Shown: one piece after another, positions 1-64,000 of the stretch | How the letters are laid out: every line of letters starts with the position of its first letter | How positions within the stretch are numbered: position 1 is the stretch's first letter | Assembly: GCA_001793155.1 (NCBI GenBank) | Contig: MGHI01000026.1 | Coordinates: 271-64,270, forward strand | Reading direction: 5' to 3' | From: Candidatus Woesebacteria bacterium RIFCSPLOWO2_01_FULL_39_61 | GTDB taxonomy: Bacteria > Patescibacteriota > Microgenomatia > UBA8517 | DNA: 64,000 nucleotides | Notes under the pieces: generated by a model | Database searches by the model: none | The model's input: only the letters and a program-made list of their open reading frames with translations | Told to the model about the DNA's origin: nothing | Program-made: the position numbers and the translations under genes

Positions 1-2
1 CC

Positions 3-230
3 CAGACTAAAAATGAACCTGCAAAAGACAGATTTGAAGCTAGTGTCAAGGGCCAATTTAAAATAGCCGATAAAAAGGGAATTCCTCAAGCTAAGATAGC
101 TAAAACGGCCGCAATTTCGGCAAAATCTGATTATTTGAAGCGGATTAAGAAAGATATCATGAGAAGTCTTACAATCGCAGCTTTGATAATGGGTGCCGAA
201 CTGGTGCTATACTTAGCCTTGAACGCTTGA
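3..230 (+). CDS. 3' end of a gene truncated by the window edge; hypothetical protein with a hydrophobic C-terminus
   Basis: Frame 3 is open from the window edge to TGA at 228-230 (…KDRFEASVKGQFKIADKKGIPQAKIAKTAAISAKSDYLKRIKKDIMRSLTIAALIMGAELVLYLALNA*). Not in the ORF track because it is partial. No recognisable motif. Confidence 0.3.
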   Translation, partial: QTKNEPAKDRFEASVKGQFKIADKKGIPQAKIAKTAAISAKSDYLKRIKKDIMRSLTIAALIMGAELVLYLALNA

Positions 231-426
231 GCTTATTTGAATATAAAGAAATCGTAACTTATGATTATGCCAACTCAAAGATTTGACACGTCAGAAAATA
301 GATTTCTTTCATAATTTGAATGAGTCTGCGATTTCTGTAGCATACATCGCGATCTTTTTAGTTTAATTTTGAAATGCGATGTCTGTAAATAATTTCTGCC
401 CTACTGAGAGGAGGTGAGCCAAATTT

Positions 427-564
427 ATGTACTGTGTAAAATGTCGCGCAAAGAGAGAAGGTAAGAATAAAGAAGATGTAACCATGAAAAACGGAAAGAA
501 AGCCATGAGAGCTATCTGTGAAGTTTGTGGAACCAAGATGTTCAAGATTGTTGGAAACGCTTAA
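427..564 (+). CDS. Small zinc-ribbon protein, 45 aa, with CxxC…CxxC (MYCVKCRAKREGKNKEDVTMKNGKKAMRAICEVCGTKMFKIVGNA)
   Basis: Strong RBS GGAGGTGAGCC 8-12 nt upstream of ATG 427. Two CxxC pairs spaced about 22 aa apart. Followed by a hairpin/T-tract. Missed by the ORF track because it is under 60 aa. It resembles a widespread family of about 45-aa CxxC…CxxC proteins; this is from memory and unverified. Confidence 0.6.
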   Translation: MYCVKCRAKREGKNKEDVTMKNGKKAMRAICEVCGTKMFKIVGNA

Positions 565-600
565 CTTCTCTTCTTGCAAAGTACAAATCACTCTCAAGAG

Positions 601-628
601 GACCGAGTCAGACTCGGTTTCTCTTGGT
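601..628 (+). terminator. Rho-independent terminator candidate after the zinc-ribbon ORF
   Basis: GACCGAGTC-AGA-CTCGGTT stem-loop followed by TCTCTTGG. Confidence 0.4.
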
Positions 629-659
629 CAAAAATTTTCTTTAGACTATTCACCTCAAT

Positions 660-1271
660 ATGGCTAACTACGATTTTGAAAAAGTATTTTCACTGTTTAG
701 GAGAAAATACAAGTTAGTTCCTCTGGAATTTTTCAAAAAGGACCCCTATAAGACCCTCGTTTCAACAATTCTGTCATCGCGTACTAAAGACGAAGTCACA
801 CTTTTAGCTTCTGAGAGATTATTTAAAAAGGCCACAAATATAAAAAAATTGGAGCAATTGGAGCAACTTGAAATTAGAAAGGCAATATTTCCCGTGGGAT
901 TTTACAAAACCAAAGCTGCTCATTTAAAAAAATTGGCGAAAATGATTAATAATAAATATAAAAGTGAAATTCCAGATTCTTTAGAGGAGTTAATTAAGCT
1001 GCCGGGAGTCGGTAGAAAAACGGCAAATTTAGTTTTAAATCGAGCTTTTGGAAAACCGGCAATAGCCGTTGATACTCATGTTCATAAAATTTCAAATCTT
1101 TTAGGTTGGGTAAAAACAAAAATGCCTGAACAAACTGAAAGGGAACTAGTAAAAATTCTTCCTAAAAAATACTGGCCAGAAATCAATCGTCTTTTTGTAA
1201 GCGTTGGTCGTCGATTTACATCTAGGAAAAAACTTATCGAATTTTTGAAGGAAAATAACCTGATTAAATAG
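660..1271 (+). CDS. HhH-GPD DNA glycosylase, endonuclease III-like, lacking the C-terminal [4Fe-4S] cysteine cluster
   Basis: Helix-hairpin-helix LPGVGRKTANLVL with a catalytic Lys. A conserved Asp in AVDTHVHKI matches E. coli Nth K120/D138. No Cys-X6-C-X2-C-X5-C motif at the C-terminus. Confidence 0.8.
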   Translation: MANYDFEKVFSLFRRKYKLVPLEFFKKDPYKTLVSTILSSRTKDEVTLLASERLFKKATNIKKLEQLEQLEIRKAIFPVGFYKTKAAHLKKLAKMINNKYKSEIPDSLEELIKLPGVGRKTANLVLNRAFGKPAIAVDTHVHKISNLLGWVKTKMPEQTERELVKILPKKYWPEINRLFVSVGRRFTSRKKLIEFLKENNLIK

Positions 1272-1326
1272 ACACCTTCACTTCTAGGTTGAAGTCTGTA
1301 ATATTCACCAAATTATCGACGAAGTT

Positions 1327-1959
1327 TTAAAATGCAGTTATGGCTACGGCGAATGTATTTTGTGCGTAAATACATCCCCAAACATACTCGCCACCGTCAA
1401 GGAGCTTTCTATGACCCAAGGCATTTAACCACAACGAAACCGTTTCTTCGGGAGTCTTACCTCCGACCGCTAAAAACTCGGCGATCGTAGAGTAGTCATC
1501 AAAAATCCACTTTAAATCAGGACGCCTTTCAGGCAGATTACTAAATCCTTCATGATTGTCCAATTTCCCAAGTTCCAGTAGTTCATTCAATCGAATCGAA
1601 GCAACTGTACATAATTCGCTTCTTGTTTTCAGGGGATTTACGCCCAGCTCTACCCGTTTTGCATTAACAGCCTCCCACAGCTCAGGACCTCCCCAACTAA
1701 CATTTAGTTTTGTAGGTTTTGGCGTGAGCGCTTGAGTTGGAAAAACTTCTCTGGTAATCGTTGGGGTTGGATTTAACGATTTTTGATTGACAAGCGAGAG
1801 GAAATATTTTTCTGTATCATTTTGCCCAATATCATAACCGCTTACCAAGCCTAACACATAAACTAAAACTAAAATCAGAACAAAAAACGCACTAAGTATA
1901 ACCAAAAGAAATACTTTTGTTATAGACCTCAAATCTACCGAAAATTTTGGTAGGATCAT
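1327..1959 (-). CDS. Membrane-anchored CAP/SCP (YkwD-like) domain protein
   Basis: N-terminal TM helix. The C-terminal region GHRKLL…YVWGC resembles the CAP-domain GHY/HRxN signature. Weak call. Confidence 0.4.
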   Translation of the reverse strand: MILPKFSVDLRSITKVFLLVILSAFFVLILVLVYVLGLVSGYDIGQNDTEKYFLSLVNQKSLNPTPTITREVFPTQALTPKPTKLNVSWGGPELWEAVNAKRVELGVNPLKTRSELCTVASIRLNELLELGKLDNHEGFSNLPERRPDLKWIFDDYSTIAEFLAVGGKTPEETVSLWLNALGHRKLLDGGEYVWGCIYAQNTFAVAITAF

Positions 1960-1966
1960 GAAATTT

Positions 1967-2410
1967 TCATTCTTTACTATTAATTAATATCGTTACCGGT
2001 CCGTCAAGCTCGCAATTTATATTCATATACTCCCCAAATTGACCAGTACTAACTTGAGTGCCGGTTTTTTTGAGCTCGTTGATAAAAAGATTATAGATTT
2101 TATTTGCAAATTCAGGTTCAGCTGCTTGTATAAATGACGGTCTATTGCCTCCGGTTGCGTCACCCAAAAGCGTGAATTGAGAAACTACTAAAAATTCCGC
2201 ATTCATCTCGCTGACTGTTAAATTCATTTTTCCTTTTCGGTCAGACATAATTCTTAGCTTAACTAATTTATCAGCCAACTCTAAAGCTACCTTTTCTGTG
2301 TCTTCTTTTCTTATGCCGACTAACACAAAAAGTCCCTTTTTTATCTCTCCTACAAGTTTGCTTCCTACCGAAACCGACGCTTTATTTACCCTTTGTACAA
2401 CGAGTCTCAT
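1967..2410 (-). CDS. dtd: D-aminoacyl-tRNA deacylase
   Basis: MRLVVQRV…VSQFTL…NRPSF…DGPVT are the hallmark Dtd motifs. Length 147 aa. ATG start at 2410. Confidence 0.9.
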   Translation of the reverse strand: MRLVVQRVNKASVSVGSKLVGEIKKGLFVLVGIRKEDTEKVALELADKLVKLRIMSDRKGKMNLTVSEMNAEFLVVSQFTLLGDATGGNRPSFIQAAEPEFANKIYNLFINELKKTGTQVSTGQFGEYMNINCELDGPVTILINSKE

Positions 2411-2439
2411 GGGCGAATTGTATCAAATTATCTCTCTTT

Positions 2440-2655
2440 TCACTCATTTTTCTTTTTTTTCTCCATTAGTTCCCAAAAATACTTAATCAAAAAGATCGTC
2501 CAGCCGATTGCGATCAGCAGAAATACCAAATTCACAATCAGTCCCTCAAGTCGTAGATAGGCATAGATTACTCCAATGATAAAGATAAAAAGCAGTCCCG
2601 CAAAAAAAACGAAATACTCTGCGATAAAGCGAAAAAAGGACTTAATCATATTCAC
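2440..2655 (-). CDS. Small hypothetical membrane protein (71 aa)
   Basis: Two predicted TM helices. No motif recognised. Confidence 0.3.
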   Translation of the reverse strand: MNMIKSFFRFIAEYFVFFAGLLFIFIIGVIYAYLRLEGLIVNLVFLLIAIGWTIFLIKYFWELMEKKKKNE

Positions 2656-2697
2656 TTTAAGTGTATCACGTTACATTTCTAATCCGGGGTATCTGGA

Positions 2698-5046
2698 TTA
2701 TATCTTTATTGTTTTCAGGCGAAGAGAATTTCCGACAACAGAAATTGAGCTGGCTGCCATAGCGAAAGCGGCAAGAGCCGGATTAAGAAGTAGTCCAAAA
2801 AATGGGTATAAAATTCCCATCGCAACTGGTATAAGGATAACATTGTAACCAAAAGCCCAAAAAAGATTTTGTTTTATTACCGAGAGTGTTTTTTTGCTGA
2901 GATTAATTGCAGTATTCACCATCCTTAGGTCCTTATTCAAAAGAGTAATTCCGGCTGATTCCATTGCTACATCCGTTCCAGTAGCCATGGCAATACCTAC
3001 ATCCGCACTTGCCAATGCGGGGGCATCATTAATGCCGTCACCGACAAAAGCTACGAAACTGCCCGGTCTTTTTTTGAACCCTCTAACTTTCTCGGCTTTA
3101 TCCGCCGGCAATACTTCCGCCAAAATATTTTTTATACTAGCCTCATTTGCAATCGCTTTTGCCGTCGTTTCATTATCGCCAGTTATCATCCAAACTTCGA
3201 TTCCTTTTCTCCTAAGATCCGAAACCATTTCTGCGACACCTGATTTGAGCGTGTCCGCAATTGCTATAACTCCTACATGTATCCCGTCTACGGAAACATA
3301 AGCCAAGGTTTTTCCATCTTCGGTCCAACTCTTGGTCTTTTCTTCCAAATTTTTATTTATATTTATCTTGTTACTATCCAAGAGTTTTTTATTTCCTACG
3401 ATAACCTTCTTATCCAGAACTATTCCTTCTACCCCAAATCCCTCTATTGCCTTAAAGTTTTTAACCGACATCATATACCGTTGTGTTTCACCCGTGTCAA
3501 ATTTGCCAACTATGGCTTTAGAAAGTGGGTGTTCAGAGTGATACTCCACGCTGGTCAGCAAACCCTTTATTTCTTCATCCTTTAGATATTTCTTATCTGA
3601 GCTGTCAAATTTATAATCTGTAACTAACGGCTCTCCTTGAGTTAGGGTACCGGTTTTATCAAAAATAACCGTTTTTACTTTATGAGCCGTCTCAAGAGCT
3701 TCTGCGTCTTTGATTAAGATTCCCTTTTCTGCACCTCTGCCAGTACCAACCATAATTGCGGTTGGGGTTGCAAGCCCGAGTGCGCAGGGACAAGCAATAA
3801 TAAGAACCGCAATCATATTCGTAAACGCCTGAGAAAAAGTTCCCAGGTCATACCAAACTACAAAGGTTGTTACCGCAAGCATCAAAATAATAGGCACAAA
3901 ATATGAAGAAATTACGTCAGCCAGCCGTTGAATTGGTGCACGCGAAGATTGCGCTTCGGAAACCATTTTTACAATTTGGGAAAGCATGGTATTTTTACCG
4001 ACCTTCGTTGCCCGAAATATAAATGACCCGTTTTTATTAATGGTTGCTCCGATTACATTGTCTCCAACTTTTTTATCCACCGGGATTGATTCGCCGGTTA
4101 CCATCGATTCATCTATCGAACTTGACCCTTCGATAATTTCACCGTCAACCGGAATTTTTTCTCCCGGTCGGACTCTAATTTTGTCACCATCGATAACTTC
4201 TTCGATCGGGATATCAATTTCCTTTCCATCCCTAAAAACCCGGGCTGTCTTGGCCTGTAAACCTAAGAGTTTTTTAATAGCATCGGACGTATGGGCCTTT
4301 GCTTTTGCTTCCAGGTATCTACCCAAAAGAATAAGGGTGATAATAATGGAAGCCGTGTCGTAATACATAACCCTGGGAAAACCCAGGTTTTCAAGATTAC
4401 TTCCAAAAAGTGTCACTAATAGTGAAAATCCATAAGCAGCAGATGTTCCAAAGGCAATTAAGGTATCCATACTTGCAGTTCTATTCCGAAGACCCGACCA
4501 AGTCGCCTGATAAAATCCTTTACCCGCCCAAAATTGAACCGGGCTGGAGAGAATAAGTAAGACAAACGGGTTAGTTAAGAATCGGGGTATAAATGTAAAC
4601 CACTCCGGAAAACTTCCAAGAAAAATAAATGCGGAAAGAATAGATGAAACTATTACCTTAATTTTTAAATCTGCCAATTCTTTTTTCTTTTCAGTTTGTT
4701 TAACCTCGTCAGCCGTTTTTTGTTTATCTTCATCTACAAATACTGCCTTATAACCGGCTTTTTCTACGGCTTCTGCCAGATCTTTATCTTTAACTTTGGG
4801 ATCACATTCTACACTCGCCTCTTCACTAGCATAGTTGACAGAGGACGAAATTACTCCAGGAGTTTTTTGTAAACTCCTTTCAATTAACCGTGCGCATGAA
4901 GCACAGTGCATTCCGATGACGGGGAATGACTTCTTAACAAATTTTGAGTTATTCAAACTCGCCTTAGGCGAGGAGTGAACAAACTCGCTCGAAGGGTCGA
5001 TTCGCAGTTTACTGCGAATTGGTTTATTCAACGATGATTTTTCCAT
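2698..5046 (-). CDS. copA: Copper-translocating P1B-type ATPase
   Basis: N-terminal HMA domain [12 protein letters not shown]. Transmembrane CPC motif ([11 protein letters not shown]). DKTGTLT phosphorylation site. GDGINDAP hinge. Confidence 0.92.
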
Positions 5047-5383
5047 GATACATATTCATACCGCAATGAAAGCCGACTTCTCCAACCTTCTGTGGTGTTA
5101 TCTCAATATCGACTTGTTCATTCAAGGGCAAATACTTTTTAATCTTAAATTCGGGTAAAATTATTTCTTCTAAACAGGTATTTGGGTCTTTACGTGTAAT
5201 CTTAAGAGTGGTTTTTATTCCTTTTTTTAATCGAATTGCAGCCGGTTTATACCCTCCATCTACAATAATATTTATCTCGCTCGAAGCCCTTACCACCTCT
5301 TCTTTCTTTCCAAAGAAAAACCAGTAGATTAGACCTACCAGTCCGACGCCCAATGTTGTTACAAGTAGCTTATTTAATTCCAT
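5024..5383 (-). CDS. Membrane-anchored cupredoxin-like domain protein
   Basis: N-terminal TM helix. C-terminal [10 protein letters not shown] motif is shared with the C-termini of 8928..9923 (YTCSMGMYTG) and 11516..12058 (YYCLIGQH). Looks like the cupredoxin_1-like copper-binding domain family (from memory). Confidence 0.55.
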
Positions 5384-5386
5384 GGA

Positions 5387-5605
5387 TTATTTTTCCTTGT
5401 TGCCTTTTAGCCAAAAATACCTGATAAGTGCAACGAGTAGCATCACAATTAGTATCCAAGTGATAAACCGCATCAGGCCCAAAAACGGCCAATACGAGCT
5501 TACATTTTGGTAATACTTTTGCATCATTTGTCTCATTGATTCGGGCATAGAATCCCAATTTCCGTAATAACCACCGTCAAATATATGACCCATCATACAT
5601 ATCAC
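5387..5605 (-). CDS. Small Met/His-rich membrane protein (72 aa), possible Cu-binding
   Basis: MMGH…MPESMRQMMQ Met-rich N-terminus followed by a TM helix. Sits in the copper operon. Confidence 0.35.
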   Translation of the reverse strand: MICMMGHIFDGGYYGNWDSMPESMRQMMQKYYQNVSSYWPFLGLMRFITWILIVMLLVALIRYFWLKGNKEK

Positions 5606-5871
5606 CTCCCTGTCTTATTCATCTTATTGTATAGAAAGGCAAATAAATATCCCACCAGCCAGCTCCCGGCAACGGTAGTTATAAGTCCGAGTGTAAAATT
5701 GCCTCTGGCAGCTCCTGTCCAAATTTTCCCCAAATCCATTCCGTGAAACCAACTAATGGCAACTGTTTTTGAAACTTCCGGGAAAATCCCGATCAGAATC
5801 GCGCAGGTGAAATAAACCACTCCCATTGTCAAGGCCAAAGAATTTGCCAGAACACTTTCTCTTATTTTCAT
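5602..5871 (-). CDS. Small 2-3 TM membrane protein (89 aa; start revised from 5949 to ATG 5871)
   Basis: Strong RBS AAGGAGGGGGTGA 5 nt upstream of ATG at 5871. The track's longer ORF starts inside the upstream structured repeat element. Confidence 0.5.
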   Translation of the reverse strand: MKIRESVLANSLALTMGVVYFTCAILIGIFPEVSKTVAISWFHGMDLGKIWTGAARGNFTLGLITTVAGSWLVGYLFAFLYNKMNKTGR

Positions 5872-5892
5872 TATTCTCACCCCCTCCTTTTT

Positions 5893-6012
5893 TATGACAT
5901 TCTCCCCGCTACTTATGTGCGGGGTTTCTCTTCCAAAAGAGAATGACATATCAGAGTTCGATTCATCTCTGGGTCAATTGCCCAGAGTTTTCTCGAGATC
6001 TGCTATAAAATC
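5893..6012 (+). repeat. Structured repeat element, copy A: ATGACATTCTCCCCGC…GCGGGG hairpin + U-tract, ATGACATAT box, CTCTGGG…CCCAGAG hairpin + UUUUCUCG
   Basis: About 80% identical over about 115 nt to 13853..13972. Also related to the minus-strand copy at 33414..33509. The hairpin arms differ between copies while the stems stay paired. Confidence 0.55.
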
Positions 6013-6142
6013 TTAAAGATCTAAAACGACTATTAATTTTACAATTTCAGAGAAATCTGCTGTCCTTTGAAAAAGGAATTTACATCTGATTTATTTTTTC
6101 TTTGTCTACCTTTCTTTTGGGAAAAGAAAGGTAGAGTTAAGG

Positions 6143-7390
6143 TTATGCTCCGCAACTCCCTCCGCTCTTACCTCCATATGGTAATGGGCCGACTTTCTGA
6201 TTTAATTTTGCGGCGCCCTGACCTGAAGAATACTCCGAGCTTAAGACCAGTTTTGCATCGACTTTATCCCAGTTTATTCCCTGTCGGGCAAAGTATGTTG
6301 CGATTGTTAAATAATTTTGGGGAAACCAAAAAGAGTTCAACTTCAATACATTTTTGTAAATTTCCTCATCTGATATTCCCTTAGAAACCATTAACTCGAT
6401 TGCGGCGAGGGCTGCCATGCCGTGATTACAATCGGGAAAGGCAGTGTGATTTCCACAACATGGTCTATAAACATTTTCCGCTATTTCCATAACTTTCTTC
6501 TGCTGCTCCGAGGTAAGGGAAACGATATCGTGCTTATTGTAATGGTCCATCGCATTCCCGCGCGCCAGAGTCCAACCCCCTGTCGATGCAAAATTTCCGA
6601 CTTTTGCTTTATTCTCCTTGCCCATCGGTCCAATCTCGTAAACTAAACTTTTCTGCGCAAGCCCCAAGGCCCATAAAAGGTCGACGACGAATTGACCATT
6701 CTTACTATTTATACTGATCATTTGATCGCTATTACCGGCAAAGACTTGTTTTTCGGAATCTCCCATTGCAACAGCTTTCTCAAATTTCAGTTTATCAATT
6801 GCACCTAACTCAACTAATTTCGGAGCTATATCTCCCCAAGAGATCGGAAGCTCAAATCCTTCTTGCGGTAAAACCGTCTCGGGTAGCTTTGTTAAATCCA
6901 AAAGTGCATAGTTTTGTATTGTCCACTCATCCATACCGCCCTCGAGGTGGCGTATATTTTTATAGCCCGTACTCTTCAATGTCGCCAGAGCCTCAGCGCT
7001 CATTCTTCCTGTTTTACAATAAAGAATAATGGGTGTTTCCTTATCTTTTGGAAGCTTATCGCTGTTGGCAACCATTAAGTCGTAGTCAATGAATAAATCG
7101 GTCTTTTCAATCTCCCCTTCGTAAGGGGTGTGAACATTAATTAAAATCGGATTTGCCCCCTGGCTTGTCTTTGCATCAAGTTCACTTTTAAGATCTTTGG
7201 CTGATATTTCTTCTTCTTTTGAAACTCTCACTGATTTCACCTCTGTCCAGGGGAAACTCAACTCCCCTGCGTTTTTCCCCAACCAAAAGCCGATAGAAAG
7301 AAGCATCAGAAAAATCCCGAGTGTAAAGATCTCTCTATTTTTCTTGACAAATTTTTTGTAAGTTTTAATTCTAACTTTTGATAAAACCAT
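6143..7390 (-). CDS. Membrane-anchored rhodanese (sulfurtransferase) domain protein fused to a Cys-rich C-terminal domain of unknown function
   Basis: N-terminal TM helix. Rhodanese active-site loop YCKTGRMS (CX4R). C-terminal CCGNHTAFPDCNHGMA … SGGSCGA. Sits in the CsoR-headed operon. Confidence 0.65.
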   Translation of the reverse strand: MVLSKVRIKTYKKFVKKNREIFTLGIFLMLLSIGFWLGKNAGELSFPWTEVKSVRVSKEEEISAKDLKSELDAKTSQGANPILINVHTPYEGEIEKTDLFIDYDLMVANSDKLPKDKETPIILYCKTGRMSAEALATLKSTGYKNIRHLEGGMDEWTIQNYALLDLTKLPETVLPQEGFELPISWGDIAPKLVELGAIDKLKFEKAVAMGDSEKQVFAGNSDQMISINSKNGQFVVDLLWALGLAQKSLVYEIGPMGKENKAKVGNFASTGGWTLARGNAMDHYNKHDIVSLTSEQQKKVMEIAENVYRPCCGNHTAFPDCNHGMAALAAIELMVSKGISDEEIYKNVLKLNSFWFPQNYLTIATYFARQGINWDKVDAKLVLSSEYSSGQGAAKLNQKVGPLPYGGKSGGSCGA

Positions 7391-7414
7391 AGGTTTATCC
7401 CAAATCTTTAAAAT

Positions 7415-7981
7415 TTAAATATAATAATTTATGAGAATATATACTCCGATACTTGCTAGAGTTACAGATCCCAAACTAAATGCCATAGACTGGTAGGGGA
7501 AAAGAGATTTACCGTTTTTTCTTTTTATAAATATGTTTCCGATGTCCACCAAATAAAAAACCGCAGACCCCAAAATCATCCCAAAGGTTAGCTTATCCAA
7601 GCCAAAGATATTATCCATTCTTATTATTAAATTAAATCGATAGAAAGACCAAAGTGTTACAACAAAAATAGTTAGGTATATAAAAAATCCGACGAAACGG
7701 TTAAAGAAAATCTTATTTTTTTGTCCTAAGTATCTTAATAGCCAAAACGCGCTTGCTCCCAAAAGCGCTCCAATCCAAATTCCGGTGATGGAATCGTCCA
7801 CTCCGACCCAACGAGTCAAAGTTATCCCCGCCGCGGCTCCCGCAACACAGAGTGGACAGTGTGCTTGGATTACCCTGGGAAATCCAAAAAATATAACATT
7901 TATAACGATTATAAAAGTTATGACGCAACTTAAAGTTGCGACATATCGAACTTTGTTCGCTATAATAATTGTCTTTCTCAT
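7415..7981 (-). CDS. Polytopic membrane protein with a CPLC motif in the first extracytoplasmic loop
   Basis: Five or six predicted TM helices. C42-P-L-C45 only; no second Cys pair, so not a canonical DsbB. Overlaps neighbours by 4 nt (operon). Confidence 0.4.
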   Translation of the reverse strand: MRKTIIIANKVRYVATLSCVITFIIVINVIFFGFPRVIQAHCPLCVAGAAAGITLTRWVGVDDSITGIWIGALLGASAFWLLRYLGQKNKIFFNRFVGFFIYLTIFVVTLWSFYRFNLIIRMDNIFGLDKLTFGMILGSAVFYLVDIGNIFIKRKNGKSLFPYQSMAFSLGSVTLASIGVYILINYYI

Positions 7982-8487
7982 TTAACAACCACACCATTAA
8001 ATTTAAGCTCTTTTATCCCTGCTGGATCACTAAATGTTAAAAAAACTGATCTGTCAACAGGACCTGCTCCCTGTGGACCATGTGCTGCAGGATCAAAACG
8101 AACAATAGTCTTCCCTGTTGCCCCGGCGCCGATTTCAACATTTACAGAGGGGTTTTTATCACCGTGTCCCTCCATTCCGAAAAATTTAGTAGCCTCGCCT
8201 CCAATTTCAAATGAAGCTTTTGTACACATACAAGAGGTGGTAATTTTCTTTATTATCAACGTCTTATCGGTAGTATTTTTTATCTCGTATTCTTTGGTTA
8301 CAAGACCTCCGTTTATAGGTACATTTCCCAAGTCATAATTACCCGGATTGACCTCGATCCCTACCGCGTCTCCCAGGATTTGAGAATCTTGGGAGCTTTC
8401 AACTTGAGTGTTATCTTTCCCTTGCAAAAAAATAAAACCAAAAATAAGCAATATCGTTACTCCGATAGTAATAATTAAAGGTTTCAT
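7978..8487 (-). CDS. DUF1573-like secreted protein with an SCMCT motif
   Basis: Signal-anchor N-terminus. TTSCMCTKA resembles the DUF1573 CGCT signature (from memory). Beta-rich. Confidence 0.5.
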   Translation of the reverse strand: MKPLIITIGVTILLIFGFIFLQGKDNTQVESSQDSQILGDAVGIEVNPGNYDLGNVPINGGLVTKEYEIKNTTDKTLIIKKITTSCMCTKASFEIGGEATKFFGMEGHGDKNPSVNVEIGAGATGKTIVRFDPAAHGPQGAGPVDRSVFLTFSDPAGIKELKFNGVVVK

Positions 8488-8490
8488 GGT

Positions 8491-8781
8491 TTAACTTTCC
8501 GATTTGTTAAAAACATCCAGTATTTCATTTACTAACCTATTGTTTTTACCCCCATCTTTTTTAATTTCAGCCAAGACACAACCCCGCAGATGACCATCAA
8601 GTACCAACTCGTCAACTTTCTTTAATGCCGACTGGACTGCTTGGGATTGATGTATAACATCAATGCAATACTTATCATCAGCGACCATCTCGATTATTTT
8701 CTCCAGGTGACCTTTTGCAATCACAAGTCGGTGAAGAATTTTATTTTTAGTTGGTTCCTTCGTATATAAACGTGTGTTCAT
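8491..8781 (-). CDS. csoR: CsoR-family copper-sensing transcriptional repressor
   Basis: 96 aa. Cys in KYCIDV plus H-x3-C in LDGHLRGC gives the C-H-C Cu(I) ligand set of CsoR (DUF156 fold). Operator-like palindrome immediately upstream. Confidence 0.8.
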   Translation of the reverse strand: MNTRLYTKEPTKNKILHRLVIAKGHLEKIIEMVADDKYCIDVIHQSQAVQSALKKVDELVLDGHLRGCVLAEIKKDGGKNNRLVNEILDVFNKSES

Positions 8782-8791
8782 AATTTTCTAC

Positions 8792-8808
8792 ATCCCCCGT
8801 GGGGGGAT
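8792..8808. promoter_or_regulatory. Candidate CsoR operator: ATCCCCC-GTG-GGGGGAT palindrome in the csoR/8928 divergent promoter
   Basis: C-tract/G-tract inverted repeat. Resembles known CsoR operators such as B. subtilis copZA TACCC…GGGTA. Confidence 0.5.
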
Positions 8809-8927
8809 ATGACTATCATACAACTTTTATTCCGGCTGTCAATCTCCTATATCGTCTTTAATAAAAAATCTACTTTTTATTCTAAAAATTTGGTATGCTA
8901 TACCAATCATTAAGAGGTAAATTAAAC

Positions 8928-9923
8928 ATGAATCAAGTTTGGTTGGCATTTATAACGGGTTTAACCACAGGTGGAGTTTCCTGCTTTGCAATTCAGGGGG
9001 GATTGCTTGCATCAAGTCTTTCGAATCAGCAAAAAGATAACCAAAAAAACGCGGTTATTGTTTTTCTTTCCTCGAAACTTGTAGCTTACTCAATCCTGGG
9101 AATAATTTTAGGAGCTTTAGGTTCCACTCTGGTTATTTCTCCCAAAATTCAGGGTCTCATGCAAATCTTTGCTGGTCTTTTTATGCTGGCTACAGTAGGA
9201 AAACTCCTTAATATTCATCCCTTATTCAGATACTTCACATTAACCCCACCTAAGGCGATTTTCAGAATTGTTCGTTCAAAAAGCTTGGATTCGGGCTTGT
9301 TTTCGTCTTCAACCCTGGGATTTTTAACCGTGCTTATACCCTGCGGGGTCACACAAGCAATGATACTTCTTTCTGTTGCTTCCGGAAGTGCGCTATACGG
9401 TGGATTAATTCTGGCGGCATTTGTAATAGGAACATCACCGGTATTTTTTGCGCTCGGAATCGCCTCGGGGGAAATATTAAAAAGAAATTCACTTAAATAT
9501 CTTGCCGCTTTAGCTATTTTTATTCTCGGAGTAATTTCGATTAATACCGGCCAAATACTTCGGGGCTCCGTTCACACCCTACAAAATTACTACGCCGCAG
9601 CAACCGGAAATTTGTATTCAAAAAATTCCAAACTCGTGGCAGGGGTATCTGCATCCGGGAAGCAAGAGGTCGAAATTAAGGTTACAAGCGGGGGTTATCA
9701 GTCAAATATTCAAACCTTAAAAGCGGGAGTACCTGTTTCTCTTACCCTCGTTTCCCAGAATGTAAGCAGCTGTGCCCGCTCATTCACGATTCCGGAATAT
9801 AATATCTCAAAAGTTCTACCCCAAACCGGAGTTTCAACGGTCGAATTCACACCAACGAAAAGAGGCAGACTAACCTATACCTGCAGTATGGGGATGTATA
9901 CGGGATATTTTGAGGTAATTTGA
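8928..9923 (+). CDS. Polytopic membrane protein fused to a C-terminal cupredoxin-like domain (track start 8895; ATG 8928 has the RBS AAGAGGT)
   Basis: About six TM helices, with single Cys in TM1 and a PCG in a later TM. The C-terminal about 90 aa carries YTCSMGMYTGYFEVI, as in 5024..5383. Confidence 0.55.
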   Translation: MNQVWLAFITGLTTGGVSCFAIQGGLLASSLSNQQKDNQKNAVIVFLSSKLVAYSILGIILGALGSTLVISPKIQGLMQIFAGLFMLATVGKLLNIHPLFRYFTLTPPKAIFRIVRSKSLDSGLFSSSTLGFLTVLIPCGVTQAMILLSVASGSALYGGLILAAFVIGTSPVFFALGIASGEILKRNSLKYLAALAIFILGVISINTGQILRGSVHTLQNYYAAATGNLYSKNSKLVAGVSASGKQEVEIKVTSGGYQSNIQTLKAGVPVSLTLVSQNVSSCARSFTIPEYNISKVLPQTGVSTVEFTPTKRGRLTYTCSMGMYTGYFEVI

Positions 9924-9924
9924 T

Positions 9925-10122
9925 ATGACAAAAAAGACTTACAAGGTTAAAGGAATGGATTGCGATGCCTGCGCAAAAATGATCGAGCTGGATTTGGAAG
10001 ACCAAAATATAAAGGCGTCATGCAACTATGCAAAGGAACTTTTGGAAGTTGAATTAACGGACGATAAAGACGAAGAGAAAGTTAAAAATATTGTAAAAAA
10101 CGGCGGATACGAACTTGCTTAA
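9925..10122 (+). CDS. copZ: Heavy-metal-associated (HMA) copper chaperone
   Basis: 65 aa. GMDCDAC metal-binding motif. RBS GAGGT. Confidence 0.8.
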   Translation: MTKKTYKVKGMDCDACAKMIELDLEDQNIKASCNYAKELLEVELTDDKDEEKVKNIVKNGGYELA

Positions 10123-10127
10123 GATCT

Positions 10128-11270
10128 TCAGTTATTTGAAATGTTCTCAAGAGATACTTGAGCCTTTTTAAAATATTTGTTGTAGGCTAGAGCTTGCTCA
10201 AATTCATTTTTTGCCAAATCTTTTTTCCCTTGATCTAAATATATTTCTCCTCTTATTTGGTAAAGTTCGGAATAAGCTCTGTTTCCATTTTCCAAAACTT
10301 TTGCGATAATCGTAAATACTCGATCGTATTTTCCCAGCTTTTGATAAGATTGAATAGGTTCTATCTGGTACCAAAGCATCCGTTTTGGCAGACGATCTTC
10401 AACCTTTTCAAAAGCTGTGACTGAATTTTGGTAATCCTCAAGGTGATAGTAAGCAGTGGACATATTAAACCAGGGATAAACACTATCTTGGGAAAGTTGA
10501 CTTTCCCTTTCAGCTCGCTCTAGTGCATTCTCCCAAGCAACTTTTTCATCTATCTCTGAACCTAATATTGCTTCGACTAAACTTTCCTGTTCCTGCTTAT
10601 AAACAATGATGTAAGCATAATTAAAAGGTTGCCAGAGCGATAAAAAGTCATAATATGAAAATTTCATATTAGGTCCTTCGTAGGAATCATCTTGAATAAT
10701 TACTTTCTTTGATTCATCAAATCCTCTCACAATCCTGAAATGTCCTATATCCTCATTAACGTGCAGCCAGGTTTTTACTACAACAGGAATTCCATTGGTG
10801 GTAAATTTTTTCAGAAGTTCTATATCCCCGTTAACCCGTCCAGTTGCTTCAAACCCATATTCTTTCACCCAGTCCACAAATTCGTAAGTGAAAATCGTCT
10901 TATCGTCATTGTCTCCTTTTTGGTTTTGGTAAGGCCGCATTTTATCTGCCAGCTCGGATTGTGAAACGTTTCTTCCGTACCAGCCTAAAACCATCGATAA
11001 AGTCGCCGGTCCGCAGTTATTGAAAGTCTGATAGATATGACGGGGATTAGTTACAAGCGCCGAATTTCCCGGTTTTTTTATTCCAGCTGAGCTTTGAGCG
11101 TTACCTGAATCCTGGAGTTCTCCAATAGTCGGAGTTATTTCTTTCCTGACATCCGTAACAAATTTTGTCTCAATAGCTGGACTCGGCCTGTTTGTCCAGA
11201 AAAATACGCCTCCAGTAATAAGGATTGCTGCGGCAACAGAAAATACTAATAATCTTTTCATCATCCCCAA
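10128..11270 (-). CDS. Membrane-anchored C39-like (papain-fold) peptidase domain protein with C-terminal TPR repeats
   Basis: NNCGPATLSMVL Cys motif plus downstream His. C-terminal helical repeats with the TPR-like pattern (…YYHLEDYQNSVTAF…YLDQGKKDLAKNEFEQALAYN). Confidence 0.5.
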   Translation of the reverse strand: MGMMKRLLVFSVAAAILITGGVFFWTNRPSPAIETKFVTDVRKEITPTIGELQDSGNAQSSAGIKKPGNSALVTNPRHIYQTFNNCGPATLSMVLGWYGRNVSQSELADKMRPYQNQKGDNDDKTIFTYEFVDWVKEYGFEATGRVNGDIELLKKFTTNGIPVVVKTWLHVNEDIGHFRIVRGFDESKKVIIQDDSYEGPNMKFSYYDFLSLWQPFNYAYIIVYKQEQESLVEAILGSEIDEKVAWENALERAERESQLSQDSVYPWFNMSTAYYHLEDYQNSVTAFEKVEDRLPKRMLWYQIEPIQSYQKLGKYDRVFTIIAKVLENGNRAYSELYQIRGEIYLDQGKKDLAKNEFEQALAYNKYFKKAQVSLENISNN

Positions 11271-11344
11271 ATTATACTTGAAGGTAACAAGTTCGCATCA
11301 TTTTCAGGAAAAATTCAGCTTAATTGGTTATTATTTATCCCACA

Positions 11345-11373
11345 AAAAAACTGGGGAGCTTGCACTCCCCAGC
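11345..11373 (-). terminator. Rho-independent terminator (minus strand)
   Basis: CTGGGGAG-CTTGCA-CTCCCCAG 8-bp stem preceded on the plus strand by A7 (= U7 on minus). Confidence 0.5.
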
Positions 11374-11472
11374 GTCAGATGTACTTGATTTAAGACTAGT
11401 TTCAGAATTCCCTAGTCCATAGGACTAGGGATGAATGAACCTGGGCTAGAAGCCTCGCCGAAGGCGTATCTT

Positions 11473-11508
11473 AAAAAAATGCCTCAGACCTCTGTGTCTG
11501 GGGAGGCT
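11473..11508 (-). terminator. Rho-independent terminator of the 11516..12058 gene (minus strand)
   Basis: GCCTCAGAC…GTCTGGGGAGGC imperfect stem adjacent to A7 on the plus strand. Confidence 0.5.
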
Positions 11509-11515
11509 TCACTTC

Positions 11516-12058
11516 TTATTCAACGATAAGCGTTCCGACCTGTCCCAGCTTTCTGTGTTGTCCTATTAAACAATAATATTCAAACTCTCCGAGTTTATTG
11601 GCGACAAAATCGATAGTTGTTGTTTCTCCTGCGTTTAACGTAGGACTTTTTACTCCCAATTCATCGATATTAAAATTGTGCATCGCGTCCATTGCTTTTA
11701 AATTTATCTTAACCGTTTGTCCTTTTTTAACACGGATTTCTTTAGGATTAAAGTAAAAACTACCCGCTTGCATTTCTATTGTCACAACCTTAGAGTCTGT
11801 CGAAGTTCCTTCAACCGGCTGACTGGTTGGTCGCGGTGTCGGAGTACTTGTCACAATCCTATTTTGAGTAGAGTTAGTACTTACTTCAGTTTGTGCAGGA
11901 AGAGTCTCTGGAGTTTTACTCCCCCTGCGACTTGCTAAAATTGCGCCGCCCACAAGGGCGACTGCCAAAATTAATCCTCCCACGAGCATCAAATAGGAAC
12001 TTTTATTAGATCCAACTTGTTCTTTCTTTTCGTCTTCTATCTTTTGCTCTTCTTCCAT
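11516..12058 (-). CDS. Membrane-anchored cupredoxin-like protein (track start 12067 is GTG; ATG 12058 has the RBS GGAGGGGGTGA)
   Basis: N-terminal TM helix. Thr/Pro-rich linker. C-terminal MHNFNI…YYCLIGQHRKLGQVG, consistent with H…C…H…Q type-1-copper-like ligands. Confidence 0.55.
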   Translation of the reverse strand: MEEEQKIEDEKKEQVGSNKSSYLMLVGGLILAVALVGGAILASRRGSKTPETLPAQTEVSTNSTQNRIVTSTPTPRPTSQPVEGTSTDSKVVTIEMQAGSFYFNPKEIRVKKGQTVKINLKAMDAMHNFNIDELGVKSPTLNAGETTTIDFVANKLGEFEYYCLIGQHRKLGQVGTLIVE

Positions 12059-12259
12059 GTACTTCACCCCCTCCAGTTAAGTAGCTCTTTTCAAGAGCAC
12101 TTAACTTAAATCACGTTAGATGCATTTCATGCTATCTAACTGTGATCCGCAAAGCTCGTCCAGGTATCATCTTAACTAAATTTTATGAGAAAAAGCTGAA
12201 AGCTATTGTAACATACAAGTTTTTTTCTTCTAAGAAGTCATTTCCAAAAATACTTAAGG

Positions 12260-13432
12260 CTACAATTTCTCGGGGTTAATTCGAAGGATTTTATCGTCTC
12301 CTGATTTTGGTATTCCGCGCCCGTCGCGATTACTGGTTGTTATATAAAGCATACCGTCCGAACCTATTATTACTTCCCTCAACCTTCCAAATTCTCCCTT
12401 AAAATGTGTTACTAATTTAGGGGAATTAATTGCATTCTCTACTTCATATAAGGCTTGCCCCCTTAGGCCTGCGAAATAAAAACTATCGTTCAGGTATGAA
12501 ATCCCTGCGGGAGCCCAGGTATCGGCACGACCCGATTCTATAATTGGAGCAATCATACCTTCTTTTGTTTGTTTACCTCGAATTTCCGGCCAGCCATAAT
12601 TTTTCCCAATTTCAATCTTGTTGAATTCATCGTTGCCAGTTTCGAATCCCGAAGGACCATGTTCGGTCTCCCATAAATTTCCGTCTTTATCCCAAACTAT
12701 TCCTTGGGGGTTTCTATGACCATATGTATAAGCCCGATTACCGAAAGGGTTCCCGGGTGCAGGCTTACCCTCGTCAGTTACGCGCAAAATTTTTCCGGCT
12801 AAAGAATTTTTGTCCTGGGCGTGAGACGGGTTTTGAGCATCACCTGTCGTAATATAGAGCATATTGTCCGGACCGAATTTAATTCTTCCCCCGTCATGAT
12901 TAGAGTTACCCGGAATTGCATCGACAATTATTTTTTCGTCACGCATACTATTACCGTCATAGGTATAGCGAACAACCCGATTTAAAGTGTTCCCCTCAGA
13001 TCCCGAATAAGTATAGTAAAGATAAACAAATTTGTTATCATGAAAGTCGGGATGAAGCGCAATTCCATGCAGTCCTCCTTCGCCAATTTGCTTTACAGCA
13101 GAAATTGTAATAACAGGATCGTCTTTTAATTCCCCGTTTTTTGAAATAAATCTAACTCTGCCTTTTCTTTCCGTAACCAGCATTCCACTTTCGGGTAAAA
13201 AGACAAGTCCCCAGGGAACTTCCAACCCTTGAGCAACAATACTAACAGCTGGGATATCGGCTTTTTCAGATGGGGTGTCTGAATTACTACCGTGTAATGG
13301 CAACTCACTTACAACATTTTCCTTTCCATCTGATTTTTCAACTTGCTTGGTGCTTCTGACATAAAAAAAGCCAACTATCAAAAGAAGAAATCCAGTTAAA
13401 ATAACAGGAAGAGTGAATCCTCGTCTTGTCAT
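12260..13432 (-). CDS. PQQ-dependent sugar dehydrogenase (soluble glucose/sorbosone dehydrogenase family beta-propeller)
   Basis: GLEVPWGLVFLPESGMLVTERKGRVR and repeated propeller blades. N-terminal signal anchor. Confidence 0.75.
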   Translation of the reverse strand: MTRRGFTLPVILTGFLLLIVGFFYVRSTKQVEKSDGKENVVSELPLHGSNSDTPSEKADIPAVSIVAQGLEVPWGLVFLPESGMLVTERKGRVRFISKNGELKDDPVITISAVKQIGEGGLHGIALHPDFHDNKFVYLYYTYSGSEGNTLNRVVRYTYDGNSMRDEKIIVDAIPGNSNHDGGRIKFGPDNMLYITTGDAQNPSHAQDKNSLAGKILRVTDEGKPAPGNPFGNRAYTYGHRNPQGIVWDKDGNLWETEHGPSGFETGNDEFNKIEIGKNYGWPEIRGKQTKEGMIAPIIESGRADTWAPAGISYLNDSFYFAGLRGQALYEVENAINSPKLVTHFKGEFGRLREVIIGSDGMLYITTSNRDGRGIPKSGDDKILRINPEKL

Positions 13433-13436
13433 CAGG

Positions 13437-13874
13437 TTAAGAGCGGTGTTTTTCCAATTTAATAATTATTGAAAGAAGTACAACTGAAAGGCTGACGGAG
13501 GTTAAACCAAACATAAAATAAATTGTTTGCAACCAAGAAATCTGACGGACAATATGCATTTCTGCAAAAATCCATATAAGTAATGTACAACCCGCTATGG
13601 CAGTCCATTGGATTGCGTTTGCGTCTTTTTTTGATAAAAGTATGGAGGCGATAAAATGCGTACTTCCAATTACGCTTACTAAAATAATTCCAGGTTCGAG
13701 ATAAGTTGGAAAGGGCGATTGCGGTAGCCAGTCAATGGGTATTCCAAGTCTGAATGTAGCAATAAGCCCAAGTCCCCCGACGATCGCGGAAAGCCCGACC
13801 AGAAATTCAAAAAAGGTAAGAAAATTATATGTGAATTTGTATAACTTCTTCACTATGACATTCTTCCCGTGCAA
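13437..13874 (-). CDS. Hypothetical polytopic membrane protein (start uncertain)
   Basis: Four predicted TM helices. The track start at 13874 is TTG inside repeat copy B. An in-frame GTG at 13848 or a later start is possible. Confidence 0.35.
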   Translation of the reverse strand: MHGKNVIVKKLYKFTYNFLTFFEFLVGLSAIVGGLGLIATFRLGIPIDWLPQSPFPTYLEPGIILVSVIGSTHFIASILLSKKDANAIQWTAIAGCTLLIWIFAEMHIVRQISWLQTIYFMFGLTSVSLSVVLLSIIIKLEKHRS

Positions 13875-13972
13875 ATAGCACGTGGTCTCCCTTCTAAAGA
13901 GAAAGACATATCAGAGTTCGTTTTATCTTCGGGCTATAAGCCCGGAGTTTTCTCGAAATCTGTTATAAATAG
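13853..13972 (+). repeat. Structured repeat element, copy B
   Basis: ATGACATTCTTCCCGTGC…GCACGTGG hairpin, GACATATCAGAGTTCG box, CGGGCT-ATA-AGCCCG hairpin + AGTTTTCTCGA. About 80% identical to copy A. Confidence 0.55.
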
Positions 13973-13991
13973 TGTATCATAAATCACATTT

Positions 13992-14405
13992 CTACTCTCT
14001 TATGGAGATCCTAAGTAAAAGTTCATCCAGACTCCTATAGAATTCTATCGATGGTCTTTCCCTATCAACTTTGTAGTTTTGAGTTAACTGATCAAAGAGT
14101 ACAGGTATTTGTTCTAAACTTTGGCTCCAATTCATGAGCTTGGTTTGAGCATACCTTCCACCAGGAATCGTCCAAGTTTGAAAACCTAAAAGTCCTGGAT
14201 TGTCGTCGGGAAAAAGAGAAACAGAAGACCAATATTCGAGACTCGGAGGCGATCCAAAAATTAACCCGTAAAACTTTCTTCCTTTTAAACCTGGCAATTT
14301 AGCTTCCAGTTTACTAAAAGCCTCGGTAGCTCCTGATGGACCGGTTTCCGATTTAATATACATAACCGGAATATCTTCCAAAACTTTTTCAACAATATTT
14401 ATCAT
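13992..14405 (-). CDS. GyrI-like small-molecule-binding domain protein
   Basis: About 137 aa. The pattern fits the AraC-effector-binding/GyrI-like fold (…GRKFYGLIFG…GGRYAQT…). Weak. Confidence 0.4.
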   Translation of the reverse strand: MINIVEKVLEDIPVMYIKSETGPSGATEAFSKLEAKLPGLKGRKFYGLIFGSPPSLEYWSSVSLFPDDNPGLLGFQTWTIPGGRYAQTKLMNWSQSLEQIPVLFDQLTQNYKVDRERPSIEFYRSLDELLLRISIRE

Positions 14406-14448
14406 TAGTTTTTTGAATTATGTTATTTCTTAATGATAATATCAACTT

Positions 14449-14721
14449 ATGGATAGAGTAGGAAGGCTGGAGGAAAAAATTGAGAAAATAGACGCCAGAA
14501 ATAAAAGGGTTGAAGCAGATAAAGATTGGGAGGTAAGTTATACAAGAAGAATTTTGCTTTTCGTTTTTACTTACATATCAATCGGGCTTTATTTAAACGC
14601 TATTCAAATTCCCAACCCATGGCTTAATGCGATTGTCCCCTCAATCGGATTTTTACTTTCAACCCTCACCCTTCCCTACTTCAAATCTATCTGGTTTAAG
14701 AAACGAAGCAAAAAGATTTAA
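14449..14721 (+). CDS. Hypothetical 2-TM membrane protein
   Basis: Charged N-terminal coiled segment followed by two TM helices. Confidence 0.35.
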   Translation: MDRVGRLEEKIEKIDARNKRVEADKDWEVSYTRRILLFVFTYISIGLYLNAIQIPNPWLNAIVPSIGFLLSTLTLPYFKSIWFKKRSKKI

Positions 14722-14730
14722 ATATAAGAT

Positions 14731-15195
14731 ATGAAAAAAATCTGGCTTTTTATTCCTTTAACTTTGATCGGAATCGCTGTCGTCTTCTTCTCGTCTAGTA
14801 ATAGCTCAACGCCAAAACCAAATCCCACACCCGAATTTCCGTCTTTCACTCCGACTCCTCAGAACGTTGATATCACTGCCAGTTTTGAAATATACACCTT
14901 GGGAACAAAGCGAATTTTCACCGATTCAAAATATCGCAACCTTTCGCAAGAGGTTTATATTTCGCAACCAAACCCCAGCCAAATCCACGTTAAAAAAATA
15001 GGTATCACCTGGGCGGACTTTTTTGCGACACTTCCTATGAAATTGGAAAGGAATTGTCTTACGACGGGAACGAGCCAGACTTTCTGTACTAACAATTCTC
15101 AAAAGCTGAAATTTTTTATTAATGAAAAAGAAGACCCAAATGCGTTGGATAAACAAATCAAAGACGGAGATAAGTTAAAAGTCGTTTATGAATAG
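14731..15195 (+). CDS. Hypothetical secreted protein
   Basis: N-terminal signal/TM. Pro/Thr-rich linker. Confidence 0.4.
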   Translation: MKKIWLFIPLTLIGIAVVFFSSSNSSTPKPNPTPEFPSFTPTPQNVDITASFEIYTLGTKRIFTDSKYRNLSQEVYISQPNPSQIHVKKIGITWADFFATLPMKLERNCLTTGTSQTFCTNNSQKLKFFINEKEDPNALDKQIKDGDKLKVVYE

Positions 15196-15240
15196 GGTCC
15201 TCGTCCGCCCGCCTCTGGCGGGAAGGAAAAGGTTTCTCAA
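15196..15240. repeat. Short hairpin repeat (CCCGCC-TCT-GGCGGG + AAGGAAAAGGTTTCTCAATCC), copy 1
   Basis: Related copy at 15893..15940 (CCCACC-TTTG-GTGGG + AAGAAAATGGGTTCTCAATG). Stem changes are compensatory. Confidence 0.45.
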
Positions 15241-15860
15241 TCCTTGTCAAACAATTCTTCAAATTTAAAATCTACAAATTTTCCGTTTTGCTCATCAAAC
15301 AACTTAGTTTCATTTTCTTTAAGCTTCAATACATTAAATCCTTTTTCTTTTGCAAAGTCTCCAACTTTTCTAATAAGCACTCCACTACAATATTTCGGGT
15401 TATTGACATGAACAATTACTATTGTTTGAGTCTCGGGGTATATCCCTTCAATAAAGTCAATTGCCATTCTGTCTTCGGTTTCGTAAAAGTAAGGAGCCAT
15501 AAGCATCGCTCCTGCACTGTCGGCCAAAACGACCGCGTCTTTTTTAAGAATATCAAAATTGAATTTCTTTTTTAAAAGTCCTTCTTTTAAGGGAACCGTA
15601 TCGCCACCACAAAGAAAGATTAGGTCATACATGTTCCAATCAACATCTTCTATTCCGTTTCCGATAATATCTACCGAATTCCCGAATTGGGGAACAATAT
15701 ATTGGTCATAATAATGGTCTGGTTTTGCCATTGTTACAAAACTAACTTTCTTCCCGATTCCAATCAGTTTATTAATGGCTCCTGTATATTCGTATAAGTA
15801 AGATTTTTTCCAACCATCGGGGTCGCGCTTGTTTAATCCCCCGCGAAAAAGCAATTTCAT
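15237..15860 (-). CDS. Peptidase S51 family (dipeptidase E-like)
   Basis: LCGGDT and ADSAGAMLM motifs typical of the S51 catalytic Ser region. Confidence 0.55.
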   Translation of the reverse strand: MKLLFRGGLNKRDPDGWKKSYLYEYTGAINKLIGIGKKVSFVTMAKPDHYYDQYIVPQFGNSVDIIGNGIEDVDWNMYDLIFLCGGDTVPLKEGLLKKKFNFDILKKDAVVLADSAGAMLMAPYFYETEDRMAIDFIEGIYPETQTIVIVHVNNPKYCSGVLIRKVGDFAKEKGFNVLKLKENETKLFDEQNGKFVDFKFEELFDKD

Positions 15861-15892
15861 AAATGAAGTATAACAATTTGAGAATAAATTCA

Positions 15893-15940
15893 GAAGTCGC
15901 GCTTACCCACCTTTGGTGGGAAGAAAATGGGTTCTCAATG
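15893..15940. repeat. Short hairpin repeat, copy 2
   Basis: See 15196..15240. The two copies flank the S51 peptidase gene. Confidence 0.45.
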
Positions 15941-15992
15941 TTTTTGTCCCGGAGCTAATTTGAAGACAAATCAGGACTTTAAATGAAAATGT

Positions 15993-16604
15993 ATGTTAAA
16001 TTGGCATATGTTTTTAATACCGGAAAGTTACTGGGAAATTAAAAAAACGAAAAATAAAGGAAGGGGTGCTTTTGCCAGGAAACCAATTGAGCAAGGAACA
16101 CTCATCGGTGATTACGTGGGCAAATTAGTTCATCTAAAAGATTTCGATTTCGATAAAGAAAAGAAAAAATTATACTTGATGTTTTACAACGATGAGTTGG
16201 GCATTTATCCCTATTTAAAAAAACCCGGCGTACACCTCATAAACCACTCATGCTTCCCCAATTGTTGGATAATAAGATATAAAGATCACACTATTATCTT
16301 TACTTTAAAAAATATCAAGAAGAAAGATGAGTTAACTATTTCATATCTGCTTCCTCCAAAAACAAATTGCAAACCTTGCCCTCACAAATGTTTCTGCAGA
16401 TGTAAAAATTGCACAGGGACGTTGCACTTAACCGAAAGTGACTACAAAAAATGGCAGGAGTTTCAGGATAAAGAAGACGACAAAAATAAGTCTAAAACAA
16501 AGAGGTTGGCAGACAAACTCAAACCTTTTAAAAAATACCCTAAATTTGTTTCCAAACGACTTATATCAAAGATCAAAGCGTTGCAGAAAGAAATGTATGG
16601 ATAG
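15993..16604 (+). CDS. SET-domain protein (putative lysine methyltransferase)
   Basis: NHSCFPNC. ELTISY (ELxxxY). Post-SET Cys cluster CFCRCKNC. N-terminal GRGAFA. Lys-rich C-terminal tail. Confidence 0.8.
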   Translation: MLNWHMFLIPESYWEIKKTKNKGRGAFARKPIEQGTLIGDYVGKLVHLKDFDFDKEKKKLYLMFYNDELGIYPYLKKPGVHLINHSCFPNCWIIRYKDHTIIFTLKNIKKKDELTISYLLPPKTNCKPCPHKCFCRCKNCTGTLHLTESDYKKWQEFQDKEDDKNKSKTKRLADKLKPFKKYPKFVSKRLISKIKALQKEMYG

Positions 16605-16628
16605 CGCCGGACACATTAAGAAAATAGG

Positions 16629-17699
16629 CTAACCAGAAGACAAATTATTCATAAAAAACTCAACAGTCTTTTGCATAGCTTGGTTAAATGTTATTCCGCT
16701 TAAGTTATGACCTCCCGCTGCATATTCATTCAACTCATGTCTAATGTTTGCCTGGTTAAGAATACTATTTAAATTTCTGCTGTACTCTATACTTACGACA
16801 TTGTCATCTTTGGAATGATTTAATTGAACAGCCCCGGTTACTCCATCAAGATAATTAGTTGCCGGAACCTGTTTCCAAAACCAATTATTCGGATCAAAAT
16901 TGCCATACATATCTCTTAGTTTTTGTCTTTCTTTGGCTCTTTCAGAATCGGAAGGAGGAGGTCGGTAACTCGTATCCTCTATCCTATACTCCTGCAGGTC
17001 GCTATAGGTGAAGCCGGCGCCAGCCCAAACAACAACAGCAGGAATTTTAAGATCAGCAACGAAGCTTCGCAGGACTATATTGCCTGCCATTGAATGCCCC
17101 CAAAGCCCGATGTTGTCCGGATTTACAAAATCCGAATTTCTTAAGGCAGAAACTGCATTGAGGGTATCAATTACATAATCTCCAGAGTAGTATCCTCCGC
17201 CAGGTTCTCCCTCGGAATTCCCGTGTCCTCTAAGGTCAATTTTAAAAATCACAAAACCATTCTTAGCAAGGTAGTCTACATAGGATGCGTAATTAACCTT
17301 CGTCTGGTAATTTTCGGGGGGGATATAGCCGTGGATAAAGACGACCGCAGGATAACCATCTTTTGGCATCTCACCGCGAGGTTTGGTCAGAAGCCCGTAG
17401 ACTTTGAACCCATCAGAATTATAACTTGTTAGAAAAGAAGTATAATTTGGGTTCTCTCTAACTTTTTGCATTTCGCCCAATGAACTTAAATACGTTTTAC
17501 TTCTAAGATAGGGAATTGTCATTTCCTGGAAGGCAAAAGGCGTAGGTGTTGGTTCTTTATTTACTTTAGAAATATTTTCTATAACCGGCTGTACAAACCG
17601 CTTATCAACATCTTTCTCCAAAAATAAATATCCTATCGCTAAAATAGCAAATATAACAATTAAAAATGTGACCGCAAACCCGCGGAAATTTTTTCTCAT
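16629..17699 (-). CDS. Membrane-anchored alpha/beta hydrolase (S9/dienelactone-hydrolase-like)
   Basis: GHSMAGN nucleophile elbow. Downstream Asp/His. N-terminal TM helix. Confidence 0.65.
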   Translation of the reverse strand: MRKNFRGFAVTFLIVIFAILAIGYLFLEKDVDKRFVQPVIENISKVNKEPTPTPFAFQEMTIPYLRSKTYLSSLGEMQKVRENPNYTSFLTSYNSDGFKVYGLLTKPRGEMPKDGYPAVVFIHGYIPPENYQTKVNYASYVDYLAKNGFVIFKIDLRGHGNSEGEPGGGYYSGDYVIDTLNAVSALRNSDFVNPDNIGLWGHSMAGNIVLRSFVADLKIPAVVVWAGAGFTYSDLQEYRIEDTSYRPPPSDSERAKERQKLRDMYGNFDPNNWFWKQVPATNYLDGVTGAVQLNHSKDDNVVSIEYSRNLNSILNQANIRHELNEYAAGGHNLSGITFNQAMQKTVEFFMNNLSSG

Positions 17700-17739
17700 G
17701 TAAAAATTCTACAGGATTTGAAGAAAGAATTGAAAAAAA

Positions 17740-18852
17740 TTATTTAAGATATTGATCAAAAAAGTCAACCGACCGACTAAGTGCTAGTGAAAGATTTTTT
17801 GAAAGGTTGTGATCGTCTCCCGTATATTCATAAAGTTCTACCGCTTTATTTACGTCTGTCATTTGTTTTTCCAGCGTTCTGGAAAACTCAATCGGAACTG
17901 AGGCATCCAAAGTACCATGATGAAGCTGCAAAGGACCGGAAATATCGGAAAGGTATGAATTTGCAGAAATTGAATTCCAAAATTGGGGATTTTGACTTGG
18001 GTCCCCGTATTTATCTACTAGCTCGCGTCTCCACCTACCTCTTTGGCTGTTTGTGCTAATAGTTGGTGTCGGACCAGATCTTCTTCGCCACCGCTCAATC
18101 AAATCGGGGTACGAGCCGACGACCCCCGCCCAAATTACTCCGGCTTTAATATCCTTTGTCGTAACCATGGACTTTAGCGTAATCGAACCGCCCATAGAAT
18201 GTCCCCACATACCTATTCGGTCGGCATCGACGATCAACCCCGAGCGATCAACGGGAGTCGAAGGGTTTTCAGGGTTCTTCAACCTTTTAATTGAAGAAAC
18301 TGCATTTAATACGTCAATTGTGTACGCGTTTGATCCGTAACCGCCGGTTGCATTCCCTTCGGAATTTCCGTGCCCGCGGTAGTCAGATTTAAATGTAGTA
18401 TAGCCTGCCAGAGCTAAAGCATCCTGATAAGCTATATATTTTTCTGTAGTCTTATAAATAGAAGGTGAAATATAACCGTGGTTAAAAATAATCACAGGCC
18501 AACCACCTTCTGGGCTTGTGCCATTTGGAACAGTTAAAAGGCCGTAAATTTTGAGGCCTTCAGATTTGTAAGAAGTAATGTACCTCTTATAATTTGATCC
18601 AGAAGAAAGCGTCTGCTCAACAAAAATATCACTTCCCGGATATTCTCCTTTACGAAGCGCTTCAATAGACAATGGGTGAATTTCTTCGTCCAATCCACCC
18701 TCGTCTTCCAAGTTGAGGGCTGGATTATCTGATGGCTGTTTTACGAGTTCAGAAACATTTTTGCCTTTGTTCAGGTAAATAAATATTCCAACTACAATGA
18801 GAACTACTGTTACGAGGAATAATAAGCGATTGTTAAAAAACACAAATTTCAT
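17740..18852 (-). CDS. Membrane-anchored alpha/beta hydrolase, paralogue of 16629..17699
   Basis: GHSMGGS elbow. Colinear similarity to the neighbour, for example YKTTEKYIAYQD vs YQTKVNYASYVD. Confidence 0.65.
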   Translation of the reverse strand: MKFVFFNNRLLFLVTVVLIVVGIFIYLNKGKNVSELVKQPSDNPALNLEDEGGLDEEIHPLSIEALRKGEYPGSDIFVEQTLSSGSNYKRYITSYKSEGLKIYGLLTVPNGTSPEGGWPVIIFNHGYISPSIYKTTEKYIAYQDALALAGYTTFKSDYRGHGNSEGNATGGYGSNAYTIDVLNAVSSIKRLKNPENPSTPVDRSGLIVDADRIGMWGHSMGGSITLKSMVTTKDIKAGVIWAGVVGSYPDLIERWRRRSGPTPTISTNSQRGRWRRELVDKYGDPSQNPQFWNSISANSYLSDISGPLQLHHGTLDASVPIEFSRTLEKQMTDVNKAVELYEYTGDDHNLSKNLSLALSRSVDFFDQYLK

Positions 18853-18957
18853 TATACCCGATAGGTATAATTTTAAAGATCTCTCCTGAGAAAATGCTGA
18901 AGATTAGTAGTTTTGCATTTGTCAAACAATTTTTCAGATACTATACTTCTAGCCTAA

Positions 18958-19536
18958 ATGATACAAAAAGAGTATATTGGGTCTGGAGCAAATTGTGTAG
19001 ATTTCGCAAAAGAACATTTTTTAAGAACTTATGACAGGTGTGATGACCCTCTCTATGAGTACCACAAACGACACGTAAAAGAAGTTGAGAGATGGGCAAA
19101 GATTATTCTGAAAGATTTTCCCGATGCTGACGAAGAAGTTGTTTTACTTTCAGTCTGGTTACACGACATTGGTAGGTATAAGTACGATCAAAACACCGAT
19201 CATGCAATTAATTCTCAAACAGAATCCTTGAGATTTCTACCGAAAATTGGGGTTTCACCAGAAAAAACTCTTGCGGTCGCTCACTGTGTAAGGTCGCACA
19301 GAAATAAAGATATCGAGCCCCAAACACTTGAGGCCAAAATTCTAGCTGCTTCCGATTCTGCAAGCCATATGACCGATTTCCCCTATATTGTACTCATGGG
19401 GGAAGGAAAGAAGGATTACGTAAGGGCGAAAATTGAGAGAGACTATCGTGATATAGGCCTTATCCCAGGTGTCCAAGAAAAACTTACTCCCCTTTATACT
19501 GCATGGAAACACTTATTAGATGCTTTCCCTGAATGA
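18958..19536 (+). CDS. HD-domain phosphohydrolase
   Basis: H…HD motif (VWLHDIGR) plus downstream His and Asp. Confidence 0.7.
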   Translation: MIQKEYIGSGANCVDFAKEHFLRTYDRCDDPLYEYHKRHVKEVERWAKIILKDFPDADEEVVLLSVWLHDIGRYKYDQNTDHAINSQTESLRFLPKIGVSPEKTLAVAHCVRSHRNKDIEPQTLEAKILAASDSASHMTDFPYIVLMGEGKKDYVRAKIERDYRDIGLIPGVQEKLTPLYTAWKHLLDAFPE

Positions 19537-20047
19537 TTATTACTTCGAAAATCACAGCGTTCTTGACTTCGTTGATTCGAATCATCATAGTGGAAATATG
19601 ACACAAGTTTCGCGCTTCATGCTCAGGCCAGAGGTATGGGAAAAAATATTTGATTTATTTACGGATACATTCCTACGAATAAAAGATAAAAAGAGGTTGA
19701 ATAACTTTTTTGATAATTTTTTCTCCCCAACTGAAAAGATAATGCTTTCAAAAAGACTCGCTATTGCTGTGCTTCTTGCTAAAGGAAATGATTACGCATC
19801 AATCAAAAACACGATTAGAGTAACCGATGGAACGATCTCTAAAGTTAATCTATTACTTAAAAGTAACCGCGCAGGATTGAGACTTGCGGTTGAGGAGATT
19901 CTAAAAAGGGACGCTGGGAAAATTTTCTGGCAGGAAATCTCTGATATGCTTGATTTTCCTCGTAAAGGTGGAAATTGGTCCGAGATGGGAAAAAGAAAAT
20001 TTCAAAGACGAAGAAAGATACAAGACCTAAAATCCGGATTGAGTTAA
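19520..20047 (+). CDS. TrpR/YerC-like helix-turn-helix protein (likely start ATG 19598)
   Basis: EKIMLSKRLAIAVLLAKGNDYASIKNTIRVTDGTISKV resembles the Trp-repressor-like HTH. Palindromic sites sit at both ends of the gene. Confidence 0.45.
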   Translation: MLSLNDYYFENHSVLDFVDSNHHSGNMTQVSRFMLRPEVWEKIFDLFTDTFLRIKDKKRLNNFFDNFFSPTEKIMLSKRLAIAVLLAKGNDYASIKNTIRVTDGTISKVNLLLKSNRAGLRLAVEEILKRDAGKIFWQEISDMLDFPRKGGNWSEMGKRKFQRRRKIQDLKSGLS

Positions 20048-20051
20048 CTCA

Positions 20052-20079
20052 CTACGATGATTCGAATCATCGTAGTGAT
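20052..20079. promoter_or_regulatory. 28-bp perfect palindrome CACTACGATGATTC|GAATCATCGTAGTG
   Basis: Perfect inverted repeat directly after the TrpR-like stop. Shares its core TGATTCGAATCATC with 19569..19590, upstream of the probable start. Confidence 0.4.
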
Positions 20080-20155
20080 AACGCAGTAATCTATGAGCTA
20101 ATTAAGCAAAGTGTGAGTTTTTGGAGTCATTATTTTCAAGACAACTCCAATACGT

Positions 20156-20190
20156 AAAAACACCCCCGCGTTTGTCGCGAGGGTGTTTTT
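20156..20190. terminator. Bidirectional rho-independent terminator
   Basis: AAAAA-CACCCCCGCG-TTTGT-CGCGAGGGTG-TTTTT between convergent genes. Confidence 0.6.
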
Positions 20191-20207
20191 AAAGTAGTAA
20201 TGGATCT

Positions 20208-20660
20208 CTAGTGCATCATTCCCATACCCATTTTGCCAAAGCCAGCGGGGTGTCCAAAACCACCGTAGGGTGCAAGTTCGGTCGGATCGATTCCTTGATC
20301 TTCAAACCACTTTTGTATTTCCTCCCTTTCCTGTTCGTGCTTTTGCTGCATCTCTTCCCACTTAGCTAAAAGTGCGTTCTTTTGCACTTCATTAATTACT
20401 CCGTCCTCCACAGCATCATTTAGCCTTTCCTCCCTTGCTGCTTTCATCTGCTCCCAACGTTCTTCGTGAACGGCATCAAATACCGCTTCGACTTCATCCT
20501 CTTTCAGATCAAAGGTTTCTGCCAAGCGAGAAATTACGGGATTAGAATAACCGTCCTCGTTAGCTCTAATAGAAGTTGTTACTCCGTATGTAGCCAGAGA
20601 AATTACTGTGCCAAGAATAAGCAACGATATTAAAAGTCTTTTACTCATCTTTCTCACCAC
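20208..20660 (-). CDS. Hypothetical secreted protein with a charged helical region and a C-terminal GMGMMH tail
   Basis: Signal peptide. Glu/Lys-rich helices. RBS AAGGAGGG upstream. Confidence 0.4.
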   Translation of the reverse strand: MVRKMSKRLLISLLILGTVISLATYGVTTSIRANEDGYSNPVISRLAETFDLKEDEVEAVFDAVHEERWEQMKAAREERLNDAVEDGVINEVQKNALLAKWEEMQQKHEQEREEIQKWFEDQGIDPTELAPYGGFGHPAGFGKMGMGMMH

Positions 20661-21186
20661 CCTTCGCCCTCCTTAAACTTTTTTAAAAATAGTGGGCGAC
20701 CCTTCCGTAGCCTTGGTGAAGGAGGGTATTCCTTTTTTACCAACGGGCTTCGGAGTGGCAAGCCTCCCAACACGAAACAATATAAACTCTTATTCTGAGA
20801 AAAGGCTTAAAAGGTAATGCTCAAGAAAATTGAGTATACTTGAATGAGTGGAGTTAAGCATTTCAAAAATTCAAAAAGAATTTGTACCTTCATCTGACAG
20901 ATGGCACGGTAAACTTCTGCCAAGGATAGCCTCGTGGTTTAATCATATATTGGAAATTGTTTACTTAGAGTTAAAGGAAACAAAGCTTACAAAAGACATG
21001 GTTTGAAAAATGAAACATGTCGGAAGCATGCTTATTTAGAATTAGGAGACTGGTTATACCTCACCGCTGAAATTATTTATATGATTACCCGTATTGAATT
21101 ATCTATAAGTACCAAAAAGAGTGTGGAATAAAATGGAAGGAGAAAAATTAACATCTACTAAAAGTTAATACTATTTCGATGTTTAT

Positions 21187-22260
21187 CTATGCGGGCAATT
21201 CTACAGTAAACTTTGAACCTTTTCCTACTTCACTTTCAACTTTAATTTCACCATTATGAACATCGACAATTGACTTTGCAATTGAGAGACCGAGGCCATA
21301 GCCATCAGCTGTAAGTTTATTTCTTGAAGTATCTACCCTATAAAATCGATCGAAAATATGGGGAATGTCTTTTTCAGCAATCCCAACTCCTTCATCCTTA
21401 ACTTCAACCACCGCATATTTTTTCTTTTTTCTTAAACTTAAACTTATTTCCCCTTCGACAAGCTCAGGGCTTTCGGTTTTCTCTTTAGGACTGTATTTAA
21501 TTGCATTATTTAGAAGTATTGATATGAGTTCAATTAAGCTTTGAGGGTTACCCTTAACAATTACTTCCGGCAAATTCTCCTTTACTTTTATGCCCCTATC
21601 CTTTGCTTGGGGCATATTTCTTTCAATCGCTTGTCTTGCCGCCTCGGCTAAATCAACGTCTTCCATTAGTAAATCATGATCGTTTGATTCATAACGGGAT
21701 AAAGACAGAAGGTTGTCTGAAAAATGTTTCATTTTATCAACTTCTGCAAGATTACTTTTTAAAAATTTTTTGGCATCTTTTAATGTTAGTTTTTTATCAC
21801 GAAGTGCAACTTCTAATTCCGTCTTCATCGAGGTTAGGGGCGTACGTAATTCATGCGAGGCATCTGCAACAAATCGCTTCTGTTCGTCTACCATCAATTC
21901 AATAGGTTGAAGTGTCTTTCCCGCCAAAAAATAACCTGCCGTTCCAGCTAAAACCAGTACGCCTCCATTTATAATTGCAAGTTGCATTGCAAATCGGCGC
22001 TTGGCAAGATTTATAATCTCAACAAATTCCTCAGGCGGAATCTCTTCAGGATATATTAAAAAGGGTAAGATTCGAAAAAAACCGTTTCTCTCTTGCACTA
22101 CTATTCTTTGTTGAGGAGCACCTCGAAGTGCCTGCATATGAAATCCACGCCCAAGTTCTTTAGTAAATCCACGATAAACAATCAAGCTAAAAAACCCGCT
22201 TACTAACATAATAATAAGAAGGTACCAAAGAGTTAATTTAAGGCGAGCACTTTGAAACAT
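21187..22260 (-). CDS. Sensor histidine kinase
   Basis: H-box ASHELRTPLTSM. N, G1 and G2 boxes (GLGLSIAKSIV). Two N-terminal TM helices. Confidence 0.85.
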   Translation of the reverse strand: MFQSARLKLTLWYLLIIMLVSGFFSLIVYRGFTKELGRGFHMQALRGAPQQRIVVQERNGFFRILPFLIYPEEIPPEEFVEIINLAKRRFAMQLAIINGGVLVLAGTAGYFLAGKTLQPIELMVDEQKRFVADASHELRTPLTSMKTELEVALRDKKLTLKDAKKFLKSNLAEVDKMKHFSDNLLSLSRYESNDHDLLMEDVDLAEAARQAIERNMPQAKDRGIKVKENLPEVIVKGNPQSLIELISILLNNAIKYSPKEKTESPELVEGEISLSLRKKKKYAVVEVKDEGVGIAEKDIPHIFDRFYRVDTSRNKLTADGYGLGLSIAKSIVDVHNGEIKVESEVGKGSKFTVELPA

Positions 22261-22382
22261 GGTTTTAAAAATTTCTAATTACTAATTTCTAATTAGCCTA
22301 AATAAATCCCAAGCACCAATTACCCTTTTGGGATTTGGGAAATTTTGAAATTAGTTAGAAATTAGACATTAGAGCAATTAGG
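22261..22382. promoter_or_regulatory. Nested inverted repeats between the response-regulator and kinase genes
   Basis: TAATTTCTAATT…AATTAGAAATTA outer repeats around AAATCCCAA…TTGGGATTT inner repeats. Confidence 0.35.
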
Positions 22383-23057
22383 TCAATTTCCTAAACGGTA
22401 TCCGAATCCCCTTACTGTTTGTATTAACGGTTTATTTTTAGGAAAAGCGCCGTCAATTTTTTTCCTTAAATAACCGATATAAACCTCAACGGTATTGGGC
22501 AAAATATCCGCGTCATAATCCCAAACATGAGCGATTATCTGATCTTTACTCATAATTTTACCGCTATTGCGCATTAAATATTCCAACAGTGCGAATTCAC
22601 GCTTTGAAAGATCAATTTTTTTCCGGCCACGGGTCACTTCAACATTTATACTATCCAATTCCAAATCGGAGACTTCTAGTTTAGCATTGACAACCTCTTG
22701 TGGTCTTCGTGAAAGAGCACGAATTCTGGCCAAAAGTTCTTCGAAGGCGAAAGGTTTGACCAGATAGTCATCTGCCCCCGCATTTAATCCTAAAACTTTG
22801 TCATGCAGAGCTCCTTTGGCAGTCAACATAAGAATTGGGGTATAATTTTTTCCAGCTCTTAATTTCTTACAAATTTCAACTCCTTCCATCCCTGGAAGCA
22901 TAAGATCAAGTACGATTACATCGTATTTTTCGCTTGCAGCCAAATCGTATCCCTCGATCCCCTCATAGGCAACATCGACAGCAAAAGTTTCCTGCTCAAG
23001 TCCCTTTTTTATCGAATTTGCAATTTTGTATTCGTCCTCGACTACGAGTACCCTCAT
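22383..23057 (-). CDS. OmpR-family response regulator
   Basis: Receiver domain (MRVLVVEDE…DLMLPGM). C-terminal winged-helix domain (…LLEYLMRN…GYRL). Confidence 0.9.
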   Translation of the reverse strand: MRVLVVEDEYKIANSIKKGLEQETFAVDVAYEGIEGYDLAASEKYDVIVLDLMLPGMEGVEICKKLRAGKNYTPILMLTAKGALHDKVLGLNAGADDYLVKPFAFEELLARIRALSRRPQEVVNAKLEVSDLELDSINVEVTRGRKKIDLSKREFALLEYLMRNSGKIMSKDQIIAHVWDYDADILPNTVEVYIGYLRKKIDGAFPKNKPLIQTVRGFGYRLGN

Positions 23058-23168
23058 ACCGCCAATTATACATTTAAGGCTGAGAAATAGCTGAAAGACA
23101 CTTAGGATCTTGTTGCTATTTACATTTGGGCTAAATATACCTAATAATTAAAGACAAACATTCGTAAA

Positions 23169-25697
23169 TTGCCTGTGAGGAAAAATTTTATAATATTACT
23201 TTCAGCTTCTACGTTAGTAACAATATTTGCCCTTTTGACTTCAATTTCTGTCCAAAACAGATCCCTTGCTTCAAATCTGCAAACTAACGAAACCCTGGGT
23301 ATAGAAAATTATCTGGCTGAAGGTTCTTGTACCGAACCATCAGGCGGTTGCGGAAGTGGTTATTATTGGAACGGTTCAACGTGCAGCTGTCAGTCAAGCT
23401 GTCAGGAACCCTCTGGCGGATGTGGAACAAACTACTATTGGGATTCAGCTAGCTGTTTGTGTAAACCCTATCCCACTACTTCAACTTGCCAACCTCCTTC
23501 AAACGGTTGTGGTACGAATTATTACTGGGATTCCAATTCTTGCTCCTGCAAATCCAGCACATCTTATTGCAGTCCACCGTCAACCGGGTGCGAAACGAAC
23601 AAATATTGGGACTATGCCTCGTGCTCTTGTGTGTCCTCAAGTAGCGGGAGTGGAAGTGGAGGTACCTCGTCTTGTACTGCTCCTTCATCAGGATGCGGGA
23701 CTAATTATTATTGGGACTCGGGGAGTTGTAGTTGTAAATCCTACTCAACGTGCTCACCTCCCTCGACTGGCTGCGGTTATAACTACTACTGGGACTATTC
23801 TTCCTGCAATTGTAAATATTATTCGTCTTCGACTTCGTCCTGTCAACCTCCGTCATCTGGGTGTGGTTCTAACTCTTATTGGGATTCATATACTTGCTCG
23901 TGTAAATCAAGCTCTGGCACGAGTTCTTGTTCTCCTCCTTCCGCAGGATGCGGGACAAACAACTATTGGGATTCGTACAGCTGTATGTGTAGGTCCCAAT
24001 ACTCAACCTGCTATCCGCCAAGTAGTGGCTGCGGAACAAATAGTTATTGGGACTCCTACTTTTGTTCCTGCAGGCCGTACACCACAACATCCACGAGTTA
24101 CTGCTCACCTCCATCGAGCGGATGTGGCTATAACTATTATTGGGATCAATATTCCTGTTCGTGTAAATATTACACGTCCTCGTGTGTACCTCCACCTGCT
24201 GGGTGTGCTGCTAATAACTATTGGGACTATTATTCATGCAACTGTAAAGAATATCAATCCGGTTCAACCTCAAGCTGTGTTCAACCAGCGACAGGTTGTG
24301 GATATAACTACTTTTGGGACTCCTCATCGTGTTTATGTAAACCCAATCCCAATATAACTAGCTGTCCGCAACCGACTTCAGGCTGTTCAGCAAATGCATA
24401 TTGGGATTCATATTCATGTTCTTGTAAATCTACATTTCCATATTATAAACAGGAAAATTTCGACAGATTCGCTTATGAATCAACTGAAAGAATATCCTGC
24501 GTAAAATCGCTTCTTTCATCATACGATTATGAAAGATTACGCTACTTTATTCCGACGGGTTCTCTTGAACAAAATGAAATATATAATTTAGGAGGAAAGG
24601 TGAGTGCTTGCTGGACAACTCCCCAAACATCAACTCAAGTTTCCATAACACCCTTAACTTATAAGTCTCCACTGGAATCTGAAAGCTGCATTATAAAATC
24701 TCTGGGCGAGACTGCCTATAAAGAAATATACAAAGGCGTCAGAAACCCAACCTATACCGAACATTTAAAATACGGGGTTTGTAATAAAGGAGAAGTAAAA
24801 AATAGCGTTATTACGTATTACACGAAAGAAGAGAAAATTCCAAAAGGAACAGATGCGTGTCTAAGGACAGTCCTGGGGGGCGGAGTTTACGAAAAAGTCA
24901 GAGCAGGCAATACAGATGTTCCTCACGATCTCCGTGGTAAGGTAGACAGGTGCTTTGGCGTAAATCCACAAGCTTTCGAACAAGCAAGGGTATATAAGGC
25001 TCCCGATCAGGTCAGGAGTTGTTTAAACGATACTCTGGGTGAAACTAGATTTAATGAAATAAATTCCGGTGCCTCCCAACCGACTGAAGAAGAAAGAGTA
25101 AAAGGCTCTATCTGCTTTAGTAAACTTAACACTAACCAATCAAGGTTCCTTCCCCCGCCCCCGGAGGAAGTTCACTATTTAGAGACTGACCCAAATATTG
25201 TGGAACTTTCGGATGCTGTGCAAGAGACTCAAAAAGTCAACACTCAGAGTTTGGGAGGGAAATTGGTATTTGCCGGTAAATCATTGGCGAATTCTAATGT
25301 CTATATTTATATCTATTCAACCGAACCCATTGTTGTAACGACAAAAGCCGATGATAACGGTGATTGGGTCTATGAACTTAACCAACCGCTGAATGGTGAA
25401 AAACATATCGCTTATGCAGCTACAAGGACTAGTGAAGGAAAGTATGTAAGATCTTCAGTTTTTGATTTTACGGTTGTTGCTGCCGAGACGGATTTGCAAA
25501 ACCAGCTCGTCAACGAGGCTCAATTAACCCAAGAGACTGGCAGGGGTTTTATAGCAAGAGTCCTTGTACTGGCAATAGTGCTTTGTGTTACCATCATTTT
25601 AATTCTCAGTTCCTTCAAAGCATTAAGAAAAAAGCACGGAATTCAAAAAACTGAAGATAATCAGAAAGTCAGCCAGAACCAACCACTGCAAAACTAG
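23169..25697 (+). CDS. Cell-surface protein with 13 tandem Cys-rich CxxPSxGCGxNxYWDSxSCxCK repeats, 4 CxxxLGE-type repeats, an Ig-like domain and a C-terminal TM anchor
   Basis: Signal peptide. Repeats of about 24-30 aa, each with four Cys at C-x5-C-x9-C-x-C and an invariant YWD. A PPPPEE linker leads to a YIYIYS…DDNGDW Ig-like module. C-terminal TM plus basic tail. Confidence 0.7.
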   Translation: MPVRKNFIILLSASTLVTIFALLTSISVQNRSLASNLQTNETLGIENYLAEGSCTEPSGGCGSGYYWNGSTCSCQSSCQEPSGGCGTNYYWDSASCLCKPYPTTSTCQPPSNGCGTNYYWDSNSCSCKSSTSYCSPPSTGCETNKYWDYASCSCVSSSSGSGSGGTSSCTAPSSGCGTNYYWDSGSCSCKSYSTCSPPSTGCGYNYYWDYSSCNCKYYSSSTSSCQPPSSGCGSNSYWDSYTCSCKSSSGTSSCSPPSAGCGTNNYWDSYSCMCRSQYSTCYPPSSGCGTNSYWDSYFCSCRPYTTTSTSYCSPPSSGCGYNYYWDQYSCSCKYYTSSCVPPPAGCAANNYWDYYSCNCKEYQSGSTSSCVQPATGCGYNYFWDSSSCLCKPNPNITSCPQPTSGCSANAYWDSYSCSCKSTFPYYKQENFDRFAYESTERISCVKSLLSSYDYERLRYFIPTGSLEQNEIYNLGGKVSACWTTPQTSTQVSITPLTYKSPLESESCIIKSLGETAYKEIYKGVRNPTYTEHLKYGVCNKGEVKNSVITYYTKEEKIPKGTDACLRTVLGGGVYEKVRAGNTDVPHDLRGKVDRCFGVNPQAFEQARVYKAPDQVRSCLNDTLGETRFNEINSGASQPTEEERVKGSICFSKLNTNQSRFLPPPPEEVHYLETDPNIVELSDAVQETQKVNTQSLGGKLVFAGKSLANSNVYIYIYSTEPIVVTTKADDNGDWVYELNQPLNGEKHIAYAATRTSEGKYVRSSVFDFTVVAAETDLQNQLVNEAQLTQETGRGFIARVLVLAIVLCVTIILILSSFKALRKKHGIQKTEDNQKVSQNQPLQN

Positions 25698-25715
25698 TTA
25701 TATAAGCCGGAAGAA

Positions 25716-27062
25716 TTAGGTATTAATCGGAAGGCTGAAGGTAAATTTCGTGCCCGTACCATATATTGACTCAACAGAAATTTTTCCGCCGAGTAGTTCT
25801 ACAATTTGTTTAGTTATCCAAAGCCCAAGTCCTGTCCCTCTTACTTCATTCGTTTGCTTGTCTTTTATTCTGTGAAACTTGGTAAAAAGATTTGGGATTT
25901 CATCTCCCGGAATCCCGATACCTGTATCTTTTATCATTACCTCGATAAATTTATCTTTGAGACTTACTGCAATATCAATCTGTCCTTTCAATGTATATTT
26001 GGCAGAATTCGAGACTAAATTTGTTACAACCTGACGAATACGGTTAGGGTCACTTTTGATAAGTGGAAGGTCTATCGGTGTAAAGTTAATCACCAATCCT
26101 TTTTGGGCGGCACTCGGGATTAAGAGCTTAATAACATTCCCAACAATCTCATTTATATTAGTTTCTACAATCTCTACCTTTAATCTTCCTTGCTCGATGC
26201 GTGATACATCAAGTAAGTCATTGATTAGGTTATTCAAATCCCCTATCAAAACATTCAATATCTCCAGATCGTCCTTTATTTTCTCCTTCTCGGAAGGAGA
26301 AATTTCACCACTAAGCATTTCCAAATAACCGACGAGGGCAGTAACAGGAGCACGAAGTTCATGCGCGGCCATGGAAATGAATTCGTCTTTCAATCTGTCT
26401 AGCTCTTCCAACTCCCTTGTTCTTTCTGCCTTTTTGTAAAAGATAAAGTGGTTTATTAGAAGCGCTAAAGTGACCAAGGTGAGAATCGCCAAAATGATAT
26501 AAGAATCTTTTGAAGTTCTTCCTAAAATTTCCTCAACCGTGTCAGTTTTAAGCTTTATAAATAGTAGGTAGTTACCCTCTCCTTCGATTCCTTCTAAAGG
26601 AATCGATACGTTCCAAATATTTTTGCCTATGTTCGGATCGTAGGTTAGCCCCGCAAACGGCTGATTAAATCCCAGTGCGAGGTGATTGAGGCCGGATTTT
26701 TTTAAATCCTCTAAGTTACTTGAACTTTCGGTTGTCGAAACTACGTTAAGTTTGCTTCCGCTCTCGCTAAATACGGTTATTCCTAAAATTTCAGAGTTGG
26801 CCTCAACGCTGCTAAATAAAAGTGCTGTTAAGTCTTCCTGATTAGCAATACTTCTTGAAATTGCTGGTTTGAGGGTATCTGCCGTACTTACTGCCTGATG
26901 ACGAATTAAAAAATTGACGTCGCGGTTAAAAGTCCTTAAATTCCAAAAAGTGTTGATTATCAGTAAAAGTGGAATCGAAATAATAATGATAAGGGGATAG
27001 ACAATAGATGCCGGTTTTCCCAAACTCTTTATCTTATTGATTATCTTTGAAATGAGTATCAT
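25716..27062 (-). CDS. Sensor histidine kinase with an extracytoplasmic sensor domain
   Basis: ISMAAHELRAPVTAL H-box. GTGLGLWITKQIV G2 box. Two TM helices bracketing an extracytoplasmic domain of about 150 aa. Confidence 0.85.
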   Translation of the reverse strand: MILISKIINKIKSLGKPASIVYPLIIIISIPLLLIINTFWNLRTFNRDVNFLIRHQAVSTADTLKPAISRSIANQEDLTALLFSSVEANSEILGITVFSESGSKLNVVSTTESSSNLEDLKKSGLNHLALGFNQPFAGLTYDPNIGKNIWNVSIPLEGIEGEGNYLLFIKLKTDTVEEILGRTSKDSYIILAILTLVTLALLINHFIFYKKAERTRELEELDRLKDEFISMAAHELRAPVTALVGYLEMLSGEISPSEKEKIKDDLEILNVLIGDLNNLINDLLDVSRIEQGRLKVEIVETNINEIVGNVIKLLIPSAAQKGLVINFTPIDLPLIKSDPNRIRQVVTNLVSNSAKYTLKGQIDIAVSLKDKFIEVMIKDTGIGIPGDEIPNLFTKFHRIKDKQTNEVRGTGLGLWITKQIVELLGGKISVESIYGTGTKFTFSLPINT

Positions 27063-27133
27063 CGTTTAAATTCTATCTTATGCTTTCTGTATAGCCTTTC
27101 ACTTAAAAACCTATTAAAATAAATATAGCTTTA

Positions 27134-27320
27134 TGGCAAAAATATTGATAGTAGATGATGATATTGTACTGGCACGGCTTTATAAAAAATGCCTGTTACA
27201 AAGTCGAACTTGCAGCGGCACTCCGAAGTATGGCTAAATATTCAGGAGATAATGGACAGAATTCTTTGACTGCTTTTGGGGATAATTCGCTACTTTACTT
27301 AAACTTAGTCCCCTGACTGC
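27134..27320 (+). pseudogene. Decayed response-regulator remnant (MAKILIVDDDIVLARLYKK…)
   Basis: The first 33 codons encode a textbook receiver-domain N-terminus including the DDD acidic pocket. A stop follows. A +1 frame then continues a receiver-like segment (…YSGDNGQNSL…). Confidence 0.5.
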
Positions 27321-27356
27321 GCAGGCATGCTTTATACCTTTTGTGTAGAAAGTTAC

Positions 27357-28061
27357 TTACTTAAAAATCCCACTCAAAATACCAACCAACCACGTCAAAA
27401 AACCTCCCCAAAAATTCTTGGGTTTCGGAATAGGTGTTGGAGTGGGGCCTGGAATGTAAGTTCCAGGTAAGGGTTTCAGAATACAATCTACATTGTAAAA
27501 AGTCCCTTGCCTCATTTCTACGTACTTTGCTGCCTCGACACTCGCGACGAAATCTTCATAACCCTCACTTACGCACTTTACAGTGTGAGTGCCTTTAGCA
27601 ACCGTAAAAGTTCCAACATCCATCCCTCCTTTGGACTCATCATCGATATAAACATTCGCTAGCACTCTATTACCTAAAGTGTCTTTTACCTTGACAGTCA
27701 TTGGCGTCGTCTTTGCCATTTTGCACTGAAAATTGCTCACTTGGGGATAATCAATTTCTCCTTCAAAATCAAAATAACCATTTTTTACGCATTTAACCGT
27801 ATGCCTTCCGGGTAATATATCTATAGAGGAGTCCCATTCTTTGAGCTTCCCGTCCAAATAAACCGAAACCGAATAATCCTCAGTCGGCTCATAATAAAGA
27901 GTATTAATTTCAAGACCTTTTGGTGGTGAGGGTGGAAGAAGAGGTAACTGAGCAAAAACCTTCGAAGTAAATCCCAAAGCAAGCCCAAAGAAAAATAGAG
28001 CGAATACAAAAGAGGGGATAATTTTAATACACGCTCTCTCCATATTTTTTATTAATTTCAT
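27357..28061 (-). CDS. PEGA-domain protein, secreted with a C-terminal TM anchor
   Basis: Two PEGA-like modules (VYLDGK…PGRHTVKCVKNGY and VYIDDES…KGTHTVKCVSEGY). Signal peptide from MKLIKN. The track start at 28097 is TTG. Confidence 0.55.
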   Translation of the reverse strand: MKLIKNMERACIKIIPSFVFALFFFGLALGFTSKVFAQLPLLPPSPPKGLEINTLYYEPTEDYSVSVYLDGKLKEWDSSIDILPGRHTVKCVKNGYFDFEGEIDYPQVSNFQCKMAKTTPMTVKVKDTLGNRVLANVYIDDESKGGMDVGTFTVAKGTHTVKCVSEGYEDFVASVEAAKYVEMRQGTFYNVDCILKPLPGTYIPGPTPTPIPKPKNFWGGFLTWLVGILSGIFK

Positions 28062-29064
28062 CAATTTGTTTTTGAATTTTCTCTGCTTTATTTCCAACTC
28101 TTTCCTTTAATATGTCCTCCGAAAAGGGAGACGTCAAAATACTATTTGCATCAGCTTGGTTAATTTTATCGTCTAGGAGCCTAACGAAACTGGCAACCTG
28201 ATCGATGGCAAGTGCAACTTGACCGGTGGGGGGTTGATTAAGTTCAGAAGTTTCAAAGGGCTGACCGGGGTCAAACGAGTTTACATAAATAAGAATCGTA
28301 TCTAACGCAGTTTTTGTTTTTGTCCAAGATGTCTTTAATTCTTCCATACTTGTCTCCAGTGATTTTGGCCAATTCTCTGCAAAAAGCTCATCCCCAATTC
28401 TTTTTGCTTTCGGAACTTGCTCATTGTAAATGGTCTGGATTTCGGCAATTGTAGGAGTCTGTTGACTAAAAGAAGAGGGTTTGGGATCAAGACTACTTTT
28501 GAGTTTAATTAGTTTGAACATGAATTCGGCTGCATCTTTGGATTCATCGCTGGCCTCTACGAAAATACCAAACGCTTCGGAAAAGTCAGATATTAAACTT
28601 TTATATGGGCCGAAATATGGAGGTCGAATTTTTGAGATTTTTTCCTTTTGTTCTTGGAAAAATACCTTTCGCGTTTCTAATATTTCAACGGCACCCTGAT
28701 AATCATAATTGTCTTTAACAGTCTGATTACTCAAAACGCTTCCTTCATTTTCAATCTCCTTAAAAAACCCCAAAACCTCACGGGCAAAGCGCTCCTGATC
28801 ATAAACCGCAAAGTAGTAATATCCTAAGGTCCCTCCGAAGGTAAGAAGAATAAAAGCAAGAAGAATTACTAAAATTTTTGCAAAACTTTTTCGTTTTAGT
28901 GGAGGAGTTTTAGCTATCTCTTGAGACGGTTGAGGGAGTGTTTGACTATCTACCTCTTTAAATTTAGGTTCTGTTGTCGGTAATTGTTCTTTGTTTGAAG
29001 TAAGCGTCTTACGGATTTCTAACGGATCAGAGTTTAAGCTTACGGGCAAGTTATTCATCTCCAC
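28024..29064 (-). CDS. Hypothetical membrane-anchored protein
   Basis: N-terminal Pro/Gln-rich region, a single TM helix, then a helical extracytoplasmic domain. Confidence 0.4.
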   Translation of the reverse strand: MEMNNLPVSLNSDPLEIRKTLTSNKEQLPTTEPKFKEVDSQTLPQPSQEIAKTPPLKRKSFAKILVILLAFILLTFGGTLGYYYFAVYDQERFAREVLGFFKEIENEGSVLSNQTVKDNYDYQGAVEILETRKVFFQEQKEKISKIRPPYFGPYKSLISDFSEAFGIFVEASDESKDAAEFMFKLIKLKSSLDPKPSSFSQQTPTIAEIQTIYNEQVPKAKRIGDELFAENWPKSLETSMEELKTSWTKTKTALDTILIYVNSFDPGQPFETSELNQPPTGQVALAIDQVASFVRLLDDKINQADANSILTSPFSEDILKERVGNKAEKIQKQIDEINKKYGESVY

Positions 29065-29089
29065 AATTATTATTTTAGCCTAAACTGCA

Positions 29090-30625
29090 CTAAAAATCAG
29101 GATCTTTTGGTCGATACTGCAGTGCCTCGGCTAAATGGTTGACGACGATTTGTTTTTCGTTAGCTAAATCAGCTATAGTTCGAGCGATTTTAATGACTTT
29201 AAAATAACTGCGGGCGGACAAATTCATTGAAGCCGTTGCGGATATCATCATTGTGCGACACTCGGGGGGAAGGGAGCAATAACTTTTAACGTCTCTTGTC
29301 GCCATTTCGGAATTTGATTTAATTTTCGTCCCTTTAAATCTTGCTATTTGAAAATCACGGGCTCTCTGTACTCTTTTTTGGATAATTTTTGAGGATTCTT
29401 TCTTCACATCCTTATCTTTCTCGACTAATTTTTGAGTTTCAACCGACGGAACATCTACGTGCAAATCTATTCTGTCTAAAATAGGACCGGAAACTCTTTT
29501 TTGATAACGAGAGATGGCTCCAGGTAGACATTTGCAGGCACGCTTGGAATCACCATAATAGCCACAGGGACAGGGATTGCTGGCGGAAACTAATAAAAAT
29601 TGTGCAGGATAAGTTACCGAACCTTTCGCCCGGGAAATCGTCACCACTCCATCCTCCATCGGTTGCCTGAGGGATTCCAGAACATGCCTTGGAAACTCTG
29701 GGAATTCGTCCAAAAACAAAACCCCTCGGTGGGCTAAAGACACTTCGCCGGGGGAAGGATTTGTACCTCCTCCGATTAAACCTATCCGGCTGGTAGTATG
29801 ATGAGGACTTCTAAAAGGACGGGTAGTAAAAATCGATTGCCCCTGCGGTAGATTACCGGTAATTGAATATATTTTTGTAACTTCCAATGCTTCGTCTTCC
29901 GTTAATGTCGGTAAAATCCCAGGCAGTGCCCGTGCGAGCATAGTTTTTCCACTACCCGGGGTTCCCTTCATAAAAATGTTGTGACCACCCGCCGCTGCGA
30001 TTTCCGCGGCTCTTTTTGCTTGTTCCTGACCGATAATTTCTCTAAAATCAAACTCCGCCTCTGTCGTTCTTAATAGTTCTGATAGTTTTGATTTTTGCGA
30101 AGGAAGAATTTTATTGGTGCCGTTGAACATTCGGATTAGTTCAAGAAGTGAACCAACGGCATAAACATCCACCTCCGAAACAATAGAAGCTTCCTTTTCA
30201 TTAACTTTAGGAATAAATATTTTTTTATATTTTTTTTCCTTTGCAAGATAAGCCATAGGTAAAATACCGTTTGTATGACGCAAACTTCCATCCAAGGAGA
30301 GCTCTCCAAAAAACAGACTGTCGGAAACATCCGGTGCAATTTGTCCCGAGGCAATCAGTATCCCTAATGCTATAGGAAGATCGTACGAAGGTCCTACTTT
30401 GGGTAAATCCGCTGGGGCGAGATTCACGGTTATTCTGGTTAGAGGAAAATCAGCCCCGGTATTTTTAATAGCTGAGCGCACCCTCTCTCTTGCTTCTTCC
30501 ACTGCCTTATCCGGTAATCCTACGATAGTGAGGCTGGGAAGACCTTGTTCGGCAACGTCTACTTCAACCTCAATTAAAGTTGCGGTCAGTCCAACGGCTG
30601 CCCCTGAAGTAATTTTTGCAAGCAT
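29090..30625 (-). CDS. comM: Mg-chelatase-like AAA+ ATPase, YifB/ComM family
   Basis: N-terminal Lon-like domain (GLPSLTIVGLPD). Walker A GTPGSGKT. Walker B. Typical 511-aa length. Confidence 0.9.
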   Translation of the reverse strand: MLAKITSGAAVGLTATLIEVEVDVAEQGLPSLTIVGLPDKAVEEARERVRSAIKNTGADFPLTRITVNLAPADLPKVGPSYDLPIALGILIASGQIAPDVSDSLFFGELSLDGSLRHTNGILPMAYLAKEKKYKKIFIPKVNEKEASIVSEVDVYAVGSLLELIRMFNGTNKILPSQKSKLSELLRTTEAEFDFREIIGQEQAKRAAEIAAAGGHNIFMKGTPGSGKTMLARALPGILPTLTEDEALEVTKIYSITGNLPQGQSIFTTRPFRSPHHTTSRIGLIGGGTNPSPGEVSLAHRGVLFLDEFPEFPRHVLESLRQPMEDGVVTISRAKGSVTYPAQFLLVSASNPCPCGYYGDSKRACKCLPGAISRYQKRVSGPILDRIDLHVDVPSVETQKLVEKDKDVKKESSKIIQKRVQRARDFQIARFKGTKIKSNSEMATRDVKSYCSLPPECRTMMISATASMNLSARSYFKVIKIARTIADLANEKQIVVNHLAEALQYRPKDPDF

Positions 30626-30644
30626 CTACTATTACTATACTAAA

Positions 30645-30875
30645 CTAAAAAAGTAGAGTGTAGATAAAAACAAGAAGAAATATTATCAAAATTGCTGTAG
30701 TGTTAAATACCCACCTATATCTTTTAATTTTTCCCTCGTCGTCTTTTAAAAACTTTTTATATCCGCGATAAGATATCTCAACAACAAAAACACTAAAGGC
30801 AAGATATCCAATACTCGCTATTGTCCTAAAAACTGTAATTAGTTCTTCGATGGTAGATCTTGACATCGAACTCAC
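30645..30875 (-). CDS. Small hypothetical membrane protein
   Basis: Two TM helices. Confidence 0.3.
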   Translation of the reverse strand: MSSMSRSTIEELITVFRTIASIGYLAFSVFVVEISYRGYKKFLKDDEGKIKRYRWVFNTTAILIIFLLVFIYTLLF

Positions 30876-31111
30876 TTCAAAAAATCCCAGTGATCAAAAA
30901 TCAACGTAAAGGCGTAAAGAAATAATAAAAGCGGAATTATTCCTGAAATAACAAAAAGCCACCAAAACGACCTTGCCTTCTCTCGGAAAATTGTATTAAA
31001 GGCTTTGTGATTAATATTAATTACTAAAGTCGTCACCGCGATAAAACCAGTAATTGCACCATAGCGCACAAACTCTAAAAACTCTCTGGGAAACACATCC
31101 GGGTTAATCAT
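30872..31111 (-). CDS. Small hypothetical membrane protein
   Basis: Two TM helices. 4-nt overlap with the neighbour. Confidence 0.3.
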   Translation of the reverse strand: MINPDVFPREFLEFVRYGAITGFIAVTTLVININHKAFNTIFREKARSFWWLFVISGIIPLLLFLYAFTLIFDHWDFLK

Positions 31112-31216
31112 TAGTTTGATTTTCTCACAAACAAATTCTCAACTCAAACCTCAAACAGTTGCGAATTTGAATCAATTCTTGCTTCGATTAAAAAAATTTG
31201 TCATGCTGAAAGATAT

Positions 31217-32854
31217 ATGAAGCTACCCGAACTGGAAGAACCAGTTGCCTATTTTTGTAGCGAATTTGCACTAGATAATGAACTTCCTATATATTCCGGT
31301 GGGCTTGGTATACTCGCCGCGGACATACTAAACGCCGCCGCCTTACAACATTACCCAATGGTCGGAATAGGAATTCTCTATAAGGGTAAGGAGTTCATGC
31401 AGCATATAACCGCTGACGGAAAGGAAGAAAAACGCGATTCAGAATTTGATCACGATACTTCATTTTTAAGACCGACGACTGTAAACGGTGAAACCATAGT
31501 TTTTACCCTGCCTTTGGAAAACCAGGAAGTTAAAGTAAAATCCTATCACTTTAGACTTTCGGATAAAACGATTGTTTTTCTTCTATCAACAGACATCGAT
31601 GGAAATCCTCCCGAGTGGATTAATGACATGAATAAGCTTTATGGCGGAGATATGAACAGCCAATTGCGACAACAAATACTTCTGGGAGTGGGTGGAGTTA
31701 TGTTATTAAATACACTAGGAATCAGACCGCGAAAATATCACATAAACGAAGGAAGATCGGCATTTCTTATTTTCGAAGAAACCCATATCCTGATGAAAGA
31801 GGAAGACCTTTCTTTTGAAGCGGCCTGGGCGAAAGCTAAACAAAAAATTGTCTATACCAACCATACTCTGATAGCTGCAGGAAATCCTACTTACTCGCCG
31901 GAGTTGGTTAAGGATTGGATAAAATCTATTGCCAATAAGCTCGGTGTGGAAACCGAATCGCTTATTAAATATGGACTTCAAGATTCTCAATCTTTTAGCA
32001 TTACCCTTTTTGCTCTCAATACTTCTGCAAAACAATCTGCCGTCAGCAAAGTTCATGGCGAATATGCCCGAAGGGATTGGCCTGACTATAACTGGATAGC
32101 TATAACCAATGGTGTACACCTTCACCGCTGGCAGGATAGTGATTATCGGCACCCAGATCTAACCGATCAGGAATTATGGAGTGAGCATTTGGTCAAGAAA
32201 CAAGAATTGGTAGACTCGGTAATAAAACGCACAGGATTTGGGTTTGATCATAAAAGACTTATCATCTCTTGGGCAAGAAGACTGGCTGAATATAAACAAC
32301 CAACCGCGATATTTTCCGACATTCAAAGGTTAAAAAGGATACTTTCTAATCCCGACCGTCCGGCTCAACTTCTTTTCGCGGGAAACTCTCACTCCGCTGA
32401 TCCTAATGCGAAATCCATCATCGAAAATATAATTAAAATTTTTTCTAAAGATCTATCAGGTTACGCAATTTTTGTCCCGAACTATAATATATCTTTGGCC
32501 AACCATCTCGTCTCCGGAAGCGATATCTGGCTAAATACTCCCAAAGGCACGCTGGAAGCTTCGGGCACCTCGGGCATGAAGGCTCTTGCCAATGGAGTTT
32601 TAAATTGCACTGTCATAGACGGCTGGACCTATGAAGTCGACTGGACGGATATAGGTTGGACACTTGACCCCAAAAATATAGCCGAGAGTTTCTATAATAC
32701 TCTTGAAAATGAAATTCTCCCTTTATATTACAAAAGGGGCGCCGACGGACTTCCTTATGATTGGATAAAGAGAATGAAAAAGTCTATAGAGATTTCGCCG
32801 AAATTTTCTGCCGAAAGGGTACTTGAAGATTATAAGAAGTATTTATATAGTTAA
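31217..32854 (+). CDS. Alpha-glucan phosphorylase (GT35 family, short archaeal/bacterial type)
   Basis: EASGTSGMKALANG PLP-lysine motif. 545 aa. Confidence 0.8.
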   Translation: MKLPELEEPVAYFCSEFALDNELPIYSGGLGILAADILNAAALQHYPMVGIGILYKGKEFMQHITADGKEEKRDSEFDHDTSFLRPTTVNGETIVFTLPLENQEVKVKSYHFRLSDKTIVFLLSTDIDGNPPEWINDMNKLYGGDMNSQLRQQILLGVGGVMLLNTLGIRPRKYHINEGRSAFLIFEETHILMKEEDLSFEAAWAKAKQKIVYTNHTLIAAGNPTYSPELVKDWIKSIANKLGVETESLIKYGLQDSQSFSITLFALNTSAKQSAVSKVHGEYARRDWPDYNWIAITNGVHLHRWQDSDYRHPDLTDQELWSEHLVKKQELVDSVIKRTGFGFDHKRLIISWARRLAEYKQPTAIFSDIQRLKRILSNPDRPAQLLFAGNSHSADPNAKSIIENIIKIFSKDLSGYAIFVPNYNISLANHLVSGSDIWLNTPKGTLEASGTSGMKALANGVLNCTVIDGWTYEVDWTDIGWTLDPKNIAESFYNTLENEILPLYYKRGADGLPYDWIKRMKKSIEISPKFSAERVLEDYKKYLYS

Positions 32855-33282
32855 CTGCCTCTCCCAAGATATTTTTTAACCTTCTCTACAACCTGTTCCG
32901 GGGTTTGCATCGCTTTAACCAAATATTCCTTTACACCGAGTTTTAAGGCCCTTTGTCTTTCCTCCTCTTCCGCCAGGTTGGTGAGGGCAACAACCGGGAT
33001 ATTTACTCCCTTGGCATTTTGTCTCAAGTGTTCCAAAAAATCAGTGCCGGACATTCGGGGCAACATGATGTCCAAGAGAATAATATCCACCTGATTTTTC
33101 AAAGAGACGTCTAAAGCTTCTTCCCCGTCTTTTGCGTTGAGGACTTTAAACCCCTCAAAAGTAAATTTCTCGGTGTACATCTTTAAAAGAACCGGGTCGT
33201 CTTCGACTATCAAAATTACTTGTTGGTTTTTATCAACAGCTGGTTGTACCTGTTGGTCAGTGGGCGGTTGTGTGTTATCCAT
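32851..33282 (-). CDS. Single-domain response regulator (CheY-like receiver)
   Basis: ILIVEDDP…LDIMLPRMSG…KEYLVKA receiver motifs. No output domain. Confidence 0.8.
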   Translation of the reverse strand: MDNTQPPTDQQVQPAVDKNQQVILIVEDDPVLLKMYTEKFTFEGFKVLNAKDGEEALDVSLKNQVDIILLDIMLPRMSGTDFLEHLRQNAKGVNIPVVALTNLAEEEERQRALKLGVKEYLVKAMQTPEQVVEKVKKYLGRGS

Positions 33283-33413
33283 ATTTAACTCACTTAATCT
33301 TAAGTAAAATCGTTCTCTTTTTCAAACTGTAAAAAATTAACTTGAACAATGTTACCATACTATTATCCCTTGTTCGGGTTAAATTAGCACTACCATAATA
33401 TTATAGAAAATTT

Positions 33414-33509
33414 CAAGAAGACCACGGGCTTCAGCCCGTGGATGAATTGAACTTTTATATGTCATCCTCCTTAGGGAAACCCCGCCTTTTAAGGCGGGGA
33501 GGATGTCAT
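33414..33509 (-). repeat. Structured repeat element, copy C (minus orientation)
   Basis: The reverse complement reads ATGACATCCTCCCCGCC-TTAAAA-GGCGGGGTTTCCCT…GGATGACATATAAAAGTTCAATTCATC-CACGGGC-TGAA-GCCCGTG-GTCTTCTTG. It is colinear with copies A and B. Confidence 0.5.
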
Positions 33510-33564
33510 TAATCTTGTCTTTTTATTTTAACTTCGAGTACAATTGACTTAGGAAACGGTATTT

Positions 33565-34185
33565 ATGAAAAAAATACAAATTATTTTAGTTATTTTAGCT
33601 TCCACCACTCTTCTTTTTCTTTTTAAAAATAAAGTTTTGGCTTCGGATGGAACTGTTGAGCTGAGAAGCACTCAAGGAACGGATTCGCGTTGCTTCGCTG
33701 CATCTTTGCTAATGGAGGATTTGGCTTATACGATATTAGTAAGCTGTAGAGATCTAATTTATCCGGGAGAATTCGGGCTTATTAATTATGCCCTCTGGGC
33801 TCAACCCACGGACGGAACTAGCACGGTTTTTCTGGGATTGCTCGGTTACGGAAAGTCTACCGTCAGAATCGCTAAACCTTTCAATAGTTTATTTGTGACC
33901 ATTGAAAGCCAAATTGGGGCTACTCCGACTGGTAGGGTGGTAATGCGGGGAAATGTTTCACCGGTAACTTTCTTGGATAGACCGACTACAGCAACTCCTA
34001 CACCCGGCGAGGAAACAAAACAGGGTGAAGAACAAACACAAGAAGGCGAACAGGAACAAGAGCAACAACCTCAATCCACAAGAGACAAACTTTTCCTTGC
34101 CTTAAGGCGCGCGGGCATTGCGGCACTCATCGCACTTGTAGCCTTAATCGGATTAATCTTCGTAGTCACCAGAGCAAGAGGATAA
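33565..34185 (+). CDS. Hypothetical secreted protein with an acidic Gln/Glu-rich linker and a C-terminal TM anchor
   Basis: Signal peptide. -35 TTGTCT / -10 TACAAT promoter. RBS AGGAAA upstream. Confidence 0.4.
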   Translation: MKKIQIILVILASTTLLFLFKNKVLASDGTVELRSTQGTDSRCFAASLLMEDLAYTILVSCRDLIYPGEFGLINYALWAQPTDGTSTVFLGLLGYGKSTVRIAKPFNSLFVTIESQIGATPTGRVVMRGNVSPVTFLDRPTTATPTPGEETKQGEEQTQEGEQEQEQQPQSTRDKLFLALRRAGIAALIALVALIGLIFVVTRARG

Positions 34186-34192
34186 TTAATTG

Positions 34193-35764
34193 CTATTCTG
34201 CCAAGGATAATTCAAACCAAAAGATACTTCCTTTACCAGCTTCGGAATCAACGCCAATTTTACCGTTAAATTTCTCCACCAAAAGTCTTGAAATATAAAG
34301 CCCTAAACCGGTTCCTGTAGTTTTTCCAACATTGGTTTCAACTCTGTGGAATTTTTGAAAAAGCTTTTGCTGTTCTTCCTTGGAGATTCCCGGACCGGTA
34401 TCAACCACCTCGCAGCGGACAGTAGTCGCATCCGGTTGGGAAAGTCGGAGAATAACCGACCCTTGGTCGGTATACTTTATGGCATTACTCAAAAAATTTC
34501 CTATTACTTCCTGAATTCTGTCAGGATCAACTTTGACTCTATCTTTAATTTCGTTTGGAATTTCTAACTCGTACTTTAGACCCTTTCTCTGCGCCTCAGG
34601 AGCAAACTGACTAAACACCGCCCGTGCTGCTTGCGACAAATTCTCTACTTCAACTTGATAAACCATTCTTCCTTCCTCAATCCTGGAAACATTGAGCATG
34701 TTATTAACAAGCCTAACCAGCCTGTCGGTAATATTATTGGCGTCGGCCAAAAAACCACGGGCTTTTTCGGGAATGTCTCCAGTATCCCCCTCCATAACCA
34801 TCGAGACGTACCCCTTTATAGCCGTCATCGGCGCACGAAGCTCATGTGCAGCCATGGAAATAAATGTATCTTTCTGAGCATCAAGGACTTTAAGCCTCTC
34901 AGTTAATTCCGCAAGTTTCTGTCTTTGTTTGACCTCATCCATCACACTCTTTACCAACAAAATCCCAAAAAGAACAACCATAGCAAAAGTAAAAATATCA
35001 ACTAAAGCTTCCGAAAAGGAGCGGGCTAAAAATATTCTGGAAAATAAAACTACCCAAATCACTGTAGTTAAAATTTGTGCCGCTAAGATTTTAATCTTAA
35101 AAAGCTCGTGTTTAACGATGGCATAGGTTACTGATGCAACGAGAATAATGGTAAATAGTGGCCCGGATGGAACTAAGGAAGTTATATTAAAGAAATTAAC
35201 AAGCACGAAATTCGTGATCGTTGCAAGTATAAAAGTTACCGATATTCCGCCAATCAGGAATTTAAGTTGAGATTTCTCTTTGCCTTCACTGACTCGGAAT
35301 TTACGGTAGAGGGTATAAATAGTTAAACCCAAAAATAAAAAGACGTTAAGCGCAAAAAGAGGTAAGGCTGGACCTGGAATCGGAGCAACAAGACCATTTT
35401 TAATTTCCACACTTACAAAAACAAAGGATAAACCAACTAATATTTGAATTGTTAATACAAAAACTATAATTGCAAATAATACTTTTTTTGAAAGGGTAAG
35501 TTGTTCATATGGAAACGCTTTTGAGAGTAAAAAAAGTGTAGGAAACATTGCAGCAGTTAGTATCATAATTACCTTCAGCCAGATAAAAACTACTGAAAGC
35601 GGATAATTCTGTACAGAAAAGTAATTACTCAAAGCCCAGAAAGATAATATTATAGTCAGGATAAAAAATATTTTGTTAGTTGCACTTTTCCGGTTACTTA
35701 CAAAAGATGTAAAGCCTAAAAGTAGGTTACTTATAATAACGATAAGTGTTAAAATAAGAAGCAT
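34193..35764 (-). CDS. Sensor histidine kinase with a polytopic (about 7 TM) N-terminal sensor
   Basis: ISMAAHELRAPMTAI H-box. GTGLGLYISRLLV G2 box. Confidence 0.85.
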   Translation of the reverse strand: MLLILTLIVIISNLLLGFTSFVSNRKSATNKIFFILTIILSFWALSNYFSVQNYPLSVVFIWLKVIMILTAAMFPTLFLLSKAFPYEQLTLSKKVLFAIIVFVLTIQILVGLSFVFVSVEIKNGLVAPIPGPALPLFALNVFLFLGLTIYTLYRKFRVSEGKEKSQLKFLIGGISVTFILATITNFVLVNFFNITSLVPSGPLFTIILVASVTYAIVKHELFKIKILAAQILTTVIWVVLFSRIFLARSFSEALVDIFTFAMVVLFGILLVKSVMDEVKQRQKLAELTERLKVLDAQKDTFISMAAHELRAPMTAIKGYVSMVMEGDTGDIPEKARGFLADANNITDRLVRLVNNMLNVSRIEEGRMVYQVEVENLSQAARAVFSQFAPEAQRKGLKYELEIPNEIKDRVKVDPDRIQEVIGNFLSNAIKYTDQGSVILRLSQPDATTVRCEVVDTGPGISKEEQQKLFQKFHRVETNVGKTTGTGLGLYISRLLVEKFNGKIGVDSEAGKGSIFWFELSLAE

Positions 35765-35814
35765 ATTTTCATTGTACCTCCTAAATCAGAAAAATAAACT
35801 GCTCAAAAGTAAAC

Positions 35815-36978
35815 TTGCAATATAATTTTGACTATTTTGAATCTCAAAATATGGGCGGTGAATTTCTACAAAAACGCACAGTATCAAGGGCTTGGCCTTC
35901 GGTTGAGATTCATGCTATTCAGTATAATTCTGACAATTATTCAGCTTGGGAAATTGAACCGTTAAAAGACTTCGAAGAGAAAACTTGGAGAGAAACTGCC
36001 AAACATTTGGTTGGTTGGGCCACCCTTGCACCGAGCGCGCACAATAAACAGCCATGGATCGTGCAATTAGACGAAAACGAAAGACACCTGTTGATACAGC
36101 CAGATCCTGGTGAGATTGGAGCAGCTTCGGACAAAGAAGGCAGACAAACACACGTGGGTATTGGATGTTTTGTCGCGAATTTATCTCTCGCTATGGGATC
36201 ATACGATATACCGGTAACTTATAAGTTGATAGAATCTCGAAATCAAAAAAAAGACATTGCATCAGTAGTATTTGATTTGAGAGACATCCAAAAAGGACAT
36301 CTGAAAAATCCCCAAGTGTTAGAATACCTCCGTATGAGACGAGCCTATCGAGGACCGTTTGTCGAAGGTTTTGATTTACCAGAACCTTTACTGCGACAAA
36401 TGGAAGAAATAAGCGAAAATGAAGGGGTAACCTTACGGATAATACGTGATCAGGGAAGAAAAAATCTTTTAGGTAAAGCCCAAGCGTTGGCAGATATGGC
36501 GGTACTTAAAATTCCCGCCTTCCGAAACGAATTAGCCAGCCATCTGGTTGTAAACGATTCTACTCAAACAAAGGTTATGCCGGGAAATACGTTTGGGTTA
36601 AATGACCAGGAAGCCCGAGAAGTGCATGATGCGCTTAGCTCATCTGCGCAGATGCCTGGTCATTTTGCTGCCGGATTTCCAAGATCTGACCAGGAAGGTG
36701 TAATAAAATCATCCGCAGTCCTAGTAATATTGGCTGACGAAAAGAAACCTCAATATTTTGTTCGATCGGGTGTTGCTCTCGAAAAATTATGGCTTTATGC
36801 ACAAGCCAACGGATTAGGAGTACGTATTATGGCGGGTATGATCGAAAGTCCTTTACATAACCTGGGATTAAAAAAAATATTGGGTGAAAAGTCAAAACAA
36901 CCGACGGTGTTAGCTTGTGTTGGACTGCCAGAAAAGGATACCTGGCCTAAATCTCCCCGAGAACAAATCATCTTTTAG
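35815..36978 (+). CDS. Nitroreductase-family flavoprotein (enlarged or two-lobed)
   Basis: APSAHNKQPW and RMRRAYRGPF, the nitroreductase-fold signature motifs, in a 387-aa protein. Confidence 0.65.
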   Translation: MQYNFDYFESQNMGGEFLQKRTVSRAWPSVEIHAIQYNSDNYSAWEIEPLKDFEEKTWRETAKHLVGWATLAPSAHNKQPWIVQLDENERHLLIQPDPGEIGAASDKEGRQTHVGIGCFVANLSLAMGSYDIPVTYKLIESRNQKKDIASVVFDLRDIQKGHLKNPQVLEYLRMRRAYRGPFVEGFDLPEPLLRQMEEISENEGVTLRIIRDQGRKNLLGKAQALADMAVLKIPAFRNELASHLVVNDSTQTKVMPGNTFGLNDQEAREVHDALSSSAQMPGHFAAGFPRSDQEGVIKSSAVLVILADEKKPQYFVRSGVALEKLWLYAQANGLGVRIMAGMIESPLHNLGLKKILGEKSKQPTVLACVGLPEKDTWPKSPREQIIF

Positions 36979-38440
36979 TGGTTTCTGTGTGATGACCAGA
37001 TGTTTGAATCGCGGTTTCCCCCTTTTCATCGTCATACAGTTCCCTATATACATTTCCGGACCGGTCAATATGTGTTAATTCGACTCGAAAATCCGAGTCT
37101 ACCAAAATCGCCTCATGTGTCATGGTACCTTCAAAGGGTCTTTGAGTATCTCTTGTTAAAACCCACGTATCAAAATACTTTCTTTGATATTCTGTAATTT
37201 GAGTGCCTGAGCGAAGATCCACGAAGTGTCTGTTTGGCTGTTCCCATCCTAATAGAACCGAAGCCATGTGCAAAGCAGTGTGACTGGCGCCTCCTTCGGA
37301 CGCTATGGAAGTCTGGGGAATTCCCTTTGTAAAAGGAGTTCGATTTCTTTGATTTATAAAATCAGCGAACTCGGGATCATTTTTCCAGTGATTGCCCACC
37401 AGCGAAAATGCAAAATCGAAGAATAACTCTCTATTTGCGGGATTATTTTTCCATGCGTCCCTTGCTGCTAAGAGCTGTCCATCGCTCATACCAATTGCCA
37501 AAGGAAAATCAGATATCCTATCATACGGAAAATATTCAACCTGGAATGTTTTACCAAAATCGGTTAGTCGCCATAGGGGTATTCCACTCTCTTTGCATAT
37601 TTTTCCTACATCAATTTTTCTGTCGGGATCATCACACACCTCAACTGCCATGGTTACTGGCGGTTCACCCAGACTTTCGTTACCTAACATAAAATCTGAT
37701 ATGTTTTTTGGATAAACTCCAACTGAATAGACGGATACAGGAAGCCACGGATCCGTGGCGTGAATTTGTTTTGCAGCGACCTCCGCTTTGTTCTGATTTA
37801 AATCCGCATAACCAAATCGGACCCTATTTCTATTCGCGTCATCAAAAACATCCGGATCGGCTACTTTCATCCAGGAAGGTAAAAGCACATCCCGTGTTCT
37901 TTCAAAAATATTCATTCCGACACTGCCTCCTACAACACCGATAACCTGATTTCCTAAAAGTTCTCTTTGTTTTTCCCAAGAAATATTTTGTTCGGGATCT
38001 TTGAGTTGAATTTCATTTCTTGCCAGCCAGGCTAACAGTTTTAAGTCTCTTGGCGCAAACCAAACCAAGTCGTTTCTTTCAGGATAGTAAACAAGCTCCC
38101 CATATCTAAGTCTACGAATTTCACCTCCACTCTCTATTAAAGCTTCCTCGTACTTGTCTTTCTCGCTATTAAATACCTCTTCATATGAGGATCCCGGTGT
38201 AAGATTTCCCAAGAGAGCATTAATCGTCGGCTCTATACGATCAAGTTGTCTATCTGGAGATATTTTTATCTGTTCACCAGCCGGAAGAGTGATAATCGCA
38301 TTACCGGTTCGAGTCCATCTCACTTTATCTGAATCAACAGCTTCATTAACCGAACCTAAAATGAAAGGCTTGGCGGAATAGTTTAAATAAGGATTCTCTA
38401 AACTTGGGGCAAGCTCGGTTCCACTTTCAACTATAGACAT
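36968..38440 (-). CDS. E1-like / ThiF-MoeB-family adenylyltransferase with N- and C-terminal extensions
   Basis: Gly-rich loop VIGVVGGSVGMN. ADPDVFDDANRNRV aligns with ThiF DDDDVHLSNLQRQ. A Lys 12 aa later. VEVCDD and TDFGKT align with ThiF CTDN/GFGG. TAA/ATG-coupled to the upstream gene. Confidence 0.7.
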   Translation of the reverse strand: MSIVESGTELAPSLENPYLNYSAKPFILGSVNEAVDSDKVRWTRTGNAIITLPAGEQIKISPDRQLDRIEPTINALLGNLTPGSSYEEVFNSEKDKYEEALIESGGEIRRLRYGELVYYPERNDLVWFAPRDLKLLAWLARNEIQLKDPEQNISWEKQRELLGNQVIGVVGGSVGMNIFERTRDVLLPSWMKVADPDVFDDANRNRVRFGYADLNQNKAEVAAKQIHATDPWLPVSVYSVGVYPKNISDFMLGNESLGEPPVTMAVEVCDDPDRKIDVGKICKESGIPLWRLTDFGKTFQVEYFPYDRISDFPLAIGMSDGQLLAARDAWKNNPANRELFFDFAFSLVGNHWKNDPEFADFINQRNRTPFTKGIPQTSIASEGGASHTALHMASVLLGWEQPNRHFVDLRSGTQITEYQRKYFDTWVLTRDTQRPFEGTMTHEAILVDSDFRVELTHIDRSGNVYRELYDDEKGETAIQTSGHHTETTKR

Positions 38441-38442
38441 AA

Positions 38443-39339
38443 TTAGTCAGAAACGGTCCAGGGAGCAAGATAAACTCTGGGTTGCTGGGAAGGATCTCCC
38501 TTAGGAAACCAATATTCTTTAAATTTATTTCTTATTCCAGTAGCATACTCACTTTCACTGGGCACAACCCCCTGTATTTCAACAGGGTTAATTCCGGATG
38601 ACACAACAAAATCTTCAACATGGGGAGCAAGAATAAAATAGGGATGGGTTACCCCACGATTTCTCAAGAGAGTCATTCCTTCCGGCCACATTTTTCTAAG
38701 TAACTCTCCTTTAAATTCTCTTGCCTTGTTACGCAGGTCACTATTTTCATTCCCACCAATAAAATCAAAAACAGGATGTAAACTAAACCTTGCAAGTTCA
38801 CCAGGCTGATTTGCAGTGACACCGTTTGTCGGAATCTCGGCTACATGCGGCCATTTATACGGATCCACGTTTTCAAATAATCTGAAAATATCCAAATCTT
38901 CACCGTGCACTACTCTGAAAGTTGCAAGCACAACACTTTCTTCACCAAGCTGATATTCTGCAAGAATAATTTTTGAATTTCCCTGAAAATCAAAGCTATC
39001 GGTGGCCATATCAATAACTTCCCCGCCATTTTTTACATACCTGGAGTTATAGGCAAAGTTAACTACGTCAGCAGATTGTTCACCCAAGGAAGACGTCCGA
39101 TCAACAGCTTTCAAATTGACTTTCGACGAAGTCAAAGTGACTTCTTTTTCCAATACAGGGGAAATTAATCTATCAAGTAAAACGAAAAGATCAGTTCCTT
39201 CGTATTTCTCTTTAAACCTTTCGTACATTGATCGGACATCTGCTAATGTTAAAGTTTTCTGGCCTGTAGATGACAACTGGTCTAAAATTTCATCAGGCGA
39301 AACGGGCCTTCCTAGATGCCTATCAATTTCGAGCGTCAT
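38443..39339 (-). CDS. Hypothetical 298-aa cysteine-free protein, translationally coupled to the E1-like gene (start revised to ATG 39339; the track TTG start lies in a terminator)
   Basis: No recognisable motif and no Cys residues at all. Its stop at 38443 lies 2 nt from the E1-like start. Confidence 0.45.
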   Translation of the reverse strand: MTLEIDRHLGRPVSPDEILDQLSSTGQKTLTLADVRSMYERFKEKYEGTDLFVLLDRLISPVLEKEVTLTSSKVNLKAVDRTSSLGEQSADVVNFAYNSRYVKNGGEVIDMATDSFDFQGNSKIILAEYQLGEESVVLATFRVVHGEDLDIFRLFENVDPYKWPHVAEIPTNGVTANQPGELARFSLHPVFDFIGGNENSDLRNKAREFKGELLRKMWPEGMTLLRNRGVTHPYFILAPHVEDFVVSSGINPVEIQGVVPSESEYATGIRNKFKEYWFPKGDPSQQPRVYLAPWTVSD

Positions 39340-39345
39340 AATAAT

Positions 39346-39371
39346 AAAAAAAACCGCCAACGTCGGCGGTT
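39346..39371 (-). terminator. Rho-independent terminator (minus strand) downstream of the XRE regulator gene
   Basis: AACCGCC-AACGTC-GGCGGTT hairpin followed by U8 on the minus strand. Confidence 0.6.
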
Positions 39372-39505
39372 ATAACTCGGAAGTTAATCCGAAAAAAACA
39401 AAAGGTGTAAAAAAAATAATTTCCACTCTATTTAGAAGGTAATTTTAGCAATAAACCGCCAAAAATGCGAGTAAGAATTAAAGAAGTCTCAAGGCTTAAA
39501 GAAAA

Positions 39506-40300
39506 TTATTTCTTTCCTTGAAAATACTTATAAGTTTCTATATCTTTGGGAACATATAACTCAATATAAAAACGCGGATCGTTGAATAATTGTGTCAAAA
39601 AGAAATAAAAATTTAATTTTTTTCCTTCCTTCGCCTTGATTGTTTTTTTTGCAAAATCAGCAATAAGAGGTCTTTCAGTCATTTTCTTTCGTACCTCTAG
39701 CCATACATCGTGAAATACAGAATTACCCATCATGTGTTTAATTAACTGCTGATACCAGTGTTCGTTGGTCCTTTGACGTTGCGCATGTTGAAATTGCATA
39801 AGTGTTTTAACCATAAACTCCCTTCGTTCCTTGCTTTCCGTAATATTTTGTGTTTTGTTTTGCGAAAAGTCAGGATCAAAAATAATATCAATTGTATGAG
39901 GAAAATATTTTTCTATTCCTTCCTGTTCTTTTAAAGAAACATTTAATGCCTTATAAAGCTTCTGATTTGCAGAAATAATTCTCCAGGTGTAGTCAAGCGA
40001 TGATGCTGGAAATTCCCAGTTGTTAACTATCGGATCAATCTTTTTTCGGGCCTCTTTTATGTCTTCAGCAGTCGGTAAATAATTTCCTATAACCAGTAAT
40101 TGGTTTTTTTCTTCCTCGGACAAGGTCATTGCGTCAATCAATTTATCGATTAGCTCTCTTGGGGGATTTCCGACCTTGCCTTGTTCTATCCGGGAAAGGC
40201 GCGAGGGTTCCTTCCATCCCAATGCAAATGCGATCTCCAATTGAGAGATGTTTTTCTGAAGCCTTAAATCCTTAATATAACCTCCGAGTGTTGCTGACAT
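39506..40300 (-). CDS. XRE-family HTH regulator with a C-terminal domain of about 190 aa of unknown function
   Basis: N-terminal LRLQKNISQLEIAFALGW…LSRIEQG helix-turn-helix. Confidence 0.6.
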   Translation of the reverse strand: MSATLGGYIKDLRLQKNISQLEIAFALGWKEPSRLSRIEQGKVGNPPRELIDKLIDAMTLSEEEKNQLLVIGNYLPTAEDIKEARKKIDPIVNNWEFPASSLDYTWRIISANQKLYKALNVSLKEQEGIEKYFPHTIDIIFDPDFSQNKTQNITESKERREFMVKTLMQFQHAQRQRTNEHWYQQLIKHMMGNSVFHDVWLEVRKKMTERPLIADFAKKTIKAKEGKKLNFYFFLTQLFNDPRFYIELYVPKDIETYKYFQGKK

Positions 40301-40348
40301 GATCTTAATCGAAAATTAGATATGCAAATCCATCAATCAAATTATTTT

Positions 40349-40365
40349 ATCAAATGCTATTTGAT
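40349..40365. promoter_or_regulatory. Perfect 7-3-7 palindrome ATCAAAT-GCT-ATTTGAT in the XRE / GreA-like divergent promoter (candidate operator)
   Basis: Sits about 55 nt upstream of the XRE gene start. Confidence 0.4.
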
Positions 40366-40389
40366 TTATCAACCATTAAACTATATTAA

Positions 40390-40662
40390 GTGAGTCAATT
40401 ACTTGACATGATTTATTGTATATGTTATTTTTGGAAAATGAAGAGTAGGCCGGTTATCCTCTACTCAAAGGTAACTGTTAGGGTAAATAACACTGAATAT
40501 ATTTTTAAACTTGTGCGTTCTGACGAAATAAATATTACCCAAGGAAAGATTTCAATCGAAGCGCCCTTGGGAAAAGCACTTTTAAACAAAAGGGCAAAAG
40601 AAAAAGTTTGGGTAAAAACGCCAATCGGAAAAACAAAATATCAAATTATTGCAATTGATTAG
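40390..40662 (+). CDS. GreA/GreB C-terminal (FKBP-like) domain protein, stand-alone
   Basis: GKISIEAPLGKALLNKRAKEKVWVKTPIGKTKYQIIAID closely follows the GreA C-terminal pattern (ISxxSPLxxALLGKxxGDxVxVxxPxGxxxYEIL). No N-terminal coiled coil. The start may be ATG 40438. Confidence 0.55.
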   Translation: MSQLLDMIYCICYFWKMKSRPVILYSKVTVRVNNTEYIFKLVRSDEINITQGKISIEAPLGKALLNKRAKEKVWVKTPIGKTKYQIIAID

Positions 40663-40817
40663 TACTTTAAACAAATAAATCGATTTTTTAAGAAAACCGC
40701 GAAGATTTTACGGTTGTTTTAAGAAATTGAACCATTATTCGCTCTTTGACAAATAAATAATAATAAGTTGAAGAGCCTGCACACTATTTGTATCAACCTT
40801 CGTGATATTATGGGTAT

Positions 40818-41510
40818 ATGAATATAAAACTTTTCGATAAAAAATACTTTCTGACTTTTCTTGCAGCTGTGGTTGTGATTGTACTTTCTGTCGTAATCAC
40901 ACAAGACCTTGGTTCGTTAAAAAATAAACCAGAAATTTCATCAGCACAAAAATCACTTTCAGTTGAAGAAAATGTTCAGGTGAATAAAAATGACCCAGAA
41001 TCGCCCAACTTTTATACTGAAACACGAATTTACAAGAGTCCTGCAGTTACTGGAGTAGATAATAAAAAGAGAGCATTTACATTACATCTACCGGAAGGTT
41101 GGAGCATTGAAAAAGAAAATACTGATAGTGGGTTCTACATTTCTTTCAAAAAAGATAACTCGATGATAATTATAAGCGAGTATGGAGAAGGTGGAAATTG
41201 TATCTTCCCTGAACATGAAAGTATCGGTGAATTCGGATATGTCCGGATGGACAACTATAAAAATATTGAAACAAGCTTTGGAACTTATAGAATAGGCAAA
41301 AGATATGAAGCACGTTACAATGATGTTTTTTTCAATCTATGCAGAAAAGTAATTACTAAAGATCCGTACACTGATTCGCCATGGCATTTCGGCACACAAA
41401 TTGGTTATATAAATTACAGTACGAAAATTGAAGACGGTAAAAATTACGATCCCGAGATAGTCCAAGAAATGGAAAACATCATCAAAAATATTCAAGTGAT
41501 AGAAAAGTAA
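40818..41510 (+). CDS. Hypothetical secreted protein
   Basis: Signal anchor. No motif. Confidence 0.4.
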   Translation: MNIKLFDKKYFLTFLAAVVVIVLSVVITQDLGSLKNKPEISSAQKSLSVEENVQVNKNDPESPNFYTETRIYKSPAVTGVDNKKRAFTLHLPEGWSIEKENTDSGFYISFKKDNSMIIISEYGEGGNCIFPEHESIGEFGYVRMDNYKNIETSFGTYRIGKRYEARYNDVFFNLCRKVITKDPYTDSPWHFGTQIGYINYSTKIEDGKNYDPEIVQEMENIIKNIQVIEK

Positions 41511-41589
41511 TATTTTTAGGTAAACTCTCCTTTCCCCTCATTTTTACCTATACAACAGCATTCTTCTTATAAATATTGTTGTATGGGCA

Positions 41590-41790
41590 AAAACCCATAA
41601 GCTCTTTAACAAGTGAAGATTGTGTGTAAATAAGTTGTAAGAAGTTGGAAGTAAGCAGTAAGAAAAGAATAAATCTAAAGTTCACAAACCAAAAGGGGGT
41701 TTGCTGTGAACGCAAAACCAGGTAGTCAATTACAACTGAATACTTCAGGGGGCAAGAAAACACTACGGTCAGTTTTCCATTCTTACGCCG
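41590..41790 (+). repeat. Leader repeat, copy 1 (ATAAGCTCTTTAACAAGTGAAGATTGTGTGT…GTTCACAAACC…TGTGAAC…TTACAACTGAATACTTCAGGG)
   Basis: Shares three blocks with 43232..43400. It carries an internal insertion of about 50 nt. The GTTCACA/TGTGAAC stem is conserved. Confidence 0.45.
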
Positions 41791-41925
41791 CAAAGCGGCA
41801 AGGAGAGAATAAAATGATAGTCTTTAGAAGAAGGTTCAAGATTTGGTTTTTCTAACAATCTTGACATCTGAAGTACTGATAACCCTCTTACGAATGGGAA
41901 GCATAGTTACATAATAATATATAAT

Positions 41926-43152
41926 ATGAAGCAGATTATGAAAAAAACAGAAAATACGAAGTCAAAAATACTCTACAAGAAGAAATTTTTTTTATTGGTT
42001 ATTCTAACTGTATTTGTATTTGGGGGGCTGGTCATTTTTAGATTTGGTAGGGGCGAGCAGAGACAGGAATTTCCTCTTCAAGTAGTCAACGAAGCAATCC
42101 TAACAGGAAATTGCACAGAAACTACCGATTGTGTTTTGACACTTTTATCTCCGAATGGAGCAACAAAGGAGCTAGAAAACGTTTTTTCTTTTAAGAAAGA
42201 TACACCTGTTTATTTACTTCCGAATGGGAAAACTTTGGTTTATTTATCGGAAAATGAGGGGGTTGGCATTGTGGATATTTTAAATAAAAGAAGAATCTTA
42301 ATTCCCAATACTCAGCAGGCAAAGTTATTGCAAAGGTACTCAGACAGTTTTTGGATTGATAATGAAAATCAAGTTGAACTTTATGATTTAGAAGGTAAAC
42401 AAAAAGTATCTATCAAGAAAAACTTATTACCTAATTACGAAGAGAGCAAAGACTTTAGACCACCATCATTAAGTCCTTTATATTCAAATAAAAAGATTCT
42501 TGCTATAACTGGAGCTAAAGGCGAAGGCTTCAGCACAACTACTCTTTGGGAAGTATTCTCTGAAAAAAGATCAACTAAACTTAAAAGTAAGGACACTTTT
42601 ATGAATGCCTGCGGCGATGAGGAATGTGTTTCTAATGAAATTTACTTTTTAAACACACAGGCCGGATATCTAGTAATTGTAAACCACAACGATCGCTCGA
42701 CATCTTGGACAGAGGTGTATAAATTATTTCCAGATGCTAGTAGGGAAAGTTTCGCACTTAACGAACTTGTTAACTCTTCACTATCTCCTTGGGATGGCGT
42801 AATTTTATCTAACGACGACAATAAATTGTATTACGTGCAAAATGGTGTAATTAATGCGGGAGATGGGATCAGTAATTCAAGAAATTTTATATATGAATAT
42901 AACCTTGAGAGTGGAAAGCTTAAAACAATCCTTGAATTCGAACTACCTTCAGGTGGAAGCAATTACTTCAGTCCATTAACCCTCTCGCCAACTGGAAGTT
43001 ATATGCTACTTAACGATTCTCGCCCCGATGAAAAGGATATCCGTCATAATTTCTATACTATACTAGTGATAAATGATGGTGAATTAAAAAGTAACTTAGA
43101 CCCACTTCTTGAAGGGAAGAAAATCATCGGATGGGTAAATACCGAAGACTGA
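41926..43152 (+). CDS. Hypothetical secreted protein, possibly beta-propeller (TolB/PD40-like)
   Basis: Signal anchor. Repeated blade-like segments (…KLYYVQNG…, …SPTGSYMLL…). Weak. Confidence 0.35.
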   Translation: MKQIMKKTENTKSKILYKKKFFLLVILTVFVFGGLVIFRFGRGEQRQEFPLQVVNEAILTGNCTETTDCVLTLLSPNGATKELENVFSFKKDTPVYLLPNGKTLVYLSENEGVGIVDILNKRRILIPNTQQAKLLQRYSDSFWIDNENQVELYDLEGKQKVSIKKNLLPNYEESKDFRPPSLSPLYSNKKILAITGAKGEGFSTTTLWEVFSEKRSTKLKSKDTFMNACGDEECVSNEIYFLNTQAGYLVIVNHNDRSTSWTEVYKLFPDASRESFALNELVNSSLSPWDGVILSNDDNKLYYVQNGVINAGDGISNSRNFIYEYNLESGKLKTILEFELPSGGSNYFSPLTLSPTGSYMLLNDSRPDEKDIRHNFYTILVINDGELKSNLDPLLEGKKIIGWVNTED

Positions 43153-43231
43153 GAATAACGGTCTCCAATTAACTGGCGATATAATCAGCCTATGCGTAAG
43201 TGTCTTATCTAAAGATATTTACGTATGGGCT

Positions 43232-43400
43232 AAATAAGTCCATAAAGCTCTTTAACAAGTAAAGATTGTGTGTTGAAAAAATGTTCACAAACCAAATGGA
43301 GGTGTGCTGTGGACAGAAAAGGTAAGATCCAAAACTTACAACTGAATATTTCAGGGAGTAACGAGAATCAAGATTTCACCAACCAGAGTTCTAGATACAA
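43232..43400 (+). repeat. Leader repeat, copy 2
   Basis: ATAAAGCTCTTTAACAAGTAAAGATTGTGTGT…GTTCACAAACCAAATGGAGGTGTGCTGTGGAC…TTACAACTGAATATTTCAGGG. Confidence 0.45.
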
Positions 43401-43413
43401 AAGGAGAACTTCG

Positions 43414-46400
43414 ATGTTTAAGAAAGTCACGCACGTTGTAATTTCGATGGTGTTGATACTGCTTTTCTTTCCGCACGACACCAACAGAGTGCAGGCAGCT
43501 CAGACTATCCGTCTGCCTTTTCCACCACTTTATAGCTACAACCCAGCAAATGGTTCTTTTAGCCAAAACAGAGTTCCAATTACAGATGCTTGCCAAGATG
43601 GACAGGGCGCAGCTGGAACTCACATCGAGCACACCCGTAATGCTAGGTTTGCGGTTGATTTCGGAATGAGAACTGGAACTCCTGTTTACGCTCCTGTTTC
43701 GGGAGACGTCGTCTATGCTGCTTATACAGCCGGTTACGGTCTACTAATGCGTATTAGAGAAAGTAGCGAACGGGAACATTACTTGGCTCATCTCTCAAAG
43801 TTCTATGTAACGAGTGGGCGTGTCAACCAAGGTGATCTTGTAGCTCTATCTGGTGAGACAGGAAAAGGTCCTGCACATCTACACTACCATGTTCAAAAAC
43901 CAGGCGGCGGTACCGCTATTCAAGACGCGGACGATGTTCGTGATGAGCTACCAGGAATTAACTGGATCGATTCTAGCGACTACTGTAATCAAGGTGGTGC
44001 GATCGATGGGACAGCTCATGCATCACCACTCCCAAATGGCGGTTCTCCAGCCAATAATTGTGCCGAGTTTTACAACCAAGGGCGTCCCGGTGTATGGGGA
44101 TTTGACGCTCCGAACTGCCAGGGCAACGTTGTTTTTGGTTCCCTATCTGACGGGACAAATTTCAACTTGGCACAGAATAATGTCAATGATCGTTTGCGAT
44201 CTATTTCTGCACGACCAAATCTGCATTTCTGGCTCTACGCCCACACAGACAGCGAATCCTTGAAGCACTGCCATGAAAAGGATATGTGGAATCTGGATAC
44301 AGACAACTATAACTTCACAACAACTGATATGATAGGTTGGGATTCAGATTACGACAAGCAAAATGTCGGTGGCGGAGAGTTAGTTAGTACTGGCTACAAC
44401 ATGGTCTCCCGTCTAAGGGTCGTAACCGAAGCGTGTCCCCAGAATCAAGGTAGCAGAGTGCAGGCTTACGAAATAAGCACTGGCTACGGAATAGGCGGCG
44501 GAGGCGATATTACTTCTCCTGAAACTTCTGCTTCCTTTATAGGAACTGAGGGCAATAATAACTGGTATGTTTCGCCGGTTACGGTTGTTCTCTCTGCCTA
44601 TGATGAATTTGATGTGGCACATACTTACTACCGTATTAATGGCGGAAACATCACTGAGGGAACAAGCTTCTCTCTCGATGTAGAAGGAATCTACGCTGTA
44701 GAATTCTGGTCAGAAGACTCGAGTGGTAATGTAGAATCCACAAAATCCGTCCCAGTTAAGATTGACTGGACACCTCCGGAAACCACCTGTGAAGTTTTAG
44801 GTTCTCGCGACATGCTCGGAATTTTCCGCAGCCCCGTTGACAACACATGTTCGGCAACGGATAACTTATCCGGACCGGACTACACGGAATACTCGTTCGA
44901 CAACGGCAACACCTGGAACCTTTATGGTGGAGTTTTCACCTTAAGTGATAACGGCGTCTACGAGTATCTTTTCCGAAGTGTTGACATTGCCGGAAACGTT
45001 GAAGATGCAAAACCCTCCGGGGTTATCGACATCAAGCGCTTTGTCATCTTGACGAATTCGCTGACAAGTAACAGCGCAACCACCCTCCAGACTTTGGGAG
45101 TGGCCCACACAAATGGGAATGCGGGTTTTACTAATAACAATACAGTCCACCTGCAAACCCTTGAGTACTTAGGCCAGTTTACCCAATCGGGTAATGTGTC
45201 TTTCACCATCGATAACCTGGTTCAATCAAGTCAAGTGGAAACTTTACCGCTCTATCCTTTAAGTTTCTACAGAGATGTCTGCACGTTCATACCAGGACCG
45301 ATCATTGACCGTTCCACATCTCGAACTTACAACGAATGTTGGTATGTAGACGGCGACATTACTCTGGAAACTACGGGTTCAACTGGAAATCTCACGATTA
45401 TCAGTGAAGGAGTAATTTACGATAGAAGCACCAATTCGCATCTATCAGCCTGGGATACTACTAATGGAATCCTTTACTACGCTCGCCGAGGATATGTAAC
45501 CGAGTCGGGAGGAGCCGTCTATAACGGGGTTATTTACGCTCCGTACTCAAGTGTAAGCGGTCCGTTTACCAACTCAACACTCTCTGGTGGAATATTTGCC
45601 AACAACCTGAGTTTGAGCGCCGGTACGAGTTTGAGTGCCCAGCAGGCTGCCGGTTTCCCCCCGTCGACCTATCCTCTACCGCTTATCGCTGTCGAGCAAC
45701 CTGTACCTAACATTATCTATGTTAGCTCGATGGGCGGCGGAACTGTCGGTGGAATTGCGACAGCTGACGAGGACATCCTAACCTATAACCGCGAGCAGGG
45801 TAGCTACGCAATGTTCATCGACGGATCGGATATAGGACTTTCCTATACGGATATTGACGCCTTCTTTGCGTTACCAGATGGGACCTTCCTGATGAGCTTT
45901 GATTCGAGCATAAGTGTCAGTCCTTTGGGAACTGTCTATTATGCCGACATCGTCCGCTTTACCCCAACCTCGCTCGGATCTACCACCGCGGGTACTTTTG
46001 AATGGTACTTTGACGGATCAGACGTTGGTCTTACAACAAGCGACGAGGATATTGATGCAATCGGCTTTACTCCCCACGGTAAACTCGTAGTCAGCACCTT
46101 AGGCTACGTAAGCGTCACTGGTGTTTCCGGTAACGACGAAGACTTAATCGTCTTTACGCCAACCAGTTTGGGAGCAAACACCGCAGGAACCTGGGCTTGG
46201 TACTTTGACGGATCAGACGTCGGCTTGAATGAATCCTCTTACGAGGATATCAACGGCATCTGGATTGACCCAGTCACCGGACAAATCTACCTAACTACGG
46301 TAGGATCCTTTAGCGTTAGCGGCTTAAGTGGCGACGGAGCGGATATTTTTATCTGTACACCCAGTTCTTTGGGATCAACCACTGCCTGTACTTACGGCCC

Positions 46401-46473
46401 GGGACTTTACTGGGACGGATCGAAGAACGGCTTTTCCGGAAAAGTTCTCGACAGCGTCGTAGTTCAAAAGTAA
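43414..46473 (+). CDS. Secreted M23-family metallopeptidase, about 1019 aa, with C-terminal novel repeats (start revised to ATG 43414 with the RBS AAGGAGA)
   Basis: Signal peptide MFKKVTHVVISMVLILLFF. M23 motifs HIEH…D and HLHYHV. Four C-terminal repeats of about 60 aa (TPTSLGSTTAGTxxWYFDGSDVGL…). Confidence 0.75.
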   Translation: MFKKVTHVVISMVLILLFFPHDTNRVQAAQTIRLPFPPLYSYNPANGSFSQNRVPITDACQDGQGAAGTHIEHTRNARFAVDFGMRTGTPVYAPVSGDVVYAAYTAGYGLLMRIRESSEREHYLAHLSKFYVTSGRVNQGDLVALSGETGKGPAHLHYHVQKPGGGTAIQDADDVRDELPGINWIDSSDYCNQGGAIDGTAHASPLPNGGSPANNCAEFYNQGRPGVWGFDAPNCQGNVVFGSLSDGTNFNLAQNNVNDRLRSISARPNLHFWLYAHTDSESLKHCHEKDMWNLDTDNYNFTTTDMIGWDSDYDKQNVGGGELVSTGYNMVSRLRVVTEACPQNQGSRVQAYEISTGYGIGGGGDITSPETSASFIGTEGNNNWYVSPVTVVLSAYDEFDVAHTYYRINGGNITEGTSFSLDVEGIYAVEFWSEDSSGNVESTKSVPVKIDWTPPETTCEVLGSRDMLGIFRSPVDNTCSATDNLSGPDYTEYSFDNGNTWNLYGGVFTLSDNGVYEYLFRSVDIAGNVEDAKPSGVIDIKRFVILTNSLTSNSATTLQTLGVAHTNGNAGFTNNNTVHLQTLEYLGQFTQSGNVSFTIDNLVQSSQVETLPLYPLSFYRDVCTFIPGPIIDRSTSRTYNECWYVDGDITLETTGSTGNLTIISEGVIYDRSTNSHLSAWDTTNGILYYARRGYVTESGGAVYNGVIYAPYSSVSGPFTNSTLSGGIFANNLSLSAGTSLSAQQAAGFPPSTYPLPLIAVEQPVPNIIYVSSMGGGTVGGIATADEDILTYNREQGSYAMFIDGSDIGLSYTDIDAFFALPDGTFLMSFDSSISVSPLGTVYYADIVRFTPTSLGSTTAGTFEWYFDGSDVGLTTSDEDIDAIGFTPHGKLVVSTLGYVSVTGVSGNDEDLIVFTPTSLGANTAGTWAWYFDGSDVGLNESSYEDINGIWIDPVTGQIYLTTVGSFSVSGLSGDGADIFICTPSSLGSTTACTYGPGLYWDGSKNGFSGKVLDSVVVQK

Positions 46474-46504
46474 ATAAATCACACACAATCTAACTTGTAG
46501 AGAA

Positions 46505-46600
46505 AGGGTGGGTTCTATCCTTGTAGACCATATAATGTCTCAGCGACATTCTTAAGGTATACAAAAAAGATAGAGCCCACCGAATTTTTTTTATTTTTTC
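46505..46600. terminator. Long-stem terminator, possibly bidirectional, after the M23 gene
   Basis: AGGGTGGGTTCTATC…GATAGAGCCCACC stem of about 13 bp, followed by T8ATTTTTT. Its loop contains an ATGTC…GACAT sub-hairpin. Confidence 0.5.
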
Positions 46601-46618
46601 TCCGAAGTCCTCAATTTT

Positions 46619-47077
46619 TTATTTCGTGAAGGTAACCGTTCTTGTTTCGCCCGAAGCTGAGGCTACTAATCTTCCATTTGCGTCTACCATAATGAGATAA
46701 TCCTCGCTAGTCTTTGTTTTCGGATCTGTAGGAATTTCGGCCATATATTCGGGAACTATTGTTTCGCCCGTCTCTCCTGCACTGGCCAGATCAAAACACC
46801 CAAAACTCGATCCAATACAGGTTAATGACGTCGGAAAGTTACTGGTCAGGGGATCTCCGTCCGTATCCGGTAAATCACCGCTATGCTCCGAGGTGTATTG
46901 ATAGATTGCACCCAAAATCGCGAGAATGTCGGTTTCTCTTTGAGTATCTCTGGCTTTGGCCAATTGCCTTCCCGGATTAATAACTACAACAAGGACTGTC
47001 GATAAAATACCTATAATAGCAATAACCAAAAGCAGTTCAAAAAGTGTAAAACCTTCAATAATTTTTGTTTTCATCAC
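46619..47077 (-). CDS. Type IV pilin (major pilin-like)
   Basis: Class III signal MKTKIIEG|FTLFELLLVIAIIGIL with Glu at +5. Confidence 0.8.
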   Translation of the reverse strand: MMKTKIIEGFTLFELLLVIAIIGILSTVLVVVINPGRQLAKARDTQRETDILAILGAIYQYTSEHSGDLPDTDGDPLTSNFPTSLTCIGSSFGCFDLASAGETGETIVPEYMAEIPTDPKTKTSEDYLIMVDANGRLVASASGETRTVTFTK

Positions 47078-47313
47078 TAATTAATAACAAGGGGTGTGCT
47101 TTGTCGGTTAAAAACCCAGCTGTAAGCCTCGTCTAATTTATCCTTATTGATTTTCGATCCGGATTCCAGTGCGCTCTGATCTATCTCGTATGCAGTTATA
47201 TACGACGAAAAAACTGTCCTAAAGGACATAATGACAAGTACCGACATTAAGACCAAAACAAGTGTCAGAACCAAATAAAATTTATCTAGTTTGCCCCAAT
47301 CTATCGACGACAT
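47077..47313 (-). CDS. Small membrane protein in the pilus operon
   Basis: Single TM helix. Confidence 0.3.
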   Translation of the reverse strand: MSSIDWGKLDKFYLVLTLVLVLMSVLVIMSFRTVFSSYITAYEIDQSALESGSKINKDKLDEAYSWVFNRQSTPLVIN

Positions 47314-48112
47314 ACAAAAATACTCCGTATTTAAAGTCTATCACAGACGGATCCTCAGAATCCGTTTTAACTTCGATTACCGCGGATCTATAGAGAAAAG
47401 GAAGTTTTTCAAGATCTTCCAAATCCTGGCCTATCGCTTCCCATGATCCTTTCATCTCGATAACTATTGGCACACCAAAGTTATCTGTCCTGTCCTGAAT
47501 TGCTTTCTGACTGGTAAAGGTTACCTTCACTATACTTCGACCTTTAGCTCTGATTTTTTCCACTTCATTGACAAAGTTAACGACTCCCGATTCGTCCAAA
47601 AATAATCCTTTTAGAGTATCGGCTTTATTCTTGCTCAATTCAATTTCTGAAGTTTCTAAAGTAGCTTGTGGTCCTTCAATCAAACTTTGATTTCTTAAGC
47701 CTTTGAGATCTTGAGCTTTTTGGGGGAACCTGGTCAATATAATAATCAAAAATACTATGGTTATTAAATTTATAACCCCTAAAATTACATCCTTTGAGGT
47801 AAAGGGTAATTTAGATTTTTCTCCACCTTCAAATACCTCTGGGCTTGTTTCTAAATCTTTACCTTTCACCTCAGGCTCTGCATCTTTCTTTCTTTCTTCT
47901 TTTGCTGGGAGTTTATTCTCTTTGTCTACAGGAACGGGGGATTGATTTACAGTAGGTTTAGGTTCTGGCTTCCGTGCCGGTTTAGATTCCTCAACCGTTT
48001 CCGGAGGCAGTTCCTTCATTTCAGTTAAATACTTTCCCACTTCCGGTTTTTTGATTTCCTCACTTGCCGTCGACAATTCTTTATTGATCTCTGAGCTAGG
48101 TTTTTTAATCAT
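47282..48112 (-). CDS. Bitopic membrane protein in the pilus operon (PilO/PilN-like)
   Basis: Lys/Glu/Pro-rich N-terminus, a single TM helix, then a domain of about 140 aa. The position after pilM/N suggests PilO. No motif. Confidence 0.35.
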   Translation of the reverse strand: MIKKPSSEINKELSTASEEIKKPEVGKYLTEMKELPPETVEESKPARKPEPKPTVNQSPVPVDKENKLPAKEERKKDAEPEVKGKDLETSPEVFEGGEKSKLPFTSKDVILGVINLITIVFLIIILTRFPQKAQDLKGLRNQSLIEGPQATLETSEIELSKNKADTLKGLFLDESGVVNFVNEVEKIRAKGRSIVKVTFTSQKAIQDRTDNFGVPIVIEMKGSWEAIGQDLEDLEKLPFLYRSAVIEVKTDSEDPSVIDFKYGVFLYVVDRLGQTR

Positions 48113-48130
48113 TTTAGAAAATAGGCTGGT

Positions 48131-49546
48131 TTATTTCTTTGCCGGTATGTTTTCTGTTATCGGTAAAAAGTCAAAAGATAACTTGAATTCCTGATTTACC
48201 TCTGATTCAAAACTTGAAATGGGAATAATTACGGATCCAACGTTTGGATTAGTTTCTAAGTTATCCTTAAATTGGAGAAGGTCAGCACGAGTTGCCGCAA
48301 CACCACCCAAGTCGATCTTACCTATATCCAAATCTAATTTATAAATGGATATCGTTATCCCAGCAGGCTTGGCGCCGTTAATATCGTTCAGGACTTTTTG
48401 GGGAGGAGTTGTAATTTTTTTAATCTTAAGTATCTTTTCTGCAAATTCATTTATGTATTTAACATCCTTAATTGCTTCCTGCCTTTCGACCATCAAACTA
48501 CCGCCTCTCGTTTTACTATCTTTTAAGTCGCTTACCTGTTGCACCATCAAAAGGTATGCCCCTAATGTAATTAAAAAGGAAATCCAAACAAATAAAGTAA
48601 CTGTCAGAGTTAAACTCCAAATCTGGAGTTTAAGGCGTGCTTTTTTATATTTTTCTACCAATAAATTCGGTAAAAGGTTTATTGTAAAGGGGTCAGACGG
48701 CTCGCTCAAATCCTTAAGTTGCATGGAGATAGGAATCAAATACTCCTGCAACTGAGTGTCTGATAGTCCGCTAATTTTGGGTTTAAGAAAACTTATTTCT
48801 TTATTAATAATTTTTTGAAGCTCCCTTTGAAGCGTTTCGTCTGTCTCTGTTCCACCAATAAAAACTTTATCCGCGTTAAACTCTTTATAGTGAGATATCA
48901 TCTTTACCGCTGTAGCAACAACGGATTTTACATCCTGGTTTCTTAGAACCGAGGTACCGAAAATTTTGTCTCCTTGAGCCAAAATTATAATTGACTCGCC
49001 GTAATTTTTATAGATAATTAGGCAATTTTCTTTGTTGTCGGAGGAAGTTAATCTCGATAAACACAAAGATGGGATTACAACTGCTAGAGGAAAAAGATCT
49101 GCTTTTTCAACTGCTTCTACATAGTCGAATAGTGTTTTTTTATCTATTGCGACGATGAGAATTTCGTACTCTTTATCCTTATTATTCACTATCTTCCAAT
49201 CCATAATCATCTCGGTCAAGGGAGATGGAAGATATTCTTGTGCTTGCCAACGAACGGCCTCATCTAACTCGGATAGCTGAAGTTTCGGAATAGTTAACAT
49301 TTTAGTAAATGTCGAAAATTCAGGAAGTATGATGCCCGCAGTTTTTTCCTTCAAATGAATCTTGGACCATGCACCTTTTAATATATTGGCTAAAGCTAAC
49401 TTATCATCGACCACACCTCCTTTAATCAGTCCTTGAGGGAGGTCCAAAGAAGCATATTTCTGAACCTTTTTCTTCTTGGAGTCAAGCTGAATTACAGAAA
49501 GTTTATTGGAAAGAAAGTAAAGTGATACAAAAGTTTGATTAAACAT
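48131..49546 (-). CDS. pilM: Type IV pilus assembly protein PilM (actin-like ATPase) fused to a PilN-like TM domain
   Basis: The N-terminus follows the PilM pattern (…LPEFST…LTIPKLQLSELDEAVRWQAQEYLP). C-terminal TM helix LQIWSLTLTVTLFVWISF. Confidence 0.6.
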   Translation of the reverse strand: MFNQTFVSLYFLSNKLSVIQLDSKKKKVQKYASLDLPQGLIKGGVVDDKLALANILKGAWSKIHLKEKTAGIILPEFSTFTKMLTIPKLQLSELDEAVRWQAQEYLPSPLTEMIMDWKIVNNKDKEYEILIVAIDKKTLFDYVEAVEKADLFPLAVVIPSLCLSRLTSSDNKENCLIIYKNYGESIIILAQGDKIFGTSVLRNQDVKSVVATAVKMISHYKEFNADKVFIGGTETDETLQRELQKIINKEISFLKPKISGLSDTQLQEYLIPISMQLKDLSEPSDPFTINLLPNLLVEKYKKARLKLQIWSLTLTVTLFVWISFLITLGAYLLMVQQVSDLKDSKTRGGSLMVERQEAIKDVKYINEFAEKILKIKKITTPPQKVLNDINGAKPAGITISIYKLDLDIGKIDLGGVAATRADLLQFKDNLETNPNVGSVIIPISSFESEVNQEFKLSFDFLPITENIPAKK

Positions 49547-49716
49547 GGCAGGAAATTTTAGATTATCAATCCATTATTGCAAATGCATCGCGTGATATCA
49601 ACCAAATTAATATTAGGTGCTACTAAATAATTGCTTTTTCTATTGCATTTGCGAGTGTCCGGTCTTTAGGTTGGGGGGTGAAGCGAATGCAACAAACTTG
49701 TTAAGCCTAAGAGGCG

Positions 49717-49748
49717 AAACTACTCTGGCCTTTAGGCCAGAGTAGTTT
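49717..49748. promoter_or_regulatory. Perfect 14-bp stem hairpin AAACTACTCTGGCC-TTTA-GGCCAGAGTAGTTT, 20 nt upstream of the 49769 start
   Basis: Direct inspection. No U-tract after it. Confidence 0.4.
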
Positions 49749-49768
49749 ATACTTAATATCAACTGATT

Positions 49769-51124
49769 ATGTTTCAGGTCCTGTCCAAAGATAGAAATCT
49801 CAAAAGTGGCCAAGTACTTCTTAGCATCCTTATTTCTATTGCTGTTTTTGCGATTCTTACACGGGCGATTTTTACGCTAGTTGCTTCATCCTTTGATCTA
49901 GTAAACTTTAACCGATCCAGGATTACCGCAAGACATTTAGCCCAAGAGAAAATCGAATTGGCAAGAAATTTACCTTATGACCAAATTGGAACTGTCGGAG
50001 GCATACCGAACGGAATTCTAGCGGAAGAAGAAAATATTCAAAGGAACGGTCTTAATTTTTTAGTCAAAACAAGCATCATCTTTGTAGATGATGATTTTGA
50101 TTTGACAGCCCCAAATGACACGGACCCGGAAGACTACAAAAGGATGAGGGTGGAAGTTTCATGGGAGGGGTTGGCGGCTTCAAGAAAAAATCCGATTGTT
50201 TTAATCACGGATATAACTTCCCAGCAGGCTTCGGGATCAACAACAGGTGGAACTTTGGTAATTCTGGTATTTAATGCTAACGGTCAAGCCGTATCTCAAG
50301 CCGAAGTTACAATTACCGCCCCTTCCTTAACCCCTCCTGTAAATGTGACTCAAACCACAGGGAATGACGGTAAAGTGACACTTCCCGGAGCAGAGCCTTG
50401 TAATAGTTGCTACCAAATTACGGTTACAAAATCAGGGTTTAGTACCGATCGAACTTACTCAACCAGCGAGGTTACAAATCCAATCAAACCCCACGCGAGT
50501 TTATTGGACGGCGAAGTCACCCAAGTTAGTTTTCAGATTGACCTGGTAGGGATAATAAACATTGCCTCGGTCGATAGCCGGGAAAATAATTTTGCAGTAA
50601 AAGGATCGGTCCCCTTCCGCCTGCGAGGAAACAAAATTATCGGAACCAATACATTAGGTCAATACGTTTATAAGCTTGATACTAACTACACTACTGATTC
50701 GGGCGGAAACTTTAATCTTCCCAATGCGGAGTGGGATACATACCAGGTAATCATGCCTACCGCAACATCCTGGGATATATCAGGCACAGAACCCCTGTTG
50801 CCGGTGTCTTTAATTCCGGGTGGAACTATAGATCTTACTTTTGCCGTCGAACCTCATACAAGCCATAGTCTTCTGACAATCATCAGAGAACCTTCTCAAA
50901 GTCTTATTGCTTCGGCATCGGCCAGACTTTACGACGGTGTCGGATTTGACCAGACCCTTGTAAGCGGCGAGTCAGGAAATCCAGATTTCGGTCAGGCTTT
51001 CTTTTCAAATCTTGGGGAAACGACATACCAAATCGAGGCAACCGCCTCAGGATATCTGAATTTTAATGGTAATTTTGACGTTACCGGTTATACGGTGGGG
51101 GAGGTGGTTCTCACCCCCGAATAA
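49769..51124 (+). CDS. Pilus-operon protein with an N-terminal hydrophobic pilin-like anchor and beta-sandwich domains
   Basis: N-terminal KSGQVLLSILISIAVFAIL is a non-canonical prepilin-like segment. The rest is Thr/Gly-rich and beta-rich. Confidence 0.4.
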   Translation: MFQVLSKDRNLKSGQVLLSILISIAVFAILTRAIFTLVASSFDLVNFNRSRITARHLAQEKIELARNLPYDQIGTVGGIPNGILAEEENIQRNGLNFLVKTSIIFVDDDFDLTAPNDTDPEDYKRMRVEVSWEGLAASRKNPIVLITDITSQQASGSTTGGTLVILVFNANGQAVSQAEVTITAPSLTPPVNVTQTTGNDGKVTLPGAEPCNSCYQITVTKSGFSTDRTYSTSEVTNPIKPHASLLDGEVTQVSFQIDLVGIINIASVDSRENNFAVKGSVPFRLRGNKIIGTNTLGQYVYKLDTNYTTDSGGNFNLPNAEWDTYQVIMPTATSWDISGTEPLLPVSLIPGGTIDLTFAVEPHTSHSLLTIIREPSQSLIASASARLYDGVGFDQTLVSGESGNPDFGQAFFSNLGETTYQIEATASGYLNFNGNFDVTGYTVGEVVLTPE

Positions 51125-51126
51125 AC

Positions 51127-51219
51127 TACTGCAGACCAAAGTCTGCAGTATTCTAGAACATTCGTTCTAGACAGTTTGTTCACTGCTTCGCTTCTCCGCC
51201 AGTCGGCGGATCGCGAAGT
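51127..51219. promoter_or_regulatory. Three consecutive perfect hairpins in the 100-nt gap between pilus genes
   Basis: ACTGCAGAC-CAAA-GTCTGCAGT. TCTAGAAC-ATTC-GTTCTAGA. CTTCGC…TCCGCC-AGTC-GGCGGA…GCGAAG. Confidence 0.45.
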
Positions 51220-51229
51220 TTGAATAAAA

Positions 51230-51895
51230 ATGAAAAAAAGTGTAAATTGTAAATTGAAAATAAATAACCAGCTTCGCTGTGAAAATTACGAGCGAAGTGG
51301 GTCAGGTTTTACCTTAATTGAGATACTAGTTTCGGCTGCAATTATGGTCATCCTCGCTGCAGGATTTCTAGGTCTTCAGTATATTTTAAGCAGAAACCAA
51401 GTCACCGCTTGGTCCAATTACTTCGCAATCGAAAGTTCAAATACCGCAATGTCAACACTTATCCGGGAGCTGAGAAACGCCCAACCAAGCGGTAACGGTG
51501 GATACTCATTAGAATCACTTCAGGATTTTGAGATTATCTTTTATTCCGATTACGATTTCGATAGCCACATAGAAAGACTAAGGTATACCTTGACTGGGAG
51601 CCAATTCGTAAAAGGAATTATTGAACCTGTCGGCGATCCTGCAGTTTATGATCCAGCCACCGAGGATGTAAAAGTAATTTCCGATATAATAAGAAACGGA
51701 GCTAATCCGGTTTTTTATTATTACAATTCAGGCTGGCCGCAGGATACGGTTAATAATCCTTTACTACAAATCGACAGAATTGCAGATACCAGGTATGTGA
51801 AATTAATATTAAAGTCAAATCCTAATCCGAATAACTCCGACTTTGATTATGTCTTAGAATCGGATACCAGAGTTCGAATGTTACAAGATAACTAA
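51230..51895 (+). CDS. Pseudopilin / minor pilin with a prepilin-type N-terminal methylation domain
   Basis: GFTLIEILVSAAIMVILAAG class III signal. 221 aa. Confidence 0.75.
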   Translation: MKKSVNCKLKINNQLRCENYERSGSGFTLIEILVSAAIMVILAAGFLGLQYILSRNQVTAWSNYFAIESSNTAMSTLIRELRNAQPSGNGGYSLESLQDFEIIFYSDYDFDSHIERLRYTLTGSQFVKGIIEPVGDPAVYDPATEDVKVISDIIRNGANPVFYYYNSGWPQDTVNNPLLQIDRIADTRYVKLILKSNPNPNNSDFDYVLESDTRVRMLQDN

Positions 51896-51896
51896 A

Positions 51897-53318
51897 ATGA
51901 TTTTAGAAAAACAAAGAGGGACAATAACCCCAGCGCTACTTATTATTGCCAGCGCTTTTATCATTATTATATACGGACTTTTATTTATATTGAGTCTGCA
52001 ATTCGACTATTCCCATAGACAAGTGGCGTCAGACCGCGCGCTCCAAATAGCGGAAGCGGGTATAAATTATTACCGTTGGCATTTAGACTCGGATCCCCTG
52101 GACTTTACAGACGGAACAGGAGGAGCGCCAGGTCCATATGAACACGACTATGTCGATCCTCAGGGATCGTCCATCGGAAAATACTCCTTGGTAATTGATC
52201 CACCTACCGAATCTAACCCTGTTGTTACGATAACATCAACGGGTTGGACAAATCAGTACCCTAAAGTAAAAAGAAAATTACAAATAAAATACGGTCAAAT
52301 CTCATTAACCCGTTTTGCATTTCTTCATAATTCCAACGTCTGGTTCGGCGATGATGTAACTATTAACGGTCCAGTATTTTCCAATGGAGGAATAAGGCAG
52401 GACGGACACAATACATCAACAATCGAAAGCTCTAAAGTAACTTATACCTGCGGAGAAGAAAGCGGTTGCAAACCCGACAAGGATGGTGTCTATCCCACGA
52501 AAGACGGTGTCTGGGGCAATGGGGAGCTGGACGAACTTTGGAGCTGGGGGGTAACCCCAATCGATTTTGACAGCATTAAAGTCGACTTCAATGAAATGAG
52601 GACCGCTTCCCAAGGATCAAGCGGTATCTATCTTGGTCCATCGGCTAATCAGGGGTATCATCTTACCTTTGCAGACGACGGCACTGTCTCCGTCTATGAA
52701 GTCACGGGAGTAAATACGATAAAAGGATATTCTTTGGAATATGGTTGCGAAAATCTCGCCCAGGAGATCACTAACGAAGTTGCAGCGGGAACTTATAGCT
52801 TAGCAGATAAAAATATTATATTTGCGGAGAATAATGTTTGGGTGGAAGGAGTCGTGAAGGGTGAAGTCAGTGTCATTGCAGCAGTATATCCGCTGGGGTC
52901 ATCCAATCCGACAATATGGATAGCCCAAAATATTACTTATCTTGATAAAGACGGAAGTAATAAATTGGGATTAATTTCGGAAAAAGATATTGTCTTCGGA
53001 CGGGATGTCCCCGACTACTTTAAAATAAATGGTGCGCTTTTAGCCCAAAACGGCAGAACGATAAGACACCACTACGGTTATCAAGGTTGTAGATCAGTCG
53101 GTCACGATAAAATTAAAAACGAATTTGAATTTTACGGATCATTAATTAGTAATCAGAGATCATATTGGAATTTCAGCTCAGGTGGCGGAAATCCTGCCTC
53201 AGGGTTTACGAAATCTATTCTTAACTATGATCCCACTCTGTATAGCGATCCTCCTCCTTACTTTCCATCTACCGGCGGATACCAGTTCATCTCCTGGAAT
53301 GAAATTAAAAGTAATTAA
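51897..53318 (+). CDS. PilX-like minor pilin / pilus tip protein
   Basis: N-terminal QRGTITPALLIIASAFIIIIYGLLFIL resembles the PilX N-terminal pattern. Confidence 0.5.
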   Translation: MILEKQRGTITPALLIIASAFIIIIYGLLFILSLQFDYSHRQVASDRALQIAEAGINYYRWHLDSDPLDFTDGTGGAPGPYEHDYVDPQGSSIGKYSLVIDPPTESNPVVTITSTGWTNQYPKVKRKLQIKYGQISLTRFAFLHNSNVWFGDDVTINGPVFSNGGIRQDGHNTSTIESSKVTYTCGEESGCKPDKDGVYPTKDGVWGNGELDELWSWGVTPIDFDSIKVDFNEMRTASQGSSGIYLGPSANQGYHLTFADDGTVSVYEVTGVNTIKGYSLEYGCENLAQEITNEVAAGTYSLADKNIIFAENNVWVEGVVKGEVSVIAAVYPLGSSNPTIWIAQNITYLDKDGSNKLGLISEKDIVFGRDVPDYFKINGALLAQNGRTIRHHYGYQGCRSVGHDKIKNEFEFYGSLISNQRSYWNFSSGGGNPASGFTKSILNYDPTLYSDPPPYFPSTGGYQFISWNEIKSN

Positions 53319-53662
53319 CGAAGACAAACCGTGTTTGAAGAAACAGACGGCAAACCATCTCCCGCTGTTGCTGCACATTTTTCTCTAAAAGGATCATCTT
53401 TTAGAAATTGATCTTGATCCAGTGAGGAATCTTCGAATGATATATCTTCAAAATACTTACCTATATCTTGGTCGCTTGCTTCTTTTGTTCCAACCGAAGC
53501 TTCTGCTTTTTCGGAAACCGTTTCTAATTCTTTTTTTTGGCTAACCAGCCCAAAAATAATAAGCCCGATGGATGCTGCTAAAAGAATCAAAACAATATAA
53601 AAAACCAACGGAAGTTCAATCTTATTACTCTCCTTAAATTTTGCAACTTCCTCCAAATCCAT
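53315..53662 (-). CDS. Hypothetical single-TM protein
   Basis: TM helix, then an acidic tail. Confidence 0.3.
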   Translation of the reverse strand: MDLEEVAKFKESNKIELPLVFYIVLILLAASIGLIIFGLVSQKKELETVSEKAEASVGTKEASDQDIGKYFEDISFEDSSLDQDQFLKDDPFREKCAATAGDGLPSVSSNTVCLR

Positions 53663-54874
53663 TTAGATACTTCCTTCCAATCCTCCTACAATACTATAGA
53701 TTGGAGTGATCAATAAAACCACCATAGCTCCCACCGCAATTCCTATAACAAGCATGAGTAAAGGTTCGAGTAGTGCCGTTGCCCTTTTTAATCCATAATC
53801 CACTTCCATTTCATAAAAAGTGGCGAGCTCTTCCAGGACTACTTCTAAACTGCCGGTTTTTTCACCGGCTTTTAGTGTTTGAATCATCGTTATCGGAAAA
53901 GAACGCTTATGTTTTAAGATTATATCGGAGAGGGCTTGTCCTTTGGCAACACCTTCGCTGAATTCCTTTGCCTGGAGCTTAAGATGGGGTTGCTTTAAAA
54001 CATCAGATGACACATCCAAAGCTACCATTATTGGAACGCCACTTTTCAATAAAGTAGAAAGAGTTCTTGCAAAACGTGCCGTGTCAAGTTGATCCATAAC
54101 TTTGGAAATCACAGGTAGCTTTACAAGGTAAGAAAAAATATAAGTTCGGGTAGAACGAATAAGAAAAAGGGCTATTACAATTAATATAATTCCGAAAAAA
54201 ACTCCTATTGTTAATGCTAAATTTCCGCCCACGGTGTCTCCCACGTTTAAGACAAAGCGTGTAACGGGGGGTAAATCCGCATTAAGAGACAAAAATACAT
54301 CGCTCATTTTTGGAAGAACAAAACCAAGCATGATAAAAGCATTTGCGATCATTGCTGCGATAATAACCATCGGATACATCATTGAACTTTTTACTTTTTG
54401 TGATAGTTCGTAGGTTGCCAAAAGTTGCTTTGCAAGATAGTCAAAAGATTTTTCCAAGGTTCCGGATTCTTCACCGGCTTTAATCATCGTTAAAAATACT
54501 GCATCAAAATCGGTTTTATATTTTGCTATTACGGAAGACAGCGGCTCGCCTTTTTGAATATGAAATGCGGAATCAAATAAAACTTGTTGCAGTTTTTTGC
54601 TTTGGGTCTCCTGACGGATAATATCAAGAGCCTCCGGCATGGGAAGACCTGCCCGAAGCATTGTAGCCATAAATCTGCAAAATGCAGCTTTTTCGGATAC
54701 CCCGATCCCGCCTCCGAACATTGAAGTCGCTTTGGGGTTTAAATTTTTGATTGATAATATCTGGAAGTCCTCGGATTTGAGAAATGTAGCGGCTTCCTTT
54801 TGGTTTGCCGCCTGAATTACATCCTCAATTATCTTTTCCTCTTTATCTTTTGCTTTGTATTTATATAAAGGCAT
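53663..54874 (-). CDS. pilC: Type IV pilus inner-membrane platform protein (GspF/PilC family)
   Basis: Two T2SS-F repeats. 403 aa. Typical topology. Confidence 0.9.
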   Translation of the reverse strand: MPLYKYKAKDKEEKIIEDVIQAANQKEAATFLKSEDFQILSIKNLNPKATSMFGGGIGVSEKAAFCRFMATMLRAGLPMPEALDIIRQETQSKKLQQVLFDSAFHIQKGEPLSSVIAKYKTDFDAVFLTMIKAGEESGTLEKSFDYLAKQLLATYELSQKVKSSMMYPMVIIAAMIANAFIMLGFVLPKMSDVFLSLNADLPPVTRFVLNVGDTVGGNLALTIGVFFGIILIVIALFLIRSTRTYIFSYLVKLPVISKVMDQLDTARFARTLSTLLKSGVPIMVALDVSSDVLKQPHLKLQAKEFSEGVAKGQALSDIILKHKRSFPITMIQTLKAGEKTGSLEVVLEELATFYEMEVDYGLKRATALLEPLLMLVIGIAVGAMVVLLITPIYSIVGGLEGSI

Positions 54875-54938
54875 AATTTATCTCAGTATTTCTTTTAAAA
54901 AAAGAAATACTGACAAAGAAAATAATACAAAAAAAATA

Positions 54939-56627
54939 TTAATTCTCTCTTACTACTCTAATCACCTCTTCAATAGTTGTTAAACCGGATGAGACTTTGT
55001 CAAGTCCGTCCTGAAGCATTGTTATCATTCCTTCGCTGACGGCTTCCTTCTGCAATATTTCGCTTGTTGCTCTTTGGGTTATCAAATTACGCAATTTTTC
55101 GCTAACTTCCATAACCTCGTAAATACCAATTCTTCCCCTGTAACCTTTATGATTACACTCCTCGCATCCCTGACCCTTATAAAATTTTTGTCCTTCAAGA
55201 CTGATTCCGAGATCCTTAGAAAGCTTTTTTACAACAACGTCAGGCGGAGAATATTTCGTAATACAATTACTGCATATTTTGCGAAGTAACCTTTGAGCCA
55301 TGACCACATTTAACGTTGAAGCAAGTAAAAAATCTTCAACTCCCATATCGATAAAACGGGGAATAGCACCGGCAGCAGTGTTTGTATGAAGCGTTGTTAA
55401 AACCAAGTGACCGGTTAATGCGGAATGGATAGCAATCTCGGCGGTTTCCTGGTCACGGATTTCACCTACCATAATTATATCCGGATCATGGCGCATAAGA
55501 GCTCTAAGTCCTGCAGAAAATTCCACTCCGGTTTTAGGATTAACCTGAATTTGTGTAACTCTTGCCATAGCATACTCGATGGGGTCCTCAATCGTACAAA
55601 TTTTCACTTCAATCGTATTTAAGATGTTAAGTACGGAATATAAAGTTGTAGTTTTACCCGAACCAGTCGGACCGGTTACAAGTATCATGCCATGGGGTTT
55701 TGTGATATTTTCCCGAAGTATTTCGAGTCCCCGACCGGTTAGACCCAACTCCTCCAAACTTTGCGGTCTATTGCCTTCCCTGAGAAGCCTCATGACCACA
55801 TTTTCTCCGTAAAAACCGGGAATTATTGAAATTCTCAAAGAGACAATCTGATCCTCCATGCTGAATTTATGACGACCGTCCTGGGGAACCCTGTGTTCGT
55901 CAATTTTCAGATTGGAAAGAATTTTTATCCTAGCAACGAGAGCCGCTTCGACTCCGCGGCTAAGTTTTACGATATCCCGTAAGATGCCATCAATTCTGAA
56001 CCTTACTATAACTTCGTCTTCCTGAGTCTCAATATGAACGTCAGATGCTTTTTCCGATATGGCATAACTTAATATTGAGTCAAGGATTCTGACAATAGGT
56101 ACTTCCTCGGCGGCTTTAGCCAAATCTTCCTCTTTAGTAGCTTTTTTCAGATTTTCGGAAATAATTTTCTGGAAGTCTTCTTTTATTCCCTTCTTATATT
56201 GTCCCAGGGCTCGGATTATACTTTCCTTATCGGAATAATAAGGAATTACTTCAAGACCTGTGTGCCTTTTTGCAAACTCCAGTGCTTCAAAATTCTCAGG
56301 ATCCTCCATCGCCAGCTTGAGCTTGCCTCCGTCCTTTTCAAAAGGAACGATTCTGTAAACCCTCGCCATTTTCTCGGGAATTAGTGAAAGTATTTCCTGA
56401 GGAATATTTATTCGGGCTATATCGGTATAAGAAACACCAAAGTGCTCAGAGGTGAGTTTCGCTATCGTTTCTTCGTTGATTAAACCCCTGAAGATCAGAA
56501 CGTCGGTTATTTCTTTATCCAGTTCTATTGCTGTTTTTGCCGCATCGTCGAAATCTTTTTCCTGGACAAATCCCGATCCTACTATAATTTTTTTCAGGGT
56601 TTCAATAGGCAGTTTCATAGGCGGCAC
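54939..56627 (-). CDS. pilB: Type IV pilus assembly ATPase (GspE/PilB family)
   Basis: N-terminal GspII_E_N domain. Walker A VTGPTGSGKTTTLYS. Asp and His boxes. C-terminal tetracysteine CSNC…CEEC. Confidence 0.9.
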   Translation of the reverse strand: MPPMKLPIETLKKIIVGSGFVQEKDFDDAAKTAIELDKEITDVLIFRGLINEETIAKLTSEHFGVSYTDIARINIPQEILSLIPEKMARVYRIVPFEKDGGKLKLAMEDPENFEALEFAKRHTGLEVIPYYSDKESIIRALGQYKKGIKEDFQKIISENLKKATKEEDLAKAAEEVPIVRILDSILSYAISEKASDVHIETQEDEVIVRFRIDGILRDIVKLSRGVEAALVARIKILSNLKIDEHRVPQDGRHKFSMEDQIVSLRISIIPGFYGENVVMRLLREGNRPQSLEELGLTGRGLEILRENITKPHGMILVTGPTGSGKTTTLYSVLNILNTIEVKICTIEDPIEYAMARVTQIQVNPKTGVEFSAGLRALMRHDPDIIMVGEIRDQETAEIAIHSALTGHLVLTTLHTNTAAGAIPRFIDMGVEDFLLASTLNVVMAQRLLRKICSNCITKYSPPDVVVKKLSKDLGISLEGQKFYKGQGCEECNHKGYRGRIGIYEVMEVSEKLRNLITQRATSEILQKEAVSEGMITMLQDGLDKVSSGLTTIEEVIRVVREN

Positions 56628-56727
56628 TTAGAGTTAGCTAATAGTTTATATTACTAACTTCAACAAATTCATTATATACGAAAGGTGTTGTGTAAAAGAA
56701 GTTACGCTTCAATTAATTACAACTTTC

Positions 56728-57411
56728 CTATTTCTTAAACTTGTCGTACCAGTCATTGAGTATTCTTGAAACCAAATCTTTTGCTCCCAGGCCCACCGAT
56801 AAACCGACCACTAAAACTATCGTGTAAGTTAATCCTTGGAAAAAGGTAGCAACTAATGCCCGGGCTATCTGTAGTTGTTCAACGGCTGCAAAAAAAGTAA
56901 CTATAATTATTACCCAACGGGAAAGCTTGCCTAAAGGTTTTGCAATTTCATGATCAACCGAGGACAATGCACCCCGCACCATTCCTTCTACGACCTTTGC
57001 AATAAAATAACCAGTTGCAAAAATCAAGACTGCGGCAAATATATTGGGTAGATAAGCTAAAAATCTCGTCAAGACTCTGGCAACAACACTTAGTCCCAGA
57101 ATATCAACGGCGGTTAAGAAAAATACAAGTATGATGAGCCACTCGACAATTCCACCCACAAACTGTGTTAAGTCTAATTTTGTTCCTGCTTTTGAGAGAT
57201 AGCCGTCTATCCCTAAAGATTTGGATAACTTCTCCAGTTTTACAAGTTTTAATACTTCAACCACCAGTCTCTTTGCCCAAAAGGCTAATACCAATCCGGC
57301 ACTGAAAACTATGACCGAACCCACAATAGCAGGGATAAATCCGAGAAATGCCGACCAAACCTGGCCCCAAGATGCAATTAGTGCTTCTTGCCATGAAGTT
57401 ATTGAGTTCAT
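56728..57411 (-). CDS. Membrane protein with repeated conserved TM-helix motifs (MscS-N-terminal-like)
   Basis: Four to five TM helices. No catalytic motif. Confidence 0.35.
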   Translation of the reverse strand: MNSITSWQEALIASWGQVWSAFLGFIPAIVGSVIVFSAGLVLAFWAKRLVVEVLKLVKLEKLSKSLGIDGYLSKAGTKLDLTQFVGGIVEWLIILVFFLTAVDILGLSVVARVLTRFLAYLPNIFAAVLIFATGYFIAKVVEGMVRGALSSVDHEIAKPLGKLSRWVIIIVTFFAAVEQLQIARALVATFFQGLTYTIVLVVGLSVGLGAKDLVSRILNDWYDKFKK

Positions 57412-57510
57412 TTTCTATCACCCCCTTCTTTTTGTATTCTTAATCATCAAAATAATAGAATCACGAGTTATTTTCAATATTGTTTTAGACAAAACTATTA
57501 TTATTCCTGC

Positions 57511-57543
57511 CTGTAAAAGGAAAACCCCGCCTTTTGGGCGGGG
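57511..57543 (-). terminator. Rho-independent terminator downstream of rnpB (minus strand)
   Basis: CCCCGCC-CAAAA-GGCGGGG followed by UUUUCCUUUU on the minus strand. The same hairpin type appears in repeat copy C. Confidence 0.6.
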
Positions 57544-57544
57544 C

Positions 57545-58015
57545 TTATCCATATACTCTGGAAGATAGTAAGCCAGGTTCTGTTCCCTTTCGGTTTCCTT
57601 CCCGTATTGGGGAAAGTCGGAAGGGGGTGAAACCCTCTTCCGAAAAGGTGACGGTAATCTATCTGAAATTGATGTTGGCTCAACTTCCCCCGGTAGTTAA
57701 CCAGGGTGCTCGTGCATTATCACTATCCCGATTGTCAAAGTGAAATTCGACGATTGCTGCCTCTAGGATTGCCCGTTTCACTCGTCCGTCAAAATACACC
57801 GAGACGAACGCTCGTCTCTGTTGCTCTCGAACTCCGTCATTTCGGAGTCCGTTCCCGAAAAGTTTCGGTTGAACTTTCCTAAGACACTAGCCCTTCCGGG
57901 TCGGAGCTTACACTCCGTTGAGTATCGGCTCGCAGCCTGGACTTTCCTGATCACCCCAAAATCTTGCGATTTTGGGGACCCCGAATTTATTTCTTCTGGG
58001 GCCCCCGTTGACTTT
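57545..58015 (-). ncRNA. rnpB: RNase P RNA (bacterial type A-like); ends approximate
   Basis: Minus strand carries GGAAAGTCCAGGCT (CR-I/P4 5' strand) at 57957..57944 and ACAGAACCTGGCTTA (CR-IV/P4 3' strand) at 57571..57557. A P3 hairpin CCCCAAAATCGCAAGATTTTGGGG lies 5' of CR-I. GC-rich with no long ORF. The terminator follows directly. Confidence 0.7.
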
Positions 58016-58135
58016 TGTCAATGGGATAACCTAACCGTCCTTCTTCCAAAGCAAAGTGTATTATAGCAAATTTCAAGCCTTTTTTCATTTATTTTTGGCT
58101 GGAAAATGATCCGTTCGGAGTATATTTAGCTTATC

Positions 58136-59323
58136 TTAAAAAAATATAAAGCGGGGAAAAATATACTGACTAAATGTCTTCGTAGAATATGCCCCATGCT
58201 CGTCGGTTACGGTTGCAACCGGATAATAAATTCCTGCTCGTTGAGGCAAGCCGTTTATTTCACAATCAAGCCCAGAGTCGTCTTTTCTATCCAGAGAGAA
58301 TTTACATTCACCCTGACTTAAGCCAGGAGCCAAATTGGTTATCTGCATACGAATTTGATCGCCGTCTGTATCAATCGCTCGGATCACCCCTTTGTATTGT
58401 CTCCCAACATAACCTGTCTTTAACCGCTTGGTGCTAAAGCTTGGAGCTGCGTTAAATCCTGGTGTAGGCAGAGGTGTAGGTGTCGAAATAGGAACTCCTG
58501 ATGGTGTAGGAGCTCCGGTGGGAGTTGGCGTAGGTCCCCATGACGGGGTTGGTCGCGGACTAACTGTTGGCGTCGGAAAAACAGATGTTCCGGGAGTGGG
58601 CGTCGAAATAGGTGTCACACTTGGAATTATTCCATTCCTGAATGGTAGCAGTACCCACCCTTCAAAACTTACTTCCGCCGGAGAAGTTACCGACCCAGTT
58701 ATGAAACCATAATTTCCAAAATATGCTTGCCCCAAAGGCGTTCTAGGTACGGGATTATAAAAGTAAATCCAGTCGCCGGGATTAAGACCATTATAAATCC
58801 GCATTTCGCTGGTCCACCAACTCGTATTATCTGCGTGGAAGTACATGAAAAGACGCATTTCTACGCCATTTTCCTGCCATATTGCTTCAAGAGTGGTATA
58901 GGTCGGATTACCCGGATCGGAACGCACATTAACTGTCCCCTCATCTGCATGAAAATATAAATCGTTTACTCTAATCGTAAAACTGTCTGCTTTCATATAA
59001 ACAGTATCTGTAACCCAAGTAATTGGATATTTAATTGATACCGGCGTGGGAGTTGCTGTTGTCGGAGGAGTAATTGGAGTTGCGTACGGTAAACGAGGAG
59101 CTTTAGGTGCCAGAGTCATAACTAATCCAACTGGTAGAGAAATTAATAGCAACAAAAGAGTAATTACGGAAACTTTTTGAGAGTTGTTAAGATGTTTGAA
59201 TACTTTGAATCTCGAATTTAGATTCGTTCCTAACTTTGGAAAGATAGAAGTTTCCCCGATAAATTGGGAAGATTCTTCGTGGGGTAATTTATTACCGTCC
59301 ATCATTTCCACTTTATTCCTCAA
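58136..59323 (-). CDS. Hypothetical secreted protein with Pro/Thr-rich linkers
   Basis: Signal anchor. PTPTP linkers. The C-terminal domain has two Cys. Confidence 0.4.
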   Translation of the reverse strand: MRNKVEMMDGNKLPHEESSQFIGETSIFPKLGTNLNSRFKVFKHLNNSQKVSVITLLLLLISLPVGLVMTLAPKAPRLPYATPITPPTTATPTPVSIKYPITWVTDTVYMKADSFTIRVNDLYFHADEGTVNVRSDPGNPTYTTLEAIWQENGVEMRLFMYFHADNTSWWTSEMRIYNGLNPGDWIYFYNPVPRTPLGQAYFGNYGFITGSVTSPAEVSFEGWVLLPFRNGIIPSVTPISTPTPGTSVFPTPTVSPRPTPSWGPTPTPTGAPTPSGVPISTPTPLPTPGFNAAPSFSTKRLKTGYVGRQYKGVIRAIDTDGDQIRMQITNLAPGLSQGECKFSLDRKDDSGLDCEINGLPQRAGIYYPVATVTDEHGAYSTKTFSQYIFPRFIFF

Positions 59324-59374
59324 TTTATATATATGTCAATACTCCGTTAAAGGAGTTGTAAACTTTAATTAATT

Positions 59375-60601
59375 ATGAAGACTAATTCCGAAAAAGATAT
59401 TTTAAAATACCTTTTTCTTATTGGAATTTTTATTGGTCCTTTATTCTTCTGGCCTTGGAGTGCAATTAGTTTCGAAATACCAAAGGTTTTTTTCATGAAC
59501 CGCTGGATAGAGATATTCGCCTTTGCGAGTGTAACCTATCTGATTTTTATAAGAATCCAAAAGGAAAAGGTTGATAGCATGCTTATAAGTCTTGTCCTAA
59601 TTTTTTTCCTACAAGTCATAACTTCTTCACTTCTGGGAGTAGACTTTAACAAAAGTTTATCAGGTAATTATTACCGTGCTGATGGACTGATAACTTTAGC
59701 ACATTTGGTTATACTTTTTTTATCGGTAGTGCTTTTCTATAGGGAAAATTGGTTAGTATCAACCTTCAAAATACTGGCTTATTCCTCTATACTTCTTAGT
59801 CTTTGGACAATCATAAATGCCGTCTTTGCTTTTATTATCCATAAACCGCTAATGCCAGCTTGGGATAAGGCGGTAGGAATTAATTTCGGTAATCCGAATT
59901 TTTTAGCAGGATATCTGATTGTTTCGTTGCCATTTACTTTATATTTTTATAATAAAGAGCCAAAAATTAAACATAAGCAGTTAATCCTTATTTCTTTAGC
60001 CGTCCAGTTCACTGCAATTTTACTTACAAGAAGCTGGGCGGGAATTTTCGGAATACTTATATTTTTGCTGATGAATGTTGTAATGAAAACTTCAAAAAAT
60101 TTATTATTAACTCTCACCATCATTCTTGCCTTTATGGGTTGTCTCGGGCTATTTATCTTAAACCACAAAAGCATACAAACTCCTGGAATAACAATTGCCG
60201 AAGGTCGGGAAAGGATAATAAAAAAAGCTATTCTTGCCTTTCAAAAGCGACTGCTATTTGGGTGGGGGTGGGCAAACTTTGACTACGCATTTGAATCTGT
60301 GGATTGGCCGGTAAAATATGAAGATGACATTTATGTGGATAAAGCCCACTCACACTTCTTGGAAATATTAATTACGACAGGAATACCCGGACTGGTCTTA
60401 TATATTTTAATCGTTCTCAAAACTGGTTTTAATTTAATTATAAAAAGTGACGGAATTCTTAAATATCTTTTTATTTCATTAGTGCTGTTTGTATTACATT
60501 CTCAAACAAACATTATATCGATTTCTGAAGAAATACTGTTTTGGTTAATCGTAGGAGTATCTGCGAAGGATATAAGTAAAACTTCTAATGCTGTCCTTTA
60601 A
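59375..60601 (+). CDS. O-antigen ligase-like (Wzy_C) polytopic membrane protein
   Basis: About 10 TM helices. AHSHFLEILITTGIPGL loop typical of the O-antigen ligase family. Confidence 0.6.
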   Translation: MKTNSEKDILKYLFLIGIFIGPLFFWPWSAISFEIPKVFFMNRWIEIFAFASVTYLIFIRIQKEKVDSMLISLVLIFFLQVITSSLLGVDFNKSLSGNYYRADGLITLAHLVILFLSVVLFYRENWLVSTFKILAYSSILLSLWTIINAVFAFIIHKPLMPAWDKAVGINFGNPNFLAGYLIVSLPFTLYFYNKEPKIKHKQLILISLAVQFTAILLTRSWAGIFGILIFLLMNVVMKTSKNLLLTLTIILAFMGCLGLFILNHKSIQTPGITIAEGRERIIKKAILAFQKRLLFGWGWANFDYAFESVDWPVKYEDDIYVDKAHSHFLEILITTGIPGLVLYILIVLKTGFNLIIKSDGILKYLFISLVLFVLHSQTNIISISEEILFWLIVGVSAKDISKTSNAVL

Positions 60602-61562
60602 CATATTCTTGTAAAACAATTGAAGCTGTCAGATAAACCGGAACTGCAATAATAATGCCAACCACTCCCGCTAATTTAAGTCCAATTGCTAACGCCAAAA
60701 GTGTAATTATCGGACTAACTCCTGTTGATTTCTGTAAAATCTTGGGGACAAGAACGTAATTTTCCAATTGTTGAACCAAAAAAGCCAAAGCGATTGTCGC
60801 CAGGCCCAAAATCGGGGAAGTGCCGAATCCAATAATAACGGCAGGTGTCGCAGCTATTATCGGTCCTATAATAGGTACGACCTCCAAAAGTCCTGATAGG
60901 ATGGATAGAGGTAGGGCAAATGGTATACCTAAAAGTCTTAAACCAATATAATTAGCAAGACCAATAATGAACATCAGTGTTAATTGTCCGCTCGCCCAAC
61001 CACCCAGTTTGATTTCTAATAAACCGATTATTCTTTCAAAATCTTTTCCTTTAGAATCTCCCAATAAAGCTCCGAGTAGCCGGTCAAGTCTATTTCTTTC
61101 AACTAAAAGATAAAAAGCAAATACCAAAACGGTAACAACAGACAAAACGTTAGAAAAAAGCGACACCGTAATTCTTGCTGCTTGTGCGGGAAGAGTACCA
61201 AGTAAATTTACTATTTGACCGATTATTTGCTGACTTACTACTGCTGACAATCCCAATTTATTCATAAATCCGGGAAGATCAGATATGAAAAGAGCTGTTT
61301 GCTCAACTAAAGGAGGTATTATTGTAGCTATTGCGAAGCTTATGCTTGCCAAGAGTATGGAATAAATCAAGAGAATGGAAAGACTCCTTGGAATTTTATA
61401 TTTCGATAGTCTGGTTACGAATGGATTCAGAATCGCCATTATCACAAGAGCCACAAAAAACTGGAGGATTATTTCCCTTATTATAAAAAGACTCCAGAGA
61501 AACAGAATGAACAATACCGCAAAAATAATAGTTTTATGTGAGACTTCTACCTTCTTAGTCAT
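60585..61562 (-). CDS. AI-2E family transporter (PerM/YdiK, UPF0118)
   Basis: 325 aa, 7-8 TM. The N-terminal pattern and the Gly/Pro-rich TM segments are typical. Confidence 0.75.
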   Translation of the reverse strand: MTKKVEVSHKTIIFAVLFILFLWSLFIIREIILQFFVALVIMAILNPFVTRLSKYKIPRSLSILLIYSILLASISFAIATIIPPLVEQTALFISDLPGFMNKLGLSAVVSQQIIGQIVNLLGTLPAQAARITVSLFSNVLSVVTVLVFAFYLLVERNRLDRLLGALLGDSKGKDFERIIGLLEIKLGGWASGQLTLMFIIGLANYIGLRLLGIPFALPLSILSGLLEVVPIIGPIIAATPAVIIGFGTSPILGLATIALAFLVQQLENYVLVPKILQKSTGVSPIITLLALAIGLKLAGVVGIIIAVPVYLTASIVLQEYVKGQH

Positions 61563-61631
61563 ATATGAGAACTAAAGTACTAAAAGTATAAAGAGATAAG
61601 TTTTTTAGTTTTTTTATTACTACCTACTTGC

Positions 61632-62654
61632 CTACTTGCTAATGTACCATTCTTTTACCATTTTTTCTACGTCATTAGGATATACCGGCTTTGTGATATC
61701 AAACCAATGGATATTTAAATTTGTCTTAAACCAAATCATTTGTCTTTTGACGTAGTTTTTTTCGTCATTTTCCCAATTTTTGATAACTTCATCTTTGGTT
61801 TTACTTCCGGCAAAATATCCTTTCCATTCTTTATATGCCAAGCTCTGCATTGATTGATCTTCCCAATATACCCCCGATTTTAACAGTCTTTTAATTTCAT
61901 CCTCTATTCCTTTTTTCAACCTTTCTTGAATCCTTTCTTGAATCCTTTTTTCCAACATCTCTTTCGGAGCGTATAGGCCTATAAAAACAGAGTCAAGATT
62001 CTTTTTCTGATAAGTTTTTTTACGTTTAATTCTTTTCAATTTCCACTGGGCAATTTCAATCGCACGGACTAGTCTCCTCGGATTTTTACTATCTGAAGTA
62101 TTAAGGGAGCCTGCTTTAACCGGGTCGAGTTGCGCTAAAATTTCAAAAAGTTCGGGTGCCGATTTTTTCCCCAAGCTTCTGCGAAGTGATTTATTTTGAG
62201 GTATAGAAATCGTTTCGATACCGCTTACCAAACTTTTTATATAAAGGCCAGTACCACCAACCAAGATAGGAAGTTTACGTCTTTCCCAAATATTTTTTAG
62301 GATTTCATCAGCAATTTCTGTATACTTCGAAACACTGTATGCTTCTTTCGGATTAACCAGATCATATCCCCAAATTTTAACTCTATCTATTTCGTAGTAA
62401 CCTATGGTTTTATTTTTAAATTTTAAATTTGAAATTTTATATTTCGCTCCTTTAGGTAATCCCTTACCAGTGCCTATATCCATATTCTTATAAACCTGTC
62501 GTGAGTCGCCGGATACAATTTCTACCCCAGAGTAAATTTTTGAATCGGAAACAAGTACTTCAGCCAAATGAAGTGCCAGTTCTGTCTTTCCGGTTGCTGT
62601 CGGACCGCAAACTATCAGAAGCTTTGGTCGAAGATTTAAGGTTGGTGCATCCAT
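61632..62654 (-). CDS. miaA: tRNA dimethylallyltransferase
   Basis: P-loop LLIVCGPTATGKTELAL. DSRQVYK. MiaA layout with a Lys-rich insertion. Confidence 0.9.
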   Translation of the reverse strand: MDAPTLNLRPKLLIVCGPTATGKTELALHLAEVLVSDSKIYSGVEIVSGDSRQVYKNMDIGTGKGLPKGAKYKISNLKFKNKTIGYYEIDRVKIWGYDLVNPKEAYSVSKYTEIADEILKNIWERRKLPILVGGTGLYIKSLVSGIETISIPQNKSLRRSLGKKSAPELFEILAQLDPVKAGSLNTSDSKNPRRLVRAIEIAQWKLKRIKRKKTYQKKNLDSVFIGLYAPKEMLEKRIQERIQERLKKGIEDEIKRLLKSGVYWEDQSMQSLAYKEWKGYFAGSKTKDEVIKNWENDEKNYVKRQMIWFKTNLNIHWFDITKPVYPNDVEKMVKEWYISK

Positions 62655-62669
62655 TTTTAGCCTACTTAA

Positions 62670-63584
62670 TTAGCTTGATGCGCTAGTATAGCTTTTCAGC
62701 GCTCTATTCCATAATTTAATTGATAAAATTACCATTAATATTCCTAGCGAAAATGAAAAGAGTATTCCCCAAGAAGAGATAAGCCCTAACATTGCCTTGA
62801 CCGGAAAAGTCATCATGATTCCTACGGGAATAAGATAAGTTAGAATTCCCTGGATCGGTTGCCTATAAATATCCACAGGAAATCGGCCTAAATTAGTCAA
62901 ATCCCGATAGATCCAAATAACATGGTCTATTTCTAAAGTAATTATTCCAAAAGCAAGAACGAGAATGTGGAAGGCCGCTGCAATCATCAAAGAATTGATA
63001 ATAAAAATAAGGTAGGAAAAAATCTGAAAAAAGTTAGGATTCAGCCCTCCCCCAACAATCGCTAACACAATAAGTAAGGGCGGTATCGTTATAAAATCAA
63101 TTACGTCTGCTCCACCCATTAAAACCCTAAACAAAGCATTCATGGGCTTTGTCATTACCAAATCAAAATCTCCTGAGACTAAAAGTGGTCTGAAACGATA
63201 TACCTCCCTAAATAAAAATTGCGAAACAATGTCCACCAAGTTGAATGTCAAAAAGAAAAAGATGACTTGATTGGAATTATAACCAGCCAAATTTTCGGTT
63301 CCTTTAACAAGAAAAACTAAAAACAAAATAAAGAAACCAAAACGCAACACTTTGCCCAGCAAGAATAAAAAGAATAATTTCTTCTGCTCTAACATGACTA
63401 TGAAAGAATTTTTGCTCATCAAAAGCCAAATTTTAAAATAGTAATAACATCTGCTAACCAACTCTTTTATGTTTTCAAATTTAAACGAAAATTTACTCAC
63501 GGCTCGGAAAGTCCCAATGACTAAGGAGAAACCAAAATATTTAATTCTTAGTTTTAAATTTTGAACTTCTTTTCTATCTTCCAT
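62670..63584 (-). CDS. ABC-2-type transporter permease-like membrane protein (the start may be ATG 63419)
   Basis: Six TM helices. Overlaps the upstream permease-like gene. Confidence 0.45.
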   Translation of the reverse strand: MEDRKEVQNLKLRIKYFGFSLVIGTFRAVSKFSFKFENIKELVSRCYYYFKIWLLMSKNSFIVMLEQKKLFFLFLLGKVLRFGFFILFLVFLVKGTENLAGYNSNQVIFFFLTFNLVDIVSQFLFREVYRFRPLLVSGDFDLVMTKPMNALFRVLMGGADVIDFITIPPLLIVLAIVGGGLNPNFFQIFSYLIFIINSLMIAAAFHILVLAFGIITLEIDHVIWIYRDLTNLGRFPVDIYRQPIQGILTYLIPVGIMMTFPVKAMLGLISSWGILFSFSLGILMVILSIKLWNRALKSYTSASS

Positions 63585-64000
63585 AAGCCTGATACGACTT
63601 TAAGCCTTTAAACCAAACGCTCCGCATTAATAACCACAAAACACCCAACCACAAAAATGATACTCCGATTCCTCTTAACATTATCAGTGTGCCAACCTTA
63701 CCCAAATATATTTGCAGAGGAAAAAATAAAAGATAAGGAAACGGAGTAAAATTTATTATCGACTGAACGCTTACCGGCAAAATATCCAAGGGGAATAGCG
63801 CCCCCGATAAAAATTCGACGACTACGAGCATCAAAAAACTTATTCCCCAAGCTGATTCCGGAACCCAAAAGGGTACCAGTCCGATGGTAAATAAAAGTAA
63901 AAAATAAATTAATATAGCCAATACTATTGAGGTTGCGAAAGAAAGTAAAAGTAAAATATTCCCTTGAAGGAAAAAATCCGGGCGAAGAATAAAGTAAAGT
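63574..64000 (-). CDS. ABC-2-type permease-like membrane protein, 5' end beyond the window
   Basis: The track start at 63921 is TTG. The frame stays open to the window edge. Confidence 0.4.
   Translation of the reverse strand, partial: LYFILRPDFFLQGNILLLLSFATSIVLAILIYFLLLFTIGLVPFWVPESAWGISFLMLVVVEFLSGALFPLDILPVSVQSIINFTPFPYLLFFPLQIYLGKVGTLIMLRGIGVSFLWLGVLWLLMRSVWFKGLKSYQAYGR

Follow-up and report, generated by a model that had tools for sequence, protein, structure and literature searches.

The island studied here (positions 2698–13432) belongs to a stretch of 64,000 nt from the genome of a Candidatus Woesebacteria (Patescibacteria), referred to below as the window, and raises the question as to what part is played by the genes for cysteine-rich proteins which accompany its copper genes. 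The genes were assigned on the basis of the ORF calls and the Pfam matches within the window, and all the features of a preliminary description of this DNA, positions included, were found in the sequence. The locus was compared with 82 related loci, mostly from metagenome-assembled genomes, which rank highest in similarity to the window protein, and the neighborhood frequencies based on these 82 loci are biased toward close relatives. The known core of the locus (2698–10122) comprises CsoR, a CupA-type chaperone, CopA, CopZ and a DsbD_2-CupA-like fusion. The copper-sensing and copper-pumping part of the operon is ordinary; the novelty lies in the cysteine-rich surface proteins which it also encodes, a conserved set confined almost entirely to the ultra-small bacteria of the CPR and to DPANN archaea, and which probably serves to shield the cell surface against copper.

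The csoR gene (8491–8781, minus strand; PF02583, E = 7.2e-22) heads a minus-strand operon in which the genes are tightly packed, as previously proposed. Residues C39, H64 and C68 of its product align with C36, H61 and C65 of the M. tuberculosis CsoR (PDB 2HH7), and the ligand columns are conserved in the alignment with the structures 3AAI, 2HH7 and 4M1P. The Cys-His-Cys set attributed to this protein was therefore kept upon realignment with solved CsoR structures, and the regulator is assigned to the Cu(I)-sensing repressors of the CsoR/RcnR family. The sequence ATCCCCCGTGGGGGGAT (8792–8808, no strand), read in the divergent intergenic region between csoR and the DsbD_2 fusion gene, forms a 17-bp palindrome with perfect 7-nt arms (ATCCCCC and GGGGGAT) and a 3-nt spacer (GTG). 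It occurs once in the window and in none of 100 dinucleotide-preserving shuffles. The sigma-70-like promoter of the csoR operon, detected by consensus match (8815–8842, minus strand; TTGACA-16 nt-TATGAT, 11/12 matches), is the best promoter-like site in the region 2400–13800, and the palindrome starts 6 nt downstream of its -10 box. C-tract/G-tract palindromes of the form ATCCCC/TACCCC-N-GGGGAT/GGGGTA occur 34 times in the 1.196 Mb of related loci: 29 are located upstream of csoR, at a distance of at most 175 nt (at most 31 nt in 26 cases), and one is located directly upstream of the DUF1573 gene, in locus L036. The position of the palindrome next to the best promoter and its recurrence upstream of csoR support the earlier proposal that it behaves as a putative CsoR operator. 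Since a gap of 271 nt containing two hairpins separates the rhodanese fusion gene from the DUF5676-cupA-copA genes, the co-transcription of the whole gene string is uncertain in this genome.

The copA gene (2698–5046, minus strand) matches the E1-E2_ATPase, Hydrolase and HMA families in Pfam and scores 635.7 bits with TIGR01511 (cutoff 397). Its translation contains DKTGT, a CPC motif and, at the N-terminus, a single HMA domain (MHCASC), by which the product is classified as a Cu(I)-exporting P1B-type ATPase. The end of the adjoining gene (5024–5383, minus strand; PF13473, E = 7e-21), which encodes a 119-aa Cupredoxin_1 protein, overlaps the copA start. This protein matches the PDB entries for CupA (2MRY/4F2E, E = 5e-24), and its Cys and C-x-M-x-M residues fall in the same columns; its site reads C70 … C107-G-M-N-M, and the copper sites of CupA are C74/C111 and C74/M113/M115 (PMC5646241). 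By homology it is a CupA-type membrane-anchored Cu(I) chaperone. The divergent pair previously described as a membrane-cupredoxin fusion and copZ is indeed present on the plus strand. The fusion gene (8895–9923) has its likely start at 8928, and the profile search with the membrane domain of this protein yielded DsbD_2 (PF13386, E = 3.5e-26), a member of the CcdA/DsbD superfamily with six transmembrane (TM) segments and conserved cysteines in TM1 and TM4. Its C-terminal Cupredoxin_1 domain (PF13473, E = 1.2e-12) matches CupA (E = 6e-9), carries the site C293 … C330-S-M-G-M and is predicted from the positive-inside count to face outward. Residues C30, C150, C293, C330, M332 and M334 are conserved in 16–18 of 20 relatives, and the fusion was found in 28 of the 82 related loci, where it is followed by copZ; in the window, copZ (9925–10122; PF00403, E = 8.9e-8) encodes a small HMA domain with the site M-D-C-D-A-C.

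The rhodanese fusion (6143–7390, minus strand) consists of an N-in TM anchor (residues 20–38, preceded by eight Lys/Arg), a rhodanese domain (residues ~55–163, nt 6902–7228; PF00581, E = 8.5e-11) predicted to face outward, and a C-terminal Cys-rich domain of ~250 residues (164–415, nt 6146–6901). The rhodanese domain has the catalytic loop C125-K-T-G-R-M-S, matches 6MXV and 1QXN among the PDB sequences, and resembles single-domain rhodaneses in Foldseek searches (e.g., 3GK5, TM 0.84, rmsd 1.8 Å); Cys125 is conserved in the relatives carrying this domain. Because only 22/82 loci and 3/62 long representatives carry a rhodanese, it is a clade-specific add-on, accessory to the Cys-rich domain, which is the conserved element of the fusion and is undescribed: it has no Pfam match even at E ≤ 10, no NCBIfam family and no PDB sequence match, and no neighbor was found in the PDB upon running Foldseek with its AF2 model (pLDDT 95.4, pTM 0.93; best match E = 1.9). 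The columns invariant in 129 sequences are R309-P-C311-C312-x-N314 … D320-C321-N322-H323-G324, where C321 starts a helix in the model. The tail cysteine C413 is also invariant, three residues from the end of a Gly-rich tail, the low pLDDT of which is consistent with flexibility. Relatives of the domain fall into 6437 clusters when grouped at 90% identity and into 480 when grouped at 50%, and are encoded by at least 586 genomes, nearly all CPR or DPANN. They include fusions to rhodanese, HMA, type-1 cupredoxin, DsbC_N and multi-TM domains with CPxC, which point to copper and thiol chemistry.

The other accessory proteins were assigned topologies by simple hydropathy and Lys/Arg counts, and the positive-inside counts place all the sulfur-ligand motifs of these proteins outside the cell. 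The DUF1573 protein (7978–8487, minus strand; PF07610, 47.5 bits) is an Ig-like protein with one N-terminal TM segment, a T-S-C-M-C-T motif and a predicted outward orientation. It is encoded in 55 of the 82 loci, and Met occupies the x of its TSC-x-CT motif in 34/51 cases; selenoprotein forms of this family have U-G-C at this motif (PMC9312934). The small HCPLC membrane protein (7415–7981, minus strand) has no Pfam or NCBIfam match, and no kinship with known redox or metal proteins was detected. Among its 292 relatives, all the named ones come from Patescibacteria, and an invariant A-H-C-P-L-C-V-A-G follows a signal-peptide-like segment (AHCPLC is kept in 116–117 of 117 sequences), so that, upon cleavage, the mature protein probably begins with His41-Cys-Pro-Leu-Cys (nt 7847–7861). 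The DUF5676 ORF (5602–5949, minus strand; PF18926, E = 1.1e-14) likely starts at the ATG at 5871, behind an AAGGAGG Shine-Dalgarno site; its product has two TM segments, its relatives measure ~89 aa, and it is present in 19/82 loci. The 72-aa Met-rich ORF (5387–5605, minus strand; ORF call) has a C-terminal TM segment and a Met/His-rich N-terminal tail predicted by the Lys/Arg counts to lie outside. It resembles the Met-rich cluster-9 proteins and is weakly conserved (four loci), and could be a spurious call.

It seems rather improbable that these accessory genes are concerned with the general upkeep of the envelope, whether by forming disulfides or through some unknown enzyme, have no specific role in copper, and adjoin the copper genes only through genome compactness. 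CPR genomes are indeed small and densely packed, no partner gene was found in 14/82 loci, neither csoR nor copA in 17/82 (many of which are short contigs), and the Cys-rich domain gene of locus L002 has no csoR or copA within 8 kb. However, among the 28 loci with at least 8 kb of flanking sequence on each side, csoR was present in 22, DUF1573 in 21 and copA in 25, the latter within 10 kb, as compared with the ~2% expected of a gene placed at random in a genome of ~1 Mb. The linkage of the Cys-rich domain to copper genes persists through at least four gene orders, and the operator in front of DUF1573 in L036, the HMA and cupredoxin fusions and the enrichment of the DUF1573 motif for Met also argue against mere proximity. 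DUF1573 directly follows csoR in 20 loci, and a DsbD_2-related or HCPLC protein is encoded on the same strand within 2.5 kb in 68/82. The CcdA-like partner, which hhalign connects with the DsbD_2 domain (probability 99.6%, E = 2e-24), and the HCPLC partner are almost mutually exclusive: in 19 loci the Cys-rich domain gene has the HCPLC gene as a neighbor, hardly ever in company with a CcdA-like one. Most other lineages have a stand-alone CcdA-like partner; the window has none, and the HCPLC protein stands in its place. Recurrent neighbors are DsbA-like, VKOR, thioredoxin, thioredoxin reductase, AhpC/TSA and CopG/DUF411 proteins. The steady partners (DUF1573, CcdA-like or HCPLC) point to a function in Cu(I) handling or thiol redox, and not to one in sulfane sulfur.

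With a confidence slightly above even, we take the locus to be a CsoR-controlled copper-stress regulon, in which an efflux layer is combined with an outward-facing layer of sulfur ligands. This model draws on the family memberships, operator conservation, linkage and residue conservation observed here. At low copper, CsoR would occupy the 17-bp palindrome where transcription starts, blocking the csoR operon and probably also the divergent DsbD_2-copZ pair; Cu(I) binding to C39/H64/C68 would release the repressor. CopZ and the membrane-anchored CupA-type chaperone would then pass cytoplasmic Cu(I) to CopA for expulsion, each of these components being, by its sequence, a member of a characterized family. 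The same transcript would supply membrane-anchored proteins predicted to face outward, namely DUF1573 (TSCMCT), the HCPLC protein, the rhodanese-Cys-rich fusion and the Met-rich peptide, to which the CupA-like ectodomain of the DsbD_2 protein would be added. This layer may trap Cu(I) on the outer side of the membrane, and may keep surface thiols reduced or mend wrong disulfides catalyzed by copper, the reducing power crossing the membrane via the DsbD_2/CcdA-like protein. The tail cysteine of the Cys-rich domain might act as a swinging arm that delivers electrons or Cu(I) to the CC/C/H site. The system would resemble the Scs and DsbD-DsbC systems of Proteobacteria, here as an outward-facing thiol system; unlike DsbC/ScsC, however, the Cys-rich domain lacks both a thioredoxin fold and a CxxC motif, and any similar activity would therefore have to be convergent. 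Other points against this model are that the DsbD_2-family proteins could be metal transporters instead of electron conduits, and that the window has the HCPLC protein, with its lack of known kin, in place of the CcdA-like partner.

Two other readings, both of which we regard as unlikely, give the cysteines a different task. The locus might encode a relay of thiol ligands moving copper across the membrane in the MerP-MerT-MerA manner, a chain of transporters and chaperones with no redox function. The CxC, HCPLC, vicinal-Cys and tail-Cys motifs would pass Cu(I) inward, possibly for cuproprotein metallation, or outward from the CopA exit site to a sink. In the Mer proteins, a C-terminal Cys tail and vicinal Cys pairs serve as just such a relay. 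Vicinal pairs occur here both in the Cys-rich domain and in the CcdA-like partners (PCC…CCAP), CPxC within TM segments of the fused forms, and an N-terminal HMA fusion in one member (P0149), while stand-alone members such as that of L002 adjoin YcnI-like DUF1775, ferric-reductase-domain and HMBD-MauE proteins. Genes placed in a CsoR regulon, however, are turned on when copper is high, which speaks against a role in uptake or metallation; the 82 loci have no conserved cuproenzyme in the neighborhood, and the thioredoxin, thioredoxin reductase, DsbA and VKOR neighbors fit electron supply better than metal transport. About as doubtful is the sulfane-sulfur route, whereby the outward rhodanese would load persulfide and hand it to the cysteines of the Cys-rich domain, coupling copper stress to persulfide/polysulfide chemistry as in the CstR regulon and ending in surface CuS precipitation or in reactive-sulfur detoxification. 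The sulfurtransferase-type loop CKTGRMS is intact, the domain resembles the periplasmic polysulfide-binding Sud (PDB 1QXN, E = 1.4e-6), the full-length AF2 model (pTM 0.84) suggests that the two domains are rigidly packed, and bacteria as well as DPANN archaea have rhodanese fusions (L026, L073). The CstR-like copper/sulfane-sulfur link put forward in the preliminary description nevertheless fared poorly: the His ligand for Cu(I) is retained in the regulator, the rhodanese is rare, the Pfam matches in the locus show no CstR-like sulfur system and include no persulfide dioxygenase, SQR, TusA or sulfite exporter, and the steady neighbors are CcdA-like, thioredoxin and DsbA-type proteins rather than sulfur-oxidation genes.

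The island had also been extended rightward to include a Peptidase_C39_2-TPR protein (10128–11270, minus strand), a 183-aa cupredoxin (11516–12067, minus strand) and a GSDH-family dehydrogenase (12260–13432, minus strand), but these genes have 0, 1 and 0 matches, respectively, in the 82 related loci, and neither csoR nor copA was found next to the relatives of the cupredoxin in three other genomes. A strong terminator-like hairpin with a T-run at 11350–11373 divides them from one another, and all three lie outside the copper system. Nor do the three cupredoxins share a single copper-site motif: the motifs quoted are present, but they are of two unlike kinds, C…C-x-M-x-M in the two CupA-type Cu(I) domains and H…C-x4-H-x4-Q in the third, unrelated protein. 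Alignment with the NirK cupredoxin domain of 2DV6 bears out the proposed Gln axial ligand of this third cupredoxin, a type-1 blue-copper protein.

The csoR gene (8491-8781, −) heads a minus-strand string of about nine genes, in which it is followed, in the order of transcription, by those encoding a DUF1573 protein (7978-8487, −), a 188-aa membrane protein assigned to no family (7415-7981, −; called the HCPLC protein below, after its motif), a rhodanese fusion protein (6143-7390, −), a DUF5676 protein (5602-5949, −; probable real start at 5871, behind AAGGAGG), a Met-rich 72-aa ORF (5387-5605, −), a 119-aa Cupredoxin_1 protein of the CupA type (5024-5383, −) and, lastly, copA (2698-5046, −). 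The genes encoding a DsbD_2-Cupredoxin_1 fusion (8895-9923, +) and, after it, CopZ (9925-10122, +) are divergent from this string. All the ORFs named in the preliminary description were recovered where it had placed them, and their families were confirmed with Pfam and NCBIfam. The gaps or overlaps between the minus-strand genes range from -23 to +24 nt, with a single exception: the rhodanese fusion and DUF5676 genes are separated by about 271 nt (5872-6142, −), which is unusually long in an otherwise tightly packed operon. This gap includes two hairpins, CTACCTTTCTTTT…AAAGAAAGGTAG (about 6098-6131) and CTCTGGGCAATTGACCCAGAG (5967-5987), and it measures only 25-45 nt at the same position in the related loci L001 and L004. 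A promoter-like site, a second operator and an Rfam family were all looked for in the gap and none was found, nor did an Rfam scan of the whole 64-kb window yield any family, tRNA included, at the gathering score. The longest-ORF starts are probably too far upstream in the case of the HCPLC protein (its relatives measure about 172 aa), the DsbD_2 fusion (probable start, 8928), the DUF5676 protein and a 183-aa cupredoxin encoded further to the right (11516-12067), which is 180 aa long in public gene calls, with a start at 12058 (an ATG three codons past the GTG).

The CsoR protein of the window carries the four-helix-bundle domain PF02583 (Trns_repr_metal; 78 bits versus a cutoff of 22.8, E = 7.2e-22) and matches the CsoRs of Thermus, M. 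tuberculosis and Geobacillus present in the PDB (3AAI, 2HH7, and 4M1P, respectively; E = 4e-12 to 7e-11). The Cu(I) ligand columns are occupied by C39, H64, and C68, which correspond to C36, H61, and C65 of 2HH7 and give the x-Cys-His-Cys fingerprint; the preceding Tyr (Y38) is conserved as well. Since these columns are occupied upon realignment, the Cys/His ligand set previously attributed to this protein is retained. A CstR or an RcnR/FrmR-like regulator was also considered and was rejected because of the C-H-C ligand set and because the best NCBIfam match was RicR.

The palindrome ATCCCCC-GTG-GGGGGAT (8792-8808), taken to be a CsoR-binding site when the sequence was first read, is perfect, unique in the 64 kb and present in none of 100 shuffles. 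It starts 6 nt past the -10 box of the predicted csoR promoter (TTGACA-16-TATGAT, matching the consensus at 11 of 12 positions), which is the best sigma-70-like promoter of the 11-kb region. In the 82 related loci (1.196 Mb), i.e., those of other genomes encoding relatives of the rhodanese fusion protein, the pattern (AT/TA)C4-7-N1-7-G4-7(AT/TA) occurs 34 times: 29 of these palindromes lie upstream of csoR, 26 of them at most 31 nt from its estimated start, and another immediately precedes the DUF1573 gene of locus L036, in which csoR has a different position. A search allowing up to three mismatches is uninformative, since 1.9 matches are expected by chance, and the exact match and its conservation across genomes were used instead. 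The computations therefore support well the identification of 8792-8808 as the putative CsoR operator, the conservation across genomes being the stronger argument. The half-site depends on the lineage: ATCCCC…GGGGAT is found in the Microgenomates-type loci and TACCCC…GGGGTA in the Parcubacteria-type ones (L034, L035, L041, L043, L055, L059, L075, and L078, as compared with L001-L065), TACCCC being the classical CsoR box. The CsoR proteins are only 28-40% identical to that of the window, and the shift in the half-site may reflect the co-evolution of the repressor and its operator.

The efflux core formed by CsoR, CupA, CopA, and CopZ is ordinary, since the sensor, the chaperones and the pump are all of known kinds. 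As in the CsoR-CopZ-CopA systems of Bacillus subtilis (copZA) and Mycobacterium tuberculosis (the cso operon and the RicR regulon), a PF02583 repressor with a Cys-His-Cys Cu(I) site is combined with a GC-tract inverted-repeat operator overlapping the promoter, and the targets are an HMA chaperone, here a CopZ of 65 aa, and a P1B-ATPase. In contrast with these systems, the half-site is ATCCCCC and not of the TACCC type (the Parcubacteria relatives have TACCCC), and the regulon is larger by at least five membrane or outward-facing proteins that the model systems lack. The CopA protein, by family criteria a P1B-1 Cu(I)-exporting ATPase, scores 635.7 bits with TIGR01511, the copper-ATPase subfamily model (cutoff, 397) and 662.5 bits with TIGR01525 (cutoff, 346), and its translation includes the CPC and DKTGT motifs and the HMA motif GMHCASC (MxCxxC).

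The 119-aa cupredoxin is homologous to CupA, the Cu(I) chaperone of the pneumococcus (PDB 2MRY/4F2E, E = 5e-24). As in the CopY-CupA-CopA system of Streptococcus pneumoniae (4F2E, 2MRY; PMC5646241, where the copper sites of CupA are described), it has an N-terminal TM anchor (residues 6-24) and a binuclear Cu(I) motif, C…C-x-M-x-M, in which the upstream Cys and the C-G-M-N-M stretch are aligned with C74 and C111-x-M113-x-M115 of CupA, and its gene is located directly upstream of copA, which it overlaps. Unlike the pneumococcal system, however, this one has CsoR and not CopY as its regulator, the N-terminus of CopA is an HMA domain (PF00403, E = 1.5e-16) and not a cupredoxin-like metal-binding one, and a second CupA-like domain, predicted to face outward, is carried by the DsbD_2 membrane protein. 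Since CopZ is also present, the partner to which the CupA-type chaperone hands its copper may differ from that of the pneumococcal case. Judging from these family memberships, derepression by CsoR would be followed by the hand-off of Cu(I) from CopZ and CupA to CopA.

The membrane domain (8928-9923) described initially only as fused to a cupredoxin proved, in a profile search, to be DsbD_2 (PF13386, 92.8 bits versus a cutoff of 24.9, E = 3.5e-26). It has six predicted TM segments, and its residues C30 (TM1) and C150 (TM4) are conserved in 18 of the 20 relatives; the family criteria place it among the putative thiol-disulfide proteins of the DsbD/CcdA superfamily. The C-terminal domain of the fusion is CupA-like (E = 6e-9 to CupA), with C293 and C330-x-M-x-M conserved, and the positive-inside count faintly suggests that it may lie outside the cell.

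The rhodanese fusion protein is 100% identical to a hypothetical protein of Candidatus Woesebacteria bacterium RIFCSPLOWO2_01_FULL_39_61, which places the window in a genome of the Patescibacteria (CPR). It has a predicted N-in anchor at residues 20-38, preceded by eight Lys/Arg residues. Its residues 55-163 or so form a single-domain rhodanese (PF00581, 42.6 bits versus a cutoff of 22.2; Foldseek match to 3GK5, TM 0.84) with a six-residue catalytic loop, C125-KTGRM-S, the Cys of which is conserved; in terms of fold and loop, this part is a predicted rhodanese sulfurtransferase. It is present in only 22 of the 82 loci. The C-terminal Cys-rich domain (residues 164-415), noted previously for its motif, was submitted to a profile search, which assigned it to no existing family and detected instead a large conserved family of its own. 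No Pfam family was found for these residues even at E <= 10, and NCBIfam matched only the rhodanese part of the protein; the family profile gave only noise against the PDB sequences (E >= 0.26), and the AlphaFold2 model of the domain matched no PDB fold. Since the accessory module, and above all this domain, is absent from the family libraries queried (Pfam and NCBIfam) and no description of it was found in the literature searched, the domain apparently represents a new family, contained in a variant of an otherwise known kind of system. PMC8672522 goes no further than mentioning that copA occurs in Patescibacteria.

This family comprises 6437 clusters at 90% identity and 480 representatives at 50%. 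Ten columns are invariant among 129 diverse sequences (R309, C311, C312, N314, D320, C321, N322, H323, G324, and C413), and 146 of 150 representatives contain the motif CC-x-N-x5-9-C-[NS]-H-G. Almost all the complete sequences end with a Gly-rich tail in which a Cys is the third residue from the end (GGSCGA or GGGCGV, for example). AlphaFold2 models the full-length fusion with a pLDDT of 92.9 and a pTM of 0.84, and the Cys-rich domain alone with a pLDDT of 95.4 and a pTM of 0.93, the confidence being low in the tail only; C321-N-H stands at the start of a helix. Various domains are fused to the N-terminus of the family members: an HMA domain (representative P0149), a type-1 cupredoxin (P0270), the N-terminal domain of DsbC and a BNR domain, while a domain with five or six TM segments is found in 23 of the 150 representatives, 19 of which have a CxxC (mostly CPxC) N-terminal to the Cys-rich domain.

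In a scan of one genome per species, relatives of the Cys-rich domain were detected in at least 586 species-level genomes. The best 80 of these bear almost only names of Patescibacteria (Woese-, Gottesman-, Levy-, Davies-, Ames-, Roizman-, and Chisholmbacteria, WWE3, several Parcubacteria groups, and Saccharibacteria), and two of the same 80 are MAGs of DPANN archaea belonging to the Micrarchaeia and the Bilamarchaeaceae. The related sequences are all metagenome-derived, and the taxon labels are those deposited. The two archaeal loci (L073, Micrarchaeia, and L026, Bilamarchaeaceae) encode the rhodanese-Cys-rich fusion (37-41% identity) with an HCPLC-like or a CcdA-like partner, L026 carrying a CopG/DUF411 protein in addition; the contigs being archaeal by label, this suggests that the module was transferred between CPR bacteria and DPANN archaea. 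Some TPA-assembled MAGs are labeled "uncultured Gammaproteobacteria" and others Pseudomonadales, Anaerolineaceae, or Brocadiaceae (L006-L009, L013, L019, L020, L023, L024, L037, L047, L054, and others). Their loci share synteny and 55-63% identity with the Woesebacteria operon and have a Patescibacteria-like look, and their taxonomic labels are probably wrong.

When the proteins of the window were searched with tblastn in the 82 loci, a sample biased toward close relatives, matches were obtained for CopA in 57 loci, DUF1573 in 55, CsoR in 50, the DsbD_2 fusion in 28, the CupA-like protein in 27, CopZ in 21, DUF5676 in 19, and the HCPLC protein in 17. In the 28 loci flanked on either side by 8 kb or more of sequence, copA was present in 25, csoR in 22 and DUF1573 in 21. 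In 20 loci, the gene that comes immediately after csoR is DUF1573, and the linkage with copper genes has been kept through at least four gene orders: csoR-DUF1573-HCPLC-fusion-…-copA, csoR-DUF1573-domain-CcdA-like … cupA-copA-DsbD_2-copZ, csoR-cupA-copA-DUF1573-CcdA-like-fusion, and the Parcubacteria variants. The DUF1573 protein of the window (PF07610, 47.5 bits versus a cutoff of 26.1) has counterparts in the related loci showing the motif T-S-C-x-C-T, where x is Met in 34 of 51. In selenoprotein members of DUF1573 the motif reads U-G-C (PMC9312934), which identifies it as the site of function.

De novo clustering of the ORFs in these loci showed the presence in 51 of them of a membrane protein of about 278 aa with PCC…CCAP motifs, encoded always on the same strand as the Cys-rich domain and usually by an abutting gene. 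It has no Pfam match, and it is related to the DsbD_2 domain (profile-profile probability 99.6%, E = 2e-24); it is called CcdA-like here. It seldom occurs in the same locus as the HCPLC protein, the former being found alone in 49 loci and the latter in 17, while two loci have both and 14 have neither. The other recurrent neighbors are DsbA-like proteins (22 loci), VKOR (18), thioredoxin reductase (12), thioredoxin (9), AhpC/TSA (8), and CopG/DUF411 (8).

The HCPLC family has 292 detected members, none of which has a Pfam domain, and the protein of the window gave only weak Pfam matches at E <= 10 (E 1.5-7.7, far below the cutoff). The motif A-H-C-P-L-C-V-A-G, conserved in 116-117 of 117 sequences, comes after a hydrophobic stretch ending in (V/A)-x-A; this looks like a signal-peptidase site, and a mature protein produced by cleavage there would start with His-Cys-Pro-Leu-Cys. 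The distribution of Lys/Arg would then fit four TM segments with the motif outside, and the protein may bind copper. The possibility that it is a split-off form of the fused CPxC multi-TM domain was not supported (hhalign probability, 16%), and the two are treated only as analogous. A stand-alone member of the Cys-rich family occurs in a second, different copper-related context (L002, 4461-9502), beside a YcnI-like DUF1775 protein, an HMBD-MauE fusion, a ferric-reductase-domain protein with a large extra domain, and small proteins starting with A-H… after segments resembling signal peptides; csoR and copA are absent there within 8 kb of the family member.

Since this regulon would be switched on by excess copper, since the CcdA-like, thioredoxin, thioredoxin reductase and DsbA context is persistent, and in the light of the HMA, cupredoxin and DsbC N-terminal fusions and the chemistry of the conserved residues, we infer that the sulfur-ligand proteins predicted to face outward would constitute a second layer resembling the Scs system. 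Scs (suppressor of copper sensitivity, ScsB/ScsC) and DsbD-DsbC are systems of Proteobacteria. DUF1573, the HCPLC protein, the rhodanese-Cys-rich protein, the Met-rich peptide and the CupA-like ectodomain would form an outward-facing set of thiols and thioethers capturing Cu(I) and keeping surface cysteines reduced or restoring them to that state; the electrons would be supplied through the DsbD/CcdA-superfamily membrane protein, and the tail Cys of the Cys-rich domain would serve as a mobile arm. What is shared with Scs and DsbD-DsbC is an outward-facing Cys protein linked to copper stress and combined with a DsbD/CcdA-superfamily membrane protein, the proximity of thioredoxin and thioredoxin reductase genes in related loci, and the DsbC N-terminal domain of one Cys-rich family member. 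The soluble partner differs, however, since it is a new domain with CC…DCNHG and a tail Cys; in the clade of the window, the unrelated HCPLC protein replaces the CcdA-like partner; and the carriers are CPR and DPANN, not Proteobacteria. An Scs or DsbC-type disulfide isomerase was considered for the Cys-rich domain itself and rejected, as there was no Pfam thioredoxin match, no PDB fold match and no CxxC; the domain may thus work like those systems without being a member of them.

A rival reading is a route for persulfides through the rhodanese, in line with the Cu/sulfane-sulfur link of the CstR kind suggested at the outset. As in the cst operon of Staphylococcus aureus (cstA, cstB, sqr), a CsoR-family repressor adjoins a gene for a rhodanese domain with a catalytic Cys. 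The CstR fingerprint, however, consists of two Cys without the Cu(I) His ligand, whereas His64 is kept here, in alignment with H61 of M. tuberculosis; no Pfam family of the persulfide dioxygenase, SQR or TusA type was found in any gene between 660 and 14405; and most relatives do without the rhodanese, for which an outward orientation is predicted. The suggestion is therefore not supported, and this route is unlikely. The thiol relay of the Mer system runs through the CxxC of MerP, the vicinal Cys of MerT/MerF and the C-terminal Cys tail of MerA. A comparable succession of Cys motifs (some outward-facing, some located in TM segments, a vicinal CC pair, and a Cys on a flexible C-terminal tail) can be traced here and might pass metal along. 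There is no sequence or fold relationship and no reductase, and the metal context is copper; such a relay is improbable as well. Lastly, the accessory genes might merely be co-located with the copper genes; with the linkage kept through several gene orders, we regard this as very unlikely.

Returning to the Scs-like reading, we tentatively propose that the 250-residue CC…DCNHG domain may represent a fold not described before, in a family of proteins that would face outward and handle Cu(I) or carry out thiol-redox chemistry by means of a swinging C-terminal Cys arm. This family, along with the TSCMCT-type DUF1573 and interchangeable membrane partners (CcdA-like, HCPLC, or fused CPxC multi-TM), would form a copper-defense system specific to ultra-small, host-attached CPR and DPANN and common to two domains of life. 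CPR bacteria and DPANN archaea, with their tiny genomes, represent much of microbial diversity, and hardly any of them have been cultured; since such genomes keep this gene set, and under a copper sensor, it is likely to matter on the host surface or in groundwater. If the Scs-like reading is true, a thiol-based envelope copper defense would have had an independent origin here, its catalytic domain not being a thioredoxin. The analysis yields an unannotated domain family with a clear motif, conserved partners and a confident AlphaFold2 model having no known structural neighbor in the PDB, as well as the CsoR operator as a regulatory handle, by means of which the function could be tested in a heterologous host.

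The copper island had been extended to 2698-13432 in the preliminary description so as to include a C39_2/TPR protein, the 183-aa cupredoxin and a GSDH-family dehydrogenase. These genes are outside the system: they had 0, 1, and 0 matches, respectively, in the 82 loci, the relatives of the cupredoxin in three other genomes are never beside csoR or copA (one of them adjoins a GSDH gene, and another has a C39_2/TPR gene in its vicinity), and a strong hairpin with a T-run at 11350-11373 is predicted to end the cupredoxin transcript. The cupredoxin (PF00127, 30.4 bits versus a cutoff of 21.2) has the type-1 (blue) copper site of the plastocyanin/azurin family; upon alignment with the NirK cupredoxin domains of 2DV6 (the N-terminal one) and 6TFD, it shows the H of AMHN, then C-x4-H, and Gln in the axial Met column, in keeping with the axial ligand first assigned to it. 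An exact-protein look-up returned the same organism only. Copper is a cofactor in this protein, and nothing found here links it with copper resistance. The cupredoxin adjoins the GSDH gene here (11516-13432) and in one of the three other genomes, and is near the Peptidase_C39_2/TPR gene here and in another (L085, 4001-5672; L087, 4001-6639); the cupredoxin and the quinoprotein dehydrogenase may be an outward-facing redox pair in organisms lacking a respiratory chain.

The GC content of the window is about 39%, and its sole GC-rich patch (43270-46473, +; GC 0.48 versus about 0.39) is a single ORF encoding a secreted protein of 1067 aa with an M23-peptidase-like HxH signature (HLHYHV) and long Gly/Ser/Thr-rich repeats, just downstream of which a pilin-like protein gene is located (46619-47077, −). 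The ORF at 15993-16604 (+) encodes a 203-aa protein with a SET domain (PF00856, as listed for the identical gene in locus L083), and SET-domain methyltransferases are uncommon in bacteria.

Follow-up and report, generated by a model that had tools for sequence, protein, structure and literature searches.

A two-domain structured repeat of Candidatus Woesebacteria, probably a small non-autonomous mobile element

The ends of MIRU repeats overlap the stop and start codons of adjacent operon cistrons. CPR/Patescibacteria have very small genomes, in which mobile DNA is usually said to be scarce. Rickettsia palindromic elements (RPEs) are small palindromic repeats inserted in-frame within genes, and the SPRITE repeat is named in the same paper (PMC10969869). 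Here we describe a repeat that is restricted to a subgroup of Candidatus Woesebacteria (Patescibacteria/CPR) and is previously undescribed as a family. With a probability of roughly 70%, it is a small non-coding, non-autonomous, structure-dependent mobile repeat that is RPE-like.

The window, which refers to the whole 64-kb stretch of DNA analysed, contains three intergenic look-alike segments at the positions claimed in a preliminary description, with a block order common to all three. Their 23-nt core GACATATMARAGTTCRWTTYATC has 3 matches in the window against 0.02 expected. The conserved span extends through TGYTATAA, slightly beyond the spans first stated, to 5894-6009, 13855-13969 and 33400-33509. 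A covariance model of the element, R1, was built and scored over the whole window, and the features are as follows.

5894..6009, minus strand: copy A, full element; R1 111.8 bits; fold z -4.95 and -5.44 (two strands)
5894..6009, minus strand: sequence of copy A, 5'-TTATAGCAG...ATGTCAT-3'
5967..5987, plus strand: apical hairpin of the long-hairpin domain of copy A (hairpin 2), then TTTTCTCG; terminator-like on the plus strand only (terminator scan); covarying helix 2
5904..5924, no strand assigned: hairpin 1 of copy A (CCCCGC/GCGGGG), one arm of the three-way junction; covarying helices 3 and 5
5894-5900 and 5943-5949: ATGACAT boxes of copy A, whose mutual pairing closes the junction
13855..13969, minus strand: copy B, full element; R1 104.9 bits; fold z -4.3 and -4.6
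13927-13947: hairpin of copy B, terminator-like on the plus strand
33400..33509, plus strand: copy C, full element; R1 123.7 bits
33422-33441: hairpin of copy C, terminator-like on the minus strand
11388..11513, plus strand: diverged fourth copy; R1 31.8 bits, E 1.8e-5 (whole window)
about 6044..6062, minus strand: short remnant (CAGCAGATTTCTCTGAAAT) like a long-hairpin domain with an internal deletion, lying about 35 nt upstream of copy A; weak evidence, read from sequence
57500..57550, minus strand: candidate decayed three-way-junction remnant at rnpB; R1 only 13.7 bits, flank similarity in the alignment; tentative

The fourth copy runs as TTTCAGAA-hairpin-GGGATGAATGAAC, followed by a three-way junction closed by AGCCTC/GAGGCT. 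Its MFE is -53.7 kcal/mol (z -5.0), with a two-domain fold as in the full copies. A short remnant similar to the one near copy A adjoins the L050 copy. The search for further copies proposed in the preliminary description gave this fourth copy in the window and relatives in other assemblies, for about 45 distinct copies of 105-117 nt. The hosts are all Woesebacteria/Patescibacteria assemblies, with 2 to 7 or more copies per genome.

Either strand of the element adopts a two-domain fold. A long hairpin forms domain 1, with a conserved lower stem (UAUA-R-CAG..UUCRA / UYGAA..CUG-A-UAUG) and a freely varying apical hairpin, whose sequences are wholly different between copies. In domain 2, the paired ATGTCAT boxes close a three-way junction that carries two more variable hairpins, and the box helix holds an invariant U.U (or A.A) mismatch. 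Added hairpins are tolerated at loops or the junction only (L013, L029, L049, L052).

Compensatory changes occur in 21 of the 34 base pairs. Among 34 non-identical relatives, 96.2% of cells are paired vs 83.7% in shuffles, and double-change cells number 151 vs 46; none of 500 shuffles came up to what was observed. Slid controls are 34-50% paired, and the search patterns themselves imposed part of the core conservation. The earlier observation that hairpins 1 and 2 differ in sequence between copies yet stay paired is statistically strong with these relatives, and three further helices covary: CAG/CUG, UUCRA/UYGAA, and ATGACAT box with box. The fold is under selection for pairing and is not a duplicate in passive decay.

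This covariation had also been taken as the mark of a functional RNA. Both strands fold at z -4.3 to -6.7, the strand opposite to that of the preliminary description folds slightly better in 25 of the 34 copies, and G-U and A-C mismatches are balanced (15:12, with one small hairpin left out). Because the fold is equal on both strands and these mismatches are balanced, covariation does not mark the strand first described as RNA, although selection on pairing holds. A scan of the whole window with Rfam release 15 at gathering thresholds gave 0 matches, and around copy A noise only at E<10, in agreement with the earlier statement that no known RNA family could be assigned.

The element has exact termini. 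At each end, a step of one base takes the information content from about 0.2 bits up to 1.7-2.0 bits; the ends read TTATA(A/G)CAG... and ...GGAGGATGTCAT. There are no terminal inverted repeats, as the reverse complement of either end is unlike the other end. Nor is there a target-site duplication, since flanking direct repeats of at least 3 nt occur in 0-4 of 42 copies at every boundary offset, the same as in mismatched-pair controls. T is weakly preferred 5' of TATA. The preliminary description had set against its own reading a known REP/MITE element with terminal inverted repeats and target-site duplications; a repeat of this type is essentially what we found, but it belongs to no known family and lacks both hallmarks. 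The DNA around copies, about 0.6 Mb, showed no recurring transposase next to them and no mobilising enzyme, autonomous parent element or parent insertion sequence.

Gain and loss of copies have occurred between related genomes. In the orthologous operon of L059 (CsoR-DUF1573-p188-rhodanese-DUF5676-cupredoxin-CopA), whose proteins are 52-78% identical in amino acids to those of the window operon, only a 38-nt spacer lies at the site of copy A, and a clean insertion would not account for all the differences between this empty site and the filled one. Among strains, no insertion polymorphism with an exactly matching empty site was recovered; the contigs of the window population are all identical. 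Copies A and C have counterparts in other genomes, at non-syntenic positions, that are 90-94% identical to them, but with each other they share only 70-79% identity. Copies have recently multiplied in one genome, GW2011_GWA1_39_21, with at least 6 that are mutually 91-98% identical.

Full copies also lie inside protein-coding genes. First, one (121 bits) is in-frame in a PMT_2 glycosyltransferase gene, where it makes a 34-35-aa insertion absent from 9 homologues. Second, one interrupts tsaE in-frame at a point whose flanking residues are separated by 4 aa in PDB 1HTW, and is absent from homologues P0125 and P0127. Third, one is in-frame within the Glyco_transf_4 domain (GT4 glycosyltransferase) of an NCBI-annotated Woesebacteria protein and is absent from homologues. 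Each of the three insertions measures 108 or 111 nt, which is precisely the TATA...GTCAT span. In-frame insertion into conserved genes adds a tolerated peptide of about 36-37 aa. Over the family, a sense-strand open frame is present in 14 of 34 copies only, not above the shuffle expectation.

We infer that the element would move or be copied in trans in the form of a folded single strand of DNA or RNA, and that a putative enzyme would recognise the conserved basal helices, the junction and the mismatch. If the enzyme reads these parts, the apical stems need only pair. As a bolder proposal, which we entertain only tentatively, the element may serve a structure-guided CPR mobility system as its substrate or RNA component, or the fold may be a new functional RNA motif spread by such a system. 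There, the enzyme would act on a folded single strand by reading its basal helices, its three-way junction and its U.U/A.A mismatch, and insertion would proceed without inverted repeats or target duplication, coding sequences included.

Hairpin 2 is terminator-like on one strand in all three window copies (terminator scan; G+C-rich hairpin with a U tract); hairpin 1 is followed by about 3 U only. Of the two hairpin-plus-U-tract modules originally described, hairpin 2 with its U tract looks like an intrinsic terminator. On the strand of the preliminary description, hairpin 2 with UUUUCUY would act as an intrinsic terminator; because it would terminate on one strand, insertions in operons and genes would survive mainly in the opposite orientation. 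The confirmed intragenic copies are all in the non-terminating orientation. On the terminator-like strand of hairpin 2, a gene end precedes the element in only about 40% of copies.

Now and then a copy or remnant may turn into a useful terminator, rnpB offering an example. The RNase P RNA gene lies at 57565-57962 on the minus strand, and the hairpin beside it is CCCCGCC CAAAA GGCGGGG plus TTTTCCTTTT, on the same strand. The CCCCGCC...GGCGGGG stem occurs only twice in the window vs 0 expected; together with the flank similarity, this makes real the resemblance behind the claim that the rnpB terminator reuses the hairpin-1 module. The 57500..57550 hairpin appears to serve as the terminator of the RNase P RNA gene and is probably, if tentatively, a decayed remnant of the three-way-junction domain.

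Copy A lies between a rhodanese-domain gene (6143..7390, minus strand) and a DUF5676 gene (5602..5871, minus strand), inside the CsoR...CopA copper operon as claimed. Copy B lies between a 137-aa gene (13992..14405, minus strand) and a 138-aa membrane-protein gene (GTG at 13853), which is followed by a GSDH-family gene. Copy C lies between divergent genes, assigned by Pfam families, for a response regulator (32851..33282, minus strand) and a 206-aa secreted/membrane protein (33565..34185, plus strand). The small secreted or membrane-protein gene said to adjoin each copy is thus present in all three cases. Among the genes beside copies, no flanking gene family recurs. Under the mobile-repeat reading, then, copies A, B and C inserted beside membrane-protein genes and are not regulators dedicated to them.

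Counting against the mobile-repeat reading are the lack of a mobilising enzyme or parent element in the DNA around copies, of inverted repeats and target duplications, and of a cleanly matching empty site. In addition, copy numbers per genome are low for a transposon, the orientation bias (21 vs 10) is a trend only, and very strong cross-species conservation of unpaired and basal nucleotides with turnover of apical stems also fits a host-selected RNA. Such a cis-acting RNA, an intercistronic processing or stability element or a unidirectional terminator or insulator, would be spread by recombination and kept for neighbour-gene expression, with mobility incidental. Strong purifying selection on structure and junction nucleotides, the terminator-like hairpin 2 and the apparent termination of rnpB by a remnant fit this alternative. 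So does the context of many ->E-> copies (E, element), which fill the whole spacer with the upstream stop codon within TTATAA; in many of these cases the downstream start comes 2-30 nt after GGAGGATGTCAT, so that GGAGG could be a ribosome-binding site. However, copies occur in both orientations and in all four gene arrangements (->E->, 17-21; <-E<-, 9-10; ->E<-, 8-9; <-E->, 7), and the distance to the next start codon varies from 0 to about 300 nt. Copies lie within coding sequences, and the orthologous copper operon has none. Promoter-like sites flank copy C on both sides, outside the element, seemingly placing it outside both divergent transcripts. We consider a host-selected cis-acting RNA unlikely.

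It is also quite improbable that the element is a recombination or nicking site that acts as folded single-stranded DNA, as do integron attC and the HUH/Y1 hairpin ends of IS200/IS605 and REP-RAYT, although this is a narrower version of the mobile-repeat explanation and not a separate account. Its support is the lack of inverted terminal repeats and target duplications, the exact coincidence of the termini with the bases of the folded domains, the weak T preference, the invariant mismatch within the box helix, the three in-frame insertions of the exact span, and the mismatch balance that is expected with neither RNA strand selected. On the other hand, the apical hairpins vary freely in sequence, unlike the hairpins that TnpA or RAYT recognise, there is no attC-like pairing of one end with the other, and no integrase, Y1 or RAYT gene was seen beside any copy in the DNA around copies.

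The preliminary description itself took the segments as a family of trans-acting small-RNA genes of about 100-120 nt, read from ATGACAT to TATAA with an internal and a terminal terminator. The two hairpin-plus-U modules on that strand, with hairpin 2 passing the terminator scan, agree with this, as do the strong covariation and an orientation independent of neighbours, which free-standing genes would show. No conserved promoter precedes the ATGACAT end, though, where conservation starts abruptly and which lies 0-70 nt from, or overlaps, the start or stop codon of the neighbouring gene. With hairpin 1 poor in U, mixed orientation, non-syntenic loci, an empty orthologous site, in-frame intragenic copies and the better-folding opposite strand, small-RNA genes are very improbable, and that claim is given up.

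A riboswitch or 5' leader on the reverse-complement strand for membrane or copper-homeostasis genes, with the 3'-end GGAGGAUG sequestered by CAUCCUCC, is scarcely tenable: copies A, B and C each have a gene just downstream on that strand, an SD-like GGAGG is paired in the box helix and copy A precedes DUF5676-cupredoxin-CopA, but context already contradicts it, as orientation is mixed, about 40% of copies are followed by a convergent gene end or by nothing, downstream genes are mutually unrelated, the orthologous copper operon lacks the element, type I copies carry GAGAA instead of GGAGG, intragenic copies exist and Rfam gave no riboswitch match.

If the mobile-repeat reading holds, a structured repeat spreads within CPR genomes, even into essential genes such as tsaE, where it adds a peptide. 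Rickettsia, an unrelated lineage that is likewise host-dependent and reduced in genome, offers a parallel in its "selfish DNA in protein-coding genes". The Woesebacteria repeat would be an unusually clean case of strong base-pair covariation without an RNA gene, a caution for covariation-based discovery of non-coding RNA. Its exact termini and conserved junction, together with the lack of inverted repeats and target duplications, suggest that mobilisation proceeds by an uncharacterised mechanism, one that can now be looked for. In annotation, the repeat accounts for unusual inserts of 36-37 aa and for extensions at the N or C terminus of Woesebacteria proteins, as well as for contig breaks where it occurs.

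Like classical MITEs (Correia/NEMIS, ERIC, RUP), the Woesebacteria repeat is short, non-autonomous, multi-copy and mostly intergenic, with subfamilies that span genomes. MITEs can likewise supply terminators, promoters and processing sites to neighbours and are present or absent between related genomes, as at the empty operon site and in the homologous genes here, but their defining terminal inverted repeats and target-site duplications are absent from this repeat. REP/BIME, RAYT-mobilised REPIN and IS200/IS605-derived palindrome-associated elements are also hairpin repeats of extragenic DNA that lack inverted termini and target duplications; compensatory changes keep the hairpins of REP/REPIN and IS200/IS605-derived elements, and mobilisation is thought to act on folded single-stranded DNA. 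REP hairpins, however, are 20-40 nt, sequence-conserved, marked by a 5' GTAG-type tetranucleotide and present in hundreds of copies, whereas in the Woesebacteria repeat apical hairpins vary freely, basal helices and junction are conserved, and RAYT/TnpA was not seen nearby.

In integron attC sites the two ends (R''/L'' and L'/R') pair with each other, and the sites stand after cassette ORFs, all oriented one way and beside intI; the ends of the Woesebacteria element lie in separate domains, unpaired with each other, and its copies are in mixed orientation and partly intragenic. A SPRITE also bears an intrinsic-terminator-like hairpin, and overlap with the stop and start codons of adjacent cistrons is shared with MIRUs, which are oriented consistently with transcription while the Woesebacteria repeat is not; the sequences and folds of both are unlike it. 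The RPE host is alphaproteobacterial (Rickettsiales) and not CPR, so that RPE is an analogue, likened by features and not by sequence, and the Woesebacteria repeat differs in its two-domain fold with a three-way junction, its extensive documented covariation and an open frame in only a minority of copies. In both, a non-coding repeat of about 100-150 bp with a stable palindromic fold, for which no transposase is known, lies between the genes of a reduced-genome, host-dependent bacterium and repeatedly in-frame within unrelated conserved genes (here PMT_2, TsaE and GT4), to which it adds a tolerated peptide.

The three intergenic segments singled out in the preliminary description are present as described, and their 23-nt core occurs three times in the window against 0.02 expected. 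The conserved span slightly exceeds the blocks listed there, and on the opposite strand to the one described (ATGACAT to TATAA), it reads 5′-TTATA(A/G)CAG ... ATGTCAT-3′. A covariance model of the element was run on the window and all fetched loci. It also recovers a diverged fourth copy in the window, which, folded alone, takes the same two-domain shape.

Copies of the element in the window with covariance-model scores
5894-6009, minus strand: copy A, 112 bits
13855-13969, minus strand: copy B, 105 bits
33400-33509, plus strand: copy C, 124 bits
11388-11513: diverged fourth copy, 31.8 bits (E ~2e-5)

Exact protein matches assign the window to Rifle-aquifer assemblies and to NCBI assembly GCA_001792385.1, a Candidatus Woesebacteria MAG. 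Among the fetched loci, the search yields ~45 distinct full copies, plus partial copies and copies bearing extra hairpins. When one genome per species was scanned for the pattern, the core proved restricted to Woesebacteria/Patescibacteria MAGs or probably mislabelled MAGs, each positive MAG holding from 2 to 7 or more, and a metagenome scan adds many more matches. The viral contigs examined gave a single chance match and lack the element. Its assignment to no known RNA family holds, as Rfam returned nothing relevant either for the whole window at gathering thresholds or for the surroundings of copy A at E<10. A tRNA/tmRNA scan gave no match, and searching the literature for CPR/Patescibacteria repeats or MITEs yielded nothing relevant.

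The fold was predicted by RNAalifold on 34 non-identical copies, and consists of two domains. Domain 1 is a long hairpin, in which the CAG/CUG pairing varies (C-G 29 / A-U 5; G-C 24 / A-U 9) as does the UUCRA/UYGAA pairing (A-U 21 / G-C 12), and its apex is a freely varying hairpin, the previously noted hairpin 2. In domain 2, the two ATGTCAT boxes pair with one another, with one varying pair (C-G 24 / U-A 9) and an invariant U·U mismatch, and close a three-way junction; the junction bears a small middle hairpin and the previously noted hairpin 1. Compensatory changes occur at 21 of the 34 pairs. The paired cells amount to 96.2%, compared with 83.7% for shuffled data (the observed value exceeded all 500 shuffles) and 34-50% when partners are slid, and double-change cells number 151 against 46 in the control. 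Insertions are confined to loops or the junction (loci L013, L029, L049 and L052). The original observation that sequence changes while pairing is kept was thus right, and stronger than its author knew; the structure is real and under selection.

The fold singles out neither strand. Whichever strand is folded, each window copy does much better than its shuffles (z −4.3 to −6.7), and mismatch cells outside the middle hairpin are balanced (G-U 15 versus A-C 12). The middle hairpin has a G-U excess of 34:4 on the strand opposite to that described; part of this excess is artefactual, as zero-length loops in the alignment were counted as pairs.

Some of the fetched loci show further arrangements. 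Truncated or internally deleted copies directly adjoin full copies, in tandem or nested, at L080 1-150, L050 4235-4260 and L016 652-753, and several contigs terminate within the element. Weak matches lie within genes at L083 7385-7508 and L048 5357-5499. The hairpin-1 loop of the L013 copy (4101-4272, minus strand) holds two tandem ~31-nt units (AAGCGAAGCTTGGCCAAAGAGTACTTTAGT), and a related GCCAAGC...CGC motif flanks an L014 copy (L014 about 5180-5230); these may represent a second small repeat family inserting into loops.

Full copies were found in-frame inside conserved genes from independent assemblies. L048 has a full copy (121 bits) in a PMT_2 glycosyltransferase gene, encoding a 34-35-aa segment (FYNSVQENPTLKGGDELNSDMSS...) missing from nine homologues. 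L067 has one in tsaE, where it separates residues that lie just four positions from each other in PDB 1HTW; it is likewise missing from homologues. An NCBI-annotated Woesebacteria GT4 protein contains the element peptide inside its Glyco_transf_4 domain, and two more proteins bear it, either within the chain or extending the N terminus. Each of the three in-frame insertions measures 108 or 111 nt, which matches the TATA...GTCAT span exactly and is consistent with the element inserting without duplicating its target, possibly 3′ of a T.

Genomes also differ in occupancy. The orthologous copper operon of L059, a locus from a related species (CsoR, DUF1573, p188, rhodanese, DUF5676, cupredoxin and CopA, with 52-78% amino-acid identity to the window) has a 38-nt spacer in place of copy A; at another position in L059, upstream of the csoR promoter, is a remnant comprising domain 1 only. 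The identity of copies A and C to non-syntenic copies in other genomes is 90-94%, against just 70-79% between the two, and six copies of GW2011_GWA1_39_21 are mutually 91-98% identical. When contigs matched by exact proteins were compared to find strain-level sites lacking copy A, B or C, all were identical.

The preliminary description had named copies of a known REP/MITE element as the alternative to a functional RNA. The REP/MITE-like character of that alternative largely stands, but the element matches no known family and lacks the features named: it has no terminal inverted repeats, no target-site duplication was found at 12 boundary offsets, and flanking direct repeats are no commoner than in mismatched controls. 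No transposase recurs beside the copies in the flanking loci examined.

The same description likened each copy to a small RNA; for a small RNA gene, and equally for a leader, the evidence is adverse. Conservation rises and falls within one base at the ends, from ~0.2 to 1.7-2.0 bits, and no conserved promoter lies outside the conserved span. At their ends, the copies touch or overlap the neighbors' stop codons (TAA in TTATAA, TGA in ATGACAT) or start codons. Orientation relative to neighboring genes is mixed (E, element; ->E-> 17-21, <-E<- 9-10, ->E<- 8-9, <-E-> 7), and across the copies examined the flanking proteins share no family and no neighbor gene recurs. The empty orthologous operon, the near-identical non-syntenic copies and the in-frame copies inside conserved genes also oppose the small RNA and leader readings.

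Readings of single features were also rejected. For the conserved TGYTATAA end as a promoter, the last hexamer position is unconserved, a −35 is absent on both strands and the TATA pairs with UAUG at the domain 1 base. For a small peptide gene, the second ATG is unconserved (AAG in copy B) and the frame shifts with hairpin length; nor is selection for an ORF through the element indicated, with 14 of 34 copies sense-open versus 28% in shuffles, no enrichment. A hammerhead, twister or other ribozyme core and the likeness of GTTCRATTC to a tRNA T-loop were inspected by eye, with no stem or Rfam match in support, and the presence of copies in tsaE would not be compatible with efficient self-cleavage.

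In addition, a 1022-nt ENA contig (P0124) has a TsaE fragment 98% identical to L067 through the inserted element, and the two diverge completely just past its 3′ end, by either recombination at the element or a chimeric assembly at the repeat. A boundary difference between L014 and L035, considered as recombination at the element, proved to be a simple 44-nt deletion. In the DUF1573 gene, a 45-nt in-frame indel polymorphism (window 8225-8269) separates the window from JGI contig L003 of the same population (153 versus 169 aa). Upstream of csoR, L059 has a TTGACA-type promoter followed by a palindrome, ATCCCCCCGTGGGGGAT, resembling a CsoR operator (5300-5345, minus strand); window csoR has a TTGACA-16-TATGAT site at 8842-8815 (minus strand).

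A terminator scan accepts hairpin 2 with UUUUCUY in each of the three window copies on the strand originally described. Co-directional gene pairs favor the non-terminating orientation, 21 versus 10, a trend only, and all confirmed intragenic copies have that orientation, which together suggest that the terminating orientation is counter-selected inside transcription units.

The remark that the hairpin-1 module is reused as the rnpB terminator has substance, since CCCCGCC...GGCGGGG occurs in the window only at copy C and at 57525-57543 (0 expected). The flanks of the latter resemble the three-way-junction domain, and its minus strand has the hairpin followed by TTTTCCTTTT, placed 20 nt beyond a divergent RNase P RNA. 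It is probably a decayed element remnant used as a terminator. The model gives it just 13.7 bits. The RNase P RNA gene (57565-57962, minus strand), apparently of a divergent CPR type, reaches just 42.9 bits with the Rfam RF00011 model, whose gathering score is 97, and is thus overlooked at curated thresholds.

The window has other repeats. ORF 23169..25697 (842 aa) contains ~12-14 tandem diverged coding repeats of 72-105 nt at 23325-24430 (plus strand), with a Cys-rich unit C..P...GCG.N.YYWD....C.C, and its product resembles a secreted or surface protein of repetitive type. Two stretches ~1.6 kb apart, 41599-41717 and 43245-43320, are 83-85% identical, with patterns AAGCTCTTTAACAAGT...TGTGTGT and ...GTTCACAAACCAAA.GG.GGT.TGCTGTG.AC, and may reflect duplication of regions lying upstream of paralogous genes. 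Two copies of a 27-nt sequence that includes the palindrome GATGATTCGAATCATC, separated by 485 nt (19566-19592 and 20050-20077), flank ORF 19520..20047 and align as both a direct and an inverted repeat.

In our view the best explanation, with a probability of roughly 70%, is that Woesebacteria harbor a new family of structured, RPE/MITE-like mobile repeats. From the earlier interpretation, the real and selected structure is retained and the small RNA genes are not. We conceive that the element could be copied as a folded single strand, with the conserved basal helices, junction and mismatch as the putative recognition surface. Such recognition would explain why these parts are strictly conserved even as the apical stems turn over freely. 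Among known elements, the Rickettsia palindromic element (RPE), which has inserted in-frame into many genes (PMC10969869), is the closest analogue; individual traits are shared with REP/REPIN, IS200/IS605-derived elements, SPRITE and MIRU.

Follow-up and report, generated by a model that had tools for sequence, protein, structure and literature searches.

A probable oxazolone-type lipid pathway, split and highly divergent, in a Candidatus Woesebacteria bacterium

What does a ThiF/E1-like gene make in the tiny genome of a Candidatus Woesebacteria (CPR) bacterium, when it lies between a gene for a cysteine-free partner and one for a nitroreductase-fold protein? We analyzed a stretch of 64,000 nucleotides (the window) in which these three genes, here called A, B and C, occupy positions 35815 to 39339 and carry NCBI labels that are 'hypothetical' or generic. 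Every open reading frame of the initial annotation was confirmed at its coordinates. Its other sequence features are equally real, namely a TAA-TT-ATG junction between genes A and B (the TAA-nn-ATG coupling), a gene A protein with no cysteine among 298 residues, convergent genes B and C whose 3′ ends share 11 nt, and a palindrome further upstream. The features of the locus are as follows.

32851–33282, minus strand: stand-alone receiver-domain response regulator (Pfam Response_reg, E 4.6e-25), downstream of the histidine kinase gene
34193–35764, minus strand: histidine kinase gene (Pfam HisKA_7TM, HisKA and HATPase_c)
35815–36978, plus strand: gene C, 387 aa, TTG start
36968–38440, minus strand: gene B, 490 aa, ThiF/E1-like
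38443–39339, minus strand: gene A, 298 aa from ATG, or 305 aa if started at a TTG at 39360
39352–39371, minus strand: G+C-rich hairpin (8 pairs, 5 of them GC) with a T-run
39506–40300, minus strand: XRE-family HTH gene, 264 aa (Pfam HTH_3 / HTH_31)
40349–40365, no strand assigned: perfect 7-3-7 palindrome ATCAAATGCTATTTGAT, within a promoter-like site of the XRE gene
40390–40662, plus strand: GreA/GreB C-terminal-domain gene, 90 aa from GTG, possibly 74 aa from an ATG at 40438

Genes B and C match separate halves of one NCBIfam model, the Rv1355c family (NF005901), which describes a fusion of a ThiF cyclase and a flavin oxidase. This is the best NCBIfam family for gene B (model positions 66–239, E 4.3e-22), and gene C matches positions 365–651 (E 6.3e-22). 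Rv1355c is TrzS, experimentally shown to be a ThiF cyclase and FDO that produces N-acyl tryptazolones (PMC12856293). The scores of 78.1 bits for gene B and 77.6 bits for gene C are to be read against a curated cutoff of 476 set for a single ThiF-FDO fusion of about 720 aa, and are low partly because each gene spans half the model. Judged from sequence, genes B and C are homologs of the two NF005901 domains, not equivalog members of the family.

The gene B protein also matches Pfam ThiF (E 2.8e-7) and aligns over 146 aa to the TrzS homolog P0008 at 34% identity (BLASTP, E 1e-17). Its motifs (GVVGGSVG, DPDVFDDANRNR, NKA and VEVCDDPD) make up an intact adenylation motif of Gly-rich loop, DxD...NR, Lys and Asp, and G171, S173, D195, N203, R206, N217, K218 and D270 are invariant in an alignment with TrzS homologs. 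Going by this homolog alignment, D270 probably corresponds to the adenylation Asp D217 of TrzS. The extensions of about 150 aa at either end, initially described as unrecognized, are for the most part ThiF sequence: residues ~60–160 and ~300–410 align to TrzS-type ThiF domains, and only ~1–55 and ~415–490 are clade-specific. Clade relatives of gene B reach E 2.7e-34 against the Rv1355c model, and the gene B-like proteins of loci L005 and L015 match its positions 44–335. ThiF, MoeB and UbaA equivalog models in NCBIfam gave E 6e-4 or worse with gene B. As the adenylation motif is kept and neither of its two cysteines is invariant or part of a CxxC, gene B looks like a small-molecule enzyme. We predict an ATP-dependent carboxylate-adenylating cyclase analogous to TyzB and the N-terminal domain of TrzS.

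Gene C belongs to the nitroreductase superfamily (Pfam Nitroreductase / TM1586_NiRdase). It aligns to P0008 residues 333–634 by BLASTP, with 23% identity to the TrzS homolog, and five further gene C variants also match the C-terminal half of the Rv1355c model. The generic Acg family FMN oxidoreductase model (Acg/Rv3131) scores better than the Rv1355c model, at E 2.4e-42 but under the model's cutoff, and PDB 2ymv (Acg) is matched at E 4.5e-7. Within these oxidases, FDO-A is the oxazolone-associated subgroup, and FDO-B comprises Acg, Rv3127 and Rv3131. Gene C, with matches to both models, may fall in either subgroup, and its better score with the Acg model speaks against the oxazolone assignment. 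It is predicted to be a flavin-dependent oxidase of the Acg/FDO type, an analogue of TyzC and the TrzS C-terminal domain.

The cysteine-free partner had been described as lacking any recognizable motif, a view its fold does not bear out. The top structural matches of gene A are FeeM and AHL synthases (PDB 2g0b, 1ro5 and 3p2h) at 10–12% identity, and 7 of 65 gene A family members match Pfam FeeM. We thus predict, by fold, a FeeM/LuxI-like GNAT acting as an N-acyl amino acid synthase, analogous to TyzA, TrzA and OxzA. The gene A protein carries a helical N-terminal extension of ~70 aa and a strand motif, ExxRF (GELARFSLHP), which we take to resemble the ExxR motif of the LuxI family. As in known oxazolone clusters, a gene for a FeeM/AHL-synthase-like GNAT-fold N-acyltransferase adjoins the ThiF gene. 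Comparison of gene A with TrzA homologs by hhalign (A1 and A4 versus A3) gave a probability below 1%, a weak test given an A3 profile of two sequences; the tie of gene A to the oxazolone acyltransferases is one of fold and gene context only. Published oxazolone A proteins themselves have low mutual identity (PMC10404671).

That the three genes form one module, as initially proposed, is borne out by their linkage. The order A→B←C, and with it the linkage of the 490-aa and 298-aa genes, recurs in at least eight independent metagenomic contigs (L001/L013, L002, L003, L005, L011/L012, L015 and one JGI contig), with identities as low as 20–29% for gene A and 31% for gene B. Gene C adjoins and converges on gene B in all of these loci, and the two co-vary as a pair. 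Natural fusions join A to B in P0068, a gene A-type partner fused to ThiF, and B to C in TrzS and OxzB. One further locus, L010, combines a gene A homolog with a ThiF-like protein that matches the Rv1355c model weakly (E 1.1e-8, positions 107–223) and with a fatty-acid-CoA ligase, without an FDO; the ligase fits acyl-CoA-dependent chemistry.

On the folds and families of the three proteins, the intact adenylation motif, the conserved linkage and the fusions, the trio probably encodes a lipid pathway of the oxazolone type (OxzAB / TyzACB / TrzAS), highly divergent and split. By analogy with the characterized homologs, from which we infer chemistry, substrates and product, gene A would acylate an amino acid at its alpha-amino group, with acyl-CoA (or acyl-ACP) as the donor, yielding an N-acyl amino acid. 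Gene B would adenylate the carboxylate of this product at the expense of ATP, and attack of the amide oxygen on the adenylate would close a 5(4H)-oxazolone ring, a step that should require neither a ubiquitin-like protein nor a catalytic cysteine. Gene C would then desaturate the C-alpha/C-beta bond to give a conjugated N-acyl oxazolone.

TrzAS (Rv1356c-Rv1355c; Mycobacterium tuberculosis, M. smegmatis and Rhodococcus; PMC12856293) is the nearest sequence family for genes B and C. In both systems the gene for the acyltransferase directly precedes the ThiF-encoding gene on the same strand (in TrzAS loci as an unannotated A gene directly 5′ of the fusion gene), the A protein has no Pfam match, the Asp of the adenylation motif is conserved, and a signaling gene adjoins, GAF-GGDEF-EAL in TrzAS loci and the 7TM histidine kinase here. 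The systems differ in that ThiF and FDO form one protein in TrzAS but separate convergent genes here, in the ~50 aa by which gene A, with its helical N-terminal extension, exceeds TrzA homologs, and in the hosts, mycolic-acid actinobacteria versus a CPR bacterium.

Two other systems are likened by description. TyzACB (Rv2336, Rv2337c, Rv2338c), which makes N-acyl tyrazolones in M. tuberculosis (PMC10404671), likewise consists of three separate proteins: its acyltransferase has a FeeM/AHL-synthase-like fold, its ThiF-like cyclase stands alone, and so does its Acg-like FDO, a monomer of ~370 aa. The reported structural neighbors of TyzA, FeeM and the AHL synthase BjaI (PMC10404671), agree in type with those of gene A. 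TyzB has 318 aa whereas gene B has 490 aa, and in tyz the B and C genes form an operon with A on the opposite strand, whereas in this locus A is transcribed in the same direction as B, with C converging on B. OxzAB, from Pseudoalteromonas rubra and other proteobacteria, with a published distribution in the alpha-, beta- and gamma-proteobacteria (bioRxiv 10.1101/2020.06.11.147165; review PMC12596934), follows the same logic of N-acyltransferase, then ThiF and nitroreductase, and its A gene again lies upstream in the same orientation; unlike the separate genes B and C, OxzB is a ThiF-nitroreductase fusion. Gene A is ~100 aa longer than FeeM and LuxI-type AHL synthases, which, unlike gene A, work alone or with ACP, without ThiF or FDO partners. 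The small-molecule part of the initial proposal was well guessed, but the module is not of a new kind, as the trio matches the oxazolone-synthetase architecture.

The same enzymes could, however, make another product, if the acyl-adenylate of gene B were captured by an amine, thiol or hydroxyl on an external nucleophile and gene C catalyzed an unrelated redox step. The acceptor would then be another metabolite, a lipid or a protein, and the product some lipoamino-acid derivative, for instance one that is N-acyl dipeptide-like or ester-linked. ThiF-like enzymes share the adenylation step only, and the family uses many nucleophiles (review PMC12596934). The clade-specific segments of gene B, the modest identities to TrzS homologs (34% for B, 23% for C) and the L010 locus, with its acyl-CoA ligase in place beside A and ThiF but no FDO, leave room for such an outcome. 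Yet a tight convergent pair of gene B and an Acg-type FDO is the reported signature of oxazolone clusters (PMC10404671, PMC12856293), B and C vary together, and no further candidate acceptor gene is conserved near the trio in the related loci examined. We consider capture by an external nucleophile unlikely.

Much less credible is an E1 system that acts on a protein or peptide, whether Ubl conjugation, sulfur-carrier activation or TOMM/RiPP maturation with gene C as a SagB-like enzyme. In TOMM systems, too, an E1-like protein works alongside a dehydrogenase of nitroreductase fold, gene B has the ThiF fold, and its Rossmann region weakly matches PADLOC E1-E2 models (E 4e-4 and 1.2e-3), the former match being confined to the nucleotide-binding region; PADLOC otherwise returned a generic HTH for the XRE protein and no significant defense match. 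Against a sulfur-carrier or Ubl E1 stand a gene B protein with neither CxxC zinc site nor conserved catalytic cysteine and a conserved partner that is a GNAT acyltransferase and not a Gly-Gly beta-grasp protein; a C-terminal Gly-Gly, which the initial annotation suggested looking for in the 298-aa protein, ends no stop-to-stop segment of at least 40 aa within 33000–42000. Against TOMM or YcaO RiPP maturation, the scanned genes flanking the trio (32851–46473) had no match to YcaO, nor to the JAB or E2 families, and the NCBIfam matches of gene C include Acg/FDO models but no SagB-type family. The E1, Ubl and TOMM reading is thus largely refuted, in agreement with the initial judgment that the locus fits neither thiamine/Moco, TOMM nor Ubl systems. 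Least probable of all are chance neighbors, with a ThiF paralogue in a housekeeping role, a nitroreductase serving in stress and a third protein that is an orphan. Their generic or 'hypothetical' annotation and the weak sequence-level match of each gene would suit that explanation, but it is refuted by a gene order kept in at least eight contigs at identities down to 20–31% and by the existence of both A-B and B-C (Rv1355c family) fusions.

The oxazolone-type trio has a recurrent signaling neighbor. In 8/8 informative loci (besides this one L002, L003, L005, L013, L015, L009 and L010) the pathway genes are flanked by a histidine kinase whose 7TM sensor domain is homologous from locus to locus; this kinase may be a sensor tied to the pathway. 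A response regulator comes after the kinase in L002 and L010, and the receiver-domain protein of this locus is a candidate partner of the kinase.

The XRE side of the locus, initially counted as part of the module, has no such conservation: the XRE gene, palindrome, hairpin and GreA-C gene were found in no related locus, tblastn detected no XRE homolog in any of them, and the hairpin is not conserved 5′ of gene A in seven other loci and has no Rfam match. The XRE protein has HTH_3 at residues 9–64 and no Pfam match in its C-terminal ~190 aa. The 90-aa protein is a GreA_GreB C-terminal domain (Pfam E 1e-17, residues 22–89), and a promoter-like site at 40403–40431 falls inside the annotated 5′ end of its gene. 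ATCAAATGCTATTTGAT occurs as one perfect copy within the minus-strand promoter-like site TTGATA-17-TAAAAT, with a third ATTTGAT half-site on the minus strand 6 nt downstream. Allowing up to two mismatches, the pattern has two matches, against a chance mean of 1.1 and at least two in 26 of 100 shuffles, a calculation that did not assess the perfect copy itself. Only its location within the promoter speaks for a function, and the palindrome is likely an autoregulatory operator of the divergent XRE / GreA-C pair. The hairpin and T-run initially called a clean terminator between regulator and pair do exist, but the T-tail stops 3 nt short of the gene A ATG, and since no promoter fits between them the hairpin is no clean boundary from one transcription unit to the next; it is either an XRE terminator or a 5′-leader structure, specific to this genome. 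The XRE gene, palindrome and GreA-C gene are a separate genome-specific insertion beside the module.

Desaturation in the characterized systems requires O2. Woesebacteria are inferred to be anaerobic fermenters without fatty-acid synthesis, which calls the acyl donor as well as the electron acceptor of the proposed pathway into question. Neither Woesebacteria nor CPR is mentioned in the cited descriptions of OxzAB, TyzACB and TrzAS. While the oxazolone type of pathway is already known, a divergent, split version of it in a CPR host would be new.

The five ORFs of the locus occupy the positions assigned to them in the initial annotation:

35815..36978, plus strand: C, a nitroreductase-like protein of 387 aa (Pfam Nitroreductase/TM1586)
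36968..38440, minus strand: B, a ThiF-like protein of 490 aa (Pfam ThiF)
38443..39339, minus strand: A, the partner protein of 298 aa (no Pfam match)
39506..40300, minus strand: an XRE protein of 264 aa (Pfam HTH_3)
40390..40662, plus strand: a GreA C-terminal-domain (GreA-C) protein of 90 aa (Pfam GreA_GreB)

As that annotation also reported, translated A contains no cysteine, A is coupled to B by a TAA-nn-ATG junction (reading TAA-TT-ATG), and B and C converge with an 11-nt overlap. The tight A/B coupling is peculiar to this genome, as related loci show gaps of 13-142 nt. Database records for A, B and C (including OGM25120.1 and OGM25121.1) are named hypothetical or generic. Other genes in the window encode type IV pilus proteins, a copper ATPase, YifB and a glucan phosphorylase. 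A 415-aa protein at 6143..7390 (minus strand) matches solely the rhodanese-domain part of MoeZ/MoeB models (E 3.6e-12); it has no ThiF domain and is unrelated to B.

Profile searches relate B and C to a single known family. B matches positions 66-239 and C positions 365-651 of the 722-position NCBIfam model NF005901, 'Rv1355c family protein' (E 4.3e-22 and 6.3e-22, respectively). Because the two proteins match separate stretches of one model, the convergent pair corresponds, as judged by these profiles, to a known ThiF-flavin-oxidase fusion split into two genes. BLASTP of each protein against P0008, a Mycolicibacterium member of this family, agrees with this reading: B residues 162-307 align with P0008 residues 99-236 (34% identity), and C residues 35-337 with residues 333-634 (23% identity). 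The respective halves of the model are also matched by every C variant tested and by the B variants of the related loci L005 and L015. The top NCBIfam match of C is 'Acg family FMN-binding oxidoreductase' (E 2.4e-42), and Acg (2ymv) is its sole solved relative in a PDB sequence search; the PDB sequence search with B returned no match. Within the flavin-dependent oxidases, C may fall in either subgroup, FDO-A or FDO-B.

Rv1355c is TrzS, which together with the acyltransferase TrzA (Rv1356c) makes N-acyl tryptazolones; its ThiF domain carries out ATP-dependent cyclisation and its flavin-dependent oxidase (FDO) domain O2-dependent desaturation (PMC12856293). Equivalent chemistry is performed in M. 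tuberculosis by three separate proteins, TyzA, TyzB and TyzC, and TyzA is structurally nearest to FeeM and an AHL synthase (PMC10404671). The founding example of an oxazolone pathway is OxzAB of Pseudoalteromonas rubra (bioRxiv 10.1101/2020.06.11.147165; review PMC12596934). Oxazolone lipids were discovered in 2020-2025 and are documented in proteobacteria and mycolic-acid actinobacteria. Actinobacterial TrzAS loci carry an unannotated A gene directly upstream of the fusion gene.

An alignment of B with its clade relatives and TrzS homologs revealed eight invariant residues: G171 and S173 of the Gly loop, D195, N203, R206, N217, K218, and D270 within a VEVCDDPD motif. We take D270 as the counterpart of the Asp that binds Mg/ATP in ThiF/MoeB, and it is probably the equivalent of TrzS D217. 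The locus had been proposed as a possible new E1-dependent modification or small-molecule ligation module. Since neither of the two cysteines of B is invariant, CxxC is absent and no ORF with a terminal Gly-Gly was found near the locus, B is without the features of protein-directed E1 chemistry. A PADLOC scan detected no defence system at the locus. Most of the extensions of B first described as unrecognised (~60-160 and ~300-410) can be aligned with the domain of TrzS type. Only residues ~1-55 and ~415-490 are confined to the closest relatives of B, and these two segments are missing from P0005, P0006 and L005.

Searches of Pfam, NCBIfam and PDB with the sequence of A or its family profile gave nothing meaningful. 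Word-indexed protein searches found only three non-self relatives and, with a 65-sequence A profile, only 5 proteins; when all of 1.84 billion cluster representatives were searched with a profile, 78 A-family members (representatives defined at 50% identity) were recovered, mostly 230-310 aa long. Scanning GTDB genome contigs with the A-family alignments found nothing, and the metagenome contig scan found only 2 close loci. The structure prediction suggested for A yielded a confident AlphaFold2 model from the 65-sequence alignment (pLDDT 89.7, pTM 0.86); a model from 3 sequences was poor (pLDDT 49.7) and was set aside. Support independent of the model comes from Pfam matches within the A family, to FeeM in 7 of 65 members and to Acetyltransf_5 in 6 of 65. 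Profile-profile comparison (hhalign) of the A family with two TrzA homologs (from loci L006 and L007) gave no significant match. By predicted fold and by context, A is an analogue of TyzA/TrzA, with homology supported as far as the shared GNAT superfamily.

The linkage of the three genes extends well beyond this genome. Conservation of the gene neighbourhood had been named as a check on the module, and the order A -> B <- C is kept across related contigs, recurring in L001/L013, L002, L003, L005, L011/L012, L015 and one JGI contig, with identities to the window as low as 20-29% for A, 31% for B and 25% for C. L004 shows only the ThiF-like gene and a convergent ORF. In L009 (5001-7217), the 738-aa protein P0068 is a natural fusion of a FeeM-like partner domain (residues 16-288) and a ThiF domain (467-580); a HisKA_7TM histidine kinase (HK) gene comes immediately after its gene, and no FDO gene is seen before the contig end. 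In L010 (1517-5990), a distant A homolog, P0091, is divergent to genes for a 544-aa fatty-acid-CoA ligase and a 465-aa Rv1355c-like ThiF protein, the latter a weak match to the Rv1355c model (E 1.1e-8, positions 107-223); a 7TM HK and a response regulator come next. L010 contains no FDO, and may thus represent a pathway variant equipped with an acyl-activating enzyme of its own.

The A/B/C locus is a mosaic whose place in the chromosome is constant, with the pilM cluster on one side and the HK on the other. L005 has the HK nearest to that of the window (77% identity) and an A of 51% identity, but its B (31%) and C (25%) instead resemble those of L015, with 59% and 46% identity, respectively. 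B and C are, from this pattern, passed on together and reshuffled against A. In L002, B is 68% identical to that of the window but A only 38%. Such evolution is unusual: the chromosomal position is fixed, yet the alleles are very divergent and reshuffled.

The regulatory elements upstream of A were found to be specific to this genome. The XRE regulator had been included in the module, but tblastn found no homolog of it in any related locus, and we reject it as the pathway regulator. The perfect palindrome ATCAAATGCTATTTGAT is present at 40349..40365, as described; it falls inside a minus-strand promoter-like site of the XRE gene, is adjoined by a third half-site, and would most simply serve the XRE / GreA-C pair as an autoregulatory operator. 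In L002, L013 and L015, pilus genes directly precede A. Compared with these loci, A and the pilM cluster are separated in the window by an additional ~8-9 kb (39506..46473), in which lie the XRE and GreA-C genes, two ORFs without Pfam match (230 and 408 aa) and the gene of a Peptidase_M23 protein of 1067 aa; this block, XRE / GreA-C pair included, looks like an insertion relative to the three loci. The GreA-C ORF may start at ATG 40438 (74 aa) rather than GTG 40390: its Pfam match starts at residue 22, and a promoter-like TTGACA-17-TATTTT (40403..40431) inside the longer ORF would give a nearly leaderless mRNA.

The 'clean terminator' placed between XRE and A/B exists as a G+C-rich hairpin with a T-run, AACCGCCgacgTTGGCGGTT followed by T8 (39371..39352, minus strand), but its T-tail stops 3 nt short of the ATG of A, leaving no room for a separate promoter downstream. 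A riboswitch or attenuator upstream of A was rejected, as Rfam gave no credible match and none of 7 other loci conserves the hairpin. A GGCGGTT at 39454..39460 (minus strand), ~85 nt upstream of the hairpin, could pair with its 5' arm in an alternative structure, possibly by chance. An Rfam mir-929 match at 39106..39147 is below threshold and was dismissed as chance.

On the other side of the locus, an HK lies next to the A/B/C-type genes in 8/8 loci with that side visible, several of which are related by descent. The HisKA_7TM sensor domains of these HKs are homologous, and a receiver-only response regulator often comes next:

34193..35764, minus strand: HisKA_7TM HK of the window
32851..33282, minus strand: receiver-only response regulator of the window
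L002, 8136-10172: HK
L003, 3556-5679: HK
L005, 3905-4849: HK
L009, 7249-9321: HK, beside the A-ThiF fusion
L010, 6055-8732: HK
L013, 8764-10359: HK
L015, 6871-8151: HK

The adjacency extends to the distant L003, L009 and L010 (A 20-25% identical to that of the window), where the genomic contexts are different. The window sensor domain shares 39% identity with that of L009, 37% with that of L003 and 26% with that of L010, over ~230-260 aa, and a control HK from the window matches the locus HK in the catalytic core only. The arrangement parallels TrzAS loci, in which a GAF-GGDEF-EAL gene comes next.

Taken together, we consider it likely that A, B and C constitute an oxazolone-type N-acyl-amino-acid pathway in divergent, split form. 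The evidence on fold, family, motif and linkage comes from this analysis; the chemistry and product are extrapolated from the characterised homologs. The host lineage is new for such a pathway, and the pathway type itself is known. A further reading, which we regard as improbable but worth stating, is that A/B/C and the 7TM HK, together with the response regulator, could form a self-contained CPR signalling circuit, in which an N-acyl amino acid or oxazolone would serve as an autoinducer-like signal and the HK as its membrane receptor, as in LuxM/LuxN. The HK adjacency supports, without establishing, this signal-plus-sensor reading, and a signalling role has been raised by the authors of the Trz study (PMC12856293). 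Caution comes from L005, whose sensor is 77% identical to that of the window despite the low identity of its B (31%) and C (25%), from the relatedness by descent of several of the loci, and from the frequency of HKs in this genome, with three in 64 kb (21187..22260, 25716..27062 and 34193..35764, all on the minus strand).

As an oxazolone-type pathway, the locus would extend this chemistry to Candidatus Woesebacteria, and the wholly unannotated A acyltransferase family could now be annotated as FeeM-like. CPR genomes are minimal, and few specialised-metabolite genes are generally expected in them; these bacteria probably lack fatty-acid synthesis, and the host of the window is probably anaerobic, which bears on the acyl donor and electron acceptor that the pathway would use. 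If the signalling reading were true, the reshuffled deep allelic types of B and C would represent signal diversification. The constant 7TM HK adjacency offers a concrete, testable hypothesis for oxazolone lipids, a role in signalling, and the same question may be asked of the Tyz/Trz lipids of M. tuberculosis, for which a link to virulence has been reported.
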